DNA from: Deinococcales bacterium
GTDB taxonomy: Bacteria > Deinococcota > Deinococci > Deinococcales > JAAFIG01
Length of the DNA stretch: 64,000 bases
Assembly: GCA_043778225.1 (NCBI GenBank)
Contig: JAYWGM010000066.1
Coordinates: forward strand, 16,674-80,673
Direction of reading: 5' to 3'
Shown: one piece after another, positions 1 to 64,000 of the stretch
How the letters are laid out: the number at the start of each line of letters is the position of its first letter
Numbering within the stretch: position 1 is the first letter of the stretch
The notes under the pieces: model-generated
Database searches by the model: none
What the model was told of the DNA's origin: nothing
Seen by the model: only the letters and a program-made list of their open reading frames with translations
Program-made: the position numbers and the translations under genes

Positions 1-314
1 CTATTGCATTTGATATGGACACGGATACGCTCCAAAAGTCGTACCACACCACGTCGTATCAAAATGCGTACACTGATATTCGCCGAGTTCTCGAGAAATA
101 CGGTTTTACATGGCAACAAGGCAGTGTTTACTTTGGTGGCGATTCCATCAATGCTGTTACTTGTGTTTTAGCGGTCATGGATTTAACACGGACATATTCA
201 TGGTTTTCAGCCTCAATCAGAGATATTCGGATGATGCGAATAGAAGAACAAAACGACCTAATGCCAGCCGTAGAACAAGTTTTGCGTGACTTACCGCAAA
301 AAGCATCATCGTAA
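1..314 (+). CDS. vapD: VapD (Cas2-like fold) virulence-associated protein, 5' end outside the window
   Basis: The frame continues upstream of the called ATG as ..AIAFDMDT. It contains AYxDIrrvL..GF.WQQGSVYF and WF..S.RDIRMMRIEE.NDL, typical of VapD. Confidence 0.85.
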   Translation, partial: IAFDMDTDTLQKSYHTTSYQNAYTDIRRVLEKYGFTWQQGSVYFGGDSINAVTCVLAVMDLTRTYSWFSASIRDIRMMRIEEQNDLMPAVEQVLRDLPQKASS

Positions 315-435
315 GTTTATTGGCTCGAGACGCGGATTGTAGTGCCTAAAAACCCAAGTGGATCTGGACTTGAGGTGAGATGAAGAGACGAAACCCGTAG
401 TTGAAAGGGACTTAGTGTTCTGCTAATATCAGAAA

Positions 436-1077
436 ATGTTTGAACATTCTTATAGGGTAATTTTGAATCATTGGCGGTTAATTAGGTTGTTTGTAGTTAT
501 TTTTGGCTTGACCCAAGCATTTTTTCAATCATCTTATCTTTCTCTTATTGCTAATCGTCTTTATGCCCCAGAAATTTCGTTTTTTGTTTTTGTGATGGCA
601 TTGTTTGCATATGCTTTGTTGCTAGTTCGGGTAGTCCTACAAAGAAGGTGGAGGCTGACGGCTGGTTTACACAGTAGTTTTTTACATATAGAGTCGGATA
701 GACAATTCATAACTAATTTTTTGCACGTAAGTATCACAGGACTATCGTATTCAGGTGCTTATATGTTGGGAGATTTGTACTATAAAGTATCCGTGGAAAA
801 TCAAAATTCTAATTGGATTTTTCTCGAAAATCCCTCATTAGTGTCTCAAATTATTTTTATTTCACTAGTGATGATTTTTTTGGCTGTGTATTTGTGGTCA
901 TACGACACATTTACGGAGCTATTTTTGCCAAATGTGTATCTTGAGAATATGCCCCATGACCAAAATAAAGCCCATACCAGAGAAAAGAATATGTTGTATT
1001 TGGTTTTAAGTTTTGCGTTTTTTCTTATGATTCTTTGCTTTCTACTGGTTCATCAATTTTTCTTTTCTAGTATATAA
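436..1077 (+). CDS. Hypothetical multi-pass membrane protein (AT-rich)
   Basis: 213 aa ORF with about 5 hydrophobic segments; no family recognised. Confidence 0.6.
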   Translation: MFEHSYRVILNHWRLIRLFVVIFGLTQAFFQSSYLSLIANRLYAPEISFFVFVMALFAYALLLVRVVLQRRWRLTAGLHSSFLHIESDRQFITNFLHVSITGLSYSGAYMLGDLYYKVSVENQNSNWIFLENPSLVSQIIFISLVMIFLAVYLWSYDTFTELFLPNVYLENMPHDQNKAHTREKNMLYLVLSFAFFLMILCFLLVHQFFFSSI

Positions 1078-1137
1078 CGGCGTGTAGGTTGGGCTTTGCC
1101 TTAATCCTTTTGGCATGGTAATGCTTGAGACAACCGC

Positions 1138-1359
1138 TTATTGAAACCAATGCTCGTATCTCGAGCGCCATTCTTTTTTGCCAAAACTGATGAATTTAGC
1201 AAAAACTTCTGGATGCAACTTTCGTTAGTCTAATTCTTCAATAATTTCATGGAATTCATGTTCGGTTAAGTAACCATCAAAAGCTGCATCTGATAGGTAG
1301 TTTACGATTTCATCGGTGTTGAATTGTTTGATGTTTCGCTCGGCAATCGTGCCAATTCC
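1138..1359 (-). pseudogene. Possible degenerate gene remnant downstream of the orphan antitoxin
   Basis: Protein-like frame GIGTIAERNIKQFNTDEIVNYLSDAAFDGYLTEHEFHEIIEELD*RKLHPEVFAKF..WFQ* with an internal TAA (1225-1227) and no start codon. Confidence 0.35.
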
Positions 1360-1377
1360 TTATGGTGTTGAACGACT

Positions 1378-1563
1378 TCATGCACTAAATTTTCGATGAA
1401 CTTCTTCGCTGGTTTTGCCGTTGCCTGTTTCGCTGTCTGCCATGCCTCTTGCAATAGATTGCCTAAAAAGAATTGCGTACTGCACATCATCCCAAGTGGC
1501 ATCGTCGGGCAAAGTTTGCAGTAAGCGTTGGGCTTCTTCTCTGACAAGGGTTTTCATGGGCAT
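1378..1563 (-). CDS. Small putative type II antitoxin (RelE/ParE-partner type)
   Basis: The pattern LPDDATWDDVQY..F.QSI.RG.AD...G.G...EEV...F resembles addiction-module antitoxins. Confidence 0.65.
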   Translation of the reverse strand: MPMKTLVREEAQRLLQTLPDDATWDDVQYAILFRQSIARGMADSETGNGKTSEEVHRKFSA

Positions 1564-1632
1564 ATTGTAGCGCTTGGCTCGAGCTTTGCCAAATTTGTAT
1601 CGTGTTTTTTCAAAACCTTGTATGATTGCAGT

Positions 1633-1878
1633 ATGGAAGCCTTGGGTATGGATAAATTTGGTCGAGTTCGGATTCCTAAATCTATTCGGGAAGCCTTGAA
1701 TCTGAAATCAGAAGTGAAATTAGAGGTTCGTGTTTCTGATGGCGAAATTACGTTGCGCCCACAGAACAAAGGGCAGATTGTTGAAAAAAATGGTTTTTAT
1801 GTTTGGACTGGAACAGACCGCCTTGATAAAAGCCTGATTGAACTGATTCAAGAAACTCGTGAAGAGCGGCAGGAATGA
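1633..1878 (+). CDS. vapB: AbrB/MazE/SpoVT-family antitoxin
   Basis: MDKFGRVRIPKSIREALNL..EVKLEVRV.DGEITLRP; leaderless TATGAT-N6-ATG; ATGA overlap with the PIN gene. Confidence 0.85.
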   Translation: MEALGMDKFGRVRIPKSIREALNLKSEVKLEVRVSDGEITLRPQNKGQIVEKNGFYVWTGTDRLDKSLIELIQETREERQE

Positions 1879-2306
1879 GTCTCGAGTTGTTTGATACCAA
1901 TGTTTTGTTGGCGGCTGTTTTGCCACATCGTGAAGATCATGAAATTGCACAACGGATTATCAATCAGAGTAAGCAACTTGGTCGGGCGTGTATTTGCGTA
2001 CATTCGTTGGCAGAGGCGTACAGCACTTTGAGCGGCAAACTTGGTATTCCACCAAAGCAGGCTTTTGAAATTCTCGAGTTTGCTTTGCGTGGCATGATAA
2101 TTTTAGCATTTGCGCCAACTGACCACATGAATGCGATTAAACGAATGGTTTTGCTGGGAATTGGAGGCGCAGGAATTTACGATGCGCTTATTGCAGAATT
2201 GGCTTTGCGTCATAAGTGCGACAAAATTTTGACATTTAACGCCAAACATTTTATTCGTCTGGGTGCAGATATTGCGAGTATTGTTGAAGTTCCCAAGTTG
2301 ACCTGA
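1875..2306 (+). CDS. vapC: PIN-domain ribonuclease toxin
   Basis: FDTNVL, LAEAYSTL, IYDALIA and LTFN.KHF motifs. Confidence 0.9.
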   Translation: MSLELFDTNVLLAAVLPHREDHEIAQRIINQSKQLGRACICVHSLAEAYSTLSGKLGIPPKQAFEILEFALRGMIILAFAPTDHMNAIKRMVLLGIGGAGIYDALIAELALRHKCDKILTFNAKHFIRLGADIASIVEVPKLT

Positions 2307-2401
2307 GCCTCGTATTTTTGCCAAAGCCTTATCTGATTACCTTGTCAAAGCTGTAGCACGGTGGTTATTTTGCTTGGCATGGTTAAGTTATGCTTTCTGG
2401 C

Positions 2402-3865
2402 ATGAATGTGATTGTGATAGGTGCTGGGGTCGGTGGTCTAAGCGCCGCGATTCGTTTGGCTGCCAAGGGTCTTCAAGTACGGGTTCTCGAGCGACTGCCA
2501 AACGCTGGTGGTAAATTAAATTTACTCGAGGAGGCTGGGTATCGTTTTGATACTGGTCCGAGCTTGGTGACGCTGCCTTGGGTTTTTGAGGATTTATTTG
2601 CGGCAGCCAACGAAAAAATGTCTGACTGGCTCGAGTTAATTCGGCTTGAGCCAGTCTGTAGGTACTTTTACCCTGATGGCACCGGTTTTGATGCCAGTGC
2701 TGATATGCCAACCATGATGCAGAATCTCGAGAAATTCAGTGCTGGGGCTGGTCAGGATTTTAATGCGTTTTTTGGTCATGCTGCACGGGCTTGGCGTGGT
2801 AGCCGCAAACCGTTTTTGGAAAGCAGCATCTCGAGTCCACTGGATTTTATAAAAGATGGCATTCCTTGGATGGATTTAACCGCGCTGCTACCGATTCCAA
2901 CGCTGCATGGACTAGCAAAGCGTTATTTCAAAGACCCGCGTTTACAGCAATTTGTTGGGCGGTATGCCACCTACACAGGCTCGAGTCCATACAGCGCACC
3001 AGCCACACTCAGCACGGTCTTGTATTCGGAATACGCTTACGGGGCTTGGTACGTGCGCGGCGGGCTGTATGCCATTGCTCTGGCGCTCGAGAAACTGGCT
3101 TTGAAACTAGGCGTAGAATTTAGTTTTAGCTCAAAAGTTACAAAAATTCAGACACAGAACGCAGTTGTGAATGCCGTACAACTCGAAAACGGCGAAGTGC
3201 TAACCTGTGATGCGATTATTTGCAATGCCGACGCAAATCATTTGTACGAAGACTTACTCGAGAAAAACCTTGACCCACGAAAAACCAAACTCGAGCCGAG
3301 CATTTCTGGGTTTGTGCTGCTGCTGGGCGTAGAAGGCGAAACAGAGGGACTCGAGCATCATAATATTTTCTTTTCCAGCAATTATAAAAAAGAATTCCAG
3401 CAAATTTTTACGGAACTCCAACCTGCCTCCGAACCGACGATTTATGTCTGCATCTCGAGTAAAACCGATTTAAGCCAAGCGCCGCAAAATTGTGAAAACT
3501 GGTTTATTTTGGTCAACGCACCACCCACAGGTCAAGTAGACTGGGCAGCCCAAGCACCCAAGTACGCGGCTCAGATTCTCGAGCAACTCGCAAAACGCGG
3601 TTTTGAGATTCGCAACCGCATCAGAATCCAACACATCATCTCGCCTACTGACCTCGAGCATAAGTATTTAACACACCGAGGCGGGATTTACGGCAGCAGC
3701 AGCAATACGATTAGCAGCGCTTTCTTGCGCCCTCAGAACCGCAGTCAGACAGTGCGCGGTTTATATTTGGCGACAGGCAGCGCTCACCCCGGCGGTGGAT
3801 TGCCATTGGTGATGCTCTCGGGCAAACTCGCCGCCAATGCCTTACTCGAGGACAGTAGAAATTGA
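2402..3865 (+). CDS. Phytoene desaturase family (CrtI/CrtD-like) FAD oxidoreductase
   Basis: GAGVGGL dinucleotide motif, GYRFDTGPSLVT, C-terminal GSAHPGGGLPLVMLSG; TATGCT-N7-ATG at 2402. Confidence 0.85.
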   Translation: MNVIVIGAGVGGLSAAIRLAAKGLQVRVLERLPNAGGKLNLLEEAGYRFDTGPSLVTLPWVFEDLFAAANEKMSDWLELIRLEPVCRYFYPDGTGFDASADMPTMMQNLEKFSAGAGQDFNAFFGHAARAWRGSRKPFLESSISSPLDFIKDGIPWMDLTALLPIPTLHGLAKRYFKDPRLQQFVGRYATYTGSSPYSAPATLSTVLYSEYAYGAWYVRGGLYAIALALEKLALKLGVEFSFSSKVTKIQTQNAVVNAVQLENGEVLTCDAIICNADANHLYEDLLEKNLDPRKTKLEPSISGFVLLLGVEGETEGLEHHNIFFSSNYKKEFQQIFTELQPASEPTIYVCISSKTDLSQAPQNCENWFILVNAPPTGQVDWAAQAPKYAAQILEQLAKRGFEIRNRIRIQHIISPTDLEHKYLTHRGGIYGSSSNTISSAFLRPQNRSQTVRGLYLATGSAHPGGGLPLVMLSGKLAANALLEDSRN

Positions 3866-3940
3866 ATCTCGAGCAACAAAAATACTGCACAGGTCAACAT
3901 TGTCTACCAAAAGCAACTTTTGGTATGGCGCAAGACCCCC

Positions 3941-3969
3941 TTGACAAATCTTTTAAAACGTTTTAATTT
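3941..3969 (+). promoter_or_regulatory. Sigma70 promoter with overlapping LacI-type operator
   Basis: TTGACA (3941)-N17-TAATTT; perfect palindrome TTAAAACGTTTTAA at 3953-3966 with the central CG typical of LacI sites. Confidence 0.75.
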
Positions 3970-3999
3970 TATACCAAGCAAAATAAATCCGAGGTTTTT

Positions 4000-5037
4000 A
4001 TGAACAAGCTCTTACTCGAGCTTCCGAAAATCATCACCATTCATGATGTCGCTCTGGCAGCCCAAGTTTCGATTGCCACGGTTTCTTTGGCTTTACGCAA
4101 CGATTCGCGCTGTGCGGCTAAAACAGTCACTCGAGTTCAAGAAATCGCGGCTCAGTTAAATTATGTGCCTAATCAGGTGGCTCGGAGTCTGCAAAGTTCG
4201 ACCACCGAAACGATTACGCTGGTTGTGCCAGACATTGGTAATCCAGTTTATGTTGCCATGGCAAAGGTGATTCAACGCGAGGCTCGAGCGCGTGGTTTCA
4301 GGCTGGGTTTGGTCAACAGCGACCACCAGCGCAGCGAGGAACTCTATGCCATCAATGGCTTAGCCATGCGTCATGCCGATGCTTTGATTATTTGTTCACT
4401 CAATCCAGATGCAGTGCTGATTGAAGCTCTATCTCGAGCCAATGCCCCAGTGTGTTTTATTGGACGTTTACCAGCTAACATCGAGATTGACAATGTGCGG
4501 GTGGATTCTGAAATCGGTGTGGTTTTGGGGATGAATCAATTGGTAGAAGCGGGTCATCAGCGCATTGGTTTTGTCAATGGTATTGCCAAAACAGTTCCAG
4601 CTAAAGCGCGGCTTGAGGGGTTTAAGCGAGCCTTAAAACAACATCATTTGCCTTATTCGGCTTCGTTAGTGGTGCATCACGATTTTAGTTTTGAAGGTGG
4701 CTATGCGGGGACAAGGCAGTTACTCGAGCGCCATAGCAATTTAGATGCGATTTTTTGTGCCAATGATGTCATGGCAATTGGGGCGTTGCATCGTTTGCGC
4801 GAAGTGGGTTTACGAGTCCCGCAGGACTTGGCGATTATTGGCATGGATAACATTGCCGAAGGTCGGGTTTGTACCCCAACGCTAACCAGTGTTTCGTTAG
4901 AAGCTGAAGAACGCGGTGCAATTGCAGCACAATTGTTATTTGAAAGACTCCAAGCTGAAACTCGGCTCGAGACACGGCGAGTAACAGTTCAACCGCGTTT
5001 GGTTGTGCGCCAGTCGAGTCTGCGGGTGGTCGCATGA
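4000..5037 (+). CDS. LacI-family transcriptional regulator
   Basis: TIHDVALAAQVSIATVS HTH, LNYVPN hinge, periplasmic-binding-type core. Confidence 0.95.
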   Translation: MNKLLLELPKIITIHDVALAAQVSIATVSLALRNDSRCAAKTVTRVQEIAAQLNYVPNQVARSLQSSTTETITLVVPDIGNPVYVAMAKVIQREARARGFRLGLVNSDHQRSEELYAINGLAMRHADALIICSLNPDAVLIEALSRANAPVCFIGRLPANIEIDNVRVDSEIGVVLGMNQLVEAGHQRIGFVNGIAKTVPAKARLEGFKRALKQHHLPYSASLVVHHDFSFEGGYAGTRQLLERHSNLDAIFCANDVMAIGALHRLREVGLRVPQDLAIIGMDNIAEGRVCTPTLTSVSLEAEERGAIAAQLLFERLQAETRLETRRVTVQPRLVVRQSSLRVVA

Positions 5038-5924
5038 CGCGCCGTTCAGGGATGCAAAGCCCCGGTCATGTGCCTTTGTGGTTGTTTTTACCAACCCTGA
5101 TTCCAGTGTTTTTACTCAGTGTTTTACCGCTCTTTCAGGGTATTTGGCTTGGTTTTACCGATTACACACTTGGCGCTCCTGAACAACGTTTTATTTTCTT
5201 TGATAACTTCTCGAGGATGTTCAAAGATTCGCAGTTCTGGGGTTCTTTTCAAGTTGGTGCAATCTGGACTTTTTCGGTCACTGCTGGTGTGGTTGTCTCG
5301 GGCATGGGTTTGGCGTTGTTACTTAATGCCAAGTTGCCACTCCAAGGCTTGGCTCGAGTTCTGGTGCTTATTCCGTGGGCAATTCCACCGATTATCAAAG
5401 GCGTGATTTGGCGGCTGGTTTATCATCCTCAAGCTGGTTTTTTGAACAATGGCTTGGTTAGTGCTGGGGTTTTATCCGAACCGATAGATTGGCTCAATAG
5501 TTTTACCTGGTCTCTGCCCGCCGTGATTCTGGTCGGTATTTGGACGGGTTTACCGCAAGCCACCGTGGTTTTACTGGCGGGTTTACAAACCATTCCAGAT
5601 GAACTCTACGAAGCTGCTGCTTTGGATGGTGCTTCGAGTTGGGCATTGTTTCGCTTTATAACTTTTCCGTTGTTGCTGCCTGTGATTATGGCAACCACGG
5701 CGCTCGAGTTTATGTGGCAATTTAATTCATTTGGACTGGTCTATACCCTAACCGAAGGTGGACCGGCTGGAACGACACGTTTACCGATGTTATTTGCTTA
5801 CGAAGAAGCCTTTCGTTTTGGCAATCTGGCTTATGCCTCGGCACTTGGAACGGCGATGGTGATTGTGGTCGGCGCATTGGTGCTTTATACCGTGCGAGGA
5901 CAAATTGCACAGGAGCGCTCATGA
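5034..5924 (+). CDS. Carbohydrate ABC permease (MalF-like)
   Basis: EAA loop LYEAAALDGAS; 6 TM segments. Confidence 0.92.
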   Translation: MTRRSGMQSPGHVPLWLFLPTLIPVFLLSVLPLFQGIWLGFTDYTLGAPEQRFIFFDNFSRMFKDSQFWGSFQVGAIWTFSVTAGVVVSGMGLALLLNAKLPLQGLARVLVLIPWAIPPIIKGVIWRLVYHPQAGFLNNGLVSAGVLSEPIDWLNSFTWSLPAVILVGIWTGLPQATVVLLAGLQTIPDELYEAAALDGASSWALFRFITFPLLLPVIMATTALEFMWQFNSFGLVYTLTEGGPAGTTRLPMLFAYEEAFRFGNLAYASALGTAMVIVVGALVLYTVRGQIAQERS

Positions 5925-6769
5925 CCGTTAAACAACGCCGCCTTAAATTGCAAGCTGTCCGTTTATTGATGGGTCTGGCTTTACTGGGTTATGTGTTGTT
6001 TTTAGCGTTTCCCTTGGTGTGGTTACTGGCAACGGCTTTCAAGCCAACTTCGGAAATTTTTACGACGGGCGAATTCTTACCTCGAGCGCCAACAATTGCT
6101 AATTTCGGCGAAGCCATCCGCGACCTTGGTGTGCTGAACAGCGCTTGGAACACATTTTTTGTGAGTATTACCTCGGCTATTATTACCTTAGCTATTTCAA
6201 TGCCAATTTCGTATATGTTGGCACGTCGCTCGAGTGCCTTGAACCGTGCGGTGATGGTTTGGATTCTGGTCTCGCAGACTTTTCCGTTAATCCTGATTAT
6301 CGTGCCGTTGTTCCTGATTTTAGCCCGCTTTGGTTTGGTCAATTCACACTTGGGTTTAATCATTGTTTATGTTGTCTGGAGCTTACCTTTTGTACTCTGG
6401 ATGCTTCAGGGTTACATCAAAAGTATTCCAGTTGAACTCGAGGAAGCGGCTACGGTGGATGGTGCAACTCAACTTCAGGTAATTCGCTTTATTTTGCTAC
6501 CACTGGTTATTCCCGGATTGGTCGCCACTGGGCTGTACGCCTTTATTACTTCGTGGAACGAATTTTTCTTTGCTTTGGTGCTGCTCAAAAGCCCCGAACT
6601 GATGACCATTCAAGTCAATCTTTCACGGCTTCGTGGTCTCGAGGGACTGGCACGCTGGGGTCCGTTGGCGGCTGGCAGTGTGCTGGCGACGCTACCCACC
6701 TTAATTCTTTTTGCCTATATGCAGCGCCGTTTGGTTTCGGGAATGCTGGCAGGAGGTGTAAAAACTTGA
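5921..6769 (+). CDS. Carbohydrate ABC permease (MalG-like)
   Basis: ELEEAATVDGAT, SWNEFFFAL, C-terminal GGVK. Confidence 0.92.
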   Translation: MTVKQRRLKLQAVRLLMGLALLGYVLFLAFPLVWLLATAFKPTSEIFTTGEFLPRAPTIANFGEAIRDLGVLNSAWNTFFVSITSAIITLAISMPISYMLARRSSALNRAVMVWILVSQTFPLILIIVPLFLILARFGLVNSHLGLIIVYVVWSLPFVLWMLQGYIKSIPVELEEAATVDGATQLQVIRFILLPLVIPGLVATGLYAFITSWNEFFFALVLLKSPELMTIQVNLSRLRGLEGLARWGPLAAGSVLATLPTLILFAYMQRRLVSGMLAGGVKT

Positions 6770-6823
6770 ACCAAAAAAATATCAAAATCGGCTGAACACA
6801 TCACAAATCATTTGGAGGAACGT

Positions 6824-8119
6824 ATGAAAAAAATAGTTGCCATCACCGCTATGCTGGTCGCAGGAGTCGGATTTTTAGCGGTTCAAGCTCAACAAAAACC
6901 AGTTGTTAAAGTGCGTTTTGTCAGTCTGGCGTGGCAAACCCAAGCCGTCGCGGCAGTCAAAGAAGTGGTCACGGCTTGGAATGCCAGTAATCCCAAGGTG
7001 CAAATTGATTACCAACAGGTTTCTTGGGATTCAATTCAAGATTACCTAACGACTTCGTTTGAAGCCAAGAACGTGCCAGATGTCTTTCATTATGAATCCA
7101 CGCCAATCATGGAATTTGCCACCCGAAATTATTTAACCGACCTTTCTAAACTCATTCCCAGTGAAATGAAAACCGATATTGCCCCAGGCGCTTGGAAAAC
7201 CGTGACCGATGCCAAAGGCGCAGTCTACGGCGTGCCGTTCCTATGGGAATCGTTGGTCACGTTATACAACAAAGATTTATTCAAAGCCGCCAACATTAAA
7301 ATTCCGACCAGTCAACGCCCGTGGAGCTACGCCGACCTGCAAAGTGCGGCTAAAAAACTGACTCGAGATAAAAACGGCGACGGCACAACCGATCAATGGG
7401 GAGCAGCTTTTGGCTTGCGCTCACCAACCAACCGCATCATGAACCTGAGCGTTGGTTTTGGAGCAGATTATTTTTATAAAGCTGGCGATAAATACACCGT
7501 TAAAGTGGGGGCAGACGAACAAGCCCTGCTTAAAATTCTAATGGATATGCACCACACCGATAAATCAGCTTCGCTGGATGGTCTAACTGCCCAAAGTCCA
7601 GAACTTTTCAATGGGTTTTTTAGTGGTAAATACGCCATGCTACCGGGAATCGGAGTCTGGGCGCGGCAAACCATTTCCGAATCTGGTCCTAAAGGGTTCA
7701 ACTGGGGTGTTTTGCCACCACTCAAAGCCAAAACCCAAGAACAAGGTTCAGCCACCCAAACCCTGAGCATTCCAGCAGCCGCCAGCAACAAAGCCGAAGC
7801 GGTTGATTTCATTACTTATTTGGTCAATCGGGTCAACAATGGCAAAGTCGCGGCTGGCGATTGGCTCTTTCCAACACGTCAATCGAGCTTGCGCGGAATG
7901 CCATTTCAAGGCGAAGCCAACGGCTGGAAAACCGCCACTGAATCGGCAAAATTCTTGACCATTGCCCCATTCCAACAGGTGCTTGGTTACTCCGAAATTC
8001 GTACTCGAGTGCTAACACCAACTTTTCAGCAATTACTGGCGAACCGCATTAGTCTCGAGGAAGCCATTAAACGCATTGAAACCGAAGGCAATGCAACTTT
8101 GGGTAAATACTACAAGTAA
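6824..8119 (+). CDS. Sugar ABC solute-binding protein (family 1)
   Basis: Signal peptide, YGVPF....LYNKDLF; SD GGAGG upstream. Confidence 0.92.
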   Translation: MKKIVAITAMLVAGVGFLAVQAQQKPVVKVRFVSLAWQTQAVAAVKEVVTAWNASNPKVQIDYQQVSWDSIQDYLTTSFEAKNVPDVFHYESTPIMEFATRNYLTDLSKLIPSEMKTDIAPGAWKTVTDAKGAVYGVPFLWESLVTLYNKDLFKAANIKIPTSQRPWSYADLQSAAKKLTRDKNGDGTTDQWGAAFGLRSPTNRIMNLSVGFGADYFYKAGDKYTVKVGADEQALLKILMDMHHTDKSASLDGLTAQSPELFNGFFSGKYAMLPGIGVWARQTISESGPKGFNWGVLPPLKAKTQEQGSATQTLSIPAAASNKAEAVDFITYLVNRVNNGKVAAGDWLFPTRQSSLRGMPFQGEANGWKTATESAKFLTIAPFQQVLGYSEIRTRVLTPTFQQLLANRISLEEAIKRIETEGNATLGKYYK

Positions 8120-8147
8120 TTTTTCTGGTTACTCTTGTCTTGACTTT

Positions 8148-8170
8148 AGAGGTAGGGCAACCCTACCTCT
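8148..8170. repeat. REP-like intergenic hairpin
   Basis: AGAGGTAGGG-caa-CCCTACCTCT perfect stem after the binding-protein gene. Confidence 0.65.
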
Positions 8171-8226
8171 GACGGCAAATCATTTTTTGATTTCTTAAAA
8201 CAAGAATTCTTTTTTGGAGGTTTATA

Positions 8227-9366
8227 GTGGCACAAAGTATTGAAGATGGCTCGAGGGGCTGTATTCTTGGTGGTGCAGTTGGGGATGCCTTGGGTGGTCC
8301 GACCGAGGGTCGTACCCCAGCCGCAATTCAGGAGCGTTATGGTGGCTGGGTGACGGATTTTGTTGGTCCGTTTCATTTGGATTGGCAAACGGCGCGTCCG
8401 ATTTCACCGCTTCATAAGGGCGATGGTCATATCACTGATGACACGCTGATGGTCATGGCATTAGCCAGTGTGTATGCCGATGTGCGCGATCATTTAACTG
8501 CCTTTGAAATGGCAAGTCATCTGACAGTCAAAATTGCCGATGAAGTGACGTACATTCCCGAATTTGAACGCGAGACGGTGTTGGTCAATCGCTTATTTTA
8601 TGCCGAAAAATACTTGTTGTTGCGCTTGCGCTTTGCCAATGCCGACCCTCGAGAAGCTGGGGTTGGCAATGTGGTCAATTGTGGCGCGGCGATGTATATG
8701 GCACCGGTTGGGATTGTCAATGCGGGTAATCCGCGTGGGGCGTATGCCGAGGCGATTGAATTGGCTGGGGCGCACCAAAGCAGTTATGGGCGTGAAGCAG
8801 CAGGGGTCTTGGCGGCAGCTATCGCCGAGGCACTAAGTCCTGATGCCAGTGTCGAAAGCATTATTAAAACCTGTTTGGATTTGGCTCGAGATGGGACTCG
8901 AGCTGCGATTTTAGCCGTTACCCAAGCGGCTCGAGACATTTCAAATTGGCAAGCAGCGATTCCAATTTTGCGCCAAGCGGTGCTGCCCTTTGATAGTGTC
9001 GGCGAGCATTACCGCGACCCACACCCAGATGCGCGTCGTCCGAGTCGAACCAAAGCGATTGAGGAACTGCCCGTGGCGCTTGGAATGTTGGTCATGGCAA
9101 AGGGCGAATACTTACCAACGGTTCTGGGTGGAGTCAATTATGGGCGTGATTCAGATTCGATTGCTTCGATGGGTGGAGCAATTAGTGGTGCGCTGCACGG
9201 TGCATCAGCCGTTCCTGCCGATTGGGCGAGTTTTATTCAAGAACGCAGCCGTAAGGATTTAGAACGCACGGCTCGAGACTTAGCAGCCGTTGCCAAAGAA
9301 GTCTTTTTGCGTGACCAAGAGCGTTTTGCGGCTCGAGTTGCCGCGTTTCCACAAGGTAAGCCATGA
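8227..9366 (+). CDS. ADP-ribosylglycohydrolase (ARH/DraG family) 1
   Basis: G.AVGDALG.PTEG, TDDT, NCGAAM, DSDSIASMGGAISGA. Confidence 0.92.
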   Translation: MAQSIEDGSRGCILGGAVGDALGGPTEGRTPAAIQERYGGWVTDFVGPFHLDWQTARPISPLHKGDGHITDDTLMVMALASVYADVRDHLTAFEMASHLTVKIADEVTYIPEFERETVLVNRLFYAEKYLLLRLRFANADPREAGVGNVVNCGAAMYMAPVGIVNAGNPRGAYAEAIELAGAHQSSYGREAAGVLAAAIAEALSPDASVESIIKTCLDLARDGTRAAILAVTQAARDISNWQAAIPILRQAVLPFDSVGEHYRDPHPDARRPSRTKAIEELPVALGMLVMAKGEYLPTVLGGVNYGRDSDSIASMGGAISGALHGASAVPADWASFIQERSRKDLERTARDLAAVAKEVFLRDQERFAARVAAFPQGKP

Positions 9367-10637
9367 GTGTGCGGATTACTTGGCTAAGGCTCGAGGAACG
9401 TTTAGAGCATGAGTTCAGACAACTGCGCGAAGAGGGCATAGATGCCACAGACCTCGAGCAGCAATGGGCAAACTTGCCACTTGAAACTCGAGCCGCCGAA
9501 GCTGGGCGTTTACTGGACGAAGCGGGTCGTCTAACAGCCCATGTTGCTGAAACCGAACCGCTTTTTGATGCTGGTGTGAACTTAGAAAAATACGATTTGC
9601 AAAAATGCTTAACGGCGGCTTGGACAGGTCGAATGGCGGGTTGTTTACTTGGTAAGCCTGTCGAAAAAGTGACTCGAGTTGGAATTCGAGCGATTCTTGA
9701 ATCCAACAACAGGTATCCACTGAACGATTATTTTACCAGTGTTGGTGTTCCCGACGAATTGCTCGAGCTTCATCCGTGGAATAAAGACAGTCGCGCCACC
9801 AGCTTACAAGAAAACATGATTTGTATGCCCGAAGATGATGACATCAATTACACCATGCTAAATTTGCACGTTCTCGAGATGGCTGGGGTTACTTTTAGCA
9901 CCGATGATGTTGCTAAGGCTTGGCTCGAGATGCTGCCTGTACTGACCGTATTTACAGCCGAACGGGTGGCGTATTTTAATCTGCTCGAGTACCGCGAAGC
10001 CCCACAAACCGCGACTTATCGCAATCCGTACCGTGAATGGATTGGGGCGCAAATCCGAGCTGATATTTTTGGTTGGGTTTCGCCGAGCAATCCAGCCCGA
10101 GCCGCCGCCCTCGCATGGCGAGATGCACGCCTGAGTCATACTGGCAATGGTTTGTACGCCGAGATGTTTGTGGCAGCAATGGCAGCTGCCGCTTTTGATT
10201 TAACCTCGCCTCGAGCCGTGATTGAAGCTGGTTTAGCCGTCATCCCTAAAGATTCGCGGTTAGCCGAAGCGATTATGTTTACCCTGACCCTGCCCGACCT
10301 CGAGCCAGATTGGGAAAAGGCTGTAGACCAGTTGTATGCCCAATTTGGTCATTACCACTGGGTTCATGCGATCAATAACGCCGCTTTGGTGGCGGCAGCA
10401 CTGCTTTATGGACAAGGTGATTTTAGTCGTTCGATTTGCCTCGCCGTTTCTGGAGGTTGGGACACTGATTGTAACGGCGCAACCGTGGGAAGCATCGTTG
10501 GCATCATGACCCAGAGCATTCCAGAACGTTGGAGCAAACCACTCAACAACCATGTGCGCTCGAGTTTACGAGGCTTTGACTATAGCACCATAGACAGTTT
10601 GGTGGCGCGTACTCTTGCGGTCATGAAGGATTTGTAA
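9363..10637 (+). CDS. ADP-ribosylglycohydrolase family protein 2
   Basis: GRMAGCLLGKPVE, EDDDINY, WIGAQIR, GWDTDCNGATVGS. Confidence 0.9.
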   Translation: MSVRITWLRLEERLEHEFRQLREEGIDATDLEQQWANLPLETRAAEAGRLLDEAGRLTAHVAETEPLFDAGVNLEKYDLQKCLTAAWTGRMAGCLLGKPVEKVTRVGIRAILESNNRYPLNDYFTSVGVPDELLELHPWNKDSRATSLQENMICMPEDDDINYTMLNLHVLEMAGVTFSTDDVAKAWLEMLPVLTVFTAERVAYFNLLEYREAPQTATYRNPYREWIGAQIRADIFGWVSPSNPARAAALAWRDARLSHTGNGLYAEMFVAAMAAAAFDLTSPRAVIEAGLAVIPKDSRLAEAIMFTLTLPDLEPDWEKAVDQLYAQFGHYHWVHAINNAALVAAALLYGQGDFSRSICLAVSGGWDTDCNGATVGSIVGIMTQSIPERWSKPLNNHVRSSLRGFDYSTIDSLVARTLAVMKDL

Positions 10638-11488
10638 TGCACACTGCTATGCTTTTTGTACCGGGAAACCAAGCTAGTAAACTCGAGAAAATTCTGAGCC
10701 TGAAACTAAAATCGGTGTTGCTTGACCTTGAAGATGGTGTGCCGATAAGCGCAAAAGTCGAAGCTCGAGCTTTGGTGGCGCAAACAATTGGGCAATACTC
10801 GAGCCAAACGGCATTATGGGTCAGAATCAATTCACTGGACACCGAATTTGCTTATCCCGATGTTCAGTCGGTGGTACGGGCAGGACTCCAAGGCATCAAT
10901 CTACCCAAAGTCGAAAAAGCGGCTGATTTAGCAACGCTGGACTGGCTTTTAGGGCAACTCGAACGAGAACGAGATTTACCACTCGGCTCGATTCGGGTAA
11001 TGGCGACCCTCGAGACGGTCAAAGGCATTAAAAATGCCGAGGAGATTGCTCTGAGTACATCACGGCTCGAGTGCCTGTGTTTTGGGACACTGGATTTTTG
11101 CCGTGACCTTGGTATAGACCCACAAACCAGCCTTGGAGCGCTCAATTCGGTGGTGCTGGCAGCCAAAACAAGGCTGGTACTAAGCTCAAGAAGTTGCGGT
11201 TTAGCTGCGCCGCATGATGGCGCAAGCCCAGAATTTAAGGATTTAGAGCGCCTTAAAACCGAAACACTGCAAGCCAAAGAACTTGGTTTTTCAGGCAAAC
11301 ACGCGATTCATCCAGCCCAAGTTGAAGTGATAGAAAATGTTTTTTACCCAAGCCAAGCGCAACTGATTTGGGCGCAACGCATTGTGAACGGCGCAAATTC
11401 GCAAGCCGTGTTCTCGCTTGATGGTCAAATGATAGATGCACCAGTTGTGGCTCGAGCGCAACAAATCTTAAACATGGTGAAAACATGA
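10637..11488 (+). CDS. CitE/HpcH-family acyl-CoA lyase
   Basis: LFVPG, LDLEDGV, VRIN, LPKVE, GF.GK.AIHP.Q, DGQMIDAPV. Confidence 0.9.
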   Translation: MHTAMLFVPGNQASKLEKILSLKLKSVLLDLEDGVPISAKVEARALVAQTIGQYSSQTALWVRINSLDTEFAYPDVQSVVRAGLQGINLPKVEKAADLATLDWLLGQLERERDLPLGSIRVMATLETVKGIKNAEEIALSTSRLECLCFGTLDFCRDLGIDPQTSLGALNSVVLAAKTRLVLSSRSCGLAAPHDGASPEFKDLERLKTETLQAKELGFSGKHAIHPAQVEVIENVFYPSQAQLIWAQRIVNGANSQAVFSLDGQMIDAPVVARAQQILNMVKT

Positions 11489-12663
11489 AACCACCAGCCC
11501 TACCACTCGAGGGAATTCGGGTACTTGACCTCTCGAGCCTTTATGCAGGACCCTTGATTGCCACCAATCTTGGTGATTTCGGAGCAGACGTGATTAAAGT
11601 CGAGCATCCTCGGGGCGACGACGCACGGCGTTGGGGACTGAGTAAAACCTTGCCAAACGGCACAGATATTCCGCTCTGGTGGAAGTCATTATCGCGCAAC
11701 AAACGCCTCATCACCCTCGATTTGCACTTGGCAACCGACCTCGAGATTGTGCGCCAATTGTGCCAGTGGGCGGATGTCTTAATCGAAAATTTTCGTCCTG
11801 GTCGGCTCGAGAGTTGGGGTTTAGGCGAACAAGAACTAAAAACCCTCAATCCGCGTTTAATCGTGGCTCGAGTAACAGGTTTTGGACAAACCGGTCCAAT
11901 GCAGCAGCAACCCGGTTTTGGCACGCTTGCCGAAGCATTTTCTGGTTTTGCCTTTATTACAGGCGAAGCTAACCGCCCGCCGACCTTACCGCCATTTGGT
12001 TTAGCCGATGGTGTGGCAGCCCTGACTGGAACATATGCAGTGATGATGGCGTTGTACTGGCGCGATGCCCAAAACGGTGGCTTGGGACAAGTCATTGATT
12101 TAAGTTTATACGAACCGCTCTTCTCGATTTTAGGACCACAAGCCATCGAGTTTATTCAGACCAAAACCATTCAGAACCGTCATGGCAACCGTTCTAAACG
12201 GACTTCGCCGCGAAATACCTATCAAACCCTAGACCAACGCTGGGTTGCCCTGTCTGGTGGCACACAGCAAGTGGTCAATCGGATGCTGGTCGCTATTGAA
12301 CGCCCAGATTTACTCAGCGATGCCCGTTTTGCCAATGCCAAAGCTCGAGCCAAAAATAGCGACGAACTAGATGTACTCATTGCCAATTGGATTGCCACCC
12401 ATGACCTCGAGACGGTGCTAACCACCTTTCGGGCTGCCGAAGCACCAATTGCACCTGTGTACGACATTGAACAGATTCTAAAAGACCCACAATATCAAGC
12501 CAGAGGCTCGGTAGTGCATATCGAAGATGATGAGCTTGGCACGGCTGCGATGTCTGGGATTGTGCCTCGGCTTTCGCGCACACCCGGCAAAATTAAGTTT
12601 TCTGGACGCACTTTGCTTGGGCATGACCAAGAAGAAGTGCTGAAGATGATTGGACTAAAATGA
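11485..12663 (+). CDS. CaiB/BaiF family III CoA-transferase
   Basis: PLEGIRVLDLS, AGP, GADVIKVE, NRNK-like SRNKR, ENFRPG. Confidence 0.93.
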   Translation: MKPPALPLEGIRVLDLSSLYAGPLIATNLGDFGADVIKVEHPRGDDARRWGLSKTLPNGTDIPLWWKSLSRNKRLITLDLHLATDLEIVRQLCQWADVLIENFRPGRLESWGLGEQELKTLNPRLIVARVTGFGQTGPMQQQPGFGTLAEAFSGFAFITGEANRPPTLPPFGLADGVAALTGTYAVMMALYWRDAQNGGLGQVIDLSLYEPLFSILGPQAIEFIQTKTIQNRHGNRSKRTSPRNTYQTLDQRWVALSGGTQQVVNRMLVAIERPDLLSDARFANAKARAKNSDELDVLIANWIATHDLETVLTTFRAAEAPIAPVYDIEQILKDPQYQARGSVVHIEDDELGTAAMSGIVPRLSRTPGKIKFSGRTLLGHDQEEVLKMIGLK

Positions 12664-14804
12664 AAACCGAATTACCTACTGATTTTATCGAAAAAACCTA
12701 CGCTGGTGTTCTAGGAAAACTGATTGGAGTCTACTTGGGTCGTCCCATCGAAGGTCAAACCTATGAGGAGGTCAGTACCGAATTCGGCGAGGTGCTGTAT
12801 TACCTTAACGAAGCCCGAGGCTTACCGTTGGTTGTGACCGATGATGACGTGACCGGCACATTTGCTTTTGCTCGAGCCATGACCGATTATGGTTGCAACC
12901 CAGACATCACTGCCGAACAAATCGGTCAGACTTGGTTAAACACCATCATCGAGAATAAAACTGTACTTTGGTGGGGTGGGCTAGGAAATTCGACCGAACA
13001 AACCGCTTATTTACGGCTTTCACACGGAATTGCTGCGCCAAAAAGTGGCTCGAGTGACCTCAACAGCCAAGTGGTCAGTGAACAAATCGGCGCTCAAATT
13101 TTTATTGATGGTTGGGCAATGATGTCGCCAGCCAATCCGATTTTTGCGGCTGATTTGGCGCGGCGGGCGGGCAGTGTCAGCCATGATGGCGAAGCCCTTC
13201 ATGCGGCAGCCGTGATTGCGGCAATGGAATCCCAAGCCTATCTTGAAACCGACATCAACGCCTTACTCGAGACTGGTTTATCGGTCATTCCAAACGATTG
13301 CTTAATTGCCAATTTAATTCGTGACCTTCGGGCTTGGCACGCGGTTCTACCCGATTGGCGCGAAGCCCGCCAAAAACTCGAGCAGCATTATGGCTACGAG
13401 CAATTTGGCGGAGATGTCCATGTGATTCCAAATCATGGTCTGATAATTCTAGCCTTGCTGTACGGTGCAGGCGATTTTCAGCAATCCATGATGATTGTTA
13501 ATACGTCTGGTTGGGACACCGATTGTAACGCTGGAAACTTGGCTTGCTTGCTTGGCATCCGAGGTGGACTTGCTACTTTTGAAACAGGTCCAGATTGGCG
13601 CACACCTATTGCTGACCGCTTATTCTTACCGGGAACAGATGGAAACTGCTTTATCACCGATGCCGTGATTCAAACCTATCAATTGGTCAATGCTGCCCGC
13701 CAACTGCACGGACTCGAGCCAATCAACCCAAAAAATGGCGCTCGATTTCATTTTTCTTTACCTGGCAGTCTTCAAGGTTTTCAGACCGATGAAACCAGCC
13801 TTGAAACCAGAGGTGTACTCAGGCTCGAGAACGCGGTCGTTACTACAACTCGAGCTTTGGCGTTGCATTACTCGATGCTTGCCACAGGAAGAGTTGCGCG
13901 AGCCTACAGTCAAACGTTTTTGCCCCCCCAAATTCCACTTGTACCCACGCCGGGCGTTCCAAATCCGTGGAAATACCAACCGCTTGGTGCGCCAAGTCTG
14001 TACTTCGGTCAGATAGTCGAAGCTGTTTTGATTGCTGCCCCGAGCAACCACGACGCAGTGACCGCCCAACTGTATTTGCAGCGCTACAACGCTAACGATA
14101 AGCTCGAACGTGTTTATGGTACAGCCGTTATTCTTGAACCGAACACAAAACACACGCTTATTTGGCAACTCGAGCCAGAACGCGGCGAACCCATCGCAGA
14201 AATCGGGATTGAATTGCGCTCCAAAACCCGAGCCGACGGCACAATTTACTTGGATTCGCTGGGTTGGCATGGCGAACCCAATGCCATTTTTGGACGCAGC
14301 GAACCGGATGGTATGATGTGGCGCAGGGCTTGGGTCGAAGCCGTGGACCGCGCCGATAAACGCTACCCAGAAGATTACCGAATTGTTCAAAATCAAGGCA
14401 CTGGCTTACTAATAACTGGCTCGAGAACATGGCGTAATTATGCAATGACCGCCACCGTCGAGCCTGGATTATCCGAACGTAGTGGACTGGCAATTCGTGT
14501 CCAAGGTTTACGCCGTTACTACGCTGTACTATTCACCACCCAAGGGCAAGTCCAACTGATAAAAGCACTTAACGGAGAGACAATTCTGGCAACGCAATCA
14601 TTTTTTTGGCAACGGGCTGGACAATACACGATTCGTTTTGAAGCCAACGGCTCGAGTCTGACGGTATTTATAGACAACGCCCTGGTTTTTAAGCTGACCG
14701 ACCAGCAAAACCCATTGTTAGAAGGCGGAATTGCGCTGCTTGTGACCGAAGGACGACTCTCGAGCCGCACCGTTCAAGTGCAACCACTTGGTACAACCCA
14801 ATGA
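12660..14804 (+). CDS. Large ADP-ribosylglycohydrolase 3 with C-terminal beta-sandwich domains
   Basis: GKLIGVYLGRPIEG, TDDD, IGAQIFID, GWDTDCNAGN; about 350 aa beta-rich C-terminal extension. Confidence 0.88.
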   Translation: MKTELPTDFIEKTYAGVLGKLIGVYLGRPIEGQTYEEVSTEFGEVLYYLNEARGLPLVVTDDDVTGTFAFARAMTDYGCNPDITAEQIGQTWLNTIIENKTVLWWGGLGNSTEQTAYLRLSHGIAAPKSGSSDLNSQVVSEQIGAQIFIDGWAMMSPANPIFAADLARRAGSVSHDGEALHAAAVIAAMESQAYLETDINALLETGLSVIPNDCLIANLIRDLRAWHAVLPDWREARQKLEQHYGYEQFGGDVHVIPNHGLIILALLYGAGDFQQSMMIVNTSGWDTDCNAGNLACLLGIRGGLATFETGPDWRTPIADRLFLPGTDGNCFITDAVIQTYQLVNAARQLHGLEPINPKNGARFHFSLPGSLQGFQTDETSLETRGVLRLENAVVTTTRALALHYSMLATGRVARAYSQTFLPPQIPLVPTPGVPNPWKYQPLGAPSLYFGQIVEAVLIAAPSNHDAVTAQLYLQRYNANDKLERVYGTAVILEPNTKHTLIWQLEPERGEPIAEIGIELRSKTRADGTIYLDSLGWHGEPNAIFGRSEPDGMMWRRAWVEAVDRADKRYPEDYRIVQNQGTGLLITGSRTWRNYAMTATVEPGLSERSGLAIRVQGLRRYYAVLFTTQGQVQLIKALNGETILATQSFFWQRAGQYTIRFEANGSSLTVFIDNALVFKLTDQQNPLLEGGIALLVTEGRLSSRTVQVQPLGTTQ

Positions 14805-14844
14805 ATGTATTTGATAGCCATAACCAAAAGGAAGCGGATACGTC

Positions 14845-15774
14845 GTGATTACTTTTATTGGTAGCCTGAACATGGACATCAGCACTCGAGTACACCACTT
14901 GCCAGCCCTTGGCGAAACGGTACTTGGGGGCGAAGCAACCATTGGGTTAGGCGGAAAAGGTGTAAACCAAGCAGTTGCAGCCGCGCTACTGCTACAACCA
15001 AACGAGCCTCCAGTTCGACTCATAGCCAGTCTGGGCAGTGATTCTTTTGGAAATACTGCTCGAGAACAATTAAGCCAATATCACCTGAATCTCGAGCAAC
15101 TTCATTGCAGCCCCAGACCAACAGGAATTGCCCTGATAAGCGTAGACAGCAATGCCCAAAACCATATTGTTGTCGCACCAGGAGCAAACGCCGACCTTGA
15201 ACCACAACACGTCAGCCCAGAAAATTTGCACAACTCGAGATTGGTCTGTATTTCACTCGAGATTCCAAAAGCAACATGGCAAAAAGCCATTCGTTCTGCT
15301 CGGCAAATCGGCGCAATGGTGGTGGTCAATGCCTCACCTTTGGATAAGGTAACGCCCGAAGATTTATGTGGAACAGACGTTTTGGTGGTCAATCAAATTG
15401 AAGCGATACAACTGAGTGGTCTGGCAAATCTAACCGACCTTGATCTTGCTAAACACTTACAAAAAATTGCACCAAAAGTCGTGGTCACGCTTGGCGCTCG
15501 AGGTGCAGTCTGGGTAGGAGACAACGAAGGTTACGCACCTGCCTACACGATACAAGCGCTTGATACGACTGGCGCAGGAGATACATTTTGCGGAGCGCTG
15601 TGTGTCGAACTTGCCCAAGGTGCAAATCTAGGTTCTGCGGTGCAGACTGCCAACGTTGCTGGAGCAATCTGTGCCACACGGCATGGCACAGTCGCAGCCA
15701 TGCCTACTCGAGCCGAAGTAAACCTTGTACTGCTGCGAAATCTTGAGTCAAGTTCTCAAGAAAGCAAGTTCTGA
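14845..15774 (+). CDS. rbsK: Ribokinase (PfkB family)
   Basis: GSLNMD, GGKGVNQAVAA, DTTGAGDTFCG. Confidence 0.88.
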   Translation: MITFIGSLNMDISTRVHHLPALGETVLGGEATIGLGGKGVNQAVAAALLLQPNEPPVRLIASLGSDSFGNTAREQLSQYHLNLEQLHCSPRPTGIALISVDSNAQNHIVVAPGANADLEPQHVSPENLHNSRLVCISLEIPKATWQKAIRSARQIGAMVVVNASPLDKVTPEDLCGTDVLVVNQIEAIQLSGLANLTDLDLAKHLQKIAPKVVVTLGARGAVWVGDNEGYAPAYTIQALDTTGAGDTFCGALCVELAQGANLGSAVQTANVAGAICATRHGTVAAMPTRAEVNLVLLRNLESSSQESKF

Positions 15775-15826
15775 ACTTCCTACAACTCAATTTGTACTGC
15801 ATTAGAGCTTAAATTAGAGGCTCGAG

Positions 15827-15864
15827 AAAAAACTTGTGTTGCACAAAGATAGCACAAGTTTTTT
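15827..15864. terminator. Inverted repeat after the ARH operon (possible terminator)
   Basis: AAAAAACTTGTG-N14-CACAAGTTTTTT. Confidence 0.45.
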
Positions 15865-15963
15865 GGTGTATGAACAGGGACTAAGCCAAAACAATTATCG
15901 TAACTCGAGATACTATTTTGCTACAATCATAATCTAAATTATTTGTACACGGAGAGAACCCAT

Positions 15964-17367
15964 ATGACCACAGAAACCGCCACACTTTCCACGTCTCGAG
16001 CCAACACCTTACTCTCCGAAATCCCATCTTTAGTCCAACTGGCTGTTCCTTTGGTGGCTGGTTCTGCCAGTTACACTTTTTACGGTTTAATCAATACGTT
16101 TTTTCTGGGCGGACTGGGCGAAGTGCCATTAGCTGTGGCTTCTTTAACCGTTTCGATTTCTATTATTTTCTTTGCGGCACTTTACGGAATGCTTGGACCA
16201 ATTGGGTATTTAATTGGCACAGCCCACGGCGCAGGTGACTCGAGAAAAATCGCTGAGGTCATGCAGCATGGGTTACTCGTAGCGGCTGGGATTGGTGCAA
16301 TTGGCACAGGATTAATGGCTTTAACCCTTTTTGCACTGCCATATATGAATCAGCCGCTCGAGGTTCGAGCCGTAATTGCCCCATACTGGCTTTTATCGGC
16401 ACTGGCACTGATTCCATTCTGCATTACTTTTGTTTACAAGCAATTCTATGATTCGACCGATAGAGCTTGGACTGGAACAATTTTAGCGTTAATTCCTGTG
16501 TTTTTGAATGTTCCCTTAACTTGGATTCTGGTGACTGGACAGTTTGGTTTACCGGCGTATGGACTCGAGGGTGCGGGCTGGGCAGCTTTGATTGGCAGTT
16601 GTATCGGAACTGCAATCATGGCTGGGCATTTTCATTTCACGGCTACCTTTAAGCCATTTCAGGCTTGGTCAGCTTGGAAAAAAGAAGCCTTTTTGGTGCA
16701 ACTGCGCGAAGGGCTACCGATGGGCATTCAGTATTTACTCGAAGGTGGGGCAATTGCTGTGGCGGGTGTGTTAATCGGTTGGCTTGGCTCGAGTGAACTG
16801 GCAGCCAATCAAATTGTCTTTAGTGTGTTGGGCATTTTGTACATTGTTCCCATCGGCATGAGTATTGCTGTCGGCATTCGGGTTTCGCAAGCGGCTGGTG
16901 GTGGCGAAAAACACCGCGCTCGGAACATCGGCATGGCTGGAATGCTCTTAGCCAGTGGCTGGAGTTTGGTCTTTACAGTGCTGCTGATTATTTTGGGTTC
17001 TCGAGTGGCGGCGCTGTTTGTAAGCGAACCCGATGTGATTAAAGCCGCCGCTTTGATGTTTGTGGTCTGGGGTGCAGCTCAAGTCTTTGATGGTATTCAA
17101 AGCGTGGGCGTTGGTGTACTGCGCGGCATTTTTGACAATCGGTATCCGACCGTGGTTTCTTTAATTGCCTACTGGCTGATTTCCTTGCCACTCAGTTATG
17201 CCTTTGGATTTTGGTTTAACTGGGGCGGCGCTGGAATCTGGGCGGGATTTTGTTGTGGACTGGCAATTGCCAGTGCATTGTTGATGCAACGACTCTGGAA
17301 AATGACCAGTACGGACGGCTTAGCATCTGCCCATGAACTCCAATCAAGTAGCCCCTACAAGCCATAA
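15964..17367 (+). CDS. MATE family efflux transporter
   Basis: About 12 TM segments; LA.P, GLP.G.Q..LE, AANQI, DG.Q.V..G.LRG. Confidence 0.92.
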   Translation: MTTETATLSTSRANTLLSEIPSLVQLAVPLVAGSASYTFYGLINTFFLGGLGEVPLAVASLTVSISIIFFAALYGMLGPIGYLIGTAHGAGDSRKIAEVMQHGLLVAAGIGAIGTGLMALTLFALPYMNQPLEVRAVIAPYWLLSALALIPFCITFVYKQFYDSTDRAWTGTILALIPVFLNVPLTWILVTGQFGLPAYGLEGAGWAALIGSCIGTAIMAGHFHFTATFKPFQAWSAWKKEAFLVQLREGLPMGIQYLLEGGAIAVAGVLIGWLGSSELAANQIVFSVLGILYIVPIGMSIAVGIRVSQAAGGGEKHRARNIGMAGMLLASGWSLVFTVLLIILGSRVAALFVSEPDVIKAAALMFVVWGAAQVFDGIQSVGVGVLRGIFDNRYPTVVSLIAYWLISLPLSYAFGFWFNWGGAGIWAGFCCGLAIASALLMQRLWKMTSTDGLASAHELQSSSPYKP

Positions 17368-17489
17368 GGGGGAATGGCTTTACCCAAAATAGCTATGTAC
17401 CTAATCCACAAACGCACGATGTTCTCGAGGGACGCACCACTGGCTTTGACAGCCTCCTCGGAATTTTAACCTTGTTCGATGCGCCACCG

Positions 17490-18617
17490 TTAATCACCGC
17501 GTATCACTTTACCGATTTTACTTAGCAACCCTTCTGGTGGGGCGATGCTCTCCCCTATTTCTTTGGCATACTCCTCGAGCAGTTCGCGGGCGCGTTTTGA
17601 AAGTTTTTTAGGGACTTCAACTGCCACGGTCACGATCAAATCACCTTCACCTCGAGCTTGTAAACGCGGCATTCCTTTACCGCGTAAGCGCAGCGTGTCG
17701 TTGGGTTGCGAGCCATGCGGAATCTCGAGCGGTTGCGAACCATCCAAAGTCGGAATCTCGAATTTTGCACCCAAAGCCGCTTGCGCCAAACCGATGTGAG
17801 CAGTGTAATGCAGGTCGTCGCTGTCTCGAGTCAGGTACGGGTGCGGCGTGAGTTCTAAAAAGACATATAAATCGCCAGCCGGACCACCAAACATTCCGGC
17901 ATTGCCCTGTCCAGCCACGCGCAAACGGTAGCCCCCATCGATGCCTTTGGGCAGCGTGACCGTGACTTTTTCGGGTTTGATGGTGCGTCCGCGCCCATGG
18001 CATTTGCTGCATGGCTCGGGGTTGAGTTCGCCAGTGCCTTTGCAGGTCGGGCATGGGGCAGCCGTCATAAAATTGCCCAGAATGGTGCGTTGCTGTTGGC
18101 GCACTTGCCCCGCCCCACCACAGGTGGCACAGCTTTGTAAACCCTTACCGCCCGGCTCGGCTCGAGAACCACCGCAACGGTCGCAGCCAATCAGTTTATC
18201 TATTTCAACTTCGATGTCCGCCCCAATGCGCGATTGCTCGAGACTGATGTTGACCTCGACTTGTAAATCCTCACCTCGAGCCGCTCGTTTGCCACCCCGC
18301 CCAGCGCCGCGCTGTTGCCCAAATGGGTCGCCACCAAAAACACTGTTAAATAAATCAAATAAATCACCCATCCCCGCGCCCTGAGTGCCAAAGCCACCGC
18401 TCGGGCTGCCAACTTTGCCAAACTGGTCGTACTGAGCGCGTTTTTCGGGGTCGGACAACGCACCATAGGCTTCGTTAATCGTCTTAAATTTTTCTTCGGC
18501 TTCTTTATTGCCCGGGTTCTTATCGGGGTGGTATTTGAGGGCTAAGGCTCGGTAGGCACGTTTAATTTCGTCACTGTCGGCGGTTCTCGAGACTCCGAGT
18601 AATTCGTAATAATCCAT
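17490..18617 (-). CDS. dnaJ: Chaperone DnaJ
   Basis: [10 protein letters not shown]-domain with HPD, G/F region, four CxxCxGxG-type repeats. Confidence 0.96.
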
Positions 18618-18623
18618 AACTAA

Positions 18624-18644
18624 CTTTACATGATCACACTCAAG
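18624..18644 (-). promoter_or_regulatory. HAIR-like (HspR) operator over the dnaJ promoter
   Basis: Minus strand CTTGAGT-N7-TGTAAAG (one perfect half-site), ending 6 nt before the ATG. Confidence 0.55.
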
Positions 18645-18716
18645 TTTTATAGTGTCCATAAGTCTAAAAACCATGTACTCGCACCGATACAGCGCTCTGG
18701 CGTGTATAATCCATTT

Positions 18717-19127
18717 GTGCTTGCCTTGATTTGCCGAACCGACAAAGCCCGTTTTGTGCTGAGTGCCGAACACGTCTCGAGAATCCTGACGGCTGCCACT
18801 TGGTTGCCACTCGAAGGCTTACAGAACGGCACAGTTGGTGTCCTCAACGTGGCTGGAGTCAATTTGGCGGTGGTTGACCCTCGGGGGCGTTTAGCCCAAG
18901 CCAGCAATACGCTCAGCCTCGAACATCATTTTATAGAAATGACTTTTCCAAGGCGCTTTTTATTGTGGGTAGATGAAGTCGAGCAGTCGCTCGAGATTGA
19001 CCCCAGTCAAATCGAAAAAATTGCCACCAGTCCAAATTCAGTTGCCAATCAGTTGGTGCGTTTTGCCGACGAAACCTTGCCCTTGTTGCGCCCAGAGGTT
19101 TTTGATCCGGGCGACCTGATTTCTTAA
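18717..19127 (+). CDS. cheW: CheW-like domain protein
   Basis: F.L....V.RI, GVLNV.G..LAVVD.R, LWVDEV; leaderless TATAAT-N6-GTG. Confidence 0.75.
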
Positions 19128-19128
19128 T

Positions 19129-20442
19129 ATGGATTTGCTGCGAGCCATTGAACGGGTTACGGGCTTGCGCTTAAAAAGCAACCAAGTCACCCAGAGTCAT
19201 GCTGCACTCTTGCAACTGAGTTTAGAGCGCGATGAAGAAACCGCCCAGACTTTGGCGTGGCTCGAGTCTGAACCACTTATTTTAGAGCGTTTTGCGGCAC
19301 AGTTTACCATCCCAGAGACGCATTTTCATCGGATTACACCACAGATGAGTGTTTTGCGGCAGCGTATTTTGCCAAATTTATTTGATTTGCGTACCTCACG
19401 TCGGGCTTGGCGTTTTTGGTCGGCTGGGTGCAGCAGTGGCGAAGAAGTCTATACTTTGATTATTTTGGCACTCGAGTTTTTGCGCGACCAACCATGGCAA
19501 CTCGAGGTGCTGGGTACGGACTTAAACCCAGCCATTTTAGAGCGGGCAAAAGCTGCCCTCTACAACGAATGGTCGTTTCGGGATACGCCGCTTTTGTGGC
19601 GTGAGCAGTATTTTACTAAGCAAACTGAAAATTGGCAGTTGCTCGAGTCGGTACGCAGTCATGCACGTTTTGAATTATTAAATCTGATGGCAGAAAATTG
19701 GCAAGTACCCGCCGAACTCGACCTGATTTTGTGTCGCAATGTCACGATTTATTTCTCAAATCGCAGCGCCCAAAAAGTCTATGAGCGATTGGCTGGGCGT
19801 TTAAGCCTTGGTGGCTGGTTGGTTTTAGGACCTTCTGACCCACCGCCAACCCGCCAAACTTTAGAAGCCGCCAATTTACAACCTGTATTTGAAGATGGTG
19901 CAATTATTTGGCAGCGCGTTACAAAAACCGAATTACAGCCTAATCTGGCTCGAGTTCCGTGGACTGATGACACCCAAACAACCAAAAACCCAAGCCTCGA
20001 GATAACACCGCGTTTACTCAGAAATCCAAGTCTGGAATTTTTAGCCCGTCAGCCAGAAATACCAAAGCGCCTACCCAAAGAAATCAATGCCACCATCGAA
20101 TTGCCACCTTACGCGCCACCACCAGAACACGGCGTTGTGCCAGAAGTTCGCAGTCAGAACACCCAGACCTTAGAGGGCTTTAATTTTTTAGAACAAAATA
20201 ACCCCCAAGCTGCCCTCTTGGTGCTGCGCCGTGCGGCTTACCTCGAGCCAAACGACCCTGTGACCCAGTTTGCCCTGACCCGAGCTTGGCTGATGCTGGG
20301 CGATAAAAAACGGGCTGCCACCGCCCTGCGCCAATCGAGGCGCTTAATTGCCAGCCTGCCCGACGATGCGCTGTTGTCGCTCGAGACCACCGTCAAAGAT
20401 TTACACCGCGCCCTGACCGCTTTGGCGAATCAATTGCGCTAA
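19129..20442 (+). CDS. cheR: CheR methyltransferase with C-terminal TPR (WspC-like architecture)
   Basis: TIPETHFHR, WSAGCSSGEEVY, GTDLN, ILCRNVTIYF; TPR LRRAAYLEPN. Confidence 0.9.
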   Translation: MDLLRAIERVTGLRLKSNQVTQSHAALLQLSLERDEETAQTLAWLESEPLILERFAAQFTIPETHFHRITPQMSVLRQRILPNLFDLRTSRRAWRFWSAGCSSGEEVYTLIILALEFLRDQPWQLEVLGTDLNPAILERAKAALYNEWSFRDTPLLWREQYFTKQTENWQLLESVRSHARFELLNLMAENWQVPAELDLILCRNVTIYFSNRSAQKVYERLAGRLSLGGWLVLGPSDPPPTRQTLEAANLQPVFEDGAIIWQRVTKTELQPNLARVPWTDDTQTTKNPSLEITPRLLRNPSLEFLARQPEIPKRLPKEINATIELPPYAPPPEHGVVPEVRSQNTQTLEGFNFLEQNNPQAALLVLRRAAYLEPNDPVTQFALTRAWLMLGDKKRAATALRQSRRLIASLPDDALLSLETTVKDLHRALTALANQLR

Positions 20443-20461
20443 AGCACGGTATAATTTTGTG

Positions 20462-21868
20462 ATGACACCAGACTGGGTTAAAGATGCGGTTTTCTATCAG
20501 ATTTTTCCAGACCGTTTTGCCAAATCAAAAGCTGTACCAAAGTCGAGCAACCTCGAGCCGTGGGATTCTAAACCCACACCACATGGCTATAAGGGTGGCG
20601 ATTTACTCGGCGTGGTCGAGCATCTGGATCACCTCGAGGCGCTTGGCGTAACCGCCATTTATTTTTGTCCAGTCTTTCAGAGCGGCTCAAACCACCGCTA
20701 CCACACCCACGATTATGAAAAAGTAGACCCGATGCTGGGTGGCAACCAAGCCCTGAAAACCTTAATCGAAGCGGCTCATGCAAGGGGCATGAAGGTCGTT
20801 TTGGATGGGGTGTTTAACCATGCTTCACGGGGATTTTTTCAGTTTCATGATGTTCTCGAGAACGGCAGCCAGAGTGCTTATCTCGATTGGTTTTATATTA
20901 AGGGCTATCCGCTCAGGGCATATGAAAGCCGTGAGCCACCCAATTATGAAGCCTGGTGGGGTTATCCAGCGCTACCAAAATTTAATACCGATACCTTGGC
21001 GGTGCGTGAATACCTTTGGGGGGTTGCCGAATACTGGATGCAGCAAGGGATTGATGGTTGGCGCTTGGATGTTCCCAATGAAATAGATGACGATGCGTTT
21101 TGGCAAGAATTCCGACGGCGAGTCAAAAATGTCAACCCCGAGGGCTATATTGTTGGTGAAATCTGGGAAACGGCTGCCCGTTGGCTGCAAGGCGACCAAT
21201 TTGATGCGGTCATGAATTATGTCTTCTCGAGTCTGGCATACGATTTTTTAGCCGCCCAACAAGTGATTCCAAGCGTCACTAAGGATACCAGCGTCAAACA
21301 CTTTGGGACACGCCACTTAAATGCTGAAAGTTTTGCCAAAGGACTCGAGGATTTACTGGCGCTCTACCCGTGGGAAATTAACCTTGTGCAACTCAATTTA
21401 CTCGGTAGCCACGATACGCCACGCTTACACAGCATCATTGGTAACAACCTAGCAACCTACAAACTTCTCACCATTTTCCAGATGGGTTTTGTGGGTACAC
21501 CGTGTATTTATTATGGCGACGAAATTGGACTCGAGGGGACTCACGACCCCGACTGTCGGCGTGGGATGCCATGGGAAACAGAACAATGGAACTTAGAAAT
21601 TCTCGAGTTCACCAAAAGCGCAATTGCTGCCCGAAAACGCATTGCCGCCTTAAAACGCGGTACATTTAAGGTGCTACAAAGCCAAGCCATGACGGTACTT
21701 TTTGAACGCAGCACCGACTCGAGCCGAGCGCTGGTAGCCCTGAACGCTGGGCAAACTGCCGTTGTTCTCGAGCTTCTTGGGGTCTACACCGATGCCCTAA
21801 CTGGTTCTCGAGTTGAAGGCAAGCTCGAGTTGCCAGGTCGTTCTGGAGCAATCCTCGAGGCAATCTAA
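20462..21868 (+). CDS. GH13 neopullulanase/cyclomaltodextrinase-type glycosidase
   Basis: FYQIFPDRF, DGVFNH, DGWRLDV, GEIW, SHD catalytic motifs. Confidence 0.93.
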   Translation: MTPDWVKDAVFYQIFPDRFAKSKAVPKSSNLEPWDSKPTPHGYKGGDLLGVVEHLDHLEALGVTAIYFCPVFQSGSNHRYHTHDYEKVDPMLGGNQALKTLIEAAHARGMKVVLDGVFNHASRGFFQFHDVLENGSQSAYLDWFYIKGYPLRAYESREPPNYEAWWGYPALPKFNTDTLAVREYLWGVAEYWMQQGIDGWRLDVPNEIDDDAFWQEFRRRVKNVNPEGYIVGEIWETAARWLQGDQFDAVMNYVFSSLAYDFLAAQQVIPSVTKDTSVKHFGTRHLNAESFAKGLEDLLALYPWEINLVQLNLLGSHDTPRLHSIIGNNLATYKLLTIFQMGFVGTPCIYYGDEIGLEGTHDPDCRRGMPWETEQWNLEILEFTKSAIAARKRIAALKRGTFKVLQSQAMTVLFERSTDSSRALVALNAGQTAVVLELLGVYTDALTGSRVEGKLELPGRSGAILEAI

Positions 21869-21910
21869 AACCCTATCACCCCAGCCCCAGACGCGGTAGA
21901 GTGGTCAGTT

Positions 21911-23011
21911 ATGAACGAGTCCCTTGAAATCATTCTCGCTGAGTTCGCGCAACTCGAGGCGAGCCTGTCCGACCCGACCTTAATGGCGGACGGCGCGGCA
22001 TACGCTCGAACCCAACGCAAATACGGCGAGATGCAGGAATTAGCCCGATTAAGTCGTGAGTTACTCGAAGCCAAGCTCCGTTTGTCCGAAGCCTTGGGTT
22101 TACTTTCTGACCCCGACCTTGGCGAATTGGCAGCCCTTGATGTCCTCGAGTGCGAAGAAAAAATTCCGATGCTCGAGTTAGCCTTTGAAGAACTAACCCT
22201 GCCCAAAGACTCAGCCGATGCCCGAGATGTGATTCTCGAGATTCGGGCTGGGACGGGTGGCGCAGAAGCGGGTTTATTTGCTGCCGATATTTTTAGGATG
22301 TACCAGCGTTACTGCGAAACCCTAAATTTTAAGCTCGAGGTCATAGACACCAACGAATCCGACATTGGTGGTTTTGCCAAAGTCACCGCCGAAGTGCGCG
22401 GCACTGGTGCATTTGGGATTTTTAAGTTTGAATCTGGGGTGCATCGGGTGCAACGCATACCATCCACTGAATCGGCAGGGCGAATTCACACCAGCACCGC
22501 CACCATTGCAGTGCTGCCCGAAGCCGAGGATGTGGATGTGCAAATTTTGCCTTCAGAAATTCGAGTGGATGTCTTTCGGGCTGGTGGACACGGTGGACAA
22601 GGCGTGAACACCACCGACAGCGCGGTGCGAATTGTCTACCGCGAAGGCACACCCGACGAGATTACCGTGACCTGCCAAGACGGGCGCAGCCAAATTAAAA
22701 ACCGCGATAAAGCCATGACCGTTTTGCGCTCAAGACTTTTTGAACGCGAACGCGAACGCACTTCTCGAGAACGCTCCGAAGCTCGCTCGAGTTTAATAGG
22801 TTCTGGCGAACGCTCCGAAAAAATCCGCACCTACAATTATCCACAAAATCGCGTCACCGACCACAGGCTCGAGGGTGAAGCTAAAAATTATCCTTTGGTC
22901 ACAATCATCGAAGGTGGCATGACCGATTTAACCACTGCGTTGCGGGCTTTAGAAAAAGAAACGTTAATTAGTGAACGTATCGAAAAGCAAATGCAGAAAG
23001 TAGTTGCCTAA
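21911..23011 (+). CDS. prfA: Peptide chain release factor 1
   Basis: ESGVHRVQRIPSTE (PxT), GGQ motif, IRTYNYPQNRVTDHR. Confidence 0.96.
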   Translation: MNESLEIILAEFAQLEASLSDPTLMADGAAYARTQRKYGEMQELARLSRELLEAKLRLSEALGLLSDPDLGELAALDVLECEEKIPMLELAFEELTLPKDSADARDVILEIRAGTGGAEAGLFAADIFRMYQRYCETLNFKLEVIDTNESDIGGFAKVTAEVRGTGAFGIFKFESGVHRVQRIPSTESAGRIHTSTATIAVLPEAEDVDVQILPSEIRVDVFRAGGHGGQGVNTTDSAVRIVYREGTPDEITVTCQDGRSQIKNRDKAMTVLRSRLFERERERTSRERSEARSSLIGSGERSEKIRTYNYPQNRVTDHRLEGEAKNYPLVTIIEGGMTDLTTALRALEKETLISERIEKQMQKVVA

Positions 23012-23493
23012 TGGCGCGGCGTGAATTATTGGTCGCAGCCGCGATCATGCGCGACAAAATGGGTCGGGTGCTGTTGGTGGCTAACGATTGGCAAGGTTTA
23101 GGGCGGGTGCGTTATACCGTTCCCGGCGGAATGGTCGAACATGGCGAAACAGCGCTACAAGCCGTCAAGCGCGAAGTTCTCGAGGAAACAGGCTTAAAGG
23201 TCAAGCACGTCAATCATTTGGCATACAGTGTTCATATCGAAGACGAGATGAAAAACGAGCGGATTATTGTTTTTGCCTTTGCAGTTGAATGGGATGGATT
23301 ACTGAACCCTCGAGACCCCGATGGGTTTATTGTCGAAGCCCGTTTTTTTGACCCCAAGGAAGCGATCGAAAAACTTGGGCAAGTGCCGATGCGTGAGCCG
23401 CTTTTAGATTACTTAAATACCGGTTTAGCCGGGCGTTTTTATGGCTTTAACGGCTGGGACGGGCGCGGCGGTGTGCGCGTTCCGGGCTTATGA
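23011..23493 (+). CDS. Nudix hydrolase
   Basis: GGMVEHGETALQAVKREVLEETG Nudix box. Confidence 0.92.
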   Translation: MARRELLVAAAIMRDKMGRVLLVANDWQGLGRVRYTVPGGMVEHGETALQAVKREVLEETGLKVKHVNHLAYSVHIEDEMKNERIIVFAFAVEWDGLLNPRDPDGFIVEARFFDPKEAIEKLGQVPMREPLLDYLNTGLAGRFYGFNGWDGRGGVRVPGL

Positions 23494-23918
23494 GTTTGAT
23501 TCCAGAATTGAGTGTCGAAAATTTTGCGGTCAGTCTTGAGTTTTACACCAAAATTCTTGGATTTAGTGTGTTGTATCAGCGTCCTGAGGAAGGCTTTGCC
23601 TTTTTAACGCTTGAGCATACACAATTGATGATTGACCAGATAGGTTTGACTCGAACATGGCAAACTGCACCATTTGAATATCCGCTTGGGCGTGGTGTAA
23701 ATTTTCAAATTACCGTTTCAAGTATTCAAACCATTCTCGAGGAATTAGCACACCACAAGATTGATTTAATGATGCCTGTTGAAGAACGGTGGTATCGTAA
23801 GGACAATATCGAAGTTGGTAATCGGCAATTTTTGGTTCAAGACCCCGACGGGTATTTGCTGCGGTTCGCCGAGGATTTAGGTCAACGTGAGGTGATTCAT
23901 GAACAAGGAGACAATTAA
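23490..23918 (+). CDS. VOC/glyoxalase-bleomycin-resistance family protein
   Basis: LIPELSV..SLEFY..LGF, PLGRGVNFQI, FLVQDPDGYLLRF. Confidence 0.9.
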   Translation: MSLIPELSVENFAVSLEFYTKILGFSVLYQRPEEGFAFLTLEHTQLMIDQIGLTRTWQTAPFEYPLGRGVNFQITVSSIQTILEELAHHKIDLMMPVEERWYRKDNIEVGNRQFLVQDPDGYLLRFAEDLGQREVIHEQGDN

Positions 23919-24447
23919 AGCTTTTGTGATAGCTGGACATGGGAATTTTGAGCAAGTCAAAACCATGCTGCTCGAGCATCCAGAACTCCTCGAAGCCGCC
24001 CACCAATGGCGGGAAAATGACTTTGAAACGGCGCTTCAAGCTGCTTCGCACGTTGGCAACTATGAAATTGTACAATTTTTATTGTCCCAAGGCGCAAAGC
24101 TCGAAATCACCACGGCTGCCATGCTTGGCGATGCGGTCAGTCTCGAGCAGTTTTTAGCCGCTAACCCAGAAGCCATAGAAGCAACTGGCGCACATGGTAT
24201 TTCCTTATTGACCCACGCAGTCATGTCCGAGAATCCAAACTTGGTGCGCGATTTAATTTCTAAAGGCGCAACCCAAGGCGCGAGCATGGCTTTGAATATC
24301 GCGGTGGATATTGGGCAACTCGAGGTGGTGCAGGTTTTACTCGAGCTAACCCCAGCCGATAAAACTTGGCAAAATATGAAAGGCAAAACAGCTTTAGACT
24401 TGGCAGTCAATAACCCAGCCATGCTGGCATTGCTCGAGGGGCGATAA
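23899..24447 (+). CDS. Ankyrin-repeat protein
   Basis: ETALQAASHVGN.EIV.FLL..GA and GKTALDLA repeats. Confidence 0.85.
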   Translation: MNKETIKAFVIAGHGNFEQVKTMLLEHPELLEAAHQWRENDFETALQAASHVGNYEIVQFLLSQGAKLEITTAAMLGDAVSLEQFLAANPEAIEATGAHGISLLTHAVMSENPNLVRDLISKGATQGASMALNIAVDIGQLEVVQVLLELTPADKTWQNMKGKTALDLAVNNPAMLALLEGR

Positions 24448-24767
24448 TGCGAAACATTTATTTACACATTTCAAAAAACCTCAAACTCGGGCGTGAAAAA
24501 GCCCTCGAGGGCGATAAAAACGGCGCAGTCCAGACCTTTGATAAATGCGTGGCTGACTTGCGCGAACTACCGCCCGAAAAAACCCGAGATGTGCTGCTGG
24601 CGCACTCATACCTGAGTAAGTACCAAACACTGGCACTCGAGAACAAAGAAAATAAACGCGCCCTCGAGAGTCTGCAACGGGGGGTCTCCTATGCCCGCAG
24701 CAGCAAAGACCCGACGGCTCGAGCCATTGCCGAAGAGTGCTTGATTGGCTTAAATTTAACTATTTGA
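24447..24767 (+). CDS. Hypothetical helical protein
   Basis: 106 aa ORF translationally coupled (TAATG) to the ankyrin gene. Confidence 0.65.
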   Translation: MRNIYLHISKNLKLGREKALEGDKNGAVQTFDKCVADLRELPPEKTRDVLLAHSYLSKYQTLALENKENKRALESLQRGVSYARSSKDPTARAIAEECLIGLNLTI

Positions 24768-25716
24768 TTCTTCTTGGGGCGATTTTTTGCAGATACTGGT
24801 CAATCATCACGGCTGCCATATTGCCACTGCCAACAGCGATACCGACTTGTTGGGTCTGGGGCTGAACATCGCCTGCCGCCCAAACGCCCTCGAGCCATTC
24901 GCCATCTGGCTTGCCACTTAATTTGGTTTGTCCACGCCAGCCAGTTTTGATGTGTCCGCGTTCGGTGGTCTCGAGTCCGAGTTGTAACGCCAATTGGTTG
25001 CGGGGGAATTTAGGGCTGGAAATATAAAAACCATCGGCGGTCACTCGTGTGCCATCGGTTAAAATTAAAGCGCTAATCATTCCTCTCGAGCCTTCGATGC
25101 TACTGATTTGCCCAGCAATCACCTCGAGCTTATGTTCACTGCGTTTGGCTTCATACTCGGTTTTGAGTGCTGTGTCAGCCGTCAACAGTAAACGAATACT
25201 GGCGGCAAACTCGAGTAAAGGCAAGGCTTCGGCAACTGCGCTGTTGGCGCTGCCGACCGCAATCACGACAATATGCTTACCGAGTAATTCTGGGCTTTCG
25301 CAGTCAGCACAATAATAACTGTTGCCTTTGGCAGCGTATTTCAAAAATGGCTCGTATTCGCCACCAACCAATGGATGATGGCGTGCCACACCAGTGGCAA
25401 ATAGCAAGGTTTTGGCTTGGTGGGTTATACCGTTCTGGAGTTCTAAAGAAAATTCGTTTGCCTGCCCAGAAACCTTGACCACATTGCCACGCTCGAGTTT
25501 TGCACCCGCCGCAAGGGCTTGTTTCTCGAGGCGCTTAATGATGTCCACGCCGCGTTCATGGTCAAAGCCCGACACATTGTAAAGCGGAGTCAAAGTAAAC
25601 GGCAGCGGTCCGGTGCGGCGGTCAATCATCAATACCGAGCGCTGATGAAAACCAAGGTGTAAAGCCGCACTTAAACCAGCCGGTCCTGCGCCAACAATAA
25701 TCGTGTCATAAATCAT
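24760..25716 (-). CDS. Thioredoxin-reductase-like FAD/NAD(P) oxidoreductase
   Basis: GAGPAGL, ATG, CADC redox motif, GVWAAGD. Confidence 0.85.
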   Translation of the reverse strand: MIYDTIIVGAGPAGLSAALHLGFHQRSVLMIDRRTGPLPFTLTPLYNVSGFDHERGVDIIKRLEKQALAAGAKLERGNVVKVSGQANEFSLELQNGITHQAKTLLFATGVARHHPLVGGEYEPFLKYAAKGNSYYCADCESPELLGKHIVVIAVGSANSAVAEALPLLEFAASIRLLLTADTALKTEYEAKRSEHKLEVIAGQISSIEGSRGMISALILTDGTRVTADGFYISSPKFPRNQLALQLGLETTERGHIKTGWRGQTKLSGKPDGEWLEGVWAAGDVQPQTQQVGIAVGSGNMAAVMIDQYLQKIAPRRIK

Positions 25717-25922
25717 ACTGCTATCGTAACGGTTTTTGCCTAGTTTGTCTCGAGAGGCTGATAAACTCTTTCCTTAGGGAATGGTTTTTTGTGGTACTGC
25801 AAGGCAAAAATCCTAAAAGCCTATACTAAAGAATTGGCAAAGTTTAGCTATCGGTCATTAAAATAATCCTCTAGGAATTCATTCACCTTTCAATTTCTTC
25901 TCTTGTCCGAAAGGAAACGAAC

Positions 25923-26261
25923 ATGATTAAGCAGCATATTTCAATTGGCTTTTTTTCTTCACAAACCGGTCTGTCGGTACGGGCTTTGCGGCTTTACGAC
26001 GAAGTGGGGCTGCTGAAACCCGCCGTCGTCACCAACCACAATAAATACCGATATTATAAACCCGAGCAAATACCCGTTGCCCAGCAAATCAAAACCTACC
26101 GCGAAAACGAATTGCCGCTCGAGGATATTCGTCAGATTCTCGAGAATCCACCACAAGCCAGCCAAACCCTCAAAATGCACCTCGAGCGTTTGCGCCAACG
26201 GCAGTTGCAGCAGCAAACGATGATTGGTCAACTCGAGCAAATGCTGCACGAAACCCGTTAA
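25923..26261 (+). CDS. Short MerR-family regulator
   Basis: SIG.FS..TGLSVRALRLYDEVGLLKP..YRYY. Confidence 0.9.
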   Translation: MIKQHISIGFFSSQTGLSVRALRLYDEVGLLKPAVVTNHNKYRYYKPEQIPVAQQIKTYRENELPLEDIRQILENPPQASQTLKMHLERLRQRQLQQQTMIGQLEQMLHETR

Positions 26262-26271
26262 ACTGTTTGGC

Positions 26272-26868
26272 ATGAGTAAAATTCGTGGCTATCAGGCTGG
26301 GGACTGGCAGGATTTATACCGCATTTGTCTTTTGACTGGCGACAGTGGCGCAGATGCCACCGCCTTGTACCAGCATCCAGATTTATTGGGACATTTTTAT
26401 GCCGCGCCTTATGCACTTTTTGAACCAGAACTGACCTTTATGCTCGAGGACGAATTGGGCGCTTGTGGCTACATTCTTGCCACTGCCAATTCGGCAAATT
26501 TTGAAAAGCGTATGGAACTCGAGTGGCTGCCAGCTTTGCGAAACCAGTACCCACTGCCAGCCGCCACCGACACCAGCCGCGATGCCGCGATGATTCGCTT
26601 GCTGCACAAGGGCTACCAAGCCAACCCAAGCCTCGCCCTCGAGTACCCAGCCCATTTGCACATCGACCTTTTGGCTCGAGCGCAAAAACAAGGACATGGC
26701 AAACAGCTGATGAAAACACTTTTTGCCGCCCTACGCACCATGGGTATAGCTGGCGTACATTTAGGGGTTGGTATTCAGAATCAAAACGGGATTGCTTTTT
26801 ACCAGCATCTGGGTTTTGTACAACTCGAGCAGCACCCTTGGGGGATGGTCTACGGTTTCAAACTATGA
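26272..26868 (+). CDS. GNAT acetyltransferase
   Basis: YPAHLHIDLL..AQ.QGHG, GVHLGV...N..GIAFY..LGF. Confidence 0.9.
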   Translation: MSKIRGYQAGDWQDLYRICLLTGDSGADATALYQHPDLLGHFYAAPYALFEPELTFMLEDELGACGYILATANSANFEKRMELEWLPALRNQYPLPAATDTSRDAAMIRLLHKGYQANPSLALEYPAHLHIDLLARAQKQGHGKQLMKTLFAALRTMGIAGVHLGVGIQNQNGIAFYQHLGFVQLEQHPWGMVYGFKL

Positions 26869-27257
26869 CCCAAGTTTTTGTCTACGGCACACTCAAACGC
26901 CAACAAGAAAATCATCGCTTGCTCGAGGGTGTAGGTATCAAAAAAATTCGTTTGGCACGGCTGCATGGTGTCGCCCTTTTTGACATCACCGACCCAGTAC
27001 GACCTTATCCGTATCCAGCGCTTTTGCGTGGACAGGGGCAAGTTTTAGGCGAATTGGTAGAACTCGAGTCTGGCGACGATGCTTTGTTGGTTTTAGACCA
27101 CCTTGAACTCGAGGGGTTTGAATACCACCGTGTCAAATGTTGGGTCAAAGTTCATGGGCAACTCGAGCGAGCATGGGTCTATTTGTATGCCTCGAGACAG
27201 CATTTATGGCGTTCTAAGGGCAAACCTCACCGTGCGCTAAGTTGGTTGCCACGATAA
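26865..27257 (+). CDS. Gamma-glutamylcyclotransferase family protein
   Basis: VFVYGTLK, YPAL, V.GE, LD.LE, AWVY. Confidence 0.88.
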   Translation: MTQVFVYGTLKRQQENHRLLEGVGIKKIRLARLHGVALFDITDPVRPYPYPALLRGQGQVLGELVELESGDDALLVLDHLELEGFEYHRVKCWVKVHGQLERAWVYLYASRQHLWRSKGKPHRALSWLPR

Positions 27258-27294
27258 GGTTGTCAGTTGCTTAGGGAAGGTTGTAACATAAGAC

Positions 27295-27708
27295 ATGACA
27301 AAAATCCTTGGCGTTTCGATGATTGCCCTGACCCTTGCCGCTTGCGCCCCAAACAACACGGTCTCGAGTTTAGAAATGGACTTTGCCCCCGCCAGTCCAC
27401 TTGGAGCGCGAATTACTGGCTCTGGAACACTGGTTGCCTCGAGCAGTGGCAACAGCCGCATCCGCCTAGAATTGCGTGGTTTACCCGTCAGCAGCGACCT
27501 TGGGGCTGGGGTATTTGTCGGTTCTTGCACCAACCAAGGGCATATCCGTATCGAACTGCCAAACCTTCGCAGCGATAGCGCTGGCAACGCCACCCTCGAG
27601 AGCAGCTTTAAGAATGGCACAACTCCAGCCCAAGCCTATGTCAATGTTTTCCAAAAAACCCAAGCGGCTGGTTACGGCACTGTTTTGGCTTGTGCCAACT
27701 TAAAGTAA
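27295..27708 (+). CDS. Lipoprotein, Cu/Zn-SOD/CHRD-like fold, apparently lacking the His ligands
   Basis: Lipobox LAAC; GSC...G, D..GNA, YVNV., LACA.L. Confidence 0.65.
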   Translation: MTKILGVSMIALTLAACAPNNTVSSLEMDFAPASPLGARITGSGTLVASSSGNSRIRLELRGLPVSSDLGAGVFVGSCTNQGHIRIELPNLRSDSAGNATLESSFKNGTTPAQAYVNVFQKTQAAGYGTVLACANLK

Positions 27709-27717
27709 GGCTGGTTT

Positions 27718-29334
27718 TTATTTTTTTACAAAACGTCTGGTGATGCTCAAAACCTCTGGCACGCGAAAAACCACACACAGCCCCAAATACACCAGCATTC
27801 CAGCCCCACCCGCCACAACACAGTGTAAAACGCCATTCAGTGCGCCCCTCGAGTACGGCAGCAGGCTCGAGACAAAGGCGGCGGCAAAGTAGGTGGCGAC
27901 GGCGGCTGTGCCAACTTTAACGGTATGCCCGACCAGTTTTTTCCATGGCAGGATAATTTGTTGGTGCAGCACCGCCACATAGACCCCAACCATCAGCCAA
28001 CCAGCCATGGCGGTCGCATAGTTCATGGTCACAAAACCAAAACGTGCCAGCAGCAAATACAAACCTGTATTCAATAAAAAAGCCACGGTCGAAATAATCA
28101 CGGCTTCTCTGGTTTTTTCTCGAGCATAAAAAGCTCTGGTTAAAAGTTGCACCAAACCCCACGGCGCGATTGCCAGTGCAAAGGTTGGCAGCAATGCCAC
28201 AGTTGGCAAAAAAACGGTGTCTGGAATTTTTTTGGTAAGCTCGAGTAAAGCACTGGTAATGCTTGGCGCAAGCGCCCAAAGTAGCGCCGAGACACCCGCC
28301 GAGAAAAACAGCACCAATTTAGAAAACTGCATCACCGTATCGCGGAAAAGTTGCCAGTCTTGGCGGCTGGCATACTCCGAAAGTCGCGGATAAGCGGCAG
28401 TGGCTGGCGAAACCGCAAATAAGCCCTGCATTGTTAAAAAAATAATTTCGGCATTGCGAAAACCCGTCAGTGTACCTTCGCCAAAACTGGTCAGCAAACC
28501 GATTAAAACCACACTTAGAAACTGCCTTGTGCTGGTGGTAAAAGCAAATGGCGCGATTAAACCAAGCGCCCTTGATAAACCCGGATGCCACTTAAAGCTC
28601 GGGGCGCTGAGTAAACCAGATTTTCTTAAACTGGGCAATTGCACCAGCAACTGGGCAAACCCACCAAAGCTGGTAAATAAGCCAAGCCACAGGGCTTGAT
28701 TGGGGAATAACACAAAACCAAGTATTGTAACCAGATTAAAGGCAAGCGGCGCAAAAGCCGTTGCACCAAATTTTTCTTCGGCATTGAGTAAACCCATGAC
28801 CAGTGCCGACAAAGAAATCCCCATCAAAAATGGCATACATAAGCGTGCCAAATAAACCGTTAAATCACGGTCTAATTGGTTGTTTTGCGCCCCAGAAAAA
28901 ATACTCGAGACTTGCAGTACATCCACAATTTGCGGCGCAAAAATAATGGCTAGACCGACAATCAGTGCATTGACCCCAAGCAGCAAACCCAACAAACTCG
29001 AGGCAAAAGCACGGCGCTCGGATGGCTCGAGCCGTTTATAAACCGGGATAATGCTGTTAGAAAGCGCACCTTCGGCAAGCAGTTCCCTAAATAAATTTGG
29101 AATTGTACTGGCAACGTTGTAAGCATCGAGTAACTTCGCATCGAAATTACTGTTTAGCAATGCCTGACGCAACAAACCCAGCACCCGACTCGAGAGCGTA
29201 CCGCTCATAATAGTGAGGATATTACGGCTTGAGCTTTTACGAACTGGCGTATCGGCTTCCATACGAACTGGCGTATCGGCTTCGTTACGAACTGGAATCT
29301 CAGTATCCACTGGCGCTAGGCTATCACTTTGCAT
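27718..29334 (-). CDS. murJ: Lipid II flippase MurJ
   Basis: GTLSSRVLGLLR, IPNLFRELLAEGAL...IPVY; start chosen at MQSD. Confidence 0.93.
   Translation of the reverse strand: MQSDSLAPVDTEIPVRNEADTPVRMEADTPVRKSSSRNILTIMSGTLSSRVLGLLRQALLNSNFDAKLLDAYNVASTIPNLFRELLAEGALSNSIIPVYKRLEPSERRAFASSLLGLLLGVNALIVGLAIIFAPQIVDVLQVSSIFSGAQNNQLDRDLTVYLARLCMPFLMGISLSALVMGLLNAEEKFGATAFAPLAFNLVTILGFVLFPNQALWLGLFTSFGGFAQLLVQLPSLRKSGLLSAPSFKWHPGLSRALGLIAPFAFTTSTRQFLSVVLIGLLTSFGEGTLTGFRNAEIIFLTMQGLFAVSPATAAYPRLSEYASRQDWQLFRDTVMQFSKLVLFFSAGVSALLWALAPSITSALLELTKKIPDTVFLPTVALLPTFALAIAPWGLVQLLTRAFYAREKTREAVIISTVAFLLNTGLYLLLARFGFVTMNYATAMAGWLMVGVYVAVLHQQIILPWKKLVGHTVKVGTAAVATYFAAAFVSSLLPYSRGALNGVLHCVVAGGAGMLVYLGLCVVFRVPEVLSITRRFVKK
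29238..29295. repeat. 24-bp tandem repeat (about 2.4 copies) in the murJ 5' end
   Basis: TACGAACTGGCGTATCGGCTTC at 29238 and 29262, partial at 29286; encodes EADTPVRx. Confidence 0.9.
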
Positions 29335-29348
29335 GAACTCGAGATGAA

Positions 29349-29948
29349 CTAACTCGAGAACCAGTCTATCGGGTCTTGGGGGAATGCCAGACAAGTTGCC
29401 AACTGCCCAGCTTTTAAGACAAAAGTGGTGCTGTACCTTGCGTCTTCGGGGTCGCGGTGAACCTCGAGTTGATTGGCTTGCATATTCAAAATCCAGTATT
29501 CGCCAATGCCATCTCGAGCATAAATCATGGCTTTCCATTCTCGGTCTTTTTGTAGGCTGGTATCCGAGACTTCGATCAGCAAATACACATCTTCGGGATG
29601 TGCGTATTGCCCAGCAGGACGGTCGCGTCTGACCAAGGCAAAATCTGGTTGGGGTCTGCCATCTTGGGGTAACTCTATTGAGTTTTGGCAAGAAATTTTG
29701 GCTCGAGCGCGAAACTGAGTCACGAGTCGTTCGTTCAAAGCATCCATTCGGTCAATATGGGCTGGTTTCATCTCTTCAATCTCCACTAAATGACCATCGA
29801 GCAGTTCAACTCGAGATTCATGGTCGATAACACCTGCATCAATCATCTGGTCAAACATCGCAGAACTGACATGAAACCAGTACGAGTCTGGTTTTTTTGC
29901 ACTCAAAACTGGTTGGGTTTCTTGGAGTCGTTCAAGTAAAGCCGTCAT
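29349..29948 (-). CDS. Uma2-family (PD-(D/E)xK) putative endonuclease
   Basis: VELLDG, PQPD, LLIEVSDTSL.KD..K..YA..GI.EYWI. Confidence 0.9.
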   Translation of the reverse strand: MTALLERLQETQPVLSAKKPDSYWFHVSSAMFDQMIDAGVIDHESRVELLDGHLVEIEEMKPAHIDRMDALNERLVTQFRARAKISCQNSIELPQDGRPQPDFALVRRDRPAGQYAHPEDVYLLIEVSDTSLQKDREWKAMIYARDGIGEYWILNMQANQLEVHRDPEDARYSTTFVLKAGQLATCLAFPQDPIDWFSS

Positions 29949-30532
29949 TTTTCACCGCCCAGGCTCGAGAACCAGTCAATTGGGTCTTGTGGAAATGCCA
30001 GACAAGTGGCGAGTTGCCCGATTTGCAGCGTAAAACTGGTCTGATAGCGCTCGTTTTTGGGGTCGCGGTAGACCTCGAGTTGGTTTTCTTCGAGGTTAAG
30101 AATCCAGTATTCGGTTATTTTATCTCGGGCATACAAAACCGACTTCATATGCCGGTCTTGGTACAGACTCGAGCCTGCCACTTCAATCAGCAAGTAAATA
30201 TCATCGGGCAGTGGCGATTGCTCAGCTGCCGCATTGCTGCGAATCAAAAATATATCGGGCAACGGACGACCATCTTGAGGTAGACGAATTGGGCTTTGCG
30301 AATAGACATCAGCTTGACTCGAGAAAATACCTTGCAAAAGGTCATAGAGACGCTTGATGCAATTGGCATGATTTTGTTTTATCTCGGGCAATTCTACAAT
30401 TTGTCCATCCAACAATTCGAGTCGGGCATCTTCGGGCAAAATACCAGTCTCAATCATCCGCTCAAACATCGTCAGAGAAAACCGCATGGTTTGCACCAGT
30501 GATTCAGAACGCTCGAGCAGGGCAGTCATCAC
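29945..30532 (-). CDS. Uma2-family putative endonuclease (tandem paralog)
   Basis: LELLDG, PLPD, LLIEVA.SSL..D..K..YA...I.EYWI. Confidence 0.9.
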   Translation of the reverse strand: MMTALLERSESLVQTMRFSLTMFERMIETGILPEDARLELLDGQIVELPEIKQNHANCIKRLYDLLQGIFSSQADVYSQSPIRLPQDGRPLPDIFLIRSNAAAEQSPLPDDIYLLIEVAGSSLYQDRHMKSVLYARDKITEYWILNLEENQLEVYRDPKNERYQTSFTLQIGQLATCLAFPQDPIDWFSSLGGEK

Positions 30533-30538
30533 CTTATT

Positions 30539-32590
30539 CTAGCGGATTTTTGTCAAAACACCAGCTTTTAAGTGGCTGACCTCGAGACTTCCCCAGGCTT
30601 CGGGGACAGCATCGCACTCGAGCGCCGCCCGTAAAAAAGCATAGGGCGCAGCCGCATCCCAAGCCTGTGGGTGACACGCCGCAGGATACGGCACGGGCGG
30701 ACTCGAGGGCAGCCCTTGGGTTTCTTCGCGCTTAAAGCCAGCAAAGAGTTCTGAAAGCCTTGCGTCGCCCGACAGGGCTGCCGCATCGAGTTGGGCAGCG
30801 ACCAAGGTACGGACTTCTTGCGTAAAGCCATAGTGGGCTAAACCCAAAGCTGTCAGGGCATTATCGTGACTCCAAACGCTGCCGTTGTGGTACGAAACAG
30901 GGTTATAGCGTGGCATTCCCTCGCCCAGAGTCCGAATTCCCCAACCACTCCAAAGCGCACTCGAGAACAGGGTTTTGGTTAAGTGCGGCGCGAGTTCGGG
31001 CGGCACAATACCAGCCCAAAGCGCATGACCAGGATTCGAGACCAAGACTCGAGCCGGACGTTTATCGGCATCCAAGGCATGGGCATACGTTTCTAAGTCG
31101 GGCAGCCAGAAGGCGGCATCAAATTTGGCTTTAAGCATTTCGGCTTTGGTGCTAAAAATTTCGGCTTGGTGATGGTTGCCAAGAGCGGCATAAATTTTAC
31201 TGGCACTGACATAAGCTCGGTAGGCATAGGCTTGGACTTCGATGACCGCCACGTTTTTGGTTAAATCAATGCCGTGTTCATCAAAGGTGCTGTCGCCAGA
31301 ATCTTTCCAGACCTGATTGGTAATTCCGCCCTTGTGCGGCGTGTACTCGATAAAACCATCTTGGTCTGGGTCGGCATCTTCTGATTGCATCCAGAGCAGG
31401 GCTGCCCGTAAATTTGGCTCGAGCTTTTGGACGGTCTCGAGGTCATGGGTATAAAAACGGTATTCCTCGAGTAAACAAATCCAGAGCGGGGTGGCATCGA
31501 CTGTGCCAAAATAACGCTCAAATGGAATTCGCCCAGTGCGAGCCGCTTCGCCGTTTCGTTCTTCGTGCAGGATTTTACCAGGGGCTTCTAGGTTTTTTGG
31601 GTTCAACTCCTGCCCTTGCTTGGCTGCCAAATACTGCAATGTGCCTTTGGCAATGCTTGGGTACCACGGCACGGTAAACAGACCAACAATAATTGGGTCG
31701 CGTCCAAATGGAGTCACAAACCACGGAATGCCAGCCGCCGGCAACGTGCCATGGGGGGTATCAAAAATAAGCGCCCGCAAATCTTCGCTTGAGCGGTCAA
31801 AAACCCGTTGCACCAAAGGATTACTTAAATAGACTGTGCTTTGTTTGCGCCACAAACGGTACTCCGCCTCGAGTTCGATTCGAGATTTGGCGGTTCTGGC
31901 TGCACCATCTTGGATTGGCGTGACCCGCACCGTTAAATCTAAACCCGCAGGTGGAATAACCCAATACAAGGCTCGAGCCGTCTGGGTATTGGGGGCAGCA
32001 TCAGCCGTGCCATCGCCGTGCGAATCGGTATCAAAGGTGATTGGATAGGTGCTATCGGCTGGCAACTCGACAAGCTCGAGTTGTCCCATTGGTTCAATTT
32101 CGATTTCCACGGCTCGAGCCACGCCGTCTTGTCCAGCGTATTCGTAGCGTAAGCCAGTCTCGAGTGGCGTAACCAACACATTTTTGGCAATTCTTGGCAA
32201 GCCACGCACTTCAAACAAATCCGAGAAGTCGGCATTTAGGCGCAACTCTATTCTTGTAATATCGGGCTGGGTTCTGCCCCAATACTCGTGTGCTTCGAGG
32301 TTATCAAACGCCCGTATCCGCACTGTTTCTTCGTAAGTTGACCCGGACAACCAACCCTTACGGCGAAACTCGAGCCGTTGGGTCGAGCCAAGCCCATGCT
32401 CGGTGGCGTGCTGCGAAAAGCGAAACGGCTCTGGCGTATGGGTAGAGAGTACGGTTGGTGACTGTCCGCCAATGCGCCACTCGAGATACGACAAAAAGCG
32501 CGTATCGCGGTCATACAGCCCAGTCTCGCCACCCGAGATTTGCCCGAGGGAATTCGCAACGAGGTACATGGTGTTTTCTTTTAAGCGCAT
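30539..32590 (-). CDS. Amylo-alpha-1,6-glucosidase / glycogen-debranching family protein
   Basis: DTRFLS N-domain, AGIPWF..FGRD, PGKILHE, WKDSGD, YHNGSVW.HDN, ACHPQAW. Confidence 0.9.
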   Translation of the reverse strand: MRLKENTMYLVANSLGQISGGETGLYDRDTRFLSYLEWRIGGQSPTVLSTHTPEPFRFSQHATEHGLGSTQRLEFRRKGWLSGSTYEETVRIRAFDNLEAHEYWGRTQPDITRIELRLNADFSDLFEVRGLPRIAKNVLVTPLETGLRYEYAGQDGVARAVEIEIEPMGQLELVELPADSTYPITFDTDSHGDGTADAAPNTQTARALYWVIPPAGLDLTVRVTPIQDGAARTAKSRIELEAEYRLWRKQSTVYLSNPLVQRVFDRSSEDLRALIFDTPHGTLPAAGIPWFVTPFGRDPIIVGLFTVPWYPSIAKGTLQYLAAKQGQELNPKNLEAPGKILHEERNGEAARTGRIPFERYFGTVDATPLWICLLEEYRFYTHDLETVQKLEPNLRAALLWMQSEDADPDQDGFIEYTPHKGGITNQVWKDSGDSTFDEHGIDLTKNVAVIEVQAYAYRAYVSASKIYAALGNHHQAEIFSTKAEMLKAKFDAAFWLPDLETYAHALDADKRPARVLVSNPGHALWAGIVPPELAPHLTKTLFSSALWSGWGIRTLGEGMPRYNPVSYHNGSVWSHDNALTALGLAHYGFTQEVRTLVAAQLDAAALSGDARLSELFAGFKREETQGLPSSPPVPYPAACHPQAWDAAAPYAFLRAALECDAVPEAWGSLEVSHLKAGVLTKIR

Positions 32591-32651
32591 CTCGAGAACT
32601 CCTTCGTACAAAAGCAGGGCGAGGCAAGCGACCTAAGCCCGTCAGGTGCTG

Positions 32652-32681
32652 CCGTAGGGTCAAGAAGCCCCGCCCCTACGG
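32652..32681 (-). repeat. GTAG-type REP-like palindrome
   Basis: Minus strand CCGTAGGGGCGGGGCTTCTTGACCCTACGG. Confidence 0.6.
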
Positions 32682-32689
32682 TTAAAAAA

Positions 32690-34147
32690 CTATTCTTTAC
32701 CACCCGATGTGGCAGCACTTGCCACAAAGTACCTTTGAAAAACACTAAAGAGAATAATGACTGGAATTGCCGAAACAATTGCCCCAGCCAGAATTAAACC
32801 ATAGTCGCCGGCAGGTCCGTAAATGCGGTTAAAGCTGTTTAAGCCAATTGGCAGGGTAAAGTTATCTTGCGGACTGGTCAGCACAATCAATGCCCAGAAA
32901 TACTGATTCCATGTGCCTTGGGCGGTCAGAATCGTCAGTGCGCCCAGTGCGGGTGCAGCCAGTGGCAAAATAACCAGCCAAAAGGTTTGAAAAGGCGTTG
33001 CCCCATCTATCTTGGCGGCTTCCTCGAGTTCCTTGGGTAGGGTTTCAAAAAATTGTTTCATAAAAAACACTTGCCCAGCCCCAATAAATGGCAGCACCAG
33101 CCAGACTCCAAGAAAGCTATTGAGTAAGCCCAAATCGCGCAGCACCAAATAATTACTGATAAAAAGCACTTGATTCGGCACAGTCATGACAAACAACATC
33201 AGCAAAAAAAGCAGATTTTTGCCCTGAAACTCGAGCCGCGCCATCGCATAACCCGCCATGCTTGCAAAAACCAAAGTCGAAATCGTGACCACAAAGACCA
33301 ATAAAAAGGTATTGAAAATCCAGCGTAAAAACAAGGGTTGCCCTGTGGTTTGACTGCGAGCCTCATCGAAAATCCGAAAGTAATTGCGAAAGGCATAATT
33401 GGCGAAACCAGGCGCAGCGTTGATAAACGACTGAATTTTTGGATACGCATATGGAAACTCTGCTGTAGCCGCTTGGATATTCTCGAGCCGCGAGGGGCTG
33501 AGGGTACTGCCATCGAACACATAACCGCGTGGTGACTCGAGGGTCATTGGGGTGCGTTCGATTTTTGGAGCAGGTTTAGCAGGGTCATCAACGTTTTTGG
33601 CATTGGCAGGATAGACCACTTTCCATTGGTAAGTAATGCGCTGTGCAAGTTTACCATCGCGCATTTTAGCAGCTTCGGTTTTACTGACTTTTAAGTCCTG
33701 AATCTGGGCGTAATCGGCAGCATAGACAAAGCCGCCCAGTGCCAACGCACCAGCACCCGGACGCAACCGAGGTACAACAACCGACAGGGCTTCTGGGGTT
33801 GCACCCTGTGCCAGAATACTTTCGGGTACAAGATAACTGGCACTGTAGGCAACATTGCGTCCGGGTGTCAAACCACCAATCCAAGGATTACCACTGCCAG
33901 ACGCACCCAAATTCCAAGCTGTGACCCAGTTGCGTGGCGAGACTTCCTCGAAGGCAATCCGAGGTGGGTACTCGAGCGGATCGGCTTTGAGGCTGGACAA
34001 CGCCGCCATTAAGAGTGGTGCCATAAAAGCGATTGCAAAAAACAGCAAGAGCGCATACAAAAGCGCCGCGTAGCTCCAGCGTCGCCGAGCCAGCCACGCC
34101 GCAGGAACTTCGACCCCGCGCACACGAACCGTTAAAGATTGGGTCAT
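32690..34147 (-). CDS. Carbohydrate ABC permease with large extracytoplasmic insertion
   Basis: ELEEAAKIDGA; about 200 aa hydrophilic segment after TM1. Confidence 0.9.
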   Translation of the reverse strand: MTQSLTVRVRGVEVPAAWLARRRWSYAALLYALLLFFAIAFMAPLLMAALSSLKADPLEYPPRIAFEEVSPRNWVTAWNLGASGSGNPWIGGLTPGRNVAYSASYLVPESILAQGATPEALSVVVPRLRPGAGALALGGFVYAADYAQIQDLKVSKTEAAKMRDGKLAQRITYQWKVVYPANAKNVDDPAKPAPKIERTPMTLESPRGYVFDGSTLSPSRLENIQAATAEFPYAYPKIQSFINAAPGFANYAFRNYFRIFDEARSQTTGQPLFLRWIFNTFLLVFVVTISTLVFASMAGYAMARLEFQGKNLLFLLMLFVMTVPNQVLFISNYLVLRDLGLLNSFLGVWLVLPFIGAGQVFFMKQFFETLPKELEEAAKIDGATPFQTFWLVILPLAAPALGALTILTAQGTWNQYFWALIVLTSPQDNFTLPIGLNSFNRIYGPAGDYGLILAGAIVSAIPVIILFSVFQRYFVASAATSGGKE

Positions 34148-35244
34148 TTTCCAGCCCCCTCGTCGGATACAAAGAATTTACGTTGAATTTGCACAACTGC
34201 CAAGGTTAAGGCTGCCAGAATCAGTGCGGCGGCACTGGCTAAACCAACTTGGGCTTCTGCACCACCCCTAAAAACATTGTTATAAACATAGTACGCCAAG
34301 GTAATTGTTCCCTCGAGCGGGGCTGTACCATCAAGCATCGCAGCTTGGTCAAACATTTGCAATGTGCCAATTAAAGAAATCGTGACCACATAAAACGTGA
34401 CGGGGCGCAGCATCGGTACAGTAATGTAAAGCATTTGTTCGACTGGGTTAGCCCCATCAATACTGGCGGCTTCGTAGACACTATGAGAAATACCCTGCAA
34501 GCCAGCCAAGAAGGTCAGCATCAGGGTCGGAATGGTGGTAAAGACATTCATCACAATAATTGAAAGTAACGGATACGGCACAATTCCCAGCCATTTATCT
34601 CTCGAGGAAAGCCAAACCAGTGGTTCGGCTTCGGCATTGCCGATGCTGACAATACCCATGCTGGCTAAAACATTGGTAATGATAAAAGCAGCGATTAAAG
34701 ACACCACCAACAGTGCAGGGTCTACCCACGTGGCAGGCAAGTTTCTTGACCGTTCAAACAGCACTTGGGCAACCTGAACCAGCGCCGCAATTCCCAGAAA
34801 CGCGACCACAAACCAAGCGTAATTACCAATAACCGCGCCAAGATAAGCAATTAAACCTGTGGGGCGAAACAACCAAATAAAAATCAGGGTCGTTACGGCG
34901 CTCGAGGCGATGCTTGGGAAATAGTAGGCAGTGCGAAAAAAACCAAGCCCAGCTAATTTTTGATTTAAGACCACCGCCAGTAACAATGCGCCAATGGTTT
35001 GTAGAATCGTGACCACAAAAGCAAAAATAAAGGTATTGGTAAAGGCAATCATAAACAAAGGGTCTTGCGGTAATTTAACAAAATTATCGAAACCCACAAA
35101 ATCATTTTTTTCAAATAAATTATAATTGGTAAAACTAAAACCGACAGTACGGGCAAAGGCGAAAGCAAAGAAAACAGCCAGTGCAACCAAGAACGGAAAC
35201 AAAAACCAAAAAGCAGTTAGATTTTCTCGAGTTTTCGGATTCAT
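34144..35244 (-). CDS. Carbohydrate ABC permease
   Basis: VYEAASIDGAN; extra TM pair. Confidence 0.9.
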   Translation of the reverse strand: MNPKTRENLTAFWFLFPFLVALAVFFAFAFARTVGFSFTNYNLFEKNDFVGFDNFVKLPQDPLFMIAFTNTFIFAFVVTILQTIGALLLAVVLNQKLAGLGFFRTAYYFPSIASSAVTTLIFIWLFRPTGLIAYLGAVIGNYAWFVVAFLGIAALVQVAQVLFERSRNLPATWVDPALLVVSLIAAFIITNVLASMGIVSIGNAEAEPLVWLSSRDKWLGIVPYPLLSIIVMNVFTTIPTLMLTFLAGLQGISHSVYEAASIDGANPVEQMLYITVPMLRPVTFYVVTISLIGTLQMFDQAAMLDGTAPLEGTITLAYYVYNNVFRGGAEAQVGLASAAALILAALTLAVVQIQRKFFVSDEGAGK

Positions 35245-35355
35245 ATACATCTCCCCTACAAAAGCAGTCGCGTTCTCCCAAACGAAGACTGCTTTTGTGG
35301 CATAGACTCGGTAAGTACCGAAATTCGACAGGCTCAAACCCCACTGGCTCGAGAC

Positions 35356-36597
35356 TTACTTACCCATCACGCGGTTGATTGCAGCTTGGGCATCACGCAC
35401 GCCTTGGTCAGCAGTCTTTTGACCATCCATAACAGCACTTAATGCGTCATTGATGCCGTTAAACCAATCGCCACCGAATTTATCAGGGGCAAACGGAACT
35501 GCGTTTCCTTCAGAAGCACCTTTGAAGATATTTTTAAAGGCGATATTTTCTACGCCAGTACCACTCAAGTATGGGTCGTCTTGCAGCGAAATGCGGCTTG
35601 GTAGTGCCAGACCACCACTCAAAACAAATTTTTGAGCTTCAAGACTGGTCAACACATTGAGGACTTTAATTGCGGCTGCTTTGTTCTTAGTACCATTGTT
35701 AATTGCCCATGCCACGGTATAAATTAAATTGCCGCGTTTACCCGAAATAGGGTCACGTGGGAGCAAGGTTGTACCATACTTGAGGTTTGGCGCTTGATCA
35801 CGCAAGAAGCCCAATGCCCAACCACCTTCAAAGGCAGTTGCAACTTTGCCACCCTTGATACAGTCGCCACCCCATCCAGCATTGACTTGACTGGGTTTAG
35901 CTGCCACACCTGATTTTACAAGGTCAGTGTAAAACTTAAAAGCTCGCTTAAAGTTATTATCCAAGATGGTGCGACCCGAGATGATTGGCTTCCAACCAGT
36001 GCTGGCAGCAAATGCGCCAAAGCGGTCATATGAGCTTGGGAAGCACGTACCATAATAGCCCTTGCCCAACGCTTTTTGTACAGCAGCTGTCTTGGTGCTG
36101 AAATCATTCCAAGTATCATTGGCATCTGGGTAGCTGACCTTGGCTTGGTCAAATAAATCTTTGTTGTAATACATCACCAAGGTATTGAAGTCCTTGGCGA
36201 TACCATACTGCTTGCCACCGCTTGAAAAGACGCTATTCAAGCTGGGTAAGAAATCTTTAAAGTTGACTAAACCGTTAAGCGGCATGATTTTACCGCTCGA
36301 GATTAAGCCTTTGGCTGCGAAGTCCTCTAAGTAAAACAAATCTGGCGCAGTGCCAGCCGAGAGTTGATTGACGATTGTTTTACCAAATTCTGCGGTTGGC
36401 ACGTACTTAACGGTAACGCCATCAGCCGCCAACTTTGGCGTAACAAACTTGGTGATTAAGTCGGCAACAAGGGCTGTGTCTGTTGGACCATCGTAACCAC
36501 CAATCGTAATGACGTTGGCTTGACCAGACACCAAGCTGCCTGCCAAAACTGCGGCAGCGCTGAGTGCCAAACTTGTGACCACTACACGTTTCTTCAT
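35356..36597 (-). CDS. Sugar ABC solute-binding protein
   Basis: Signal peptide, AGTAPDLFY, YGIAKDFNTL.YYNKDLFD. Confidence 0.92.
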   Translation of the reverse strand: MKKRVVVTSLALSAAAVLAGSLVSGQANVITIGGYDGPTDTALVADLITKFVTPKLAADGVTVKYVPTAEFGKTIVNQLSAGTAPDLFYLEDFAAKGLISSGKIMPLNGLVNFKDFLPSLNSVFSSGGKQYGIAKDFNTLVMYYNKDLFDQAKVSYPDANDTWNDFSTKTAAVQKALGKGYYGTCFPSSYDRFGAFAASTGWKPIISGRTILDNNFKRAFKFYTDLVKSGVAAKPSQVNAGWGGDCIKGGKVATAFEGGWALGFLRDQAPNLKYGTTLLPRDPISGKRGNLIYTVAWAINNGTKNKAAAIKVLNVLTSLEAQKFVLSGGLALPSRISLQDDPYLSGTGVENIAFKNIFKGASEGNAVPFAPDKFGGDWFNGINDALSAVMDGQKTADQGVRDAQAAINRVMGK

Positions 36598-36667
36598 AAC
36601 TCCTCCAAATAACACTGAGATAACGAAAACCGAACATCACCAATAAGAAAAAGGCTAAACTTAAACC

Positions 36668-37642
36668 TTAGGAAAAAGTCTCGAGCAAAGCAGCCGTTGA
36701 GTGCCGCACACATAAACTGGTTGCCACCAAAGCACTTGAAGCCGCTTTGCCACTCATGCGTTCGAGCAGCAATTCGGCAGCCCGTGTGCCAACTTCAAAA
36801 ATCGGTTGGCGGATGGTGGTTAAGCCCGCCCGTGCTGCGACTGGTAAATCATCAAAGCCAGTCACCGAAATATCCCACGGCACACGCTGTCCAGCATCCT
36901 CGAGCGCCGCGATTGCGCCAATCGCCATTTCGTCTGAAGCGGCAGCAATGGCACTAAATTTAAGTTTGGCTTCGATTGCTCGACGCACCGCACGGTAGCC
37001 ACCCAATTCGGTAAAATCGCCATCCCAAATCAGGTCTTTATGAACCTCGAGTTGCGCCAACTGCATGGCGGTGCAGTAGCCCTCGAGCCGTTGGACACTG
37101 GCTTGTCCGGTATACGCCCCAGACAAGTGAGCAATTTTTTTATGCCCAAGGTTGGTTAAGTGCTGCACGGCTGCCAATAACCCGCCGTGGTTGTCCACAT
37201 CCACCCAAGATTGACGTTCTAAACTGCGCCCAACCATTGCAAAAGGGGTTTTTAAGCGCTCGAGTTGGCTTGGGCGTGGGTCATCGAGATGCACCCCCAA
37301 AAGAATCAGTCCATCTAAATCGGTTGCCAACTGGTTATCGCGCTGAATCTGGGTGCTGTAGCCTTCGCTCGAAAGCCGTTCTTCGAGGGCATCGCGCAGG
37401 ATGCCGTAATACGTGCTGCCACGACGTTCGTCGCCATCCAGTGCTAAACCGATTACATGACGACCGCGCCGCGCCAACTGCCTTGCTCCGGGGTCTGGGA
37501 CATAACCAAGGCGTTCCACAACTCCAAGCACCAGTGTACGGGTTTGGGCATTGACCCCATCACGCCCGTTGAGGACTCGAGAAATTGTTCCTTTGGAGAC
37601 ACCCGCATTTCGGGCAACCTCTTGTATGGTCACTTTAGTCAT
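36668..37642 (-). CDS. LacI-family regulator
   Basis: TIQEVARNAGVSKGTISRVLN HTH. Confidence 0.95.
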   Translation of the reverse strand: MTKVTIQEVARNAGVSKGTISRVLNGRDGVNAQTRTLVLGVVERLGYVPDPGARQLARRGRHVIGLALDGDERRGSTYYGILRDALEERLSSEGYSTQIQRDNQLATDLDGLILLGVHLDDPRPSQLERLKTPFAMVGRSLERQSWVDVDNHGGLLAAVQHLTNLGHKKIAHLSGAYTGQASVQRLEGYCTAMQLAQLEVHKDLIWDGDFTELGGYRAVRRAIEAKLKFSAIAAASDEMAIGAIAALEDAGQRVPWDISVTGFDDLPVAARAGLTTIRQPIFEVGTRAAELLLERMSGKAASSALVATSLCVRHSTAALLETFS

Positions 37643-37670
37643 GACGAAGAAATCCTTATGTTTTGGTTTT

Positions 37671-37715
37671 TGTAACCGGTTTTATAAGATTAGTCGTCAG
37701 GACTGCAATTGTCAA
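37671..37715 (-). promoter_or_regulatory. Promoter plus LacI-type operator
   Basis: Minus strand TTGACA-N17-TAATCT followed by AAAACCGGTTACA. Confidence 0.7.
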
Positions 37716-37734
37716 GTCCAGTGCAAAAGTCTGT

Positions 37735-38241
37735 CTATTTTTTAGGACTGCGCCCTCGAGTTCCAAAGTCTATGGCTTCGACATTTTTTATCACCCCAGC
37801 CTCGAGACTCAGGCGCACCATCGTGCGCTTGGTATGCACCCCATGATGCCCCACTGCCCCCGGATTGATGTACAACACCCCGAACGCATCTCGGGCAATC
37901 TCTAGGATGTGCGAATGCCCACAAACCAAGAGTTTTGGGCGTTTGAGCGGTTGACGCAGCACCTCGAGAATTTCGGGGTTATAGCGCTTAGGATGCCCAA
38001 CAATATGGCGCATCCAGATTTGTACGCCAGCCCGTTCAAAAATTTGGTCTTCTGGGTACTCGAGTTTATTATCGACGTTGCCACTGACCGCCACAATTGG
38101 TTTTTTGAGGCTCGAGAGTTGGCGGATAACAGCAAAATCGCCAATATCGCCAGCGTGCCAGATTTCGTCGGCTTCTTGGCAATGTTCTACAATTTCGGAG
38201 TCGATAAAACCGTGGGTATCAGAAAGTAAGGCAATTCGCAT
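37735..38241 (-). CDS. YfcE-like metallophosphoesterase
   Basis: SDTHG, HAGD, GNVD, GHSH, NPG. Confidence 0.92.
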   Translation of the reverse strand: MRIALLSDTHGFIDSEIVEHCQEADEIWHAGDIGDFAVIRQLSSLKKPIVAVSGNVDNKLEYPEDQIFERAGVQIWMRHIVGHPKRYNPEILEVLRQPLKRPKLLVCGHSHILEIARDAFGVLYINPGAVGHHGVHTKRTMVRLSLEAGVIKNVEAIDFGTRGRSPKK

Positions 38242-38286
38242 TTCTCGAGTTTACAACTTGCACCCCATTGCAAAACAGCGTACTTT

Positions 38287-38526
38287 ATGGCTATGTCTAT
38301 GTTAATACCAGCTTCTGACCAAGCCCTAAGAATAGTTGATTCATACCGACGCTCTAAGCGGGTTTCTCGAGAAAAAGCCCTCGAGCAATTACTTTTACGC
38401 GCCGAAGAAACATTAGCAATTGAGAAAACGATTACAACGATTAAAAATCGTAATCGGTACATCAATAGCAGGCAGTTATTAGAGACACTACAAAACACCG
38501 TCCAAGAGAAAACACGCCTCAAATAG
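38287..38526 (+). CDS. Small hypothetical protein (possibly antitoxin/RHH-like)
   Basis: 79 aa basic helical ORF filling the intergenic gap. Confidence 0.5.
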   Translation: MAMSMLIPASDQALRIVDSYRRSKRVSREKALEQLLLRAEETLAIEKTITTIKNRNRYINSRQLLETLQNTVQEKTRLK

Positions 38527-38548
38527 ATTTTTACGTTACAATCCTTAC

Positions 38549-39151
38549 ATGGCAATCAATTACCCACTGACCGCAACTTTTAAGGTTCTCTCGCTTTCGC
38601 CCGAAGTGACGGTGCGCGACTCGAGCAACGCCCTGATGCTCCAAGTCAAACAAAAAGGCTTTACACTGCGCGAGGAAACCACGGTTTTTGCCGATGAAGC
38701 CAAAAAAGTCCCGTTGTATAAAATGATTGCCGACCGTGTAATCGGCTTTCGGGCAGTCCATAAAATTACAAGGCTTGCCGATAACGCACTGGTGGGCGCA
38801 GTCAAAGCGGCTGGTTTTCGTAGTTTGTGGCGCACCGAATATGCGATTACCGACTCGAGCGACCAACAAATTTTAACCGTGCGCGAAGAAAATCCGTGGA
38901 TTAAGGTGCTGGATAGCTTGGTGGACGAAATTCCATTGGTCGGTTTTATCATCGCTACTTTTATCAACCCGCGCTACCTGATGACCGACCAAAGCGGCAC
39001 ACTGTTGTACCGCATCACCAAAAAACGCAGTTTTCTCGAGAGCCGTTTTATCCTCGAGCAAATCGCCCCAGAAGCCGCCCAAGAACGCGATGAGCGACTG
39101 ATTGCACTGGCACTGATTCAGGTTATTTTCCTCGAGAAACATCGAGGTTAG
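38549..39151 (+). CDS. LURP-one/scramblase-like (Tubby C) protein
   Basis: VKQKGFTLREE..VFADE, GFRSLWRTEY, EENPWIKVLD; TACAAT-N6-ATG. Confidence 0.7.
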   Translation: MAINYPLTATFKVLSLSPEVTVRDSSNALMLQVKQKGFTLREETTVFADEAKKVPLYKMIADRVIGFRAVHKITRLADNALVGAVKAAGFRSLWRTEYAITDSSDQQILTVREENPWIKVLDSLVDEIPLVGFIIATFINPRYLMTDQSGTLLYRITKKRSFLESRFILEQIAPEAAQERDERLIALALIQVIFLEKHRG

Positions 39152-39154
39152 CGC

Positions 39155-40063
39155 TTAAAGCACAGCCCGATTTTTTAAGAGCGCATCGACATCCGATTCA
39201 AACGGCAAACTTGGTTGTGCGCCAATGCGGGTACACGCCAATGCGCCGGCTGCCACGCCACGCCGCACAGCTTCTTCAAGTGAGGCATCCTCGGCGAGGG
39301 CGGCGGCAACCGCGCCGATAAAGGCATCTCCGGCGGCGGTGCTGTCCACGACTTTGATGGGGAAACTTGGGATGTGTCCTTGTTCGGAACTGTTGGCATA
39401 GACCGCACCACTTGCACCAAGGGTGATAATTGCTTCTGGCACAAGCTCGCGCAGAGCTTGCACTTCAAGCAGGGCTTCTTTGATGTTTTGTGGCGCTCGC
39501 CCCAGCAGCACACCAGCTTCGGTTTCGTTCATGACCAGCGTCGTGACATCGCGCAATTGCTTTGGCTCGAGGGCTTGTGATGGCGCAAGATTTAAGACCA
39601 CCCGAGCGCCCGCCAACCGCCCAAGTTTAGCGGCGGCTAAGGTAGTTTCTAAAGGAATCTCGAGTTGTAAAAGTAGTAATTTTGCGCCAGTCAGACTAGC
39701 AGCCCGTAAATCTGACGGGCGCAACTTGCCATTTGCACCCGGCGAAACCACAATCGTATTCTGTCCTTGGCGGTTTAAGGTGATAAATGCCGAGCCACTC
39801 GCGCCTTCCGTTTGCTGTAAGCCCGAAACATCAATGCCCTCGCGCTCGAGGTTGCCTTGCAAGATATTGCCAGCCATATCCGAACCGATACAGCCAACCA
39901 TCCGCACATTTGCGCCAGCCCGAGCCGCCGCCACGGCTTGGTTTGCACCTTTGCCGCCCGAATGTAACTCAAGGTCTGAACCCAGAATGGTTTGCCCAGG
40001 CTTAGGATGTTGGGCAACTCGAGTCACATAGTCTAAGTTGAGGCTTCCGATGACGACAATCAT
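39155..40063 (-). CDS. rbsK: Ribokinase
   Basis: GSLNLD, GGKGANQAVAAA, NETE, DSTAAGDAFIG. Confidence 0.92.
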   Translation of the reverse strand: MIVVIGSLNLDYVTRVAQHPKPGQTILGSDLELHSGGKGANQAVAAARAGANVRMVGCIGSDMAGNILQGNLEREGIDVSGLQQTEGASGSAFITLNRQGQNTIVVSPGANGKLRPSDLRAASLTGAKLLLLQLEIPLETTLAAAKLGRLAGARVVLNLAPSQALEPKQLRDVTTLVMNETEAGVLLGRAPQNIKEALLEVQALRELVPEAIITLGASGAVYANSSEQGHIPSFPIKVVDSTAAGDAFIGAVAAALAEDASLEEAVRRGVAAGALACTRIGAQPSLPFESDVDALLKNRAVL

Positions 40064-40129
40064 AAGGCAGTATATCCGAGCCAAGGCTCGAGCCGCAAAG
40101 AACACAGATTTTTGTGTAAGCTAAGACCA

Positions 40130-41746
40130 ATGAAAACCCTTGTCAGTGTTGCCGAAGCCCAAGCCCATTTAGAAAAATTGCTCGAGCGAGCCGCCAACGG
40201 CGAAGAAATCGTGATTGTCGAAAACGGCATCGAGGTTGGGGCATTGGTCTCAAGCCATTCAGCCGTCAATCCAGTCTCGAGCATCAAGCCAGCCTCGAGT
40301 CCAGTCAGCCCTGTTAAACCAATTCCAGCCGCCAAGCCGATTCACAGCCCCAGCCGCAAAGGGTTTTCGGTCGAAAGTTATGGCGCAGCCCGCACAGTCA
40401 CAGGTTCTAACCACTGGCTGCGAATGGGCGGACAAAACATCATGCTCGATTGTGGGCAGTTTCAGGGTTCTCGAGCCTTGGATGCGATTAACGACCAAGA
40501 CTGGGCGTATAAAATTGGCGAAATCGATGGCTTTTTCTTGTCCCATGCTCATTTAGACCATGCTGGGCGCTTACCAAAATTGGTGCGCGATGGTTACAGC
40601 AAACCAATTTATGCCACCCCCAGCACTCGAGAAATTGTTGAGCATTTGCTCTTGGATTCTGCCAAAATTCAAAAAGAAGATTTTGAGCGCGACCAACGCA
40701 AAAAACGCACGAACATCATGCCGCCACTTTTTAACGAAGCCGATGTCCAAAAAACCTTGACATTGTTTGAGAGCATCGAATACAACAAGCCACTCGAGTA
40801 CAACGGGCTGCGGGTCACGGCTCAGGTGGCTGGACATATCCCCGGCAGCGCCAGTTTGTTGTTTGAAAGCTCCGAAGGACGCTTTGTCTTTAGTGGCGAC
40901 CTCGGCAATTCCCGTAAAGACATTCTGCCAGACCCTGTACCCTGCCCCGATGCCGATATAGTGCTGATGGAAAGCACGTACGGCGACCGCGACCATAAGC
41001 CATTTGAGCAAACACTCGAGGAATTTGCGGGCATCCTCAAAAATGCAATTGAGAGTGGTGGCAAAGTCTTAATTCCAAGTTTTGCGCTCGAGCGCACCCA
41101 AGATTTGCTCTATCACATTGCCCGTCTCGAGGAAGAAGGGCGGATTCCAGTCTTGCCTGTCTTTGTGGACAGCCCACTTGCCAGCCGAATCGAAGAAGTG
41201 TACGCGGCGGCTCGATACGAATTTGAACCGAGTGTGCAAAAATTTTACACCGAAAATCGCAATCCATTTGAACCCAAAAACTTTAGGTACACCGCCAGCA
41301 CCGATGAAAGTAAAGCCCTCAATGCCTTGCCCGGCGCAGCCATCATTATTGCTGGGGCTGGAATGCTGACGGGTGGGCGAATCTTGCATCACCTTCGCAA
41401 TCACCTGAGCGATAAAAACACCAGTCTGGTGATTGTCGGTTATCAGCCCCAAGGTGGACTGGGCAGATTGCTGATTGACGGCGCAGACAGCATCAATTTA
41501 TTTGGTGAGCCAGTCGCGGTCAAGGCTCGAGTGCTGACGGTTGGTGGCTTTTCGGCACACGCTGACCAGACCGAATTATTAAATTGGAGCAAGGGTGTAT
41601 CGGGCGAAATTCGATTGGTTCACGGCGAAATTAAAAGTATGGAAGTGCTGCAACAAAAACTGATTGCTCGAGGACAACAGTGCAGTCTGCAACCCGCCAT
41701 GATTCCAGTCCCTGGCGATACTGGCAAGGGCGGCGAACCCGAGTAA
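40130..41746 (+). CDS. Beta-CASP metallo-beta-lactamase ribonuclease with N-terminal Phd/YefM-like domain
   Basis: GAA.TVTGS, SHAHLDH, GHIPGS, SGDLG, ESTYG, FSAHAD, VHGE; N-terminus VSVAEAQAHLEKLLERAANGEEIVI. Confidence 0.9.
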   Translation: MKTLVSVAEAQAHLEKLLERAANGEEIVIVENGIEVGALVSSHSAVNPVSSIKPASSPVSPVKPIPAAKPIHSPSRKGFSVESYGAARTVTGSNHWLRMGGQNIMLDCGQFQGSRALDAINDQDWAYKIGEIDGFFLSHAHLDHAGRLPKLVRDGYSKPIYATPSTREIVEHLLLDSAKIQKEDFERDQRKKRTNIMPPLFNEADVQKTLTLFESIEYNKPLEYNGLRVTAQVAGHIPGSASLLFESSEGRFVFSGDLGNSRKDILPDPVPCPDADIVLMESTYGDRDHKPFEQTLEEFAGILKNAIESGGKVLIPSFALERTQDLLYHIARLEEEGRIPVLPVFVDSPLASRIEEVYAAARYEFEPSVQKFYTENRNPFEPKNFRYTASTDESKALNALPGAAIIIAGAGMLTGGRILHHLRNHLSDKNTSLVIVGYQPQGGLGRLLIDGADSINLFGEPVAVKARVLTVGGFSAHADQTELLNWSKGVSGEIRLVHGEIKSMEVLQQKLIARGQQCSLQPAMIPVPGDTGKGGEPE

Positions 41747-41751
41747 GCTGC

Positions 41752-42678
41752 ATGATTCAGTTCTATGCTTGCCCCAACAATCAACTCGAGCGAATCCTGC
41801 TGCCCGAAAACGGCTGTTGGATAGATGTGGTGCGCCCCGACAGCCCCGAGCGTCAGGCACTACACCAAGAATATGCCGTGCCACGTGATTTTATTGCTTA
41901 TGCGCTTGACCCAGACGAACGTCCACGCTTGGAACGCGAAGCCGATTGCACGATGCTGGTCTTACAAGTTTCGCACTGGCTAGGACATGACTCTTTAACC
42001 CCTTACGATACTGTACCGCTTGGGGTGATGCTGACCCCAAACCAGATTATTACCGTCTGCGCCCACCGCCATACGGTGCTGCTCGACTTAAAACGCGGTA
42101 AATTCAAAATCAGCAGCACCACCGACCAAGCCAGATTTTTATTGCAAGTTCTCTGGCGCACTGCCCAGCGTTTTTTGCTCGATTTACGCGCCATAGAACG
42201 CCGCTTAGAATCGCTCGAGCAACGGCTTTCCAAAAGCACCAAAAATAAAGAATTGCTCGAGTTAATGCGCTTAGAAAAAAGTTTGGTCTATTTTAAGACC
42301 GCGCTGCGCTCGAATATCTCGTTGCTCGAGCGCCTAAAAAACGAAGAGGCACTGATTGGTACACACGCTGCCATGCTCGAGGATGTGCTAATAGAAACTT
42401 CTCAAGCCCTCGAGATGACCGATATTGCCCTATCTATTCTTGGCACAACCACCAGTGCTTTTGCTGCTGTGATTGGCAACAACCTCAACGAAGTGGTGCG
42501 GATGCTGACGATTGTGACGGTCATGGTTGCCTTGCCAACTTGGATTACCGGTGTCTTTGGAATGAATGTGCCTCTGCCATGGCAAAACGAACCGTGGAGC
42601 TTTGCTGCTGTGATGCTGCTCTGTGTGGTGGCGGTTGTGGGCTTACTGACGCTCTTAAAAAATCGTGGCTGGCTCTAA
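41752..42678 (+). CDS. corA: CorA-family Mg2+ transporter
   Basis: ALDPDERPRLE, NNLN.V...LT, GMN motif between two C-terminal TMs. Confidence 0.92.
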   Translation: MIQFYACPNNQLERILLPENGCWIDVVRPDSPERQALHQEYAVPRDFIAYALDPDERPRLEREADCTMLVLQVSHWLGHDSLTPYDTVPLGVMLTPNQIITVCAHRHTVLLDLKRGKFKISSTTDQARFLLQVLWRTAQRFLLDLRAIERRLESLEQRLSKSTKNKELLELMRLEKSLVYFKTALRSNISLLERLKNEEALIGTHAAMLEDVLIETSQALEMTDIALSILGTTTSAFAAVIGNNLNEVVRMLTIVTVMVALPTWITGVFGMNVPLPWQNEPWSFAAVMLLCVVAVVGLLTLLKNRGWL

Positions 42679-42684
42679 TCCACT

Positions 42685-42974
42685 AATACCCTAACCGGCG
42701 AGCAAGACATCAGCACTGAACCCGCTTAAAGCCTGTTTTTACTGGCGTGTCAGTAAAGACACCATGAACTTCGAGCCTCGCCGACAGCACCCCGCTCGAG
42801 CCTCTTAAAGCCCTGATGACTAAACGCGGTACAACCCAGTACAAACTACAAAAAGCAGGTGTGGCAAAACAATCGGTTATCTCTCGAGTGTTAAGTGGGG
42901 AACGACAAATTTCTGGGGAATTAACTAAAAGCCTAAGTCAGTTTTTTCAAGTGCCATACAAGATTTTTTTGTAA
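42685..42974 (+). pseudogene. HigA-like Xre/HTH antitoxin remnant
   Basis: Frame ..STPLEPLKALMTKRGTTQYKLQKAGVAKQSVISRVLSGERQISGELTKSLSQFFQVPYKIFL*; the upstream part is interrupted by stops or a frameshift. Confidence 0.7.
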
Positions 42975-43082
42975 GTGTGATTCGAGACTTGCATCAGGCT
43001 AGGGTAAAACCACGACAGAATTTAGAATCTTTGTGGATTAGTATACTAACGTTCCATTTTTTAGTTTTGGTATTCTACTAAT

Positions 43083-43496
43083 TCAATTCAGCCGTTGAAT
43101 CACACCACTTAATTCTCCATTCGGGTAACTAGTGGTTTTAATAAGCACTTTGGTCAATCCATTATTTACGTTATTGATGTCATCATTGGTTGCTGGACCT
43201 TCGCAAATGCCAGCAAACCGCCCACTTGCTACAGTATCTGGATATATGTCCATAATGCAGGTTCTAGTCGGCGAGCTTACAATTATAGAAGTAGGTGGGC
43301 TTGTCAAGGTCGAATAACTACCATTAACCGAAAGCCTTGCATTATTATCTTGTGAGGAAGCATCCATCTGACCAATTCCTGATGTAATGACACCTAAGAC
43401 TGGCATTAAAGAGGCTTTGAAGGAATACGTGTTATTAACAATACAACTTGTAAAAGCAAATCCAAAAAAAGCGAAAAGCAACTTATTCATATTCAT
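43083..43496 (-). CDS. Lipoprotein with degenerate CHRD-like domain
   Basis: Lipobox FTSC; FKASL...SG.G, GSYSTLTSPPT, G..KV.IKT..YPNGELSG.I. Confidence 0.7.
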   Translation of the reverse strand: MNMNKLLFAFFGFAFTSCIVNNTYSFKASLMPVLGVITSGIGQMDASSQDNNARLSVNGSYSTLTSPPTSIIVSSPTRTCIMDIYPDTVASGRFAGICEGPATNDDINNVNNGLTKVLIKTTSYPNGELSGVIQRLN

Positions 43497-43505
43497 GGCA
43501 AACTC

Positions 43506-44024
43506 CTAGTTGATGCTTACAGCGAATGATTTATCTTTGATTAACTTATACTCATTAGTAGTATTTGGAACTTTCGTAAAGCCTAGTATGTACAAATAAA
43601 GTCCTATTTGTGCAGAAGCCAGTTTTCTTACAGCCTGTATTCTGAATTTTAATTCAGCATTTCTGCTGTTTAACGCGATTGGTTCAATTAATTTTGGTGA
43701 TACCTGTAAGATTCCATTAACTTCAATAGATAACGAATCACTTTCAGGGATCTGTAAAATCTCTGAAACCGAATTTATCCTTGCACAATTGCAGGTATAG
43801 ATTAGAAATTTAGGTATTTCTGAAATCAAATCTGTTTTTGTGGTCACTTTGGCAACAAAACTCCTATCTCCCATAAGGGGAAAAAATAAAGCGTCATTTG
43901 ACCTTAATTGCCCATTTTCATAGACACCCATTTCAGTCGCTGCTATTTCAAAAGGGGGAAACGACGTACAGGATTGCAGCATAAGTCCAAAAAACATCAG
44001 CACTAGCAGACTACTTTTTTTCAC
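43506..44024 (-). CDS. Hypothetical lipoprotein
   Basis: GTG start with AAGGA upstream; lipobox LQSC. Confidence 0.7.
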   Translation of the reverse strand: MKKSSLLVLMFFGLMLQSCTSFPPFEIAATEMGVYENGQLRSNDALFFPLMGDRSFVAKVTTKTDLISEIPKFLIYTCNCARINSVSEILQIPESDSLSIEVNGILQVSPKLIEPIALNSRNAELKFRIQAVRKLASAQIGLYLYILGFTKVPNTTNEYKLIKDKSFAVSIN

Positions 44025-44059
44025 AATCTCACATCCTTCAGGTACTAAAATCTGACTTA

Positions 44060-46111
44060 CTACCTACATTGAAACGTATTCGCAATATCTAGTGAAACTA
44101 AATCAGCGGCAGTCATACCTGTATCTTTTAAGATATTGCAGACTTTTGTATTGTTTTCCATGCTAGAAAGTTTATATTGATATAGGCTGAGTATATTTTT
44201 TGTTATAGTCAAAGGTGAAATGACAGTTGTGTTGGTTGCATGGGGTAGCGCATTATCGCGTATATTCATCCATGCCACCTTTGCTTGGTTTAATTCCTGA
44301 CTGCTAGGTATTAAGGTTTGATAACCTTGGATTGTCCAATCTGCTGCAAATTCCGTAATTAATCTATAGAAGAGTGTTCCTACATAATGCTCATTAGTCA
44401 TGCGAATAAGTGACGGATACGAACATGACGATTGTTGCGTACAATTTCGCAAATCCCAAAATAAACCCATTGGTGGATTGTTTACACTATCTATTCGATT
44501 TGTAGTACGATTAAAATTTTGTACAATCAACATATGTGTTGCTTGCGCCCAACCCTCATTGGTAGCGTACTGGTAGGTATAATTGGAAGGTATATGTTGA
44601 AATCCTGATATAAAACCGTATTGGCAATCCGCAAGCCCTGCTTCGGTATTAATTGTTGAACTACAAAAAGGATTGATAAGTGGAGCAAAATCAGGAACAC
44701 AAGGGACGAAACTAAACATACACCCCCCAAATGTTGTTGATTGATTTTGGGGATTCCTAATAAAGTTACCATACAAATTTGAGGATATTGTTTTGCTGTA
44801 CAATGTATTGTGTCCGAATTCATGAACCATCGGATATAACCCACGCCAGTCTTCAGTCTTTAGAAATACTTGACCTATTGGCGCAAATGTTCCAAGAGCA
44901 TTGATACGGATATTGACTTTGGTTTGTATACCTGTAAAGTCTTCTGCATACTTTAATAAGTTCAGTGTCCAAAGACTTCTTGTTACCTCACCATCATTTG
45001 CCTCAAGATAAATCGTTCGATTTTGTGGCACCTGATCCCAAAAAGTTCCTGTGATTAAACGAGGCGACGAGAGTTGTATTAGTTGTGTCACATGACCAGT
45101 ATCACTTTCTGGGATGACCTCATATTGTGGATCATAATGAGACCAGTCCAAAAAGAAGCCCGTATCGCACGTCGGACGTGCATAAGAGAACTGTCCATTA
45201 TCGTCAAGATAACCTTCTGCAATTAAATTCCGCCAAGCACCATTATTGTCATAAACATACACTCGAGCCTTACGAAGCGGGTATCCACCATAATAATAGG
45301 GATCAACACCTCGGGCATAGTTAGGCACACCAGTGCTTGAATAATCTGAATCAGAAATAGCGCCGCTTGGTGGTGCTGTATAGTTCCGAATTGCAAATCT
45401 GACGGTTTCTATCGGTCCGAGAGTACATCCCCAACCCTGCACTGATAAACGACTGCCATTAACTTGTAGCCGCCCTAGTGAACTTTGATTGATAGGAGCA
45501 GGTTCGTCCAACTGTGCGGGATATATAGGAGTCGCACCTGTATTGAATAGGTACTGTACATCATATTTGTTCTTGGTACTTTGTACTGCATTACTTTGAG
45601 CAATAGGTGAAATGGTCGCTTCCAGTTCTTGATCGCTATTTTTTGATAAACGTGCTTTTTCAAGCTTTCTTGCAAATTCAACTACTGTTGAAAACTGGGT
45701 CACAGAACCTATTTGACTTTGAAGCAAATCGGTACTTATTTTTGGTTTAAACTTTAATTGGACTGAACGAGACCAAGATGAACTGGAGGCATCAACCATA
45801 AGATTTATATGTGTCGCTTGTCGGGGTGTTACCTTAAAATAAACTGTCTGAGTCTCACCTGCCCCAATTGGTACTTTGATTGGATCTGGGGTCTTTAGAT
45901 GACTTCCTCCAGAAACAACTAAATTTACAGACACTTTCGTTGGACTGATAATTATCGCTTCAAATGTTGACTCATATCCTACAACCGAAATACCGATCTG
46001 CTTAACCATTAGAGTAGGCTTTTGTAGAACCCCGATTTGCAACTCTTTTGTAGTACAAGAAACTATACTTCCAAGAAAGAGAGAACCCAGTAGAAGCCAA
46101 AATTTCCTCAT
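44060..46111 (-). CDS. Large lipoprotein, putative gluzincin zinc metallopeptidase
   Basis: Lipobox IVSC; Ig-like N-terminal region; VHEFGH (HExxH) with downstream NEGWA. Confidence 0.7.
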   Translation of the reverse strand: MRKFWLLLGSLFLGSIVSCTTKELQIGVLQKPTLMVKQIGISVVGYESTFEAIIISPTKVSVNLVVSGGSHLKTPDPIKVPIGAGETQTVYFKVTPRQATHINLMVDASSSSWSRSVQLKFKPKISTDLLQSQIGSVTQFSTVVEFARKLEKARLSKNSDQELEATISPIAQSNAVQSTKNKYDVQYLFNTGATPIYPAQLDEPAPINQSSLGRLQVNGSRLSVQGWGCTLGPIETVRFAIRNYTAPPSGAISDSDYSSTGVPNYARGVDPYYYGGYPLRKARVYVYDNNGAWRNLIAEGYLDDNGQFSYARPTCDTGFFLDWSHYDPQYEVIPESDTGHVTQLIQLSSPRLITGTFWDQVPQNRTIYLEANDGEVTRSLWTLNLLKYAEDFTGIQTKVNIRINALGTFAPIGQVFLKTEDWRGLYPMVHEFGHNTLYSKTISSNLYGNFIRNPQNQSTTFGGCMFSFVPCVPDFAPLINPFCSSTINTEAGLADCQYGFISGFQHIPSNYTYQYATNEGWAQATHMLIVQNFNRTTNRIDSVNNPPMGLFWDLRNCTQQSSCSYPSLIRMTNEHYVGTLFYRLITEFAADWTIQGYQTLIPSSQELNQAKVAWMNIRDNALPHATNTTVISPLTITKNILSLYQYKLSSMENNTKVCNILKDTGMTAADLVSLDIANTFQCR

Positions 46112-46257
46112 AACATCCCCCAATTTTCAGCACAGAATAAGCCGCATCAATAGTTCGGAAATTGCCGAATTACGAAACTGAACAACTGGAGCTTATTGTC
46201 TACGATGCCCTAAAGAAATACCATTCTTACTTGCTACCTAGCATTTGCAAGGGGTAG

Positions 46258-46821
46258 TCACTGCCTGTCCAACACATGGTCTTGTCCCCAGAACCAAAGT
46301 GCAAATTGGGTTCGGTTAGCAATAATTGTGCTTGGGCTTGCTGCTCTAGCTTTCTCGAGAACTTCCATCACGGCTTTTCTTGTCGCATCTGGTTCTTTAC
46401 CAACTAGCAAACCAATTTCTTTACTCTCTAAGCCTCGAGCCAATTCTCGAGCAATGGTTAATTCTCGAGGCGTAAATTTAACTTTTGGTTTTGGTACATT
46501 TGAGTACGTTTGGTTGTTTTGAATGATGGCTACAGCTTCAGCAATAGAATCCGCACCGTTGCTGTTAAAAATCATGCCTTCTGGTTTGAAGCCTTCTAGG
46601 CATTGAAGATACGCCGAGCAAGCATTATCGGTAATGACCACGGTGGGTTTTGGTTTGCCGTGTTTCTCGAGGTAACGCAGGGCTGTTCCCATTCGGGCAT
46701 CTATCAGTACGATTATTTCTGAATTTGAACAAATTTTATAACCCAGTGCAGCAATGTATGTCTCGAGTCCCGTTTTGAATTTGGGCATTTCACAAATGAG
46801 TTGCAGACTTGGTTTGTTCAC
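46258..46821 (-). CDS. LuxR/NarL-type regulator with degenerate receiver-like N-domain
   Basis: FTPRELTIARELARGLESKEIG HTH, NRTQFALWFWG; SD GGAGGA before GTG. Confidence 0.8.
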   Translation of the reverse strand: MNKPSLQLICEMPKFKTGLETYIAALGYKICSNSEIIVLIDARMGTALRYLEKHGKPKPTVVITDNACSAYLQCLEGFKPEGMIFNSNGADSIAEAVAIIQNNQTYSNVPKPKVKFTPRELTIARELARGLESKEIGLLVGKEPDATRKAVMEVLEKARAASPSTIIANRTQFALWFWGQDHVLDRQ

Positions 46822-47064
46822 AATTCCTCCCATAAATTTGCAAAAGTATAGCACCCCCCCCTCTATTTTTTTGCAATACGACAGTTTTATACCGTTTAGC
46901 ACAGTAAAAATCAATTTAAAGTATTCAAAAATAATGGCTCGAGAAATCACTTACAACACATCATCTGTGCCTCGAGCTTTGCGCTTCATGGCTTTTCGCC
47001 GCCAGCGCAGGGCAGTATTCACGGCGCTCGAAATTAGAGATTGAGGAAAATTTTATAGGCACAT

Positions 47065-47436
47065 TCACACCGCTATCCGTAAACTGGCGCGTTCGCAAAG
47101 TACCTCGAGAACTTCAAACATACACAGCACTTGGTACTGCCGCACCCGAGCCGATTCAAGCACTGCTGTCTCGAGCCACAGACTGCCCTGAACTTCGTCG
47201 TAGCTGCTGCTTAAATTGCCACGAAAGTCGTCGAGGTGCGTGACCGACCAAACCCGCACCCCACTAAATTCAAAAGAACAAGTTTCTGAACCTGTCCCAC
47301 CTTCGGAAGTGTACTCGAGAAAAAGAGAAGCCTCGAGTTTAAGAATACCCTGCACATACTCGAGACGCTGCAAAACCAAAGCCTCACGCCCACGCAAAAT
47401 GCCATGGCGGGTTTTAATTGGCTGGTAGTGGGGCAT
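47065..47436 (-). CDS. Hypothetical protein
   Basis: 123 aa ORF with host-like CTCGAG content. Confidence 0.6.
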   Translation of the reverse strand: MPHYQPIKTRHGILRGREALVLQRLEYVQGILKLEASLFLEYTSEGGTGSETCSFEFSGVRVWSVTHLDDFRGNLSSSYDEVQGSLWLETAVLESARVRQYQVLCMFEVLEVLCERASLRIAV

Positions 47437-47441
47437 AAGGG

Positions 47442-47516
47442 CTTAGGTTAAAGGGTTAGAGGGTTAAAAGGTTAAAAGTAAAGACCTTTTAACCTTTTCG
47501 CCTTTTCACCTCTCTT
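47442..47516. repeat. Octamer tandem array and its inverted counterpart (long hairpin)
   Basis: GGTTAAAG GGTTAGAG GGTTAAAA GGTTAAAA then ACCTTTTA ACCTTTTC GCCTTTTC ACCTCTCT. Confidence 0.75.
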
Positions 47517-48725
47517 TTACCTGACTTGCAAAGCCAAGCGTTGGGCTTCGAGCAGGGCAGTCTTGGGGTCTAAGCCACCTTTCAGGCTGCGTTCCATTTG
47601 GGCTTCTAAAACATCGCGCCATTTTTGATACTCGAGCAAGTGCGGTGGGTTGTAGGCTTTCTCGAGGGCTTCCATGCTGGCTTTCATGACGGGTTCGTTC
47701 ATAAAATCGCCCAGTGGTTTTATGGCAGAATTGCGGAGTGGCAAGTAATAGGATTCTTTAACAAAGCGCACCACATTTTCGGTGCGGGTCAAAAAAGCCC
47801 AGAATTCAAATGCACCTTTGGTTTCGGCTTCGGGGTTGCCTTTAGGAATAATTAACTGCGATTCACCAGCCAAGGTGCGTCCGGGCATCGGCACTGCACC
47901 AATCTGAAAGGGCAAGACACTTTTGACCAAGGTATACGAACTCGATGGCACAGTGACCATAAAGGCTTTAGTCCGAACCCAGTCTATGACCGCAAAATTG
48001 GCTTCTGAAAAATTGCGGACAATCGCTTGACCACCACGGGTCAGGTCATACATCATTTGCAGGGTTTGCACAGAAGCACTCGAGTCAAAATCGGGCTTAT
48101 TGCCAGCATCCAAGATATTCCCACCACGGCTCGAGACCATACTACCAAAAATCCACGCATCTATAAAAAAGATCGCGCCTTTGCTGGTGCGGTTGGTCAG
48201 GGTTTTGGCGGCTTTGATGTACTCATCCCATGTGCGCGGGGCAGCCAAATTTTTAGCCTTAAAAGCATCGGCATTGTAATAATTGATTAAAGTGCTGGCA
48301 GCCCACGGCAAACCAAAGCGCTTGTTGTTGACTGAGCCATAATCCCAGATGGTGTCGTTAAAATCCTGAACTGTGCCTTTGGGCAGCGTCTCGAGCATCG
48401 GTGTGGCATCGAGCAACTGATTGCCAAGCGCAAGGCGGGTAAAAAAAGCATTGTCTATCTGCACCAGACTGGGTAAATCGCCTTTGGAAGCCAAAGCAGC
48501 TTGGAGTTTAATTTGAATGTCCTTGAAGTCGCCCGGCTCGACCACCTCGACCGCGTATTTGGACTGCGAATTGTTAAATTCCTTAGCAAAGTTTTTGACC
48601 ACTGCCAATGTGCCATCGCCACTGAGGTAATGCCAAAAAACCACCTTAGTTGGTGCGGCGGCTCGAGACGATAAGCCAAGCAGTGCCGCAGCCAGTGCGA
48701 GGGCAGGAAAAACAAGCCATTTCAT
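47517..48725 (-). CDS. Orphan ABC solute-binding protein (UgpB-like family 1)
   Basis: VVFWH, FN.SQ.KY, GLPWAAST....YN.DAFK. Confidence 0.88.
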   Translation of the reverse strand: MKWLVFPALALAAALLGLSSRAAAPTKVVFWHYLSGDGTLAVVKNFAKEFNNSQSKYAVEVVEPGDFKDIQIKLQAALASKGDLPSLVQIDNAFFTRLALGNQLLDATPMLETLPKGTVQDFNDTIWDYGSVNNKRFGLPWAASTLINYYNADAFKAKNLAAPRTWDEYIKAAKTLTNRTSKGAIFFIDAWIFGSMVSSRGGNILDAGNKPDFDSSASVQTLQMMYDLTRGGQAIVRNFSEANFAVIDWVRTKAFMVTVPSSSYTLVKSVLPFQIGAVPMPGRTLAGESQLIIPKGNPEAETKGAFEFWAFLTRTENVVRFVKESYYLPLRNSAIKPLGDFMNEPVMKASMEALEKAYNPPHLLEYQKWRDVLEAQMERSLKGGLDPKTALLEAQRLALQVR

Positions 48726-48847
48726 AGCAAGCAGTCTATCAGGTCTAGCGCATGAGCCTCATGAAAGGATGGTCAATGGGCATTCAGGTATGAATAGATG
48801 TCGCCCTGCTGACCAGCCCTTGACTCGAGCAACGTTAGACTAACCAG

Positions 48848-50008
48848 ATGAATATCGCAGTGTTGTGTCACCCATCGGCTGGCGGCTCGGGCGTGGTGGC
48901 GACTGAATTGGCGCTTGCCTTGGTCACGCAAGGTCATCGCGTTCATATGATTGCTACTCAAGTGCCGTTTCGCCTGAACGCCATGCGCTTACCAGACCTC
49001 GAGTTACCGAGCCTAGACAATAATTTTGCGCCGCTCGAGGGCGAAGTGATGTTCCACGAGATTCAAAATGCCAATTATCCACTGTTTGACCAACCACTGA
49101 CCAGTTTAGCAGCCGTCAATACTTTGGTCAGTGTGATAGAAGAACATAACATAGACTTGGTTCATGCCCACTACGCGATTCCACACGCCACCAGTGCGCT
49201 GCTGGCAAGAGATATGGTTGGCGGTAGTGTTAAAGTTGTGACCACGTTGCACGGTACAGATGTGACATTGGTCGGTCTCGAGCCAAGTTTTTTACGCACC
49301 ACTCGCTATGCCATCGAAGCCTCCGATGCGGTCACAGCAGTCTCGGATTATTTAGCCGACCACACCAAGACAGTCATGGGCGCACAGAAAAAAATTGACG
49401 TGGTTTATAACTGGGTGGACACTGAACGCTTTATTCCGATTGCCGACAGCACCTACCGCAGCCGTTTTGCGCGAAGCGACGAAGCGCTAATTGTTCATGC
49501 CAGTAATTTTCGGGAAATTAAACGCCCCAAAGATGTGATTCGGGTCTTTGCCAATATCCTTAAACATCAAAAAGCCCGTTTAATCATGATTGGCGATGGT
49601 CCAGAACGTCTGCCAACTTTAGAACTTGCTAAAAGCATGGGGATTGCCAAATACGTGCATTTTATTGGCTCTTTCCCGAATGTTGAAATGATTTTTGGCG
49701 TGGCAGATTTGCTGCTGCTGCCCTCAAGCAAAGAGAGCTTTGGTTTAGTAGCACTCGAGGCGATGGCGTGTGGTGTGGCGGTCATCTCGAGCAATGCTGG
49801 TGGATTGCCAGAAGTGGTAGTAAACGGCGTAACTGGTTTTACCCTGCCAATTGGCGATGTCGAAGGCATGAGCGCCGCTGCCGTAGCCGCACTTGAGCAA
49901 TTACCACAAATGCGTGTAGCAGCGAGGGAGCGAGCAGTTACGGAATTCCACCCAAGTGTGATTCTGCCACGTTACATTAGGGTTTACGAACGAACATTGA
50001 ATCTTTAA
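48848..50008 (+). CDS. bshA: N-acetyl-alpha-D-glucosaminyl L-malate synthase (bacillithiol synthesis)
   Basis: GGSGVVATELA, HAHYAIPHA, TTLHGTDVTLVG, HASNFR..KR, ESFGLVALEAMACG. Confidence 0.95.
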   Translation: MNIAVLCHPSAGGSGVVATELALALVTQGHRVHMIATQVPFRLNAMRLPDLELPSLDNNFAPLEGEVMFHEIQNANYPLFDQPLTSLAAVNTLVSVIEEHNIDLVHAHYAIPHATSALLARDMVGGSVKVVTTLHGTDVTLVGLEPSFLRTTRYAIEASDAVTAVSDYLADHTKTVMGAQKKIDVVYNWVDTERFIPIADSTYRSRFARSDEALIVHASNFREIKRPKDVIRVFANILKHQKARLIMIGDGPERLPTLELAKSMGIAKYVHFIGSFPNVEMIFGVADLLLLPSSKESFGLVALEAMACGVAVISSNAGGLPEVVVNGVTGFTLPIGDVEGMSAAAVAALEQLPQMRVAARERAVTEFHPSVILPRYIRVYERTLNL

Positions 50009-50027
50009 GAACCCGATTTTGGAAGAA

Positions 50028-50954
50028 TCAATCAAAAAGAAAAAGCGATGATTGTTGTGGAATCAAGAGGGGATATGCCACTTTAGGAATTTCGTGATTG
50101 TGTTTTTCGATCTGTGGTGCTTCAAAATTAAAAATTAACGCCTCAACCATTGGATTTCTATTCTCGATTTTTGCTCCTGAATGATAATAATGGTCTCGAG
50201 TCACGATTTGAAAATCTGACCAGTATTTTTTGATGTTAATGTTTTCCCGAAAATCATTATGATGCCATGACGATAATATGAAGCGTGCAGGCGTTTCACG
50301 TAGTGCTTGAGCCAGTTGTTGCTCGTTTTCTTCAGTCCAATTATTATAATAATCGGTGTACCGTCCAAGATAAGGTGGGTCACAATAAATTAAGTCGCCA
50401 ACTTGTGCGGTCTGAATGGTGGTTAAGTAATCTTGGTGTAGAAATTTCCACTCTGGACGAATAACATTGGCACAATAATCGGTTTGATTGGTAATTTTTG
50501 TAACGTAAGCTGGCGCGAATCGGTCTGGTTTTTTACAAAATGGGATATTCCACCGACCTGCTTTTGAAAAACGCATCATGCCATTAAAACCGGCTCGAGA
50601 TAAGAACAAAAAGTCGAGTGGCTGAAAGGTCGTATTGAATCGTTCTCGAATAAATCGGTAATGCTGGTAGCCATTTTCGTCGGCTTGACGCAGCAAATCA
50701 CCTTCACGCTGGAGGTAATCCCGAACTAAATCGGGTGTGATTTCTCCAGACTGGATCGCAGCGTAAAAAGCAATAATATGTGGGTTTGAATCAGCAAAAA
50801 TAGCTTGTTTAGCCTTGATATTTAAGCCAACCACACCACTGCCCATAAATGGTTCAATCCAACGCTCAAAATCTGGCGGTACAAGTTGGCGAATCCAAGG
50901 GACAAGTTTGGTTTTGATACCTTGACATTTAAGTGGTGGTACAAAGGTTTTCAT
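50028..50954 (-). CDS. Dam-class (D12) N6-adenine DNA methyltransferase, M.EcoRV-like
   Basis: FVPPLKCQGIKTKLVP, EPFMGSG (motif I), DPPY (motif IV), FNGMMRF. Confidence 0.92.
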   Translation of the reverse strand: MKTFVPPLKCQGIKTKLVPWIRQLVPPDFERWIEPFMGSGVVGLNIKAKQAIFADSNPHIIAFYAAIQSGEITPDLVRDYLQREGDLLRQADENGYQHYRFIRERFNTTFQPLDFLFLSRAGFNGMMRFSKAGRWNIPFCKKPDRFAPAYVTKITNQTDYCANVIRPEWKFLHQDYLTTIQTAQVGDLIYCDPPYLGRYTDYYNNWTEENEQQLAQALRETPARFILSSWHHNDFRENINIKKYWSDFQIVTRDHYYHSGAKIENRNPMVEALIFNFEAPQIEKHNHEIPKVAYPLLIPQQSSLFLFD

Positions 50955-51793
50955 CAGGCTTCTTCGTCTTCTGGTTCTGCTCGAATGACCGCTTGGTGAG
51001 CATTGAGGCTTTTCATACCTCTTTGCTTATATTCAAAATACGTTTTAAGGCTCGAGTAAGGTCTTGGAAGCTCGAGTGTCTTTGCCATATCGGCGGTTAA
51101 GTAAAACATCCAGTAATCGTCATAGACATCTTCACCTAATGCACTAAAAATCCCGTTTCCTTGTACTAAATCAGCAATATTTGTGCAAGAACCAATGTTT
51201 TTTGTATTACCACTACCCGGACGACTGACGGCAATTCGGTATTTAGGTTGTGCAAAAAATTGGAATGAATGAATCACCGATGGAATAGTCGCTAAATCCT
51301 CGAGTGTGTACTTTATGCGTTCGTCCAGCGCATCATCGTTACGTGAATAAATCACGCCAAGCACATAATGCCCTTCGTAATCAGCATACGGGTATAAAAT
51401 GTTCTTTTGGCTGCTTCGGTTACGAAAGTAACCTGTAAATGCGCCTAGAGTCATACCATTGACCGAATCTTTGGATGTACGGTAGGTACTTTTAATGTCA
51501 ACTGCAAACTTCTGACCCGTAAGTAAATGCACAAAAGAAACATCTGGATAAAAGTTCTGTTGTGGCGAAAGGTCCAAACGAAAACCATGTTTTTCGCCAA
51601 AAATCACAAACATTGGGAAAAGTAGCAGCTCGAGAACTTTTGAAACAATTTTGGTATCCACTGAAATGCTATAAATGTTTTGATAAACGTCAATAAATCC
51701 TTTAATAATCCACTGACCTTCAGATGTTGCAACAGCATGAGCAAAAGATTCTATTTCAGCTTGCAAGGCAATTAAAAAGCCATCTTTGTTCAT
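50954..51793 (-). CDS. EcoRV-family type II restriction endonuclease
   Basis: DTKIVSKVLEL, QNFYPD...AVDIKSTY, TLGAFTGYFRN, GSGNTKNIGS, matching EcoRV motifs as I know them. Confidence 0.88.
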   Translation of the reverse strand: MNKDGFLIALQAEIESFAHAVATSEGQWIIKGFIDVYQNIYSISVDTKIVSKVLELLLFPMFVIFGEKHGFRLDLSPQQNFYPDVSFVHLLTGQKFAVDIKSTYRTSKDSVNGMTLGAFTGYFRNRSSQKNILYPYADYEGHYVLGVIYSRNDDALDERIKYTLEDLATIPSVIHSFQFFAQPKYRIAVSRPGSGNTKNIGSCTNIADLVQGNGIFSALGEDVYDDYWMFYLTADMAKTLELPRPYSSLKTYFEYKQRGMKSLNAHQAVIRAEPEDEEA

Positions 51794-51902
51794 CGTTAAA
51801 ACTCACCTTCAGTGTGGGTATCTGTCCGACCTCGAATTATTGCGTTTTTCACAGTTGTATTCTACTCTATTCCTCCCAAGCCAAATACAGTAGATTTTAA
51901 GC

Positions 51903-52889
51903 ATGAAAGTCATTGCCACACTTGCTGCATTACATGCCACTGCACCACTGTACAACGCCCAAACTGTGCTGGAAATACTCGAGTTCTTAGGTGCAAAAAA
52001 AGTTATGCTTGCCGATGTAACCCAAAAAGACTGGGCAGGCGGTGCATGGCGAAACCTCGACGACCCAGTCTTGTTTGCACTCGAGGATGCTCGTATAGAT
52101 TGCCGTGGTATTGCGCCAGATTGGGCTTGGGCAAATCTTGAATACAACAAAATGCTCGAGTTTCTCAAACAATTCCCACAAGGGCAGCAGCGTTTGAGGC
52201 AGCTTGGACAGGCAGAACGCGACTTAAAAACGGTTCTCGAGCTTCCTTTAGATGTGCAAGTAGTTTACGGATATTTACTCGAGACGGTGGCAGCCCATCA
52301 CAAGCACATCACCGAACTGCTTGAGGAAGGTCCGGGGACGGCTCACCGCTTGCAACGACTCGAGCAAATCGTAGCAAAACTCGAGCCAGATGCAGTTTTA
52401 CTGGCAAGTCTGGATGATGTCCCAACCCTCTTAGAACTCGGTCTCGAGTTGCCAGATTTAACGGGTTTTGCACCAAGTGAAGCCAGCCGTTTTCGAGCCA
52501 TCATAGACCGAGCCTACCGACTCGAGGATAACGATGACTTAGATGCCTTGGTACATTTGTTGCTGGCTTTGGACGCACCCGCCGACACAGCCCTAGCACG
52601 AATGGCACTCGAAGCGCGGTTTGCTGCCAGTGGTTTGTACCTCGCTGTTGGCGACTGGGAAAGCGCCCGAGATTTACTCGAGGCGGTCGCCATGGGACAA
52701 TTCGAGCGCCCAAGTTATTTGCCGGGCTTTGTGCTGGCACGGCTTGGGCAGTGCCGAGACCTGATGCTCGAGCGTGAACGTGCGATGCGAGCCTATACCG
52801 CCGCACTGGCACTGGCATACTGCCCATCCGAGGCTCGAGCCGTAGCAAGTCTGGGTCTGCTCGAGCCGTTTAGTTTGAGCGGCTTTTGA
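51903..52889 (+). CDS. Hypothetical protein with C-terminal TPR-like helices
   Basis: 328 aa; LARLGQCRDL..ERERA.RAY.AAL; TAGATT-N6-ATG. Confidence 0.7.
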   Translation: MKVIATLAALHATAPLYNAQTVLEILEFLGAKKVMLADVTQKDWAGGAWRNLDDPVLFALEDARIDCRGIAPDWAWANLEYNKMLEFLKQFPQGQQRLRQLGQAERDLKTVLELPLDVQVVYGYLLETVAAHHKHITELLEEGPGTAHRLQRLEQIVAKLEPDAVLLASLDDVPTLLELGLELPDLTGFAPSEASRFRAIIDRAYRLEDNDDLDALVHLLLALDAPADTALARMALEARFAASGLYLAVGDWESARDLLEAVAMGQFERPSYLPGFVLARLGQCRDLMLERERAMRAYTAALALAYCPSEARAVASLGLLEPFSLSGF

Positions 52890-53333
52890 TTACTTAATAA
52901 CTCCCACTGCCCAAATGGCTTTCTCGCGCAACTCGAGTTTAATACTTGGTAAGGCAGTACGGGCTGGACCACGGGTAACTAAGCCAAGCGCATTAAATTC
53001 GCTGCCATGGCAATCGCAGACATGGAGACCGTCGGTTTTAGGCAATTCGGTTTGGCAACCAGCGTGGGTACAGACCCTCGAGACGGCAGCAAAGGCTTCT
53101 TTTTCGATCACCAAGGCGCGGGGGGTGGCTTCTTTGGGAACATCAGTGCGCTGCAACAAACAGACGATACCCTCGAAGCTAAACTCGAGGTATTTCCACT
53201 TGGCATCTATTTTCTCGAGGTCTATCAGTTTGACTGGCTTTGAGGTAGCAGTTTGTGCCAAAGCAGTATCGAGGGCGAAGCTCGAGCCAAAGGTAGCCAA
53301 AGCAAGGGTTTTATTGACATCACGTCTATTCAT
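52890..53333 (-). CDS. Rieske 2Fe-2S protein with Tat-like signal
   Basis: MNRRD; CTHAGC and CDCHGS. Confidence 0.9.
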   Translation of the reverse strand: MNRRDVNKTLALATFGSSFALDTALAQTATSKPVKLIDLEKIDAKWKYLEFSFEGIVCLLQRTDVPKEATPRALVIEKEAFAAVSRVCTHAGCQTELPKTDGLHVCDCHGSEFNALGLVTRGPARTALPSIKLELREKAIWAVGVIK

Positions 53334-53440
53334 GGTTGTTATTGTTTCAGGTTTTGCAAAACAAACCGTGTCTTTTCCGACAGTGTGAGGATTAACTAAA
53401 GGATTTCTCAAGGCGGGTCTGTTGGGTTAAACTGTTGGCT

Positions 53441-53749
53441 ATGAACATTCAAAAAATGATGAAACAAATGCAAAAAGCCCAATCCGCCCAAGCCGATATG
53501 CAGGAAAAACTCGAGGCGCTTGAGATTATTGGCAGTGCTGGCGGCGGTATGGTCAAAGCCACCTGTAGCGGCTCAGGGCAAATTAAAGCCATTAAACTCG
53601 AGAAAATCGTGGTAGACCCCGAAGATGTCGAAGCCCTCGAGGATTTAATTCTGATTGCCATTCAAGATGCCCAACGCAAAGCCAACGAAGCCCAGCAGAC
53701 CGAGACCAGCAAACTGATGAGCGGTTTACAGATTCCGGGAATGCGGTAA
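53441..53749 (+). CDS. ebfC: YbaB/EbfC nucleoid-associated protein
   Basis: MNIQKMMKQMQK, GSAGGGMVK, DPEDVEALEDLI..A..DA. Confidence 0.95.
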   Translation: MNIQKMMKQMQKAQSAQADMQEKLEALEIIGSAGGGMVKATCSGSGQIKAIKLEKIVVDPEDVEALEDLILIAIQDAQRKANEAQQTETSKLMSGLQIPGMR

Positions 53750-53774
53750 GAACTTAGGTCAAAAGGTTAAAAGG

Positions 53775-54386
53775 TTAAAGAGGAGTTTTGGGACTCAAAT
53801 GGCTTTGCATTCGGGTAGCAATGCCGCGCTCGAGTTCACCTTGTTGCTCGAGGTGGGTCACTACATTTTCTTGGTCTTGTGGATTTTTGTTTTGAGAGAG
53901 CTTAAATTTACCTTCTAATCGGGTCATGGTCAGTTCAAAACCAACAATGCCTTTTTGCATCCCAGACAAGTAATCTTCTCGATACGCCGCCATTTCTGAG
54001 CCATGACCATGTTGCTGCATCAGTGCCTCAAGTTGCGCTCTGGTCTCCTCTACCCCAAGTAAGCGCGGCGTGCCATAAGCATGAACCGTGGCATAGTTCC
54101 AAGTTGGCACATTGGGGGCGCTTTCGTACCAGTTGCTCGAGATAAAAGCGTGTTCGGCTTGGAAAACCACCAGCACTTCTTGATTTGGGTCAAAATGCTG
54201 CCATTGTGGATTGGCTCGAGCCACATGGGCGGTCAGTTTTTGGCGCTCCTCGAGTGGCGTAAATGGAATACTGGTCGCAAACGGCACGCCATCTGGGGCG
54301 GTAATCAGTAAGCCAAAATTGAATTGGCGCATCAGTTCCCAAAGTGGGGTGGGGTCGGTCACGGCAAAATGCTTAGGAATATACAT
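53775..54386 (-). CDS. PaiB-like FMN-binding protein
   Basis: MYIPKHF, HVARANPQW, VPTWNYATVH, GKFKLSQN. Confidence 0.92.
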   Translation of the reverse strand: MYIPKHFAVTDPTPLWELMRQFNFGLLITAPDGVPFATSIPFTPLEERQKLTAHVARANPQWQHFDPNQEVLVVFQAEHAFISSNWYESAPNVPTWNYATVHAYGTPRLLGVEETRAQLEALMQQHGHGSEMAAYREDYLSGMQKGIVGFELTMTRLEGKFKLSQNKNPQDQENVVTHLEQQGELERGIATRMQSHLSPKTPL

Positions 54387-54404
54387 AAACTCGAGTTTAG
54401 CAAA

Positions 54405-55223
54405 TCAGGATGCTAATTGCGCTACGACAAATCGCTGATGTCCAGATAAATCTGACTCGAGAAACGCCTTCCAGCCTAGCGCCTGCATTTCGGCTTGCAG
54501 CACTGGCGCGTTGCGCGGGTCCAACTCAAGCAGCAAAAAACCTTGGCTGTTTAAGTAATTCGGGGCAACCAGCACCAATTCTCGAGCCAATTGCAAACCA
54601 TCCAGACCTGAAAAAAGAGCTTCGTGGGGTTCTTGTTGCACTTCAGGCTCGAGAACATCGATTTCGGGGAGGTACGGTAAATTTGCCACAATCACCGTGA
54701 ATTTGCCAGTCAAACCACTCAGCAATGAAGTTTGCAACACATGAATGTCCAGTTTGAAACGCCTTGCATTCTTGCGTGTTAAAGCAATGGCATTAGGGTT
54801 AATGTCCGTAGCCCAAACCTCGAGCATCGGGCGTTCGGTCTTTAATGCCAAGGCAATAGCACCAGACCCGCAGCCCACATCCACCACCCGCCCAGCCGCA
54901 CCAAACCGCTCGAGACTCAGTTCCACCAACCGCTCGGTCTCGGGACGTGGAATCAGCACACCCGATTGTACCAGCAGTTCAAGACCATAAAAATTTGTAC
55001 TGCCAATAATCCACTGCAACGGTTCTCGAGCCACCCGACGCGCTACCCAAGACTGGAATTGCTCGAGTTCGGCTTGGGTCAGGATTCGGTTTGATTCGAG
55101 CAGCACCGCCCGAGTTGCCTGCAAAGTCAGAATCAGTAACCATTCAGCATCAATACGTGGACTCGAGACTTGGGCAGCCTCGAGTTGCAAAACAGCATTT
55201 TGCAGCGCTGCTTGAAGCCTCAC
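54405..55223 (-). CDS. prmC: Release factor glutamine methyltransferase
   Basis: EPLQWI.G, VLIPRPETE, DVGCGSG.IA, NLPY. Confidence 0.93.
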   Translation of the reverse strand: MRLQAALQNAVLQLEAAQVSSPRIDAEWLLILTLQATRAVLLESNRILTQAELEQFQSWVARRVAREPLQWIIGSTNFYGLELLVQSGVLIPRPETERLVELSLERFGAAGRVVDVGCGSGAIALALKTERPMLEVWATDINPNAIALTRKNARRFKLDIHVLQTSLLSGLTGKFTVIVANLPYLPEIDVLEPEVQQEPHEALFSGLDGLQLARELVLVAPNYLNSQGFLLLELDPRNAPVLQAEMQALGWKAFLESDLSGHQRFVVAQLAS

Positions 55224-55798
55224 CTTGGTTTAACAATGATGCGCCTGTCCATACCTTCGCCCACCGATTCGGTCATCACAAAAGCATCCTCGCGCAGCGC
55301 AATATGGATAACTCGGCGGTCGGCTGCACCCAGCACATCCATTTCAAAGGCTTCGCCCGTTTTACGCACCCGAGCAGCAGCACGGCGGGCAGTCTCGAGT
55401 AAACGCTCTTCGTGACGGCGTTTATAGCCAGCCGCATCGACATTGACCCTGAGCGCATTTTCGCCGACTTCTTTTGCCAGCACAGTATTGGCTAAAAATT
55501 CAATTGAACTTAATGTTCGCCCTTCACGCCCAATAATCCGTCCCGAATCGCCGCCCGTAATTTCGGCGAGGATATTCTCGCCGCGCTCTTTAGCGCTAAC
55601 GCTGTAACCGGGGGCAATATAAGCCAGTAAACCAGTTAAAAAATCCTCAACAATGGTTTCTGAACTGGCACGTGGGGCGCGATTTTGGCTAAGGGCTGGC
55701 ACAGCAGCCGTGACATTGCGCGGTGCAGCTGGAGTCTTGGTTTGGTTTTCATCAGAGATACCCAAATCAGAAAGATACGAGTCTAAATTTTTGTCCAT
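55220..55798 (-). CDS. jag: Jag/KhpB RNA-binding protein (KH + R3H)
   Basis: GRIIGREGRTL KH; RRVIH R3H; ESVGEG.DR. Confidence 0.9.
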   Translation of the reverse strand: MDKNLDSYLSDLGISDENQTKTPAAPRNVTAAVPALSQNRAPRASSETIVEDFLTGLLAYIAPGYSVSAKERGENILAEITGGDSGRIIGREGRTLSSIEFLANTVLAKEVGENALRVNVDAAGYKRRHEERLLETARRAAARVRKTGEAFEMDVLGAADRRVIHIALREDAFVMTESVGEGMDRRIIVKPR

Positions 55799-55940
55799 AG
55801 CCGCAGTCTACCAAACTCGAGACAAGAAACGTAGGCTTTTAGACGCATTCTCTCGAATGATGTTTGTAAAAAAACCACGTTTACCCTTAGCAACTTTTTC
55901 AAAAAGTTATTTTTACCAGAATAGGCTAAAATAATTAGAC

Positions 55941-55978
55941 TTGACAAGTTATTAAAATCTGAGTATATTACACTCAAG
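55941..55978 (+). promoter_or_regulatory. hsp20 promoter with HAIR (HspR) operator
   Basis: TTGACA (55941)-N17-TATATT (55964); TCTGAGT-N7-ACTCAAG at 55958-55978 versus consensus CTTGAGT-N7-ACTCAAG. Confidence 0.85.
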
Positions 55979-56018
55979 TTTGCTGATACTAAATCAGCGA
56001 CAAAAGGAGAACATAATC

Positions 56019-56429
56019 ATGATGCGAATCAATACCAACCCTTGGAAATTAATGGATGCCGTTATTGCCGACCTCGAGCGCAATGGTAAAGCTCAAACCC
56101 AACGTGCCGAAACCGACGTGTTTGAAACTCCCGAAGCTGTAATGGTCAAAGTCAATCTGCCGGGTGTCAGCCCAGAAAACATTGAACTCAACCTCGAGCG
56201 CAATGTTTTAACCCTGACCACCAAACTCGAGGAAGCCCAAGCCGAAGGCACAAAAGTTTTGTGGCGTGAACGCACGATTGGCGAACAAAAACGCAGTGTT
56301 CAAATTCCAGTGCGAATTACCCACGAAGGCATCGAAGCCAATCTCGAGCATGGTGTTTTAACCGTCAAAATTCCAAAAGCTCCAGAAAGCCAAGCCAAAC
56401 GCATTACAGTCAACGCTTTTCAGTCGTAG
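56019..56429 (+). CDS. Hsp20/alpha-crystallin small heat-shock protein
   Basis: DVFET, LPGV, RER..G, A.LEHGVLTVKIPK. Confidence 0.95.
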   Translation: MMRINTNPWKLMDAVIADLERNGKAQTQRAETDVFETPEAVMVKVNLPGVSPENIELNLERNVLTLTTKLEEAQAEGTKVLWRERTIGEQKRSVQIPVRITHEGIEANLEHGVLTVKIPKAPESQAKRITVNAFQS

Positions 56430-56439
56430 CCTGAGCTAC

Positions 56440-56477
56440 AAAAAAGCAGCCCATGACCCCCTCATGGGCTGCTTTTT
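56440..56477. terminator. Bidirectional intrinsic terminator
   Basis: AAAAAAGCAGCCCATGA-ccccc-TCATGGGCTGCTTTTT between convergent genes. Confidence 0.9.
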
Positions 56478-56489
56478 AATTATCATGTA

Positions 56490-57545
56490 TCAAATTTCAA
56501 TCATCACTTTTAAGGATTGCTTTTTTTCGGCATCAGCAAATTCAAAGGCTTCTTTGGCTTGGGCTAGACCAAAGCGCTGGGTGATCATTTTATCAAGATT
56601 AACCCGCCCAGAACTGAGCAGCGCTAGGGCAGCAGGGTAGCAATTGGCATACCGAAACTGCCCACGAATGTCGACTTCTCGAGAAGCGGCTGAAACAATA
56701 TCTAAGCTCACCATCGATTCCGGTGGTAGACCAACCAGCACCGCCACGCCACCCGAGCGCACCGCTTGTATGGTTTGCCGACACGTCACCAGCGCACCTG
56801 CCGTCTCAAAAGCTGCATCCACCCCAGCACTTGCGCCAGATAAGCCATTTAAGGATTCGGTGATTGCCCTAATTTGCTCGAGAACGCCACCTTCTTGGGC
56901 GTTAATCGTGTGGGTTGCGCCCAATTCTTTGGCAAACTCGAGGCGAAAAGGCTCGAGGTCAATTACAATAATTGTGGTTGCTCCAGCCGCTTTGGCAGCT
57001 TGGAGGGTGGTACAACCGATTGCGCCCCCGCCAAAAATCGCCACACTTGCGCCCATGCCAATGCCAGAACGCTGCACCGCCCAAACGCCAACTGCCAATG
57101 GCTCGAGCAATGCGGCAGCTTCAAGGCTGACCGAATCGGGAATCTTAAAAACAAAGTCCTCGCGCCAAACCACATATTCGGTCAGTGCGCCGTGAATTGG
57201 CGGCGTTGCCATAAAAACCACATCGGGGCAAAGGTTATAGCGTCCGCGTTTGCAGTGGTAACACGTGCCGCAAGTCACACCTGGCTCGAGACTGACCCGG
57301 TCGCCAACTTTGAGGGTTTTGACCCCAGAACCAATGGCGCTGACGATTCCAGCCGATTCATGCCCCAGAATTAAAGGTGAATTGACCACATAATGCCCGA
57401 TATGTCCATCGGTGTAATAATGTAAATCCGAACCACAAACCCCAACATTGGTTATTTTGACTTGGACTTGGTTTGCGGCTGGCATTGGAATATCCCGAGT
57501 CTCGAGACGCAAATCCCGAATCCCATGCAGTACCGCCGCTTGCAT
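56490..57545 (-). CDS. Zn-dependent sorbitol/xylitol dehydrogenase
   Basis: GVCGSDLHYY, GHE, EPG..C..C..C..G.YNLC, FRYANCY. Confidence 0.9.
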   Translation of the reverse strand: MQAAVLHGIRDLRLETRDIPMPAANQVQVKITNVGVCGSDLHYYTDGHIGHYVVNSPLILGHESAGIVSAIGSGVKTLKVGDRVSLEPGVTCGTCYHCKRGRYNLCPDVVFMATPPIHGALTEYVVWREDFVFKIPDSVSLEAAALLEPLAVGVWAVQRSGIGMGASVAIFGGGAIGCTTLQAAKAAGATTIIVIDLEPFRLEFAKELGATHTINAQEGGVLEQIRAITESLNGLSGASAGVDAAFETAGALVTCRQTIQAVRSGGVAVLVGLPPESMVSLDIVSAASREVDIRGQFRYANCYPAALALLSSGRVNLDKMITQRFGLAQAKEAFEFADAEKKQSLKVMIEI

Positions 57546-58291
57546 CACCATGAGGTATAGCCTCCATCCACCACGACATTTGCCCCAGTCATAAAACTCG
57601 AGGCAGCACTGGCTAAAAAAACCGCCACGCTTGCCACTTCGCTGGGTTCACCCAAACGCCCCATGGGGGTACTCGAGAGCCATGTCTCACGCCAATCTGG
57701 TTTCTCAAGTCCAAGTTTGGTCATCGGTGTGCCAATGTAGCCGGGGCTGATGCAGTTGACCCGAATGCCACGGCTTGCCCATTCTCCTGCTAGGGATTTG
57801 GTAAGATGAATCACCCCAGCTTTGGCGGTGTTGTATGCCGATTGTGGCTGTGGACGATTAGAAATCATGCCCGACATTGAGCCGATATTGACAATTGTGC
57901 CAGCGCCTTGTGTAAGCATAACTCGAGCCACTTCACGGCAACCATAAAAAACACCATCCAAGTCAATGCTCATCACCAAACGCCATTCTTCGTCGGTCAT
58001 GTCTTGGGCTGGCGTATTGCGGCAAATTCCAGCGTTGTTGACCAAACAATCAATCCGTCCGTGTTTTTGGGCGACGGCTTCAATCATGGCTTTGACACTG
58101 CTCGAGTTGGTGACATCGGTCTCAATAAACTCTCCAGATAACTCGAGGGCGGCGGCTTGTCCAGTGGTCGGGTCGGTTTCGGCAATCACCAGATATGCCC
58201 CAGCCGCCCGCATGGCGCGGGCAATCTCGAGTCCGATTCCACGCCCACCGCCAGTCACGATAATAATTTGTTGCTCGAGAACATGATTCAT
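57545..58291 (-). CDS. SDR polyol/ketose oxidoreductase
   Basis: TGGGRGIG, NNAG, SMSG.I.NRPQPQ.AYN.AK. Confidence 0.9.
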   Translation of the reverse strand: MNHVLEQQIIIVTGGGRGIGLEIARAMRAAGAYLVIAETDPTTGQAAALELSGEFIETDVTNSSSVKAMIEAVAQKHGRIDCLVNNAGICRNTPAQDMTDEEWRLVMSIDLDGVFYGCREVARVMLTQGAGTIVNIGSMSGMISNRPQPQSAYNTAKAGVIHLTKSLAGEWASRGIRVNCISPGYIGTPMTKLGLEKPDWRETWLSSTPMGRLGEPSEVASVAVFLASAASSFMTGANVVVDGGYTSW

Positions 58292-59313
58292 ACAACTCCT
58301 GATGGGATGATTAGGGTTTTTTGCGAGCCATTTAAGCCAACTTGATTCTTGTACTCGAGTGCCAACTGTAGGTCTTTGATGGGTAATCGGTGGGTGATTA
58401 AGGGTTTAACTTCTATCAGTCCACTGGCTAACCAGCGCAGGGCAATCGGCAGTGTGCCATGCAAGGAGAAACTGCCCAGAATCGTCAGGTCGCGGCGAAA
58501 AACTTCGTATGGACTAATCTGCACCGTTAAATCATCTGGGGCAACGCCGTAGTATAAAATTTTACCGCCTTGGGTGGCGTATTGCGGCAATTGGCTAATG
58601 ACTGCGCCAATACCAGTGGCTTCGGTCACGACATCAAAGCCATATGGCTCGAGGTCAAACAACTGGGTTTTGAGGTCATTATTTGGCTCAAGAACTCGGG
58701 TTGCGCCAAGGGCTTTAGCGACCTCGCGGCGATCAGCATTGGGTTCAATCACCGTCACTTCGCAAACACCAGAAATCAGCAGGGCTTGCATCAGTAAAAT
58801 TCCAATTGGACCCGCCCCAAACAACAAGGCTTTGCTGCCGCTTTCGGGTTGTAAACGCTTGATGCCCCAGGCAATACAGCCCAATGGCTCAGCAAAGGCG
58901 GCTGTCTCGAGGTCGAGCTTGCCAATCGGGTGAACGTTGGTCTGCGGAGCAACCACATACTCGGCAAAACCTCCGGCTCGAGTCACCCCAAGGGCAGCAA
59001 AGTTTTCGCAGTGGTGCTGCATTCCTCGGCGGCAATGGTGGCAACTTCCACAAGAGATATTGGGGTCAAGCGCCACCGCATCGCCTTCTTTGACCGAACG
59101 CACGTTTGCGCCGATTTGGTCAACAATACCTGAAATTTCATGCCCAGCAATTAAAGGAAAAACTGCGCCAAAATGCCCACCATAAAGGTGTAAATCTGTA
59201 CCACAGACACCCGTGGCGGCAACCCGCAGCCGCACTTCGTCAGGGCTAACGGCTGGGTCTGGAACTTGCCTAATCTCAAGGTGATGGGCTTTGGTGATGA
59301 CAGCAGCTTGCAT
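58288..59313 (-). CDS. Zn-dependent alcohol/polyol dehydrogenase
   Basis: GVCGTDLH, GHE, C..C..C.......C, GAGPIG. Confidence 0.9.
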   Translation of the reverse strand: MQAAVITKAHHLEIRQVPDPAVSPDEVRLRVAATGVCGTDLHLYGGHFGAVFPLIAGHEISGIVDQIGANVRSVKEGDAVALDPNISCGSCHHCRRGMQHHCENFAALGVTRAGGFAEYVVAPQTNVHPIGKLDLETAAFAEPLGCIAWGIKRLQPESGSKALLFGAGPIGILLMQALLISGVCEVTVIEPNADRREVAKALGATRVLEPNNDLKTQLFDLEPYGFDVVTEATGIGAVISQLPQYATQGGKILYYGVAPDDLTVQISPYEVFRRDLTILGSFSLHGTLPIALRWLASGLIEVKPLITHRLPIKDLQLALEYKNQVGLNGSQKTLIIPSGVV

Positions 59314-60161
59314 TATTTCACCGCTCCCATGGTCAGACCTTGGACCAATTGACGCTGAGCAGACCAGCCAAATGCCATGACCGGTAAAACCACCAAGGTG
59401 GCTGCCGCCGATAATCCAGCCCAGAATAAACCTTCGGAGGTTTTGAAAGCGCTGATGTAGACCGAAAGTGGAGCAGCATCGGTGTTGGTCAGGTTCAGCG
59501 CAAAAAAGGCTTCGTTCCAAGCAAAAATCAAGCACAGCAGCGCTGTTGAGGCAATGCCGGGGGCAGCCAGAGGCATGGCAATTTTGAGAAATTCTTGTTG
59601 TAAATTTGCACCATCCACCCGTGCCGCCTCGAGAATTTCGATTGGAATTTCGGAAAGGTAAGAGTGCATCATCCAAACCACCAAGGGTAAATTCATGGTG
59701 GTGTACATCAGGGTCAAGCCAAGTACGGTATCGAGCAGTTGTAAATCCTTAAAAATCAGGTACAACGGTACAATCACGCCAACCGGTGGCATCATTTTGG
59801 TCGAGACAATCCATAAAAGTGTGCTGCGGCTGCGCGAATCGGCATAAAACGCCATCGAAAAAGCCGCCGGTAAACCCAGTAAAAACGACAAAACATTTGA
59901 GCCAACAGCCACAATTAGAGAGTTGGTCAGCGCAGGTCCGTACTTGGCAAGGGCAGCCTTAAAATTATCTAAAATCGGCTGAAAAATAAGCACAGGGGGT
60001 GTCTCAAAGGCTTGGTTTTCGGTCTTAAAGGCACTCAAGACCATCCAAGCGATTGGGAAGAAAAACAGCAGGGCGATTGTCCAAGCCAGCAAAGCCAAGG
60101 AAACATTTTTGGCGGTTTGCCATGGCTGACTCGAGATTGATTTTCGGTTTCTGACGATCAT
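59313..60161 (-). CDS. Polyol ABC permease (SmoG/MtlG-like)
   Basis: STKMMPPVG, EAARVDGA, WNEAF, EGLFWA.LSAA. Confidence 0.9.
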   Translation of the reverse strand: MIVRNRKSISSQPWQTAKNVSLALLAWTIALLFFFPIAWMVLSAFKTENQAFETPPVLIFQPILDNFKAALAKYGPALTNSLIVAVGSNVLSFLLGLPAAFSMAFYADSRSRSTLLWIVSTKMMPPVGVIVPLYLIFKDLQLLDTVLGLTLMYTTMNLPLVVWMMHSYLSEIPIEILEAARVDGANLQQEFLKIAMPLAAPGIASTALLCLIFAWNEAFFALNLTNTDAAPLSVYISAFKTSEGLFWAGLSAAATLVVLPVMAFGWSAQRQLVQGLTMGAVK

Positions 60162-61075
60162 GATTTGACCTCTGTGGCGTTGCGATTGACCAGACGTAAA
60201 AAGAATGCGGTCACGATATTGGCGATAATCACGGCAATCACACCCGCCGCCGATGCCATCCCAATGCTGTACTCGGCAAAGGCTTTTTGGAAAATAAAAA
60301 ATGGCAAATTGGTGGTCGCAAGCCCCGGTCCACCACTGGTGGCAATATAAATTTCGCCGTAAATTTGCAAAATAAAAATTGCCTCGAGCAGCACCACGAC
60401 TTCAAAGGCTCTCGACCAGTGCGGCAGCACGATATACCAAAATTCTTGCACTCCACTTGCCCCATCCAAACGGGCTGCCTCGAGTTGGTCGGTTGGTAAA
60501 GACTGCAAGCTGGTCAGCAGAATCAGCATCGCAAATGGAGTCCATTCCCAAGTCACCATCATGATAATCGAAAGCATTGGAAATTGGGCTAACCAGTCAA
60601 TCGCTTCAAAACCAAAGGCTCGAGAAACCACCCCAAACAAGCCAAAGACTGGATTCAGAAGCGAATTTTTCCAAATTAAAGCGGTAATCACGGGCATGAT
60701 AAAAAACGGTCCAATCAAAAGGGTACGAGCCAAACTGCGACCAAAAAACGGACGATTAAACAGCAGTGCCAGTGCCGCCCCCAAAACCACGGTTAAACCA
60801 ATCACGCTTAACACCAGCACCAGCGTATTGATTAAAACAGGAATCGAAAGCGGGTCGGTAAACAGCGTTACATAATTCTCGAGTCCAATAAATGGGCGCT
60901 TAAATGGGTCTACCAAGCTGTAGCGAAACAAGCTGTAGTAAATCGTCATGATAAACGGCACTTGGGTGGTCAGAATCAAGTACCCCAAAGCTGGCACAAG
61001 CAGCAACAGCGCGGGTAGTCTCGAGTTACGCCCTCGTGATTTTTTATTTTGTAATCTGGGATGTTGTACTGTCAT
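60158..61075 (-). CDS. Polyol ABC permease (SmoF/MtlF-like)
   Basis: WEWTPFAMLILL..LQS, EAARLDGA, GGPG.ATTNL. Confidence 0.9.
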   Translation of the reverse strand: MTVQHPRLQNKKSRGRNSRLPALLLLVPALGYLILTTQVPFIMTIYYSLFRYSLVDPFKRPFIGLENYVTLFTDPLSIPVLINTLVLVLSVIGLTVVLGAALALLFNRPFFGRSLARTLLIGPFFIMPVITALIWKNSLLNPVFGLFGVVSRAFGFEAIDWLAQFPMLSIIMMVTWEWTPFAMLILLTSLQSLPTDQLEAARLDGASGVQEFWYIVLPHWSRAFEVVVLLEAIFILQIYGEIYIATSGGPGLATTNLPFFIFQKAFAEYSIGMASAAGVIAVIIANIVTAFFLRLVNRNATEVKS

Positions 61076-61133
61076 AAATAACCTCATAAGCAATTAATTT
61101 TCTATATTTACGAAATCATAAATTTTAGATACG

Positions 61134-61157
61134 TGGGCAGGTATTGCTACCTGCCCA
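61134..61157. repeat. Intergenic hairpin after the binding-protein gene
   Basis: TGGGCAGGTA-ttgc-TACCTGCCCA. Confidence 0.65.
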
Positions 61158-61187
61158 GCGCAAGACTCGAGTGGAGGATGCTCGAGT

Positions 61188-62552
61188 TTACTTCTTGTAA
61201 CCGCCTTCTTTGGCAACTTTTTCGGCGGCTGTCTGTCCAAGTTTTAAGGCTTGGGAAACAGTGTATTGACCAGCCAGCGCACCAGCCACATACTGCCCGA
61301 CTTGTGTGCCTAGGGCTTGGAATTCTGGAATACCGACAAATTGCACACCAACATACGGCACGGGGTCTTTGGTGGCATCGGTTGGATCAGCGCGGTTAAT
61401 TGAATCTAGGGTAATACCCGCAAAGTCTCCTGCGGCTTTTTTGTACTCTGGGTTGGCATAGGTGCTGGCTCGAGTTCCGGGGGGAACACTTGCCCATGTG
61501 CCGTTGGTCTTGGCGACCAAGGCAATGTACTCTTTACTGGTTGCCCAGGTAATAAACTTAAAGGCGGCATCGGCAACTTTGCTCGATTTTGGAATGGCTA
61601 ACGACCATGACCAGAGCCAGTTGCTGCCTTTAGGTGTGCCGGGTCCGATTGGTGCGTTGGCGAAACCGACGGTATCGACAATTTTTGATTGGCGTGGGTC
61701 TTTTAAGAAACCAGCCGCCACGGTCGCATCAATCCACATCCCACATTTATTTTGGCTCATGTAGGTTAGGTTTTCGGTAAAACCGTTGCCTGTTGCGCCC
61801 GGAGCGCCATACTTCTTTTGTAAATTGACATAGAAAGTGAGTGCCTTGGTCCAAGCCGCAGAATTGATGGTTGGATTCCACTTGGTATCAAACCAGCGTC
61901 CGCCAAAGGTATTGACCATGGTGCTAAAAACCGCCATGTTCTCGCCCCAGCCCGGTAAGCCGCGCAAACAGATGCCAAAAAAACCATTTTGGGGTTTGTG
62001 CAGTTTTGCGGCAAAGCCCTGAATTTGGTCCCAAGTTGGTTTGACTGGCATGGTCAGTTTGGCAGCCGCAAAAGCAGCTTTATTGTAAAAAGTCATGCTT
62101 GATTCGGCATAGAACGGCAGTGCATAAAGGCTTTTGTTATACGATAAGCCTAAACGAACAGGTGTTAAAAGGTCAGCAAGGTCATAGCTGGCTTTGATGG
62201 CAGCGTTCTTGTCAAATAAAGTATCGATCGAGTTCAGCCAGCCATTTTTTGCCCAGATTGGCACTTCGTATGTGCCGATGGTGGCGACATCATAGCTACC
62301 AGCCCCAGTGGCAATATCGGTCGTGACTTTTTGGCGCAATTCGTTTTCTGGCAGCACATTCCATTTGAGTTTAATCCCCGGATTGGCGGCTTCAAAAACA
62401 TCGGTCAGGCTTTCCATGGTCTTCATGTCCGAGTTGTTGACGGTCGCAATCGTGACAGTCACTGGTCCTTGGGCTAAAGCGCCTGTGGCTAAAGCGGCAA
62501 TGGCGGCACTTGTTGCTAAACCTGCACTGATGATCCAAACTTTTGATTTCAT
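61188..62552 (-). CDS. Polyol ABC solute-binding protein (SmoE/MtlE-like)
   Basis: TIATVNN.DM, LRQKVTTDIAT, PFYAESS, CLRG.PGWGEN, PYVGVQFV.IPEFQ. Confidence 0.93.
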   Translation of the reverse strand: MKSKVWIISAGLATSAAIAALATGALAQGPVTVTIATVNNSDMKTMESLTDVFEAANPGIKLKWNVLPENELRQKVTTDIATGAGSYDVATIGTYEVPIWAKNGWLNSIDTLFDKNAAIKASYDLADLLTPVRLGLSYNKSLYALPFYAESSMTFYNKAAFAAAKLTMPVKPTWDQIQGFAAKLHKPQNGFFGICLRGLPGWGENMAVFSTMVNTFGGRWFDTKWNPTINSAAWTKALTFYVNLQKKYGAPGATGNGFTENLTYMSQNKCGMWIDATVAAGFLKDPRQSKIVDTVGFANAPIGPGTPKGSNWLWSWSLAIPKSSKVADAAFKFITWATSKEYIALVAKTNGTWASVPPGTRASTYANPEYKKAAGDFAGITLDSINRADPTDATKDPVPYVGVQFVGIPEFQALGTQVGQYVAGALAGQYTVSQALKLGQTAAEKVAKEGGYKK

Positions 62553-62646
62553 ATAATCTCCTATGAAGCTGTCGAGAACGATTGAGAATTTTAAGACCTG
62601 TCTTTTGTTTATTGATAACCTCCTCGAGAAACTGATTAAAAAATCG

Positions 62647-62760
62647 AATGGACACGTGTCCATTTTTATCGTGAACAAGTTTTTCGGCTAAGAAAGCTAT
62701 ATTTCTCGAGTCTCGTTAGGGGCAAGAAATCAAGAACCTGTTTGAATGGTCACGTGGTCA
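62647..62760. promoter_or_regulatory. Paired LacI-type operators
   Basis: Perfect palindrome AATGGACACGTGTCCATT (62647-62664) and variant AATGGTCACGTGGTCA (62745-62760). Confidence 0.8.
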
Positions 62761-62818
62761 GAACTCTACAAGATTGGATTAGGATTTGTAAAGCCCCCTC
62801 GAGCGCTATACTGGTCTC

Positions 62819-63844
62819 GTGACCAGTATCCTTGATGTTGCCAAAAAAGCAGGGGTCTCCCCAACCACCGCCAAGCGTGCGGTCAACCAGCCACATTTGC
62901 TGACCAAAGCCACACTCGAGCGAGTACAGACCGCCATTCAAAACCTCAACTACGAACCAGACCGCACGGCTGGCGCACTGCGGCGTGGACATAGCCAGAC
63001 GATTGGCTTAATGGTCGGGAACATCATCGAACCATTTTTTGCCCAACTGACGCGCACGATCGCTAAAGCAGTTCATGCCAAAGGCTATGCCCTGATTGTT
63101 GCCGACAACGAATACGACACCAGCCTTGAACTCGAGAACTTACGAATGTTTCATGGGCAACGGGTCAGTGGCTTAATCATCCGCTCGGCATTCGGTACGG
63201 GCAACCTTGAGTATTTGCGGCGTTTACAACAACAAGGCACGTACATCCTCGAGATTGACCATTTTTTACCCGAGAGCGGCTTTAGTCACATCATGCTCGA
63301 TAACCACGGTGGAGTCGAGACAGGACTGCGCTATTTATACAACCTAGGACACCGCAAAATTGCCGCCCTGACCGTTTTTGATGCCACCAAATTCCAAGAT
63401 GAACGCGCTCGAGCCTACACCGAAATCATGACCAGCCTTGGCTTAAAAATCCCCCAAGCCTACCAGCGCAGCACCGACCTGACCGAAGAAGGCGCGTATC
63501 AGCGCACCCTCGAGCTATTGCGCTTAGCCGAACCACCGACGGCTATTTTTTCGATGACCGGCAACGAAGCCGCCGGTGCGTTTCGGGCGCTCAAAGAGCA
63601 ACAGCTTCGTATTCCCCAAGATATTTCGTTCTTAACTTTCGATGATTACTCATGGACCAGTCTGGTCGAACCGCCTCTGGATGTGATTACCCAACCAATA
63701 GAAGCCATGGGCTTACGAGCCGCCGAGTTGGTGATTAGTGCGATTGAACGCCGCCAATTGAACGACACACATCTCGAGCGCTTTGCTTGTCGCTTGATTG
63801 TCCGCAGCAGTTGCGCTGCACCACGCCGCCACAAGCTCCATTGA
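62819..63844 (+). CDS. LacI-family regulator of the polyol operon
   Basis: SILDVAKKAGVSPTT HTH; leaderless TATACT-N6-GTG. Confidence 0.94.
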   Translation: MTSILDVAKKAGVSPTTAKRAVNQPHLLTKATLERVQTAIQNLNYEPDRTAGALRRGHSQTIGLMVGNIIEPFFAQLTRTIAKAVHAKGYALIVADNEYDTSLELENLRMFHGQRVSGLIIRSAFGTGNLEYLRRLQQQGTYILEIDHFLPESGFSHIMLDNHGGVETGLRYLYNLGHRKIAALTVFDATKFQDERARAYTEIMTSLGLKIPQAYQRSTDLTEEGAYQRTLELLRLAEPPTAIFSMTGNEAAGAFRALKEQQLRIPQDISFLTFDDYSWTSLVEPPLDVITQPIEAMGLRAAELVISAIERRQLNDTHLERFACRLIVRSSCAAPRRHKLH

Positions 63845-63869
63845 CACACGCCAAACACCCTGATACACT
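63841..63869 (+). promoter_or_regulatory. tRNA promoter
   Basis: TTGACA-N17-TACACT. Confidence 0.75.
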
Positions 63870-63905
63870 TCTTTTCGCCCAAGAAATCGGGCGCTGCCGA
63901 CGCGG

Positions 63906-63979
63906 TGGGGAATCGTCTAATGGCAGGACAACAGTTTCTGGATCTGTTTATCGTGGTTCAAATCCACGTTCCCCAGCCA
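63906..63979 (+). tRNA. tRNA-Gln (anticodon CTG)
   Basis: TGGGGAA/TTCCCCA acceptor stem, anticodon arm ACAGT-TTCTGGA-TCTGT, T-arm CGTGG-TTCAAAT-CCACG, encoded CCA. Confidence 0.93.
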
Positions 63980-64000
63980 AAGCTCTCGAGAACGTCCGCC

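Follow-up and report, generated by a model that had tools for sequence, protein, structure and literature searches.

CTCGAG as a HIP1-like, genome-wide DNA word in a family of Deinococcales bacteria

Why should one palindromic hexamer be so frequent in this DNA, and at which level is it maintained? An earlier note, made from the sequence alone, had described CTCGAG as a highly iterated palindrome resembling the cyanobacterial HIP1, a trait of this lineage acting at the DNA level rather than through codon bias. In the window, that is the whole stretch of 64,000 nucleotides analysed here, we found 371 copies (5.8/kb), whereas 100 dinucleotide-preserving shuffles gave 8.03 ± 2.88 with a maximum of 14, a 46-fold ratio; 0 of the 100 shuffles attained 371. 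The 1-kb profile along the window ranged from 0 to 13 copies and included both genes and spacers. The four counts made by hand in the earlier note were all exact: 13 in 51903-52889, 7 in 21520-21860, 1 in 43083-46111 and 0 in 436-1077. The window features concerned are the following:

51903..52889, plus strand: densest gene of the window, 13 CTCGAG in 987 bp (13.2/kb), GC 0.534; no match in Pfam, PHROGs or PADLOC.
21520..21860, plus strand: 3' end of an alpha-amylase-family gene, 7 CTCGAG in 341 bp.
About 42636..47074: motif-poor, low-GC insertion, whose flanks abut in congeners G001, G004, G005, G006 and G007.
43506-44024, 44060-46123 and 46258-46950, minus strand: ORFs of the insertion, all three without family match.
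436..1077, plus strand: 213-aa ORF with 0 CTCGAG, GC 0.333 and no family match.
50028..51793, minus strand: EcoRV-type restriction-modification pair, GC 0.40, 6 CTCGAG (3.4/kb); mobile-type DNA of intermediate CTCGAG density.
50028-50954, minus strand: D12 adenine methylase of this pair.
50954-51793, minus strand: EcoRV endonuclease of this pair.

The genome to which the window belongs (G000), a metagenome-type assembly of 4,029,277 bp in 107 contigs (largest 154 kb, GC 48.7%, 89% complete), contained 24,877 CTCGAG, which amounts to 6.17/kb, or about one per 160 bp, and to 26.7 times the mononucleotide expectation. CTCGAG was the top-ranking hexamer and the next ranks were occupied by hexamers overlapping it. 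Its flanks carried no information, indicating that it is not part of a longer repeat. Among its 18 one-off neighbours the highest values corresponded to TTCGAG (O/E 1.37) and CTTGAG (O/E 1.41), while GAGCTC, the two codons in swapped order, occurred 24 times, GATATC only 13 times, and GATC was depleted (O/E 0.13). CTCGAG is a common cloning site and the assembly is fragmented and of metagenome type, so an assembly, linker or contamination artefact had to be considered; it was refuted, since copies lie in frame within conserved genes and recur at matching positions in other genomes, all 18 other family genomes and the distant G253 are also rich in the word, and an 8-kb piece was reproduced with 0 differences by Logan contigs from two runs (which may be source samples).

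Coding sequences were approached through crude ORF calls (3,465 ORFs with a minimum length of 100 aa). The word was used in every frame, with 12,938 copies as CTC-GAG, 4,420 as xCT-CGA-G and 4,598 as xxC-TCG-AG, and uncalled ('intergenic') DNA contained 2,908 copies in 470 kb, a density (6.18/kb) equal to that of coding DNA (6.16/kb). A bias in codons, dipeptides or composition, or a repeated element, could be suggested by the 59% of coding copies that fall in the Leu-Glu frame and by CTC and GAG being common codons in GC-rich relatives. Nevertheless, such causes, which involve no signal at the hexamer level, were refuted by the non-coding density, the scarcity of GAGCTC, the uninformative flanks and a synonymous-codon shuffle within each gene. 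Although this shuffle is conservative, since it leaves each protein unchanged and retains codon counts that are already inflated in the gene, it yielded 2,347 ± 47 copies against 21,980 observed, and the codon-preserving comparison proposed in the earlier note thus left a 9.4-fold excess, with single frames 8- to 14-fold over expectation. Of 18,707 Leu-Glu pairs, 69.2% were written CTC-GAG (2% expected), whereas outside CTCGAG the codon CTC makes up 9% of the codons for Leu and GAG 23% of those for Glu, and CTC, GAG, CGA and TCG are all minor codons. Expressed as log-odds, the boost for CTCGAG was 4.60 for Leu-Glu, 3.91 for xCT-CGA-G, 3.57 for xxC-TCG-AG and 3.49-4.12 in non-coding DNA; a single factor on the odds, between about e^3.5 and e^4.6 (35- to 100-fold), fits every compartment. 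CTCGAG is therefore a DNA word of genome-wide extent, maintained by a force on the word itself and not on codons, as the earlier note had maintained.

This force has left an imprint on the proteome. Leu-Glu was the most over-used dipeptide (O/E 2.33), in contrast to Glu-Leu (0.97). In one 20-kb region, Leu-Glu was found in outgroup orthologues at 14 of 56 positions corresponding to in-frame CTCGAG sites of G000, compared with 35.9% identity for other dipeptides, and in family members at 202 of 267, compared with 66.4%. Proteins have been altered to accommodate the word. Between 30 and 77% of CTCGAG sites were co-located in 12 family genomes, where four-fold third positions were 36-54% identical, and family densities stayed at 4.3-6.8/kb while GC at the sampled loci drifted from 0.46 to 0.61. 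Copies are thus steadily lost to point mutation and then regained. The resemblance to HIP1 claimed in the earlier note is borne out by the size of the excess, the use of all frames and of non-coding DNA, and a lineage-wide presence with sites conserved above background.

The placement of the copies in G000 was close to Poisson, with a variance/mean of 0.77-0.85 at 250-1000 bp that reached 1 or more from 2 kb upwards. Copies mutually avoid each other within about 20-30 bp, and neither a favoured spacing nor a periodicity was detected for distances up to 1.5 kb in the 107 contigs. Density was flat at gene starts and ends, and spacers between convergent, divergent and tandem genes contained 6.9, 6.1 and 6.3 copies per kb, respectively. 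Nothing in this layout demands a function.

Enrichment is indeed a trait of this lineage, given that 18 of the 18 other family genomes are CTCGAG-rich (4.3-6.8/kb), and it also occurs outside the family. The distant G253 reaches 7.2/kb and writes 81% of its Leu-Glu pairs as CTC-GAG, whereas G197, its nearest sampled relative, has 0.3/kb and 5.8%, so that the two form an on/off pair of relatives for this trait. Other families show a weaker excess. One genus contains 2-3.5/kb, a level compatible with the richness of Meiothermus that the earlier note had mentioned with reserve, as are the CTCGAG adenine methylases described for Meiothermus (PMC4752239, table S3). In G025 62% of Leu-Glu pairs are CTC-GAG versus 32% expected. 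The largest genus, g7 (92 genomes), has about 0.3/kb or less. Across 8 sampled genomes, the more palindromes are avoided (taken as a proxy for restriction pressure), the greater the CTCGAG excess, which is only a lead since these genomes are related.

The earlier note had further stated that CTCGAG is absent from foreign DNA and could mark the residence time of genes. Scarcity in imported DNA was confirmed, as 5 of 7 congeners lack the motif-poor insertion at the corresponding site and genes with GC below 0.34 contain 0.32 copies per kb, versus 6-8/kb in typical genes. A CTCGAG-free gap of 2,379 bp within the insertion (42883-45262) is the 7th longest of the genome. The ORF at 436..1077 may also be of foreign origin, as suggested by its own composition. 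Absence, however, is too strong a term: the low-GC EcoRV-type pair carries 3.4/kb and other low-GC methyltransferase genes of G000 range from 0 to 7/kb, so density is a rough flag of import, not a clock. One viral scan found no phage with the CTCGAG signature of the family.

Among known systems, the DUS of Neisseriaceae and the USS of Pasteurellaceae are family-specific short words that occur roughly once or more per kb, both in spacers and in every frame of genes; they shape proteins, are rare in imported DNA and presumably build up through uptake bias. CTCGAG is likewise a short family word found in all frames and between genes, with a protein imprint and scarce in imported DNA. DUS and USS are, however, non-palindromic, 9-12 bp long and often arranged between genes as inverted pairs at terminators, whereas CTCGAG is a 6-bp palindrome without terminator or promoter preference, given its flat profile at gene ends and its density in convergent spacers (6.9/kb) against the others (6.1-6.3/kb). 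Competence machinery does not track the word either: ComEC (PF03772) was present in 5 of 5 genomes checked, including the CTCGAG-poor G197 and G020, and competence genes therefore do not discriminate. XhoI and PaeR7I recognise CTCGAG, and a restricting host should avoid the word. An XhoI-type restriction-modification host was rejected, CTCGAG being the commonest hexamer of G000, where the XhoI family (PF04555) had no match in a search that was also silent in 14 of 14 control genomes and so provides weak evidence. In gamma-proteobacteria, the palindrome GATC is methylated by Dam and used genome-wide with MutH and SeqA, at about one per 150-250 bp, while VSP repair (Dcm/Vsr), a known route to raise a word count, shapes CCWGG abundance in E. 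coli. CTCGAG has a density similar to that of GATC in those bacteria, but G000 is itself depleted in GATC and, at 89% completeness, had no match to MutH (PF02976) or Vsr (PF03852). The neighbour spectrum was also opposite to the VSP prediction, TTCGAG and CTTGAG being the most frequent one-off neighbours instead of depleted. These results support neither a Dam/MutH-type system with a MutH-like nickase nor a word bias driven by VSP repair.

The nearest parallel is HIP1 (GCGATCGC) of cyanobacteria, which in the accessible parts of the literature (PMC5861425, PMC4390886) is, like CTCGAG, a hyper-abundant palindrome at phylum or family scale, genic and intergenic, conserved beyond background, unexplained by codon use and scarce in exceptional lineages. 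The literature ties it to orphan methyltransferases. CTCGAG has six letters instead of eight, is a different word and belongs to a different phylum; HIP1 exceeds one copy per gene in some genomes (PMC5861425, in part), whereas CTCGAG reaches several per gene, about 6 (6.2/kb), with a clear proteome imprint. For HIP1 a periodicity of tens of kb is reported (Xu et al. 2018); for CTCGAG our fragmented assembly was analysed at a much shorter scale, up to 1.5 kb, where no periodicity appeared. CTCGAG is a denser counterpart of HIP1 in another phylum. Methylated HIP1 raises transformation (10.1101/2024.09.10.611283) and HIP1 abundance correlates with DNA-transfer genes (PMC13756078), and a role in transformation is the reading now proposed for HIP1 in the accessible parts of both sources.

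A link between CTCGAG and methylation exists in the same phylum. According to table S3 of Blow et al. 2016 (PMC4752239), CTCGAG is modified by active m6A enzymes in Marinithermus hydrothermalis, Meiothermus ruber and M. chliarophilus. These enzymes act on both strands, have no cognate endonuclease named there and come from different families, one being annotated as Eco57I/TaqI-like and another as Type I M-like. The available portion of that survey reports CTCGAG clusters near dnaA in Nocardia, together with an orphan methylase, but no genome-wide enrichment in the three cultured Deinococcota. In G025, one encoded protein is identical to a TaqI-like methylase of M. hydrothermalis and is the sole Eco57I-family match of this genome; orthologues appeared only in G022 and G026 (54-56% identity), where CTCGAG is not enriched, and none was found in the window's family. 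In contrast to HIP1, no cognate methylase emerged for this family among those traced. From about 24 methylase candidates in G000, 6 outside the D12 and C5 classes were traced through 31 genomes and none was family-wide: L089 occurred in 2 other genomes, L091 in 1 and L092 in 1 (72% identity), the Type I HsdM L105 in 3 further genomes of the family (83-93% identity), and L093 and L106 were patchy. In the complete family genome G013, PF01555 had no match and the only 4 matches to PF02384 included no close orthologue of the tested enzymes. The solitary methyltransferase tracking the enrichment that the earlier note had envisaged was therefore not found among the 7 traced (these 6 and the Marinithermus-type enzyme), none being common to all CTCGAG-rich genomes. 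The motif-free G197 had no match to three DNA-methylase families.

As for mechanism, the earlier note had proposed that methylation or repair may drive the motif system, or that a protein may bind it. The reading that we consider most likely, though tentatively, is that methylated CTCGAG marks own DNA for uptake or recombination in transformation. A restriction-less adenine methyltransferase would act on the word, as happens in cultured relatives; methylated, it would become the lineage's own-DNA mark for uptake and/or recombination during natural transformation, and copies would spread through biased uptake or conversion plus weak selection. That CTCGAG is methylated in this family, and that it has any part in transformation, are points that we infer only. 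They are favoured by the CTCGAG m6A enzymes of cultured Deinococcota, by the coincidence in G025 of the Marinithermus-type methylase and a weaker excess, by the lack of methylase matches in G197 and by the HIP1 parallel. They sit less well with the patchy distribution of the traced enzymes, the result in G013, the Marinithermus-type enzyme of unenriched G022 and G026, the indifference of ComEC, and a near-Poisson placement without preferred spacing; moreover, a conversion drive without function would yield the same uniform log-odds. A broader version, possible but somewhat more doubtful, would be a phylum-level signal in which interchangeable restriction-less methylases place m6A on CTCGAG, and which spreads itself through uptake and recombination of kin DNA and can be switched: saturated in the window's family and G253, low-level in several other families, lost in G197 and strongest in the lineages under the heaviest restriction pressure. 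If true, a HIP1/DUS-like system would have evolved a second time, independently, and would offer natural on/off pairs as well as cultured relatives for testing it.

Against the own-DNA mark, a function-less molecular drive could be invoked, in which a sequence-specific repair or nicking activity turns near-cognate hexamers into CTCGAG, reaching a mutation-conversion balance despite the protein cost; it might be VSP-like or rely on a motif-bound enzyme biasing mismatch or gap repair. The equal log-odds in all four compartments, the near-Poisson placement, the on/off state of G253 and G197, as expected from the gain or loss of one gene, and a word that appears costly because of its otherwise rare codons and altered proteins would all agree with it. 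We nevertheless hold it unlikely, in view of the missing Vsr and MutH matches in the 89%-complete G000, the common TTCGAG and CTTGAG neighbours and the avoidance within 20-30 bp, which a drive does not predict site by site, although hairpin avoidance could explain it. Nor do we think it probable that CTCGAG is a Dam-like housekeeping mark, with m6A from an orphan methylase and hemimethylated sites guiding repair, replication timing or nucleoid proteins. GATC occurs in E. coli about once per 240 bp by chance, and a 27-fold enrichment would be explained if a six-letter word had to match that density. One copy per 160 bp, uniform over compartments, copies disfavoured at less than about 20 bp, and the orphan-like enzymes of cultured relatives and the Nocardia clusters near dnaA (both from the accessible part of PMC4752239) would be in accordance, but no MutH homologue was found in G000, no tested methylase is family-wide, and G197 and the 92 genomes of g7 manage without the word. 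Clearly less probable is a defence mark, whereby a nuclease or a silencing system would treat DNA without dense (methylated) CTCGAG as non-self and the host would be selected to carry the word everywhere. Under this reading phages would be expected to mimic the word. Imported DNA does lack it and the excess rises with avoided palindromes, yet no candidate sensor was found and motif-poor islands such as 42636..47074 persist.

Our literature search, which left most subscription journals outside, found no paper reporting CTCGAG enrichment. Three decades after HIP1 became known, research is only beginning to approach its function; a second case shows that hyper-iterated palindromes recur and are not peculiar to cyanobacteria. 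CTCGAG also offers handles that HIP1 lacks: the G253/G197 pair and the graded series across families suit phylogenetic profiling for the responsible gene, and the cultured Meiothermus and Marinithermus, where CTCGAG is adenine-methylated with no restriction partner named, are open to knock-outs and transformation assays. In practical terms, the word can serve as a flag for recently imported DNA in these genomes, and XhoI is useless as a rare cutter for those rich in CTCGAG.

The word CTCGAG is kept in the window's genome (G000) by a uniform and ongoing force that acts at the DNA level, overrides codon preference and alters proteins. The window, located at G000:C66:16674-80673, contained 371 copies, compared with a mean of 8.03 ± 2.88 and a maximum of 14 in 100 dinucleotide-preserving shuffles, and our recount matched exactly the hand counts of the earlier note (13 in 51903-52889, 7 in 21520-21860, 1 in 43083-46111 and 0 in 436-1077). 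Over the whole G000 assembly (4,029,277 bp in 107 contigs, GC 48.7%) the word occurred 24,877 times, that is 6.17/kb or 26.7x the mononucleotide expectation, and it was the commonest hexamer, the next ranks being taken by its own overlaps. The maximal-order Markov observed/expected ratio (O/E) was 1.16, a value that tells nothing here, since the signal resides in the pentamers. The twelve bases on each side held almost no information, indicating that CTCGAG is not part of a longer repeat. The sole exception was the 8-bp palindrome CCTCGAGG, found in 243 copies where ~812 were expected with independent flanks (about 3-fold rarer); our guess is that a rare-cutting restriction system may target it. 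The nearest named record to the release-factor gene of G000 was 'MAG: Deinococcales bacterium' (91% identity), followed by one at 52%; two sequencing runs hold the DNA and may be the source samples, and the sequencing-run search listed no RNA run holding it.

Gene calls were crude (ORFs of at least 100 aa, greedy choice; 3,465 ORFs, 88.5% of G000), so that short genes were counted as 'intergenic'. Within these ORFs, 12,938 copies were read as CTC-GAG, 4,420 as xCT-CGA-G and 4,598 as xxC-TCG-AG. CTC-GAG spelled 69.2% of the 18,707 Leu-Glu pairs versus the 2.1% predicted by codon use elsewhere, where CTC accounted for 9% of Leu codons and GAG for 23% of Glu codons; the word also filled 59.7% of the eligible [A/S/P/T]-Arg-[G..] sites and 41.7% of the eligible x-Ser-[Ser/Arg] sites. 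When synonymous codons were shuffled within each gene, a procedure that leaves unchanged both the protein and the codon counts of the gene, inflated as these already are, 2,347 ± 47 copies were expected against 21,980 observed, the excess by frame being 7.9-, 11.6- and 14.3-fold. The tests that the earlier note had set for its own proposal were thereby answered, since the excess survived the synonymous shuffle and was present in all three frames; a dicodon-preserving shuffle was passed over because it would retain the in-frame signal by construction. GAGCTC, the same two codons in reverse order, was present in 24 copies. Expressed as an odds ratio relative to the context-free expectation, the boost at Leu-Glu sites was e^4.60 and the remaining frames had e^3.91 and e^3.57; in non-coding DNA it was e^3.49 under a mononucleotide model and e^4.12 under a first-order Markov model. 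This similarity means that one force of one strength explains all compartments, and the equal densities of uncalled (6.18/kb) and coding DNA (6.16/kb) follow from the uniform boost rather than being a separate fact.

The imprint on proteins was evident in dipeptide use: Leu-Glu was the most over-used dipeptide of G000 (O/E 2.33, ~10,700 extra pairs), and Glu-Leu stood at 0.97. We then considered the positions with in-frame CTC-GAG in G000 within one 20-kb region aligned to relatives. Family members had Leu-Glu at 202 of 267 such positions versus 66.4% for other dipeptides, and outgroup families at 14 of 56, a figure to which each genome contributed just one or two genes, versus 35.9% identity for all other dipeptides.

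CTCGAG reached 4.3-6.8/kb (genome sizes rounded) in all 18 other genomes of the family, which span five genera and whose sampled loci range in GC from 0.46 to 0.61. In 12 family genomes, 30-77% of the G000 sites were found at the same aligned place despite four-fold third positions that were only 36-54% identical, which indicates that the word is being maintained and is not left from one burst. We also surveyed the phylum (251 genomes, labelled as one order and five families). Outside the family, only one of 246 genomes (G253, 7.0/kb) fell within the family's range, and G196 reached 3.6/kb. Three genera of family f5 showed ~1.4-3.5/kb, and many genomes of f2 and f4 had 1-2.9/kb. With 92 genomes, g7 is the largest genus; its density did not exceed ~0.3/kb and resembled that of the reversed control word. 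Weaker DNA-level excesses were seen in other families (200 kb each), where CTC-GAG spelled 62% (32% expected), 51% (27% expected) and 31% (21% expected) of Leu-Glu pairs in G025, G021 and G019, respectively, figures that rest on rough gene calls in GC-rich genomes. CTCGAG enrichment is not exclusive to the window's family, and the survey describes a trait that varies by degrees over the phylum: at least two lineages are saturated with it, and others have lost it or never acquired it. A viral scan for triple-CTCGAG stretches gave at least 130 loci; the 80 long ones among the matches listed came mostly from GC-rich contigs in which GAGCTC was common too, and bore no family signature.

Motif-rich G253, intermediate G196 and motif-free G197 grouped together by their release-factor protein (70-73% mutual identity; G253 versus G197, 73%), at 51-53% identity to G000, the same distance as other outgroups. 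In G253 (125 kb) the word occurred at 7.2/kb, in every frame and in non-coding DNA, with 81% of Leu-Glu pairs spelled CTC-GAG versus 3.8% expected and a Leu-Glu O/E of 2.36. The corresponding values for G197 (100 kb) were 0.3/kb, 5.8% versus 8.1% expected, and 1.15; G196 (84 kb) was intermediate, with 80% versus 14% expected and the word mostly in frame. G253 (loci L264-L269 and L283-L303) and G197 (L270-L274 and L282) constitute a natural on/off pair outside the family. In the release-factor gene, both rich lineages shared CTCGAG sites at conserved Leu-Glu positions and each rich genome had, in addition, private sites arising from amino-acid changes; G197 and G020 had none.

Density also increased with gene GC, from 0.32/kb below 0.34, where 77% of genes lacked any copy, to 3.6/kb at 0.38-0.42 and 8.0/kb at 0.54-0.57; by our own arithmetic, composition alone would raise it ~3.5-fold across the range. 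CTCGAG-free gaps of at least 1.2 kb numbered only 37 in G000 (69.5 kb in total) and were mostly low-GC. The features of the window are as follows.

42883-45262: CTCGAG-free gap, the genome's seventh longest
~42636-47074: insertion segment (island), from comparison with congeners
50028-51793, minus strand: low-GC pair of an EcoRV-type endonuclease and a D12 adenine methylase, 3.4 CTCGAG/kb
63906-63976, plus strand: tRNA gene (Rfam matched nothing else in the window)

The island was missing at the same site from five of the seven congeners: its flanks lay 42 bp apart in G001 and 54 bp apart in G007, and abutted in G004, G005 and G006, which also lack ORF 41680-42678. G003 carries different DNA there, and the site in G002, split over contigs, allowed no call. 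No Pfam, PHROGs or PADLOC match was obtained for the island ORFs or for ORF 436-1077. The island ends (42700-42974 and 46951-47060) matched short pieces on other congener contigs at 72-86% identity, and on one contig (G007:C423) these pieces are adjacent, which suggests that the island lies within a small repeated element. The claim that the word is absent from foreign DNA held as scarcity, in low-GC genes and in the island, and not as strict absence, as the 3.4/kb of the EcoRV-type pair illustrates; other low-GC methylase genes of G000 had 0 to 7/kb. GATATC had only 13 copies in G000. The CTCGAG trait is heritable at family scale, switchable on and off between relatives, and scarce in imported DNA.

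Copies are placed almost at random and at a uniform density, except that they exclude one another within about two turns of the helix. Nearest-neighbour gaps averaged 161 (median 117); those below 20 bp were depleted to 0.21-0.53 of the geometric expectation, and a few deserts gave a fat tail. The pair correlation rose from 0.13 below 10 bp to 0.48 at 10-20 bp and 0.82-0.91 at 20-60 bp, and was ~1.0-1.1 at larger distances; no spacing was preferred and no periodicity appeared within 1.5 kb. When occupancy of synonymous opportunities was permuted within genes, sites with a neighbouring copy at 6-12 bp were occupied in 26.6% of cases versus 52.4% permuted (z = -19), at 12-20 bp in 40.5% versus 57.2% (z = -17) and at 20-30 bp in 54.6% versus 58.5% (z = -4.8). 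An apparent long-range evenness (excess at 80-300 bp in the permutation) was discarded, as it follows from short-range exclusion with fixed counts. Counts in intervals of 250-1000 bp had a variance/mean of 0.77-0.85, and for intervals of 2 kb or more the ratio was 1 or higher: near-Poisson, with only mild under-dispersion. In uncalled DNA the exclusion was weaker, with values of 0.35 at 6-10 bp and 0.77 at 10-20 bp, and did not extend past 20 bp. It fits a protein footprint, hairpin avoidance or the lack of added benefit from adjacent copies. Pairs at distance 6 were never seen because they would form GAGCTC; distance 7 (CTCGAG-N-CTCGAG) was oddly common, with 123 pairs versus 30-33 at distances 8-9. 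There was no association with promoters or terminators, density being flat at gene starts and ends; convergent, divergent and tandem spacers had 6.9, 6.1 and 6.3/kb, respectively.

Avoidance of other palindromes was extreme in G000: 34 of the 64 palindromic hexamers fell below a tenth of expectation, among them AGGCCT, GACGTC and GGGCCC (1 copy each) and GGCGCC (3). GGCC had 131 copies (O/E 0.009), the O/E of GATC was 0.13, and the non-palindromic GGCGTC/GACGCC and GTGCTC/GAGCAC were also nearly absent. Together with the ~24 DNA-methylase candidates retrieved by Pfam scans, this avoidance fits a very large restriction-modification load. Across eight related genomes the CTCGAG excess rose with the number of avoided palindromes, a correlation that we regard as a lead. 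Avoidance does not push codons to CTC-GAG and cannot account for the non-coding excess or the 33-fold Leu-Glu shift.

Table. CTCGAG excess and number of palindromic hexamers (of 64) below 0.1 of expectation in eight related genomes (small samples).
Genome; excess; avoided
G000; 26.7-fold; 34
G253; 28.3-fold; 27
G013; 15.3-fold; 16
G196; 10.8-fold; 8
G025; 8.2-fold; 5
G021; 5.3-fold; 1
G019; 5.3-fold; 16
G197; 1.2-fold; 3

We next looked for a driver among methylation and repair genes. NCBIfam and Pfam assigned no specificity to the G000 methylase candidates; L089 carries a TaqI_C domain, with weak PDB matches, and a Type I operon encodes L105 as its M subunit. Six candidates (L089, L091, L105, L092, L093 and L106) and P0001, a Marinithermus enzyme, were traced through 31 genomes, a set that leaves the D12 and C5 classes outside. 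None of the six was family-wide, and the distribution of P0001 did not track the word, so all were rejected as drivers. Two solitary Type ISP-like proteins of ~1,000-1,070 aa (G000:C99:49951-52971 and G000:C1:34616-37834), 24% identical to each other, combine coupler, methylase and specificity domains with no Pfam helicase or nuclease match; their composition is native and their occurrence among relatives patchy. For three cultured members of the phylum, Table S3 of PMC4752239 reports active m6A enzymes that act on CTCGAG and names no cognate endonuclease; the share of sites detected was 94.6% in Marinithermus hydrothermalis, 99.5% in Meiothermus ruber and 94.1% in M. chliarophilus. Two of these three enzymes have different family annotations. 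An ORF of G025, located ~34 kb into its contig and the only Eco57I-family match of that genome, was identical to an M. hydrothermalis NCBI protein named TaqI-like adenine methylase, and is presumably the CTCGAG enzyme tabulated for that species in PMC4752239. Its orthologues (54-56% identity) occurred in G022 and G026, both not CTCGAG-enriched, and none was found in the window's family. Matches to PF02384/PF07669/PF01555 numbered 7/4/2 in G253, 4/2/0 in G013 (a complete family genome) and 3/2/0 in G196, with none in G197; family scans of these four genomes and of G025 and G009, followed by local comparison, gave no methylase orthologue common to all rich genomes. CTCGAG methylation is therefore documented in the phylum and plausible in the window's family, where it would involve non-orthologous enzymes or the D12 and C5 classes.

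Regarding repair, no Vsr or MutH family match was found in G000 by Pfam scan, and the XhoI family gave none either, weak evidence because that search was also silent in every control genome. Among one-off neighbours of CTCGAG, transitions were commonest (O/E 1.16-1.41) and transversions rarest (0.15-0.95), the spectrum expected if they are mostly decay products of the word; the pattern of Dcm/Vsr-type (VSP) repair was absent.

The closest known thing is HIP1, the highly iterated palindrome of cyanobacteria, whose defining descriptive features the CTCGAG case shares while differing in word, length, phylum, density and proteome imprint. Our literature search found no published report of CTCGAG enrichment, at the level of title or abstract for most matches. 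As for the nature of the driving force, which we infer, the reading that we rank first, tentatively and by analogy with HIP1, is that CTCGAG may be a methylated mark of 'own DNA' promoting uptake or recombination in transformation; ComEC was present in five of five genomes, rich or poor, and is thus uninformative on the trait. Next comes a conversion drive devoid of function, which seems unlikely to us, and a housekeeping mark comparable to Dam, placed third, appears equally improbable. A defence-related mark of self, ranked fourth, is the most doubtful of these readings.

Elsewhere in the window, three ADP-ribosylglycohydrolase-family genes lie in a row on the plus strand (8227-9366, 9363-10637 and 12660-14804, spanning 8227-14804) and adjoin sugar-transporter and LacI-type genes.

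Follow-up and report, generated by a model that had tools for sequence, protein, structure and literature searches.

Operon Organization and Regulatory Signals

The window, a stretch of 64 kb of Deinococcales DNA, contains a ten-gene nutrient-uptake operon (4000–15774). Its ten ORFs, with domains assigned by Pfam and NCBIfam, are co-oriented on the + strand, and six of the nine junctions overlap, five as ATGA and one as TAATG. Upstream of the first gene the sequence displays a −35-like TTGACA hexamer (3941–3946, +), the putative operon promoter, and a perfect 14-bp palindrome, TTAAAACGTTTTAA (3953–3966), that is likely to be a LacI operator. The promoter is absent from the output of the consensus promoter scan because its −10 region is weak. 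The sequence-only reading of this DNA had described one promoter with a LacI palindrome serving ten co-oriented, mostly overlapping genes, and that description stands.

The palindrome occurs exactly only once in the window, and copies with up to three mismatches (8 found, 5.7 expected) are not enriched there over chance. Close versions of it, differing at one or two positions, precede the LacI orthologue in three loci of relatives (L095, L096, and L100). Two further signals were read in the sequence, both on the + strand. A 10-bp stem-loop between the genes for the binding protein and ARH_A (8148–8170) may be an mRNA-stabilising or attenuating hairpin, and an A/T-rich hairpin followed by a T-run (15832–15865) is the likely operon terminator. 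The latter was not called by the terminator scan, because its stem has fewer than three G–C pairs.

Repressor, Importer, and Kinase

The first gene encodes a LacI-family repressor (4000–5037; Pfam LacI and Peripla_BP_3), for which the top NCBIfam models are RbsR, CytR, and PurR, each scoring below its cut-off. Its stop codon overlaps, as ATGA, the start of permease 1 (5034–5924), a MalF/UgpA-like ABC permease of CUT1 type (PF00528, BPD_transp_1, and NCBIfam). Permease 2 (5921–6769) is MalG-like (PF00528; NCBIfam MalG/GlcU-like), and a secreted solute-binding protein, SBP_bac_1, follows (6824–8119; PF01547). The start at ATG 6824 that had been proposed for this protein is borne out by a GGAGGA ribosome-binding site and by an N-terminal signal peptide, MKKIVAITAMLVAGVGFLAVQA. 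Among solved structures, the best match to the binding protein is 6rjy, a binder of arabino-oligosaccharides (E 1e-19). No gene for an ABC ATPase lies within the operon.

The operon ends with a ribokinase-like PfkB kinase (14845–15774; PfkB, 180.6 bits). Against the ribokinase model TIGR02152 it scores 243.9, below the cut-off of 299.65. All 15 of its PDB matches are ribokinases, and the best alignment retains the ribose-site motifs GSLNMD, GGKGxNQA, and DTTGAGD. Among six kinases linked to the clusters of relatives, three exceed the ribokinase equivalog cut-off and three score 280–290 against 299.65. A canonical ribokinase is encoded elsewhere in the window, outside the operon.

The Three ARH-Fold Proteins

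Three proteins of the operon, ARH_A, ARH_B, and ARH_C, each match the whole ADP-ribosylglycohydrolase (ARH) model PF03747, with E values of 1e-44 to 1e-48. Their mutual divergence is large: ARH_A is barely detectable as a relative of ARH_B or ARH_C (E about 0.01), and the latter two are 33% identical over 240 residues. Such divergence, with retention of the acidic metal motifs, had been noted from the sequence alone; alignments now show that the motifs are invariant among orthologues. None of the three proteins scores as DraG or Tri1 in NCBIfam.

ARH_A (8227–9366; 379 residues; PF03747, 157 bits) is of classical size. It scores about 40 bits with the DraG and Tri1 models, for which the cut-offs are 337 and 490, and its PDB relatives are MJ1187, DraG, and ARH3. 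Residues Asp20, Glu27, Thr70-Asp71-Asp72, Asp308, Asp310, and Ser311 are invariant in alignments of 18 and 26 sequences. ARH_B (9363–10637; 424 residues; PF03747, 163 bits, residues 85–389) carries a conserved N-terminal extension of about 85 residues and has no match in NCBIfam or in a PDB sequence search. Its invariant residues in 20 sequences are Glu101, the EDDD motif spanning Glu157 to Asp160, and Asp367-Thr368-Asp369 (DTD).

ARH_C (12660–14804; 714 residues) is a cytoplasmic protein in which the ARH domain (PF03747, residues 16–305) is joined to two β-sandwich domains resembling lectins or carbohydrate-binding modules. Glu31, Asp61–Asp63, and Asp286-Thr287-Asp288 are invariant in 20 sequences. 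A PDB sequence search gave no match. Folds were compared with Foldseek on an AlphaFold2 model (pLDDT 75). The N-terminal part resembles MJ1187, ARH3, and DraG; the C-terminal part resembles the β-sandwich/lectin domain of galactocerebrosidase, CBM66 (TMt 0.76), and galectins. Homologues of ARH_C number more than 7,000.

The CoA-Transferase and Lyase Pair

Between ARH_B and ARH_C lie genes for a CitE-like acyl-CoA lyase of the HpcH/HpaI fold (10637–11488; PF03328, 143 bits) and a family III CoA-transferase (11485–12663; CoA_transf_3, PF02515, 376.6 bits). The best NCBIfam model for the lyase is citE TIGR01588, at 196.5 against a cut-off of 443.4, and RipC scores 152. Its PDB relatives are acyl-CoA, malyl-CoA, and citramalyl-CoA lyases, including CLYBL (5vxc) and RipC (3qll). 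Since genes for CitF and CitD/ACP were not found in the genome, which is 89% complete, the lyase would use CoA esters supplied by the neighbouring transferase. The top NCBIfam models for the transferase are dicarboxylate CoA-transferases, all under their cut-offs, and its PDB relatives are 4ed9, SUGCT (9br6), and YfdE.

Conservation of the Linkage

Searches of the 7 genomes from the same genus and of 18 from the same family did not reveal the operon. Within the order, an ARH_B orthologue was identified in 8 of the 200 other (Deinococcales-type) genomes, and in seven of these eight its neighbours include ARH_A, CitE, the CoA-transferase, and the importer, at 45–79% identity. Conservation of the linkage in a gene-neighbourhood survey had been set as one test of the original proposal, and linkage is conserved. 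Two of the seven clusters are rearranged; the linkage has therefore outlived a rearrangement. In six of the seven, the acid module shares the cluster with ARH_C and the importer. A PF00756 esterase is present in four of the seven related clusters and a fusion to an FGE domain in three; the window operon has neither.

Clusters of this kind had been predicted to exist in actinobacteria, and they were found. Orthologues are present in 14 of 401 Actinomycetota genomes, and ARH_A–ARH_B–CoA-transferase–CitE was seen at 9 of the 17 places fetched. In six of the nine clusters a ribokinase gene lies between ARH_B and the CoA-transferase. No transporter adjoins the actinomycete clusters, and LacI, the ABC importer, and ARH_C are likewise absent.

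The ARH_C family is very large, and its members typically lie downstream of a LacI/ABC importer set. Companions at 80 genome loci include permease-like genes (33–34 loci), a binding protein (29), and LacI (22); a PfkB kinase is present at 13, directly downstream in 11. No conventional glycosidase was found among the recurrent neighbours tested. Two linkages are conserved across phyla, and they point to two separable modules, one of ARH_C with the importer and the other of ARH_A/B with the CoA-transferase and CitE. ARH_C of the window groups with Chloroflexota-type sequences, outside the clade of ARH_C from Deinococcus-type clusters (support 0.97), and is not an orthologue of the latter. The window operon is a mosaic.

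A Proposed Function and Its Alternatives

The presence of ARH enzymes alongside a sugar importer, a ribose kinase, and an acid-splitting enzyme pair makes a ribose-containing compound the most likely one to be consumed. With confidence that is evenly divided, we favour an operon, repressed by LacI, for the catabolism of a ribose-containing (ribofuranosyl) conjugate that is imported and then hydrolysed by the ARH proteins, and whose acid part is degraded as a CoA ester. Import of the compound would fall to the secreted binding protein together with both CUT1 permeases, probably driven by an ATPase encoded elsewhere. The three ARH-fold enzymes, of the Mg/Mn type, would act in the cytoplasm as glycoside (ribofuranoside) hydrolases and would not serve to remove ADP-ribose from proteins; ARH_C, which bears two carbohydrate-binding-like domains, may process a larger or glycan-like part, and ARH_A and ARH_B the smaller ribosyl bond or bonds. 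Ribose, the presumed product, would be converted to ribose 5-phosphate by the ribokinase-like kinase. The acid part, presumably from the same substrate, would be a C4–C6 hydroxy-dicarboxylic acid of the malate, citramalate, or citrate type, activated by the CoA-transferase and then split by the CitE-like lyase to acetyl-CoA and a 2-oxo acid.

To our knowledge, activity on a simple riboside has been demonstrated for no ARH-fold enzyme; the term "ribofuranosidase" did not occur in the literature searched, where no published description of this class of operon was found either. The idea of a ribosyl conjugate came from the sequence-only reading. It gains from the conserved linkage, from the recurrence of ribokinases, and from the failure of the ARH proteins to score as DraG or Tri1, but the indication of two separable modules counts against it.

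That indication underlies the best of the alternatives, in itself rather unlikely, that two unrelated pathways have been joined in one transcription unit by gene shuffling alone. The importer, ARH_C, and the kinase would then serve a ribose glycoside. The target of ARH_A/B, the CoA-transferase, and the lyase would be something else, for instance an internal metabolite or a free acid of the citramalate, malate, or itaconate type. CitE or CoA-transferase genes lie beside ARH_C in none of 113 surveyed family loci (0/80 and 0/33), and therefore the acid module and ARH_C may serve different compounds. The distinct lineage of ARH_C in the window and the Streptomyces-type clusters, which contain the second set of genes but neither ARH_C nor a transporter, also favour separate pathways. 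However, six of seven Deinococcales clusters, rearranged ones among them, have the acid module in company with ARH_C and the importer, and in the window the lyase and transferase genes separate ARH_B from ARH_C and are joined to both by stop/start overlaps. The modules also share parts, because ARH_A accompanies ARH_C in 8 of the 80 loci.

It is less probable still, and on the whole doubtful, that the ARH proteins process compounds derived from ADP-ribose, with an acyl acid recycled through the CoA-transferase and lyase and ribose through the kinase. Candidates would be O-acyl-ADP-ribose made by sirtuins, free or oligomeric ADP-ribose, and ADP-ribosylated small molecules. Characterised enzymes of the ARH family all act on ADP-ribosyl bonds, the nearest solved folds are MJ1187, ARH3, and DraG, and esterases are present in related clusters; the actinomycete clusters, with no adjacent transporter, also fit the turnover of an internal metabolite. 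On the other side, a Pfam search of the operon revealed no Nudix hydrolase, phosphatase, ADP-ribosyltransferase, or sirtuin, and the operon is headed by a LacI repressor and a CUT1 sugar-type importer. The ARH paralogue that does adjoin a Sir2 gene (L120) belongs to a separate, more distant lineage (43% identity). Two ARH-like proteins of Streptomyces coelicolor, SCO2028 and SCO2030, which are putative members of an orthologous cluster, are reported to be inactive on uracil-linked ADP-ribose (PMC13036486).

There is a slim chance that the sugar released is another furanose, or that the reaction of the ARH-fold proteins is not a hydrolysis but, for example, a ring opening or a lyase step. The subthreshold score of the window kinase, the arabinofuranose oligomers bound by 6rjy, and the resemblance of ARH_C to CBM66, described as a carbohydrate-binding module, all lean that way; CBM66 binds fructans. 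Against another furanose, the kinases in the clusters of relatives score at or near the ribokinase equivalog cut-off, and the window kinase matches only ribokinases in the PDB and retains their ribose-site motifs. Finally, it is very improbable that the three proteins have a regulatory role in removing ADP-ribose from other proteins, as DraG does, and are present in a sugar operon by chance, for although they belong to the Pfam family and keep its metal motifs, the DraG and Tri1 scores are far below cut-off, three paralogues are translationally coupled to metabolic genes, the co-occurrence with ribokinase, CoA-transferase, and lyase is kept across phyla, ARH_C bears lectin/CBM-like domains, and the neighbourhood contains no transferase partner.

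Comparison with Known Systems

The three proteins resemble the known ARH family (ARH3, ARH1, DraG, Tri1, and MJ1187) in the PF03747 match and the acidic metal motifs, and the ARH_C model superposes on MJ1187, ARH3, and DraG. They differ in missing the DraG and Tri1 equivalog models by about 300–450 bits, in the two added β-sandwich domains of ARH_C, and in the lack of PDB sequence matches for ARH_B and ARH_C. Their genes also keep different company, lying with those for an importer, a kinase, and a CoA pathway, and neither a transferase nor a signalling partner is present.

Pairs of a family III CoA-transferase with a citramalyl- or malyl-CoA lyase act in the degradation of itaconate and citramalate, as exemplified by human SUGCT and CLYBL and by Yersinia RipC. 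The window encodes the same enzyme pair, with SUGCT, CLYBL, RipC, and malyl-CoA lyases as solved relatives. Unlike those systems, the operon has no itaconyl-CoA hydratase, its pair reaches no equivalog cut-off, and ARH genes lie on both sides of the pair. The likeness to citrate lyase, CitDEF, lies in the rank of citE as top NCBIfam model for the lyase, but the score is far under the cut-off and the partners CitF and CitD were not found.

Three actinomycete loci (L105, L107, and L112) contain consecutive ARH genes, CoA-transferase, and CitE beside lgt, a dsbA-like gene, trpB, and trpC; judged by the trp neighbourhood, they probably correspond to SCO2028–2033. Two reports list SCO2028–2031 of S. 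coelicolor as uncharacterised DraG/ARH homologues (PMC9411070, PMC5087735). The actinomycete clusters differ from the window operon in having no ARH_C, LacI, or ABC importer.

The yegTUV operon of E. coli had been cited as a pairing of an ARH with a transporter and a PfkB kinase, and the annotations, all "putative", agree. The same three functions are combined in the window, but yegTUV has an MFS-type transporter, a single ARH, and no acid module. Among the three ARH proteins, only ARH_A aligns with YegU (25% identity), and the match of YegV to the window kinase is confined to a stretch of 97 residues.

The rus loci of Bacteroidetes scavenge ribose with ribokinases, a regulator that is sometimes of the LacI family, a transporter, and variable cleaving enzymes that include ADP-ribosylglycohydrolases (Glowacki et al., bioRxiv 10.1101/574913). 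They are polysaccharide utilisation loci of the SusC/D kind, in which ribose enters through an MFS-type transporter, and they have neither a CoA-transferase nor a CitE lyase. Their combination of ribokinases with ARH proteins offers a precedent for the window operon.

Organization of the operon

The ten genes constitute a real operon. They are forward-strand open reading frames in the region 3941–15864, and their products were assigned with Pfam and NCBIfam domains. A LacI repressor (4000–5037) and two BPD_transp_1 permeases of the MalF/MalG/UgpA type (5034–5924 and 5921–6769), recognized by both libraries, are followed by an SBP_bac_1 binding protein, whose ATG start codon at 6824 is preceded by the ribosome-binding site GGAGGA and whose N terminus is a signal peptide. 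Next come two proteins that match Pfam family PF03747, ARH_A (379 residues, 8227–9366) and ARH_B (424 residues, 9363–10637), then a CitE-like HpcH/HpaI lyase (10637–11488) and a family III CoA-transferase (11485–12663), the third PF03747 protein, ARH_C (714 residues, 12660–14804), and a PfkB kinase for which ribokinase is the best-scoring model (14845–15774); the lyase, transferase and kinase are again found by both Pfam and NCBIfam. Six of the nine gene junctions overlap, in agreement with the sequence-only reading of ten co-oriented and mostly overlapping genes. A 10-bp stem-loop lies directly 3′ of the binding-protein gene, and the transcription unit probably ends at a hairpin (about 15832–15865) that is A/T-rich and has a T-run.

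The sequence-only reading also placed the genes behind a single promoter bearing a LacI palindrome. The palindrome is perfect (TTAAAACGTTTTAA, 3953–3966) and follows a TTGACA hexamer (3941–3946). It has a central CG and is a putative operator for the LacI protein, in which Pfam finds an N-terminal LacI helix-turn-helix and a periplasmic-binding-protein-like core; the exact sequence occurs once within the 64-kb window, where looser copies appear at chance frequency. The −10 region of the promoter is weak, and the promoter is absent from the output of a consensus promoter scan. Rfam detected no RNA family in window positions 1–20000.

The binding protein and the two MalF/MalG-like permeases are three of the components expected of a CUT1-type importer. 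No ABC ATPase gene is found among the ten; CUT1-type systems share an ATPase encoded elsewhere.

The three ARH proteins

ARH_A, ARH_B and ARH_C score 157.1, 163.3 and 152.2 bits against PF03747 (cut-off 26.2), with model positions 1–287 covered. They had been described as divergent, with their acidic motifs kept, and both points hold. BLASTP barely detects similarity of ARH_A to ARH_B or ARH_C, and the latter two share 33% identity over 240 residues. Alignments of 20 orthologue sequences each show invariant acidic residues at E31, D61–D63 and D286/T287/D288 in ARH_C and at E101, E157–D160 and D367/T368/D369 in ARH_B; in ARH_A the invariant motif residues are D20, E27, T70–D72, D308, D310 and S311 (alignments of 18 and 26 sequences). 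We take these conserved TDD-type and DxD[T/S]-type residues to form a binuclear metal site, as in the structures of ARH3 and DraG.

By the NCBIfam models, the three proteins fall outside both the DraG and the Tri1 equivalogs. ARH_A gives partial matches to DraG (TIGR02662, 39.9 bits, cut-off 337) and Tri1 (NF041672, 41.2 bits, cut-off 490), and ARH_B and ARH_C match neither model. In the PDB, ARH_A has weak sequence relatives in MJ1187, DraG and ARH3; ARH_B and ARH_C have no sequence match there. An AlphaFold2 model of ARH_C (mean pLDDT 75) consists of a helical ARH domain, about residues 1–350, followed by two β-sandwich domains. Foldseek matches the helical domain to MJ1187, ARH3 and DraG, and the β-sandwich part to the β-sandwich/lectin part of galactocerebrosidase, to CBM66 (TMt 0.76) and to galectins. 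Since ARH_C has no signal peptide, it is expected to act in the cytoplasm. A predicted complex of ARH_A with ARH_B scored 0.00, a value with no bearing either way on a heteromer.

Kinase, lyase and CoA-transferase

The operon kinase reaches 243.9 bits with the ribokinase model TIGR02152, under its cut-off of 299.65, yet all 15 of its PDB matches are ribokinases, and the best alignment, to the ribokinase 6znx (E 1.8e-60), shows that GSLNMD, GGKGxNQA and DTTGAGD are retained. The corresponding patterns, an N-terminal GSxNxD, GGKGxNQA and DTxGAGD, are the ribose- and ATP-site motifs of ribokinase. Among six kinases from related clusters, three exceed the ribokinase cut-off and three score 280–290 bits. 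A second, canonical ribokinase (39155–40105, reverse strand; TIGR02152 306.6 bits, over the cut-off) lies 23 kb from the operon kinase.

The lyase scores 143 bits with PF03328 (gathering score 25), and its PDB relatives are acyl-CoA, malyl-CoA and citramalyl-CoA lyases, the D. radiodurans "CitE", RipC and CLYBL. Its 196.5 bits against citE (TIGR01588) fall far under the equivalog cut-off of 443.4. A search of the 89%-complete genome found neither CitF nor CitD, and the lyase should thus use CoA esters. The same finding led to rejection of the citrate-lyase prosthetic group, ribosyl-dephospho-CoA, as an ARH substrate. The CoA-transferase scores 376.6 bits with PF02515 (gathering score 23.3) and is related to 4ed9, SUGCT and YfdE in the PDB; the NCBIfam models that score best with it are those of dicarboxylate CoA-transferases, none of which attains its cut-off, and no substrate-specific equivalog is reached.

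Conservation of the gene linkage

Two modules of linked genes are conserved across phyla. The first comprises ARH_A, ARH_B, the CoA-transferase and the lyase. At least 7,000 ARH_B homologues were scored, with named relatives in Deinococcus, Trueperaceae, Meiothermus, Calidithermus and Halothermothrix. An orthologue (E ≤ 1e-60) is present in 8 of 200 other genomes of the order and in none of 18 genomes of the same family, seven of the same genus included. In seven of these eight genomes LacI, both permeases, the binding protein, ARH_A, ARH_B, CitE and the CoA-transferase occur together within the 20-kb surroundings, contrary to the lack of conserved linkage that would have refuted the sequence-only reading. 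These proteins are 45–79% identical to their counterparts in the window, with the exception of one CitE-like gene (locus L100, 33%); in locus L102 the ARH_B gene is partly masked. Two clusters (L097, L098) are split into two divergent units with the linkage retained. ARH_C is found in six of the seven, a PF00756 esterase in four, and a protein of about 650 residues with a C-terminal FGE-sulfatase domain in three; the esterase and the FGE fusion are both absent from the window, and the N-terminal 480 residues of the fusion have no Pfam or PDB match. Operator-like sites with one or two mismatches lie 5′ of LacI in L095, L096 and L100, and weaker, merely possible sites with three or four mismatches in three further loci. 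A DDE transposase gene just past the LacI end of the L096 cluster (17188–18279) fits the patchy distribution of the cluster.

The prediction of similar clusters in actinobacteria was also correct. An ARH_B orthologue (E ≤ 1e-80) is present in 14 of 401 sampled Actinomycetota genomes. Seventeen places were fetched: the top match from 13 of these 14 genomes and, in addition, four second matches, with one short contig excluded. Nine carry ARH_A-ARH_B-CoA-transferase-CitE, six of them with a ribokinase between ARH_B and the CoA-transferase. Extra ARH genes precede the block in some, two each at L105 and L107 and one or more at L112. The block has VIT1 on one side and, on the opposite side, lgt, a dsbA-like gene, trpB and trpC; no transporter is adjacent to it. 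Four of the eight misses are second-tier ARH_B matches (L118–L121), which were rejected as instances of the same cluster and counted as misses, their gene context being different. In one of these, L120, a distant ARH paralogue (43% identity to ARH_B) adjoins a Sir2-family gene (8118–10545); 5 kb away, genes for a methylmalonyl-CoA-mutase-family protein, an acyl-CoA dehydrogenase and a mesaconyl-CoA hydratase surround a CitE-like gene, an arrangement that looks like the ethylmalonyl-CoA pathway.

The second module pairs ARH_C with the importer. The ARH_C family is very large, and significant homologues account for 7,396 of 8,000 scored candidates; full-length relatives with 52–56% identity are mostly from Chloroflexota. 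Clustering of neighboring ORFs at 80 ARH_C loci from reference genomes finds permease 2 at 34 and permease 1 at 33, the binding protein at 29, LacI at 22, a PfkB kinase at 13 (directly downstream at 11) and ARH_A-like genes at 8. Where at least 5 kb of upstream sequence is available, 21 of 53 loci have a same-strand permease gene ending within 1.6 kb upstream. Conventional glycosidases are absent among the recurrent neighbors examined. CitE, the CoA-transferase, the esterase and the FGE fusion are found at none of the 80 loci (tblastn E ≤ 1e-8, coverage at least 40%) and at none of 33 metagenome loci. A scan of metagenomes with ARH_C gave no close relative, the top identity being 51%. Three metagenome contigs (L150, L152, L154) have four tandem ARH_C-type paralogues of about 700 residues directly behind ABC permease genes; these are 37–46% identical to the window's ARH_C, and the expansion resembles the glycosidase arrays of polysaccharide utilization loci.

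Origin and surroundings of the operon

The window's operon looks like a mosaic. ARH_A, the binding protein, the permeases and the CoA-transferase are 67–79% identical to their Deinococcus-type counterparts, whereas ARH_C is only 41–50% identical. In a midpoint-rooted FastTree phylogeny of 89 ARH_C sequences (LG+gamma), the window's protein groups with the homologues P0004, P0005 and P0006 (support 1.0 and 0.996), the first two of which are 72–75% identical to it, inside a part dominated by Chloroflexota; the ARH_C sequences from Deinococcus-type clusters make up a clade of their own (support 0.97). ARH_C was not found in seven same-genus genomes. Tree placement and identity gap together suggest that a Deinococcus-type LacI-importer-ARH_A-ARH_B-CitE-CoA-transferase unit has been combined with a different ARH_C. 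It also seems to have a ribokinase in place of the esterase and FGE-fusion genes, and the operon is a reduced member of its class. The G+C content (0.495 in the operon, 0.483 in the rest of the window) gives no compositional sign of recent transfer.

Directly upstream lies a CrtD/CrtI-family carotenoid desaturase gene (2390–3865, forward strand), whose product exceeds the crtI_fam cut-off but none of the CrtD equivalog cut-offs. This crtD is present in six of seven same-genus genomes (83–91% identity) without an adjoining operon. Because neither LacI nor the downstream MATE gene lies within 1.5 kb of crtD in these genomes, a clean empty site is not demonstrable. Further upstream is a type II toxin-antitoxin pair (1528–2306, forward strand), in which a MazE/AbrB-type antitoxin gene (1528–1878) overlaps a PIN/VapC-type toxin gene (1875–2306); a PIN orthologue lies near crtD in the same-genus locus L125. 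A DnaJ reading frame (17490–18773, reverse strand) has its J domain from residue 54 of the longest frame, and its true start is probably downstream of the listed GTG. A second LacI/SBP/permease cluster (30539–37642, reverse strand) ends in a 690-residue glycogen-debranching or MGH1-like glycoside hydrolase and, as a conventional sugar operon, contrasts with the ARH operon.

Proposed function

A plausible function is the catabolism of an imported ribofuranosyl conjugate, to which we give an even chance of being correct. The CUT1 system would take up the conjugate and the ARH-fold enzymes would hydrolyze it; the released ribose would be phosphorylated, and the other part, a hydroxy-dicarboxylic acid, would be activated with CoA and then undergo C–C cleavage. 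The strongest argument for ribose release is the recurrent ribokinase together with the lack of conventional glycosidases among recurrent neighbors; for the acid moiety it is conservation of the ARH_A/B-CoA-transferase-lyase block in two phyla. The esterase of the related clusters may reflect an ester bond in a fuller substrate.

The two modules, joined in most of the Deinococcales clusters, are separable elsewhere, and this keeps alive the idea that two separate pathways share one transcription unit, an arrangement that we consider a real but distinctly less probable alternative. A substrate derived from ADP-ribose is rather unlikely; a classical ADP-ribose context such as the Sir2 neighborhood of L120 is unlike the window's operon. 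The best solved relative of the binding protein, the arabino-oligosaccharide binder AbnE (E 1e-19), would fit another sugar, whereas the ribokinase motifs of the kinase speak against one; involvement of another sugar or type of reaction seems improbable. Classical protein de-ADP-ribosylation, the established activity of DraG, is least probable of all for proteins so far below the DraG model's cut-off.

Beyond catabolism of a ribofuranosyl conjugate by this operon, it is possible, and we offer this more tentatively, that the ARH fold includes a very large, unrecognized class of enzymes that hydrolyze glycosides in the cytoplasm ("ribofuranosidases"), a good many of which would carry fused carbohydrate-binding-like domains. 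Together with importers, ribokinases and the CoA-transferase/lyase pair, they would form a pathway widespread in Deinococcota, Actinomycetota including Streptomyces, Chloroflexota and marine bacteria, and would consume an abundant, undescribed ribosyl conjugate, possibly of ribose with a malate-, citramalate- or citrate-type acid. The fold has been studied almost solely as an eraser of ADP-ribosylation, yet thousands of its bacterial members lie in nutrient-uptake operons. Should these proteins hydrolyze ribosides or ribose glycans, they would define an enzyme class and a catabolic route that are both new, give eight "uncharacterised DraG/ARH homologues" of Streptomyces a testable function, and point to an unrecognized compound containing ribose in soils, mats and sea water. 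The version in the window, with ten genes, is compact, low in G+C and easily expressed.

Comparison with known systems

The literature offers precedent for such operons and no assignment; no relevant paper emerged from full-text searches for this combination of genes or for a ribofuranosidase. From their trp neighborhood, the actinomycete clusters would correspond to SCO2028–2033 of S. coelicolor. SCO2028–2031 appear as uncharacterized DraG/ARH homologues in two papers (PMC9411070, PMC5087735), and a third describes SCO2028 and SCO2030 as inactive on uracil-linked ADP-ribose (PMC13036486). The yegTUV genes of E. coli, still annotated "putative," are only distantly related to the window's operon. 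Ribokinases do occur together with ARHs in the rus loci of Bacteroidetes, according to a preprint (bioRxiv 10.1101/574913). Rus systems have a SusC/SusD pair with rusK, rusT and rusR, whereas Pfam finds no SusC/D-like gene among the operon's ten, and the operon is thus only a functional analogue of the Rus systems.
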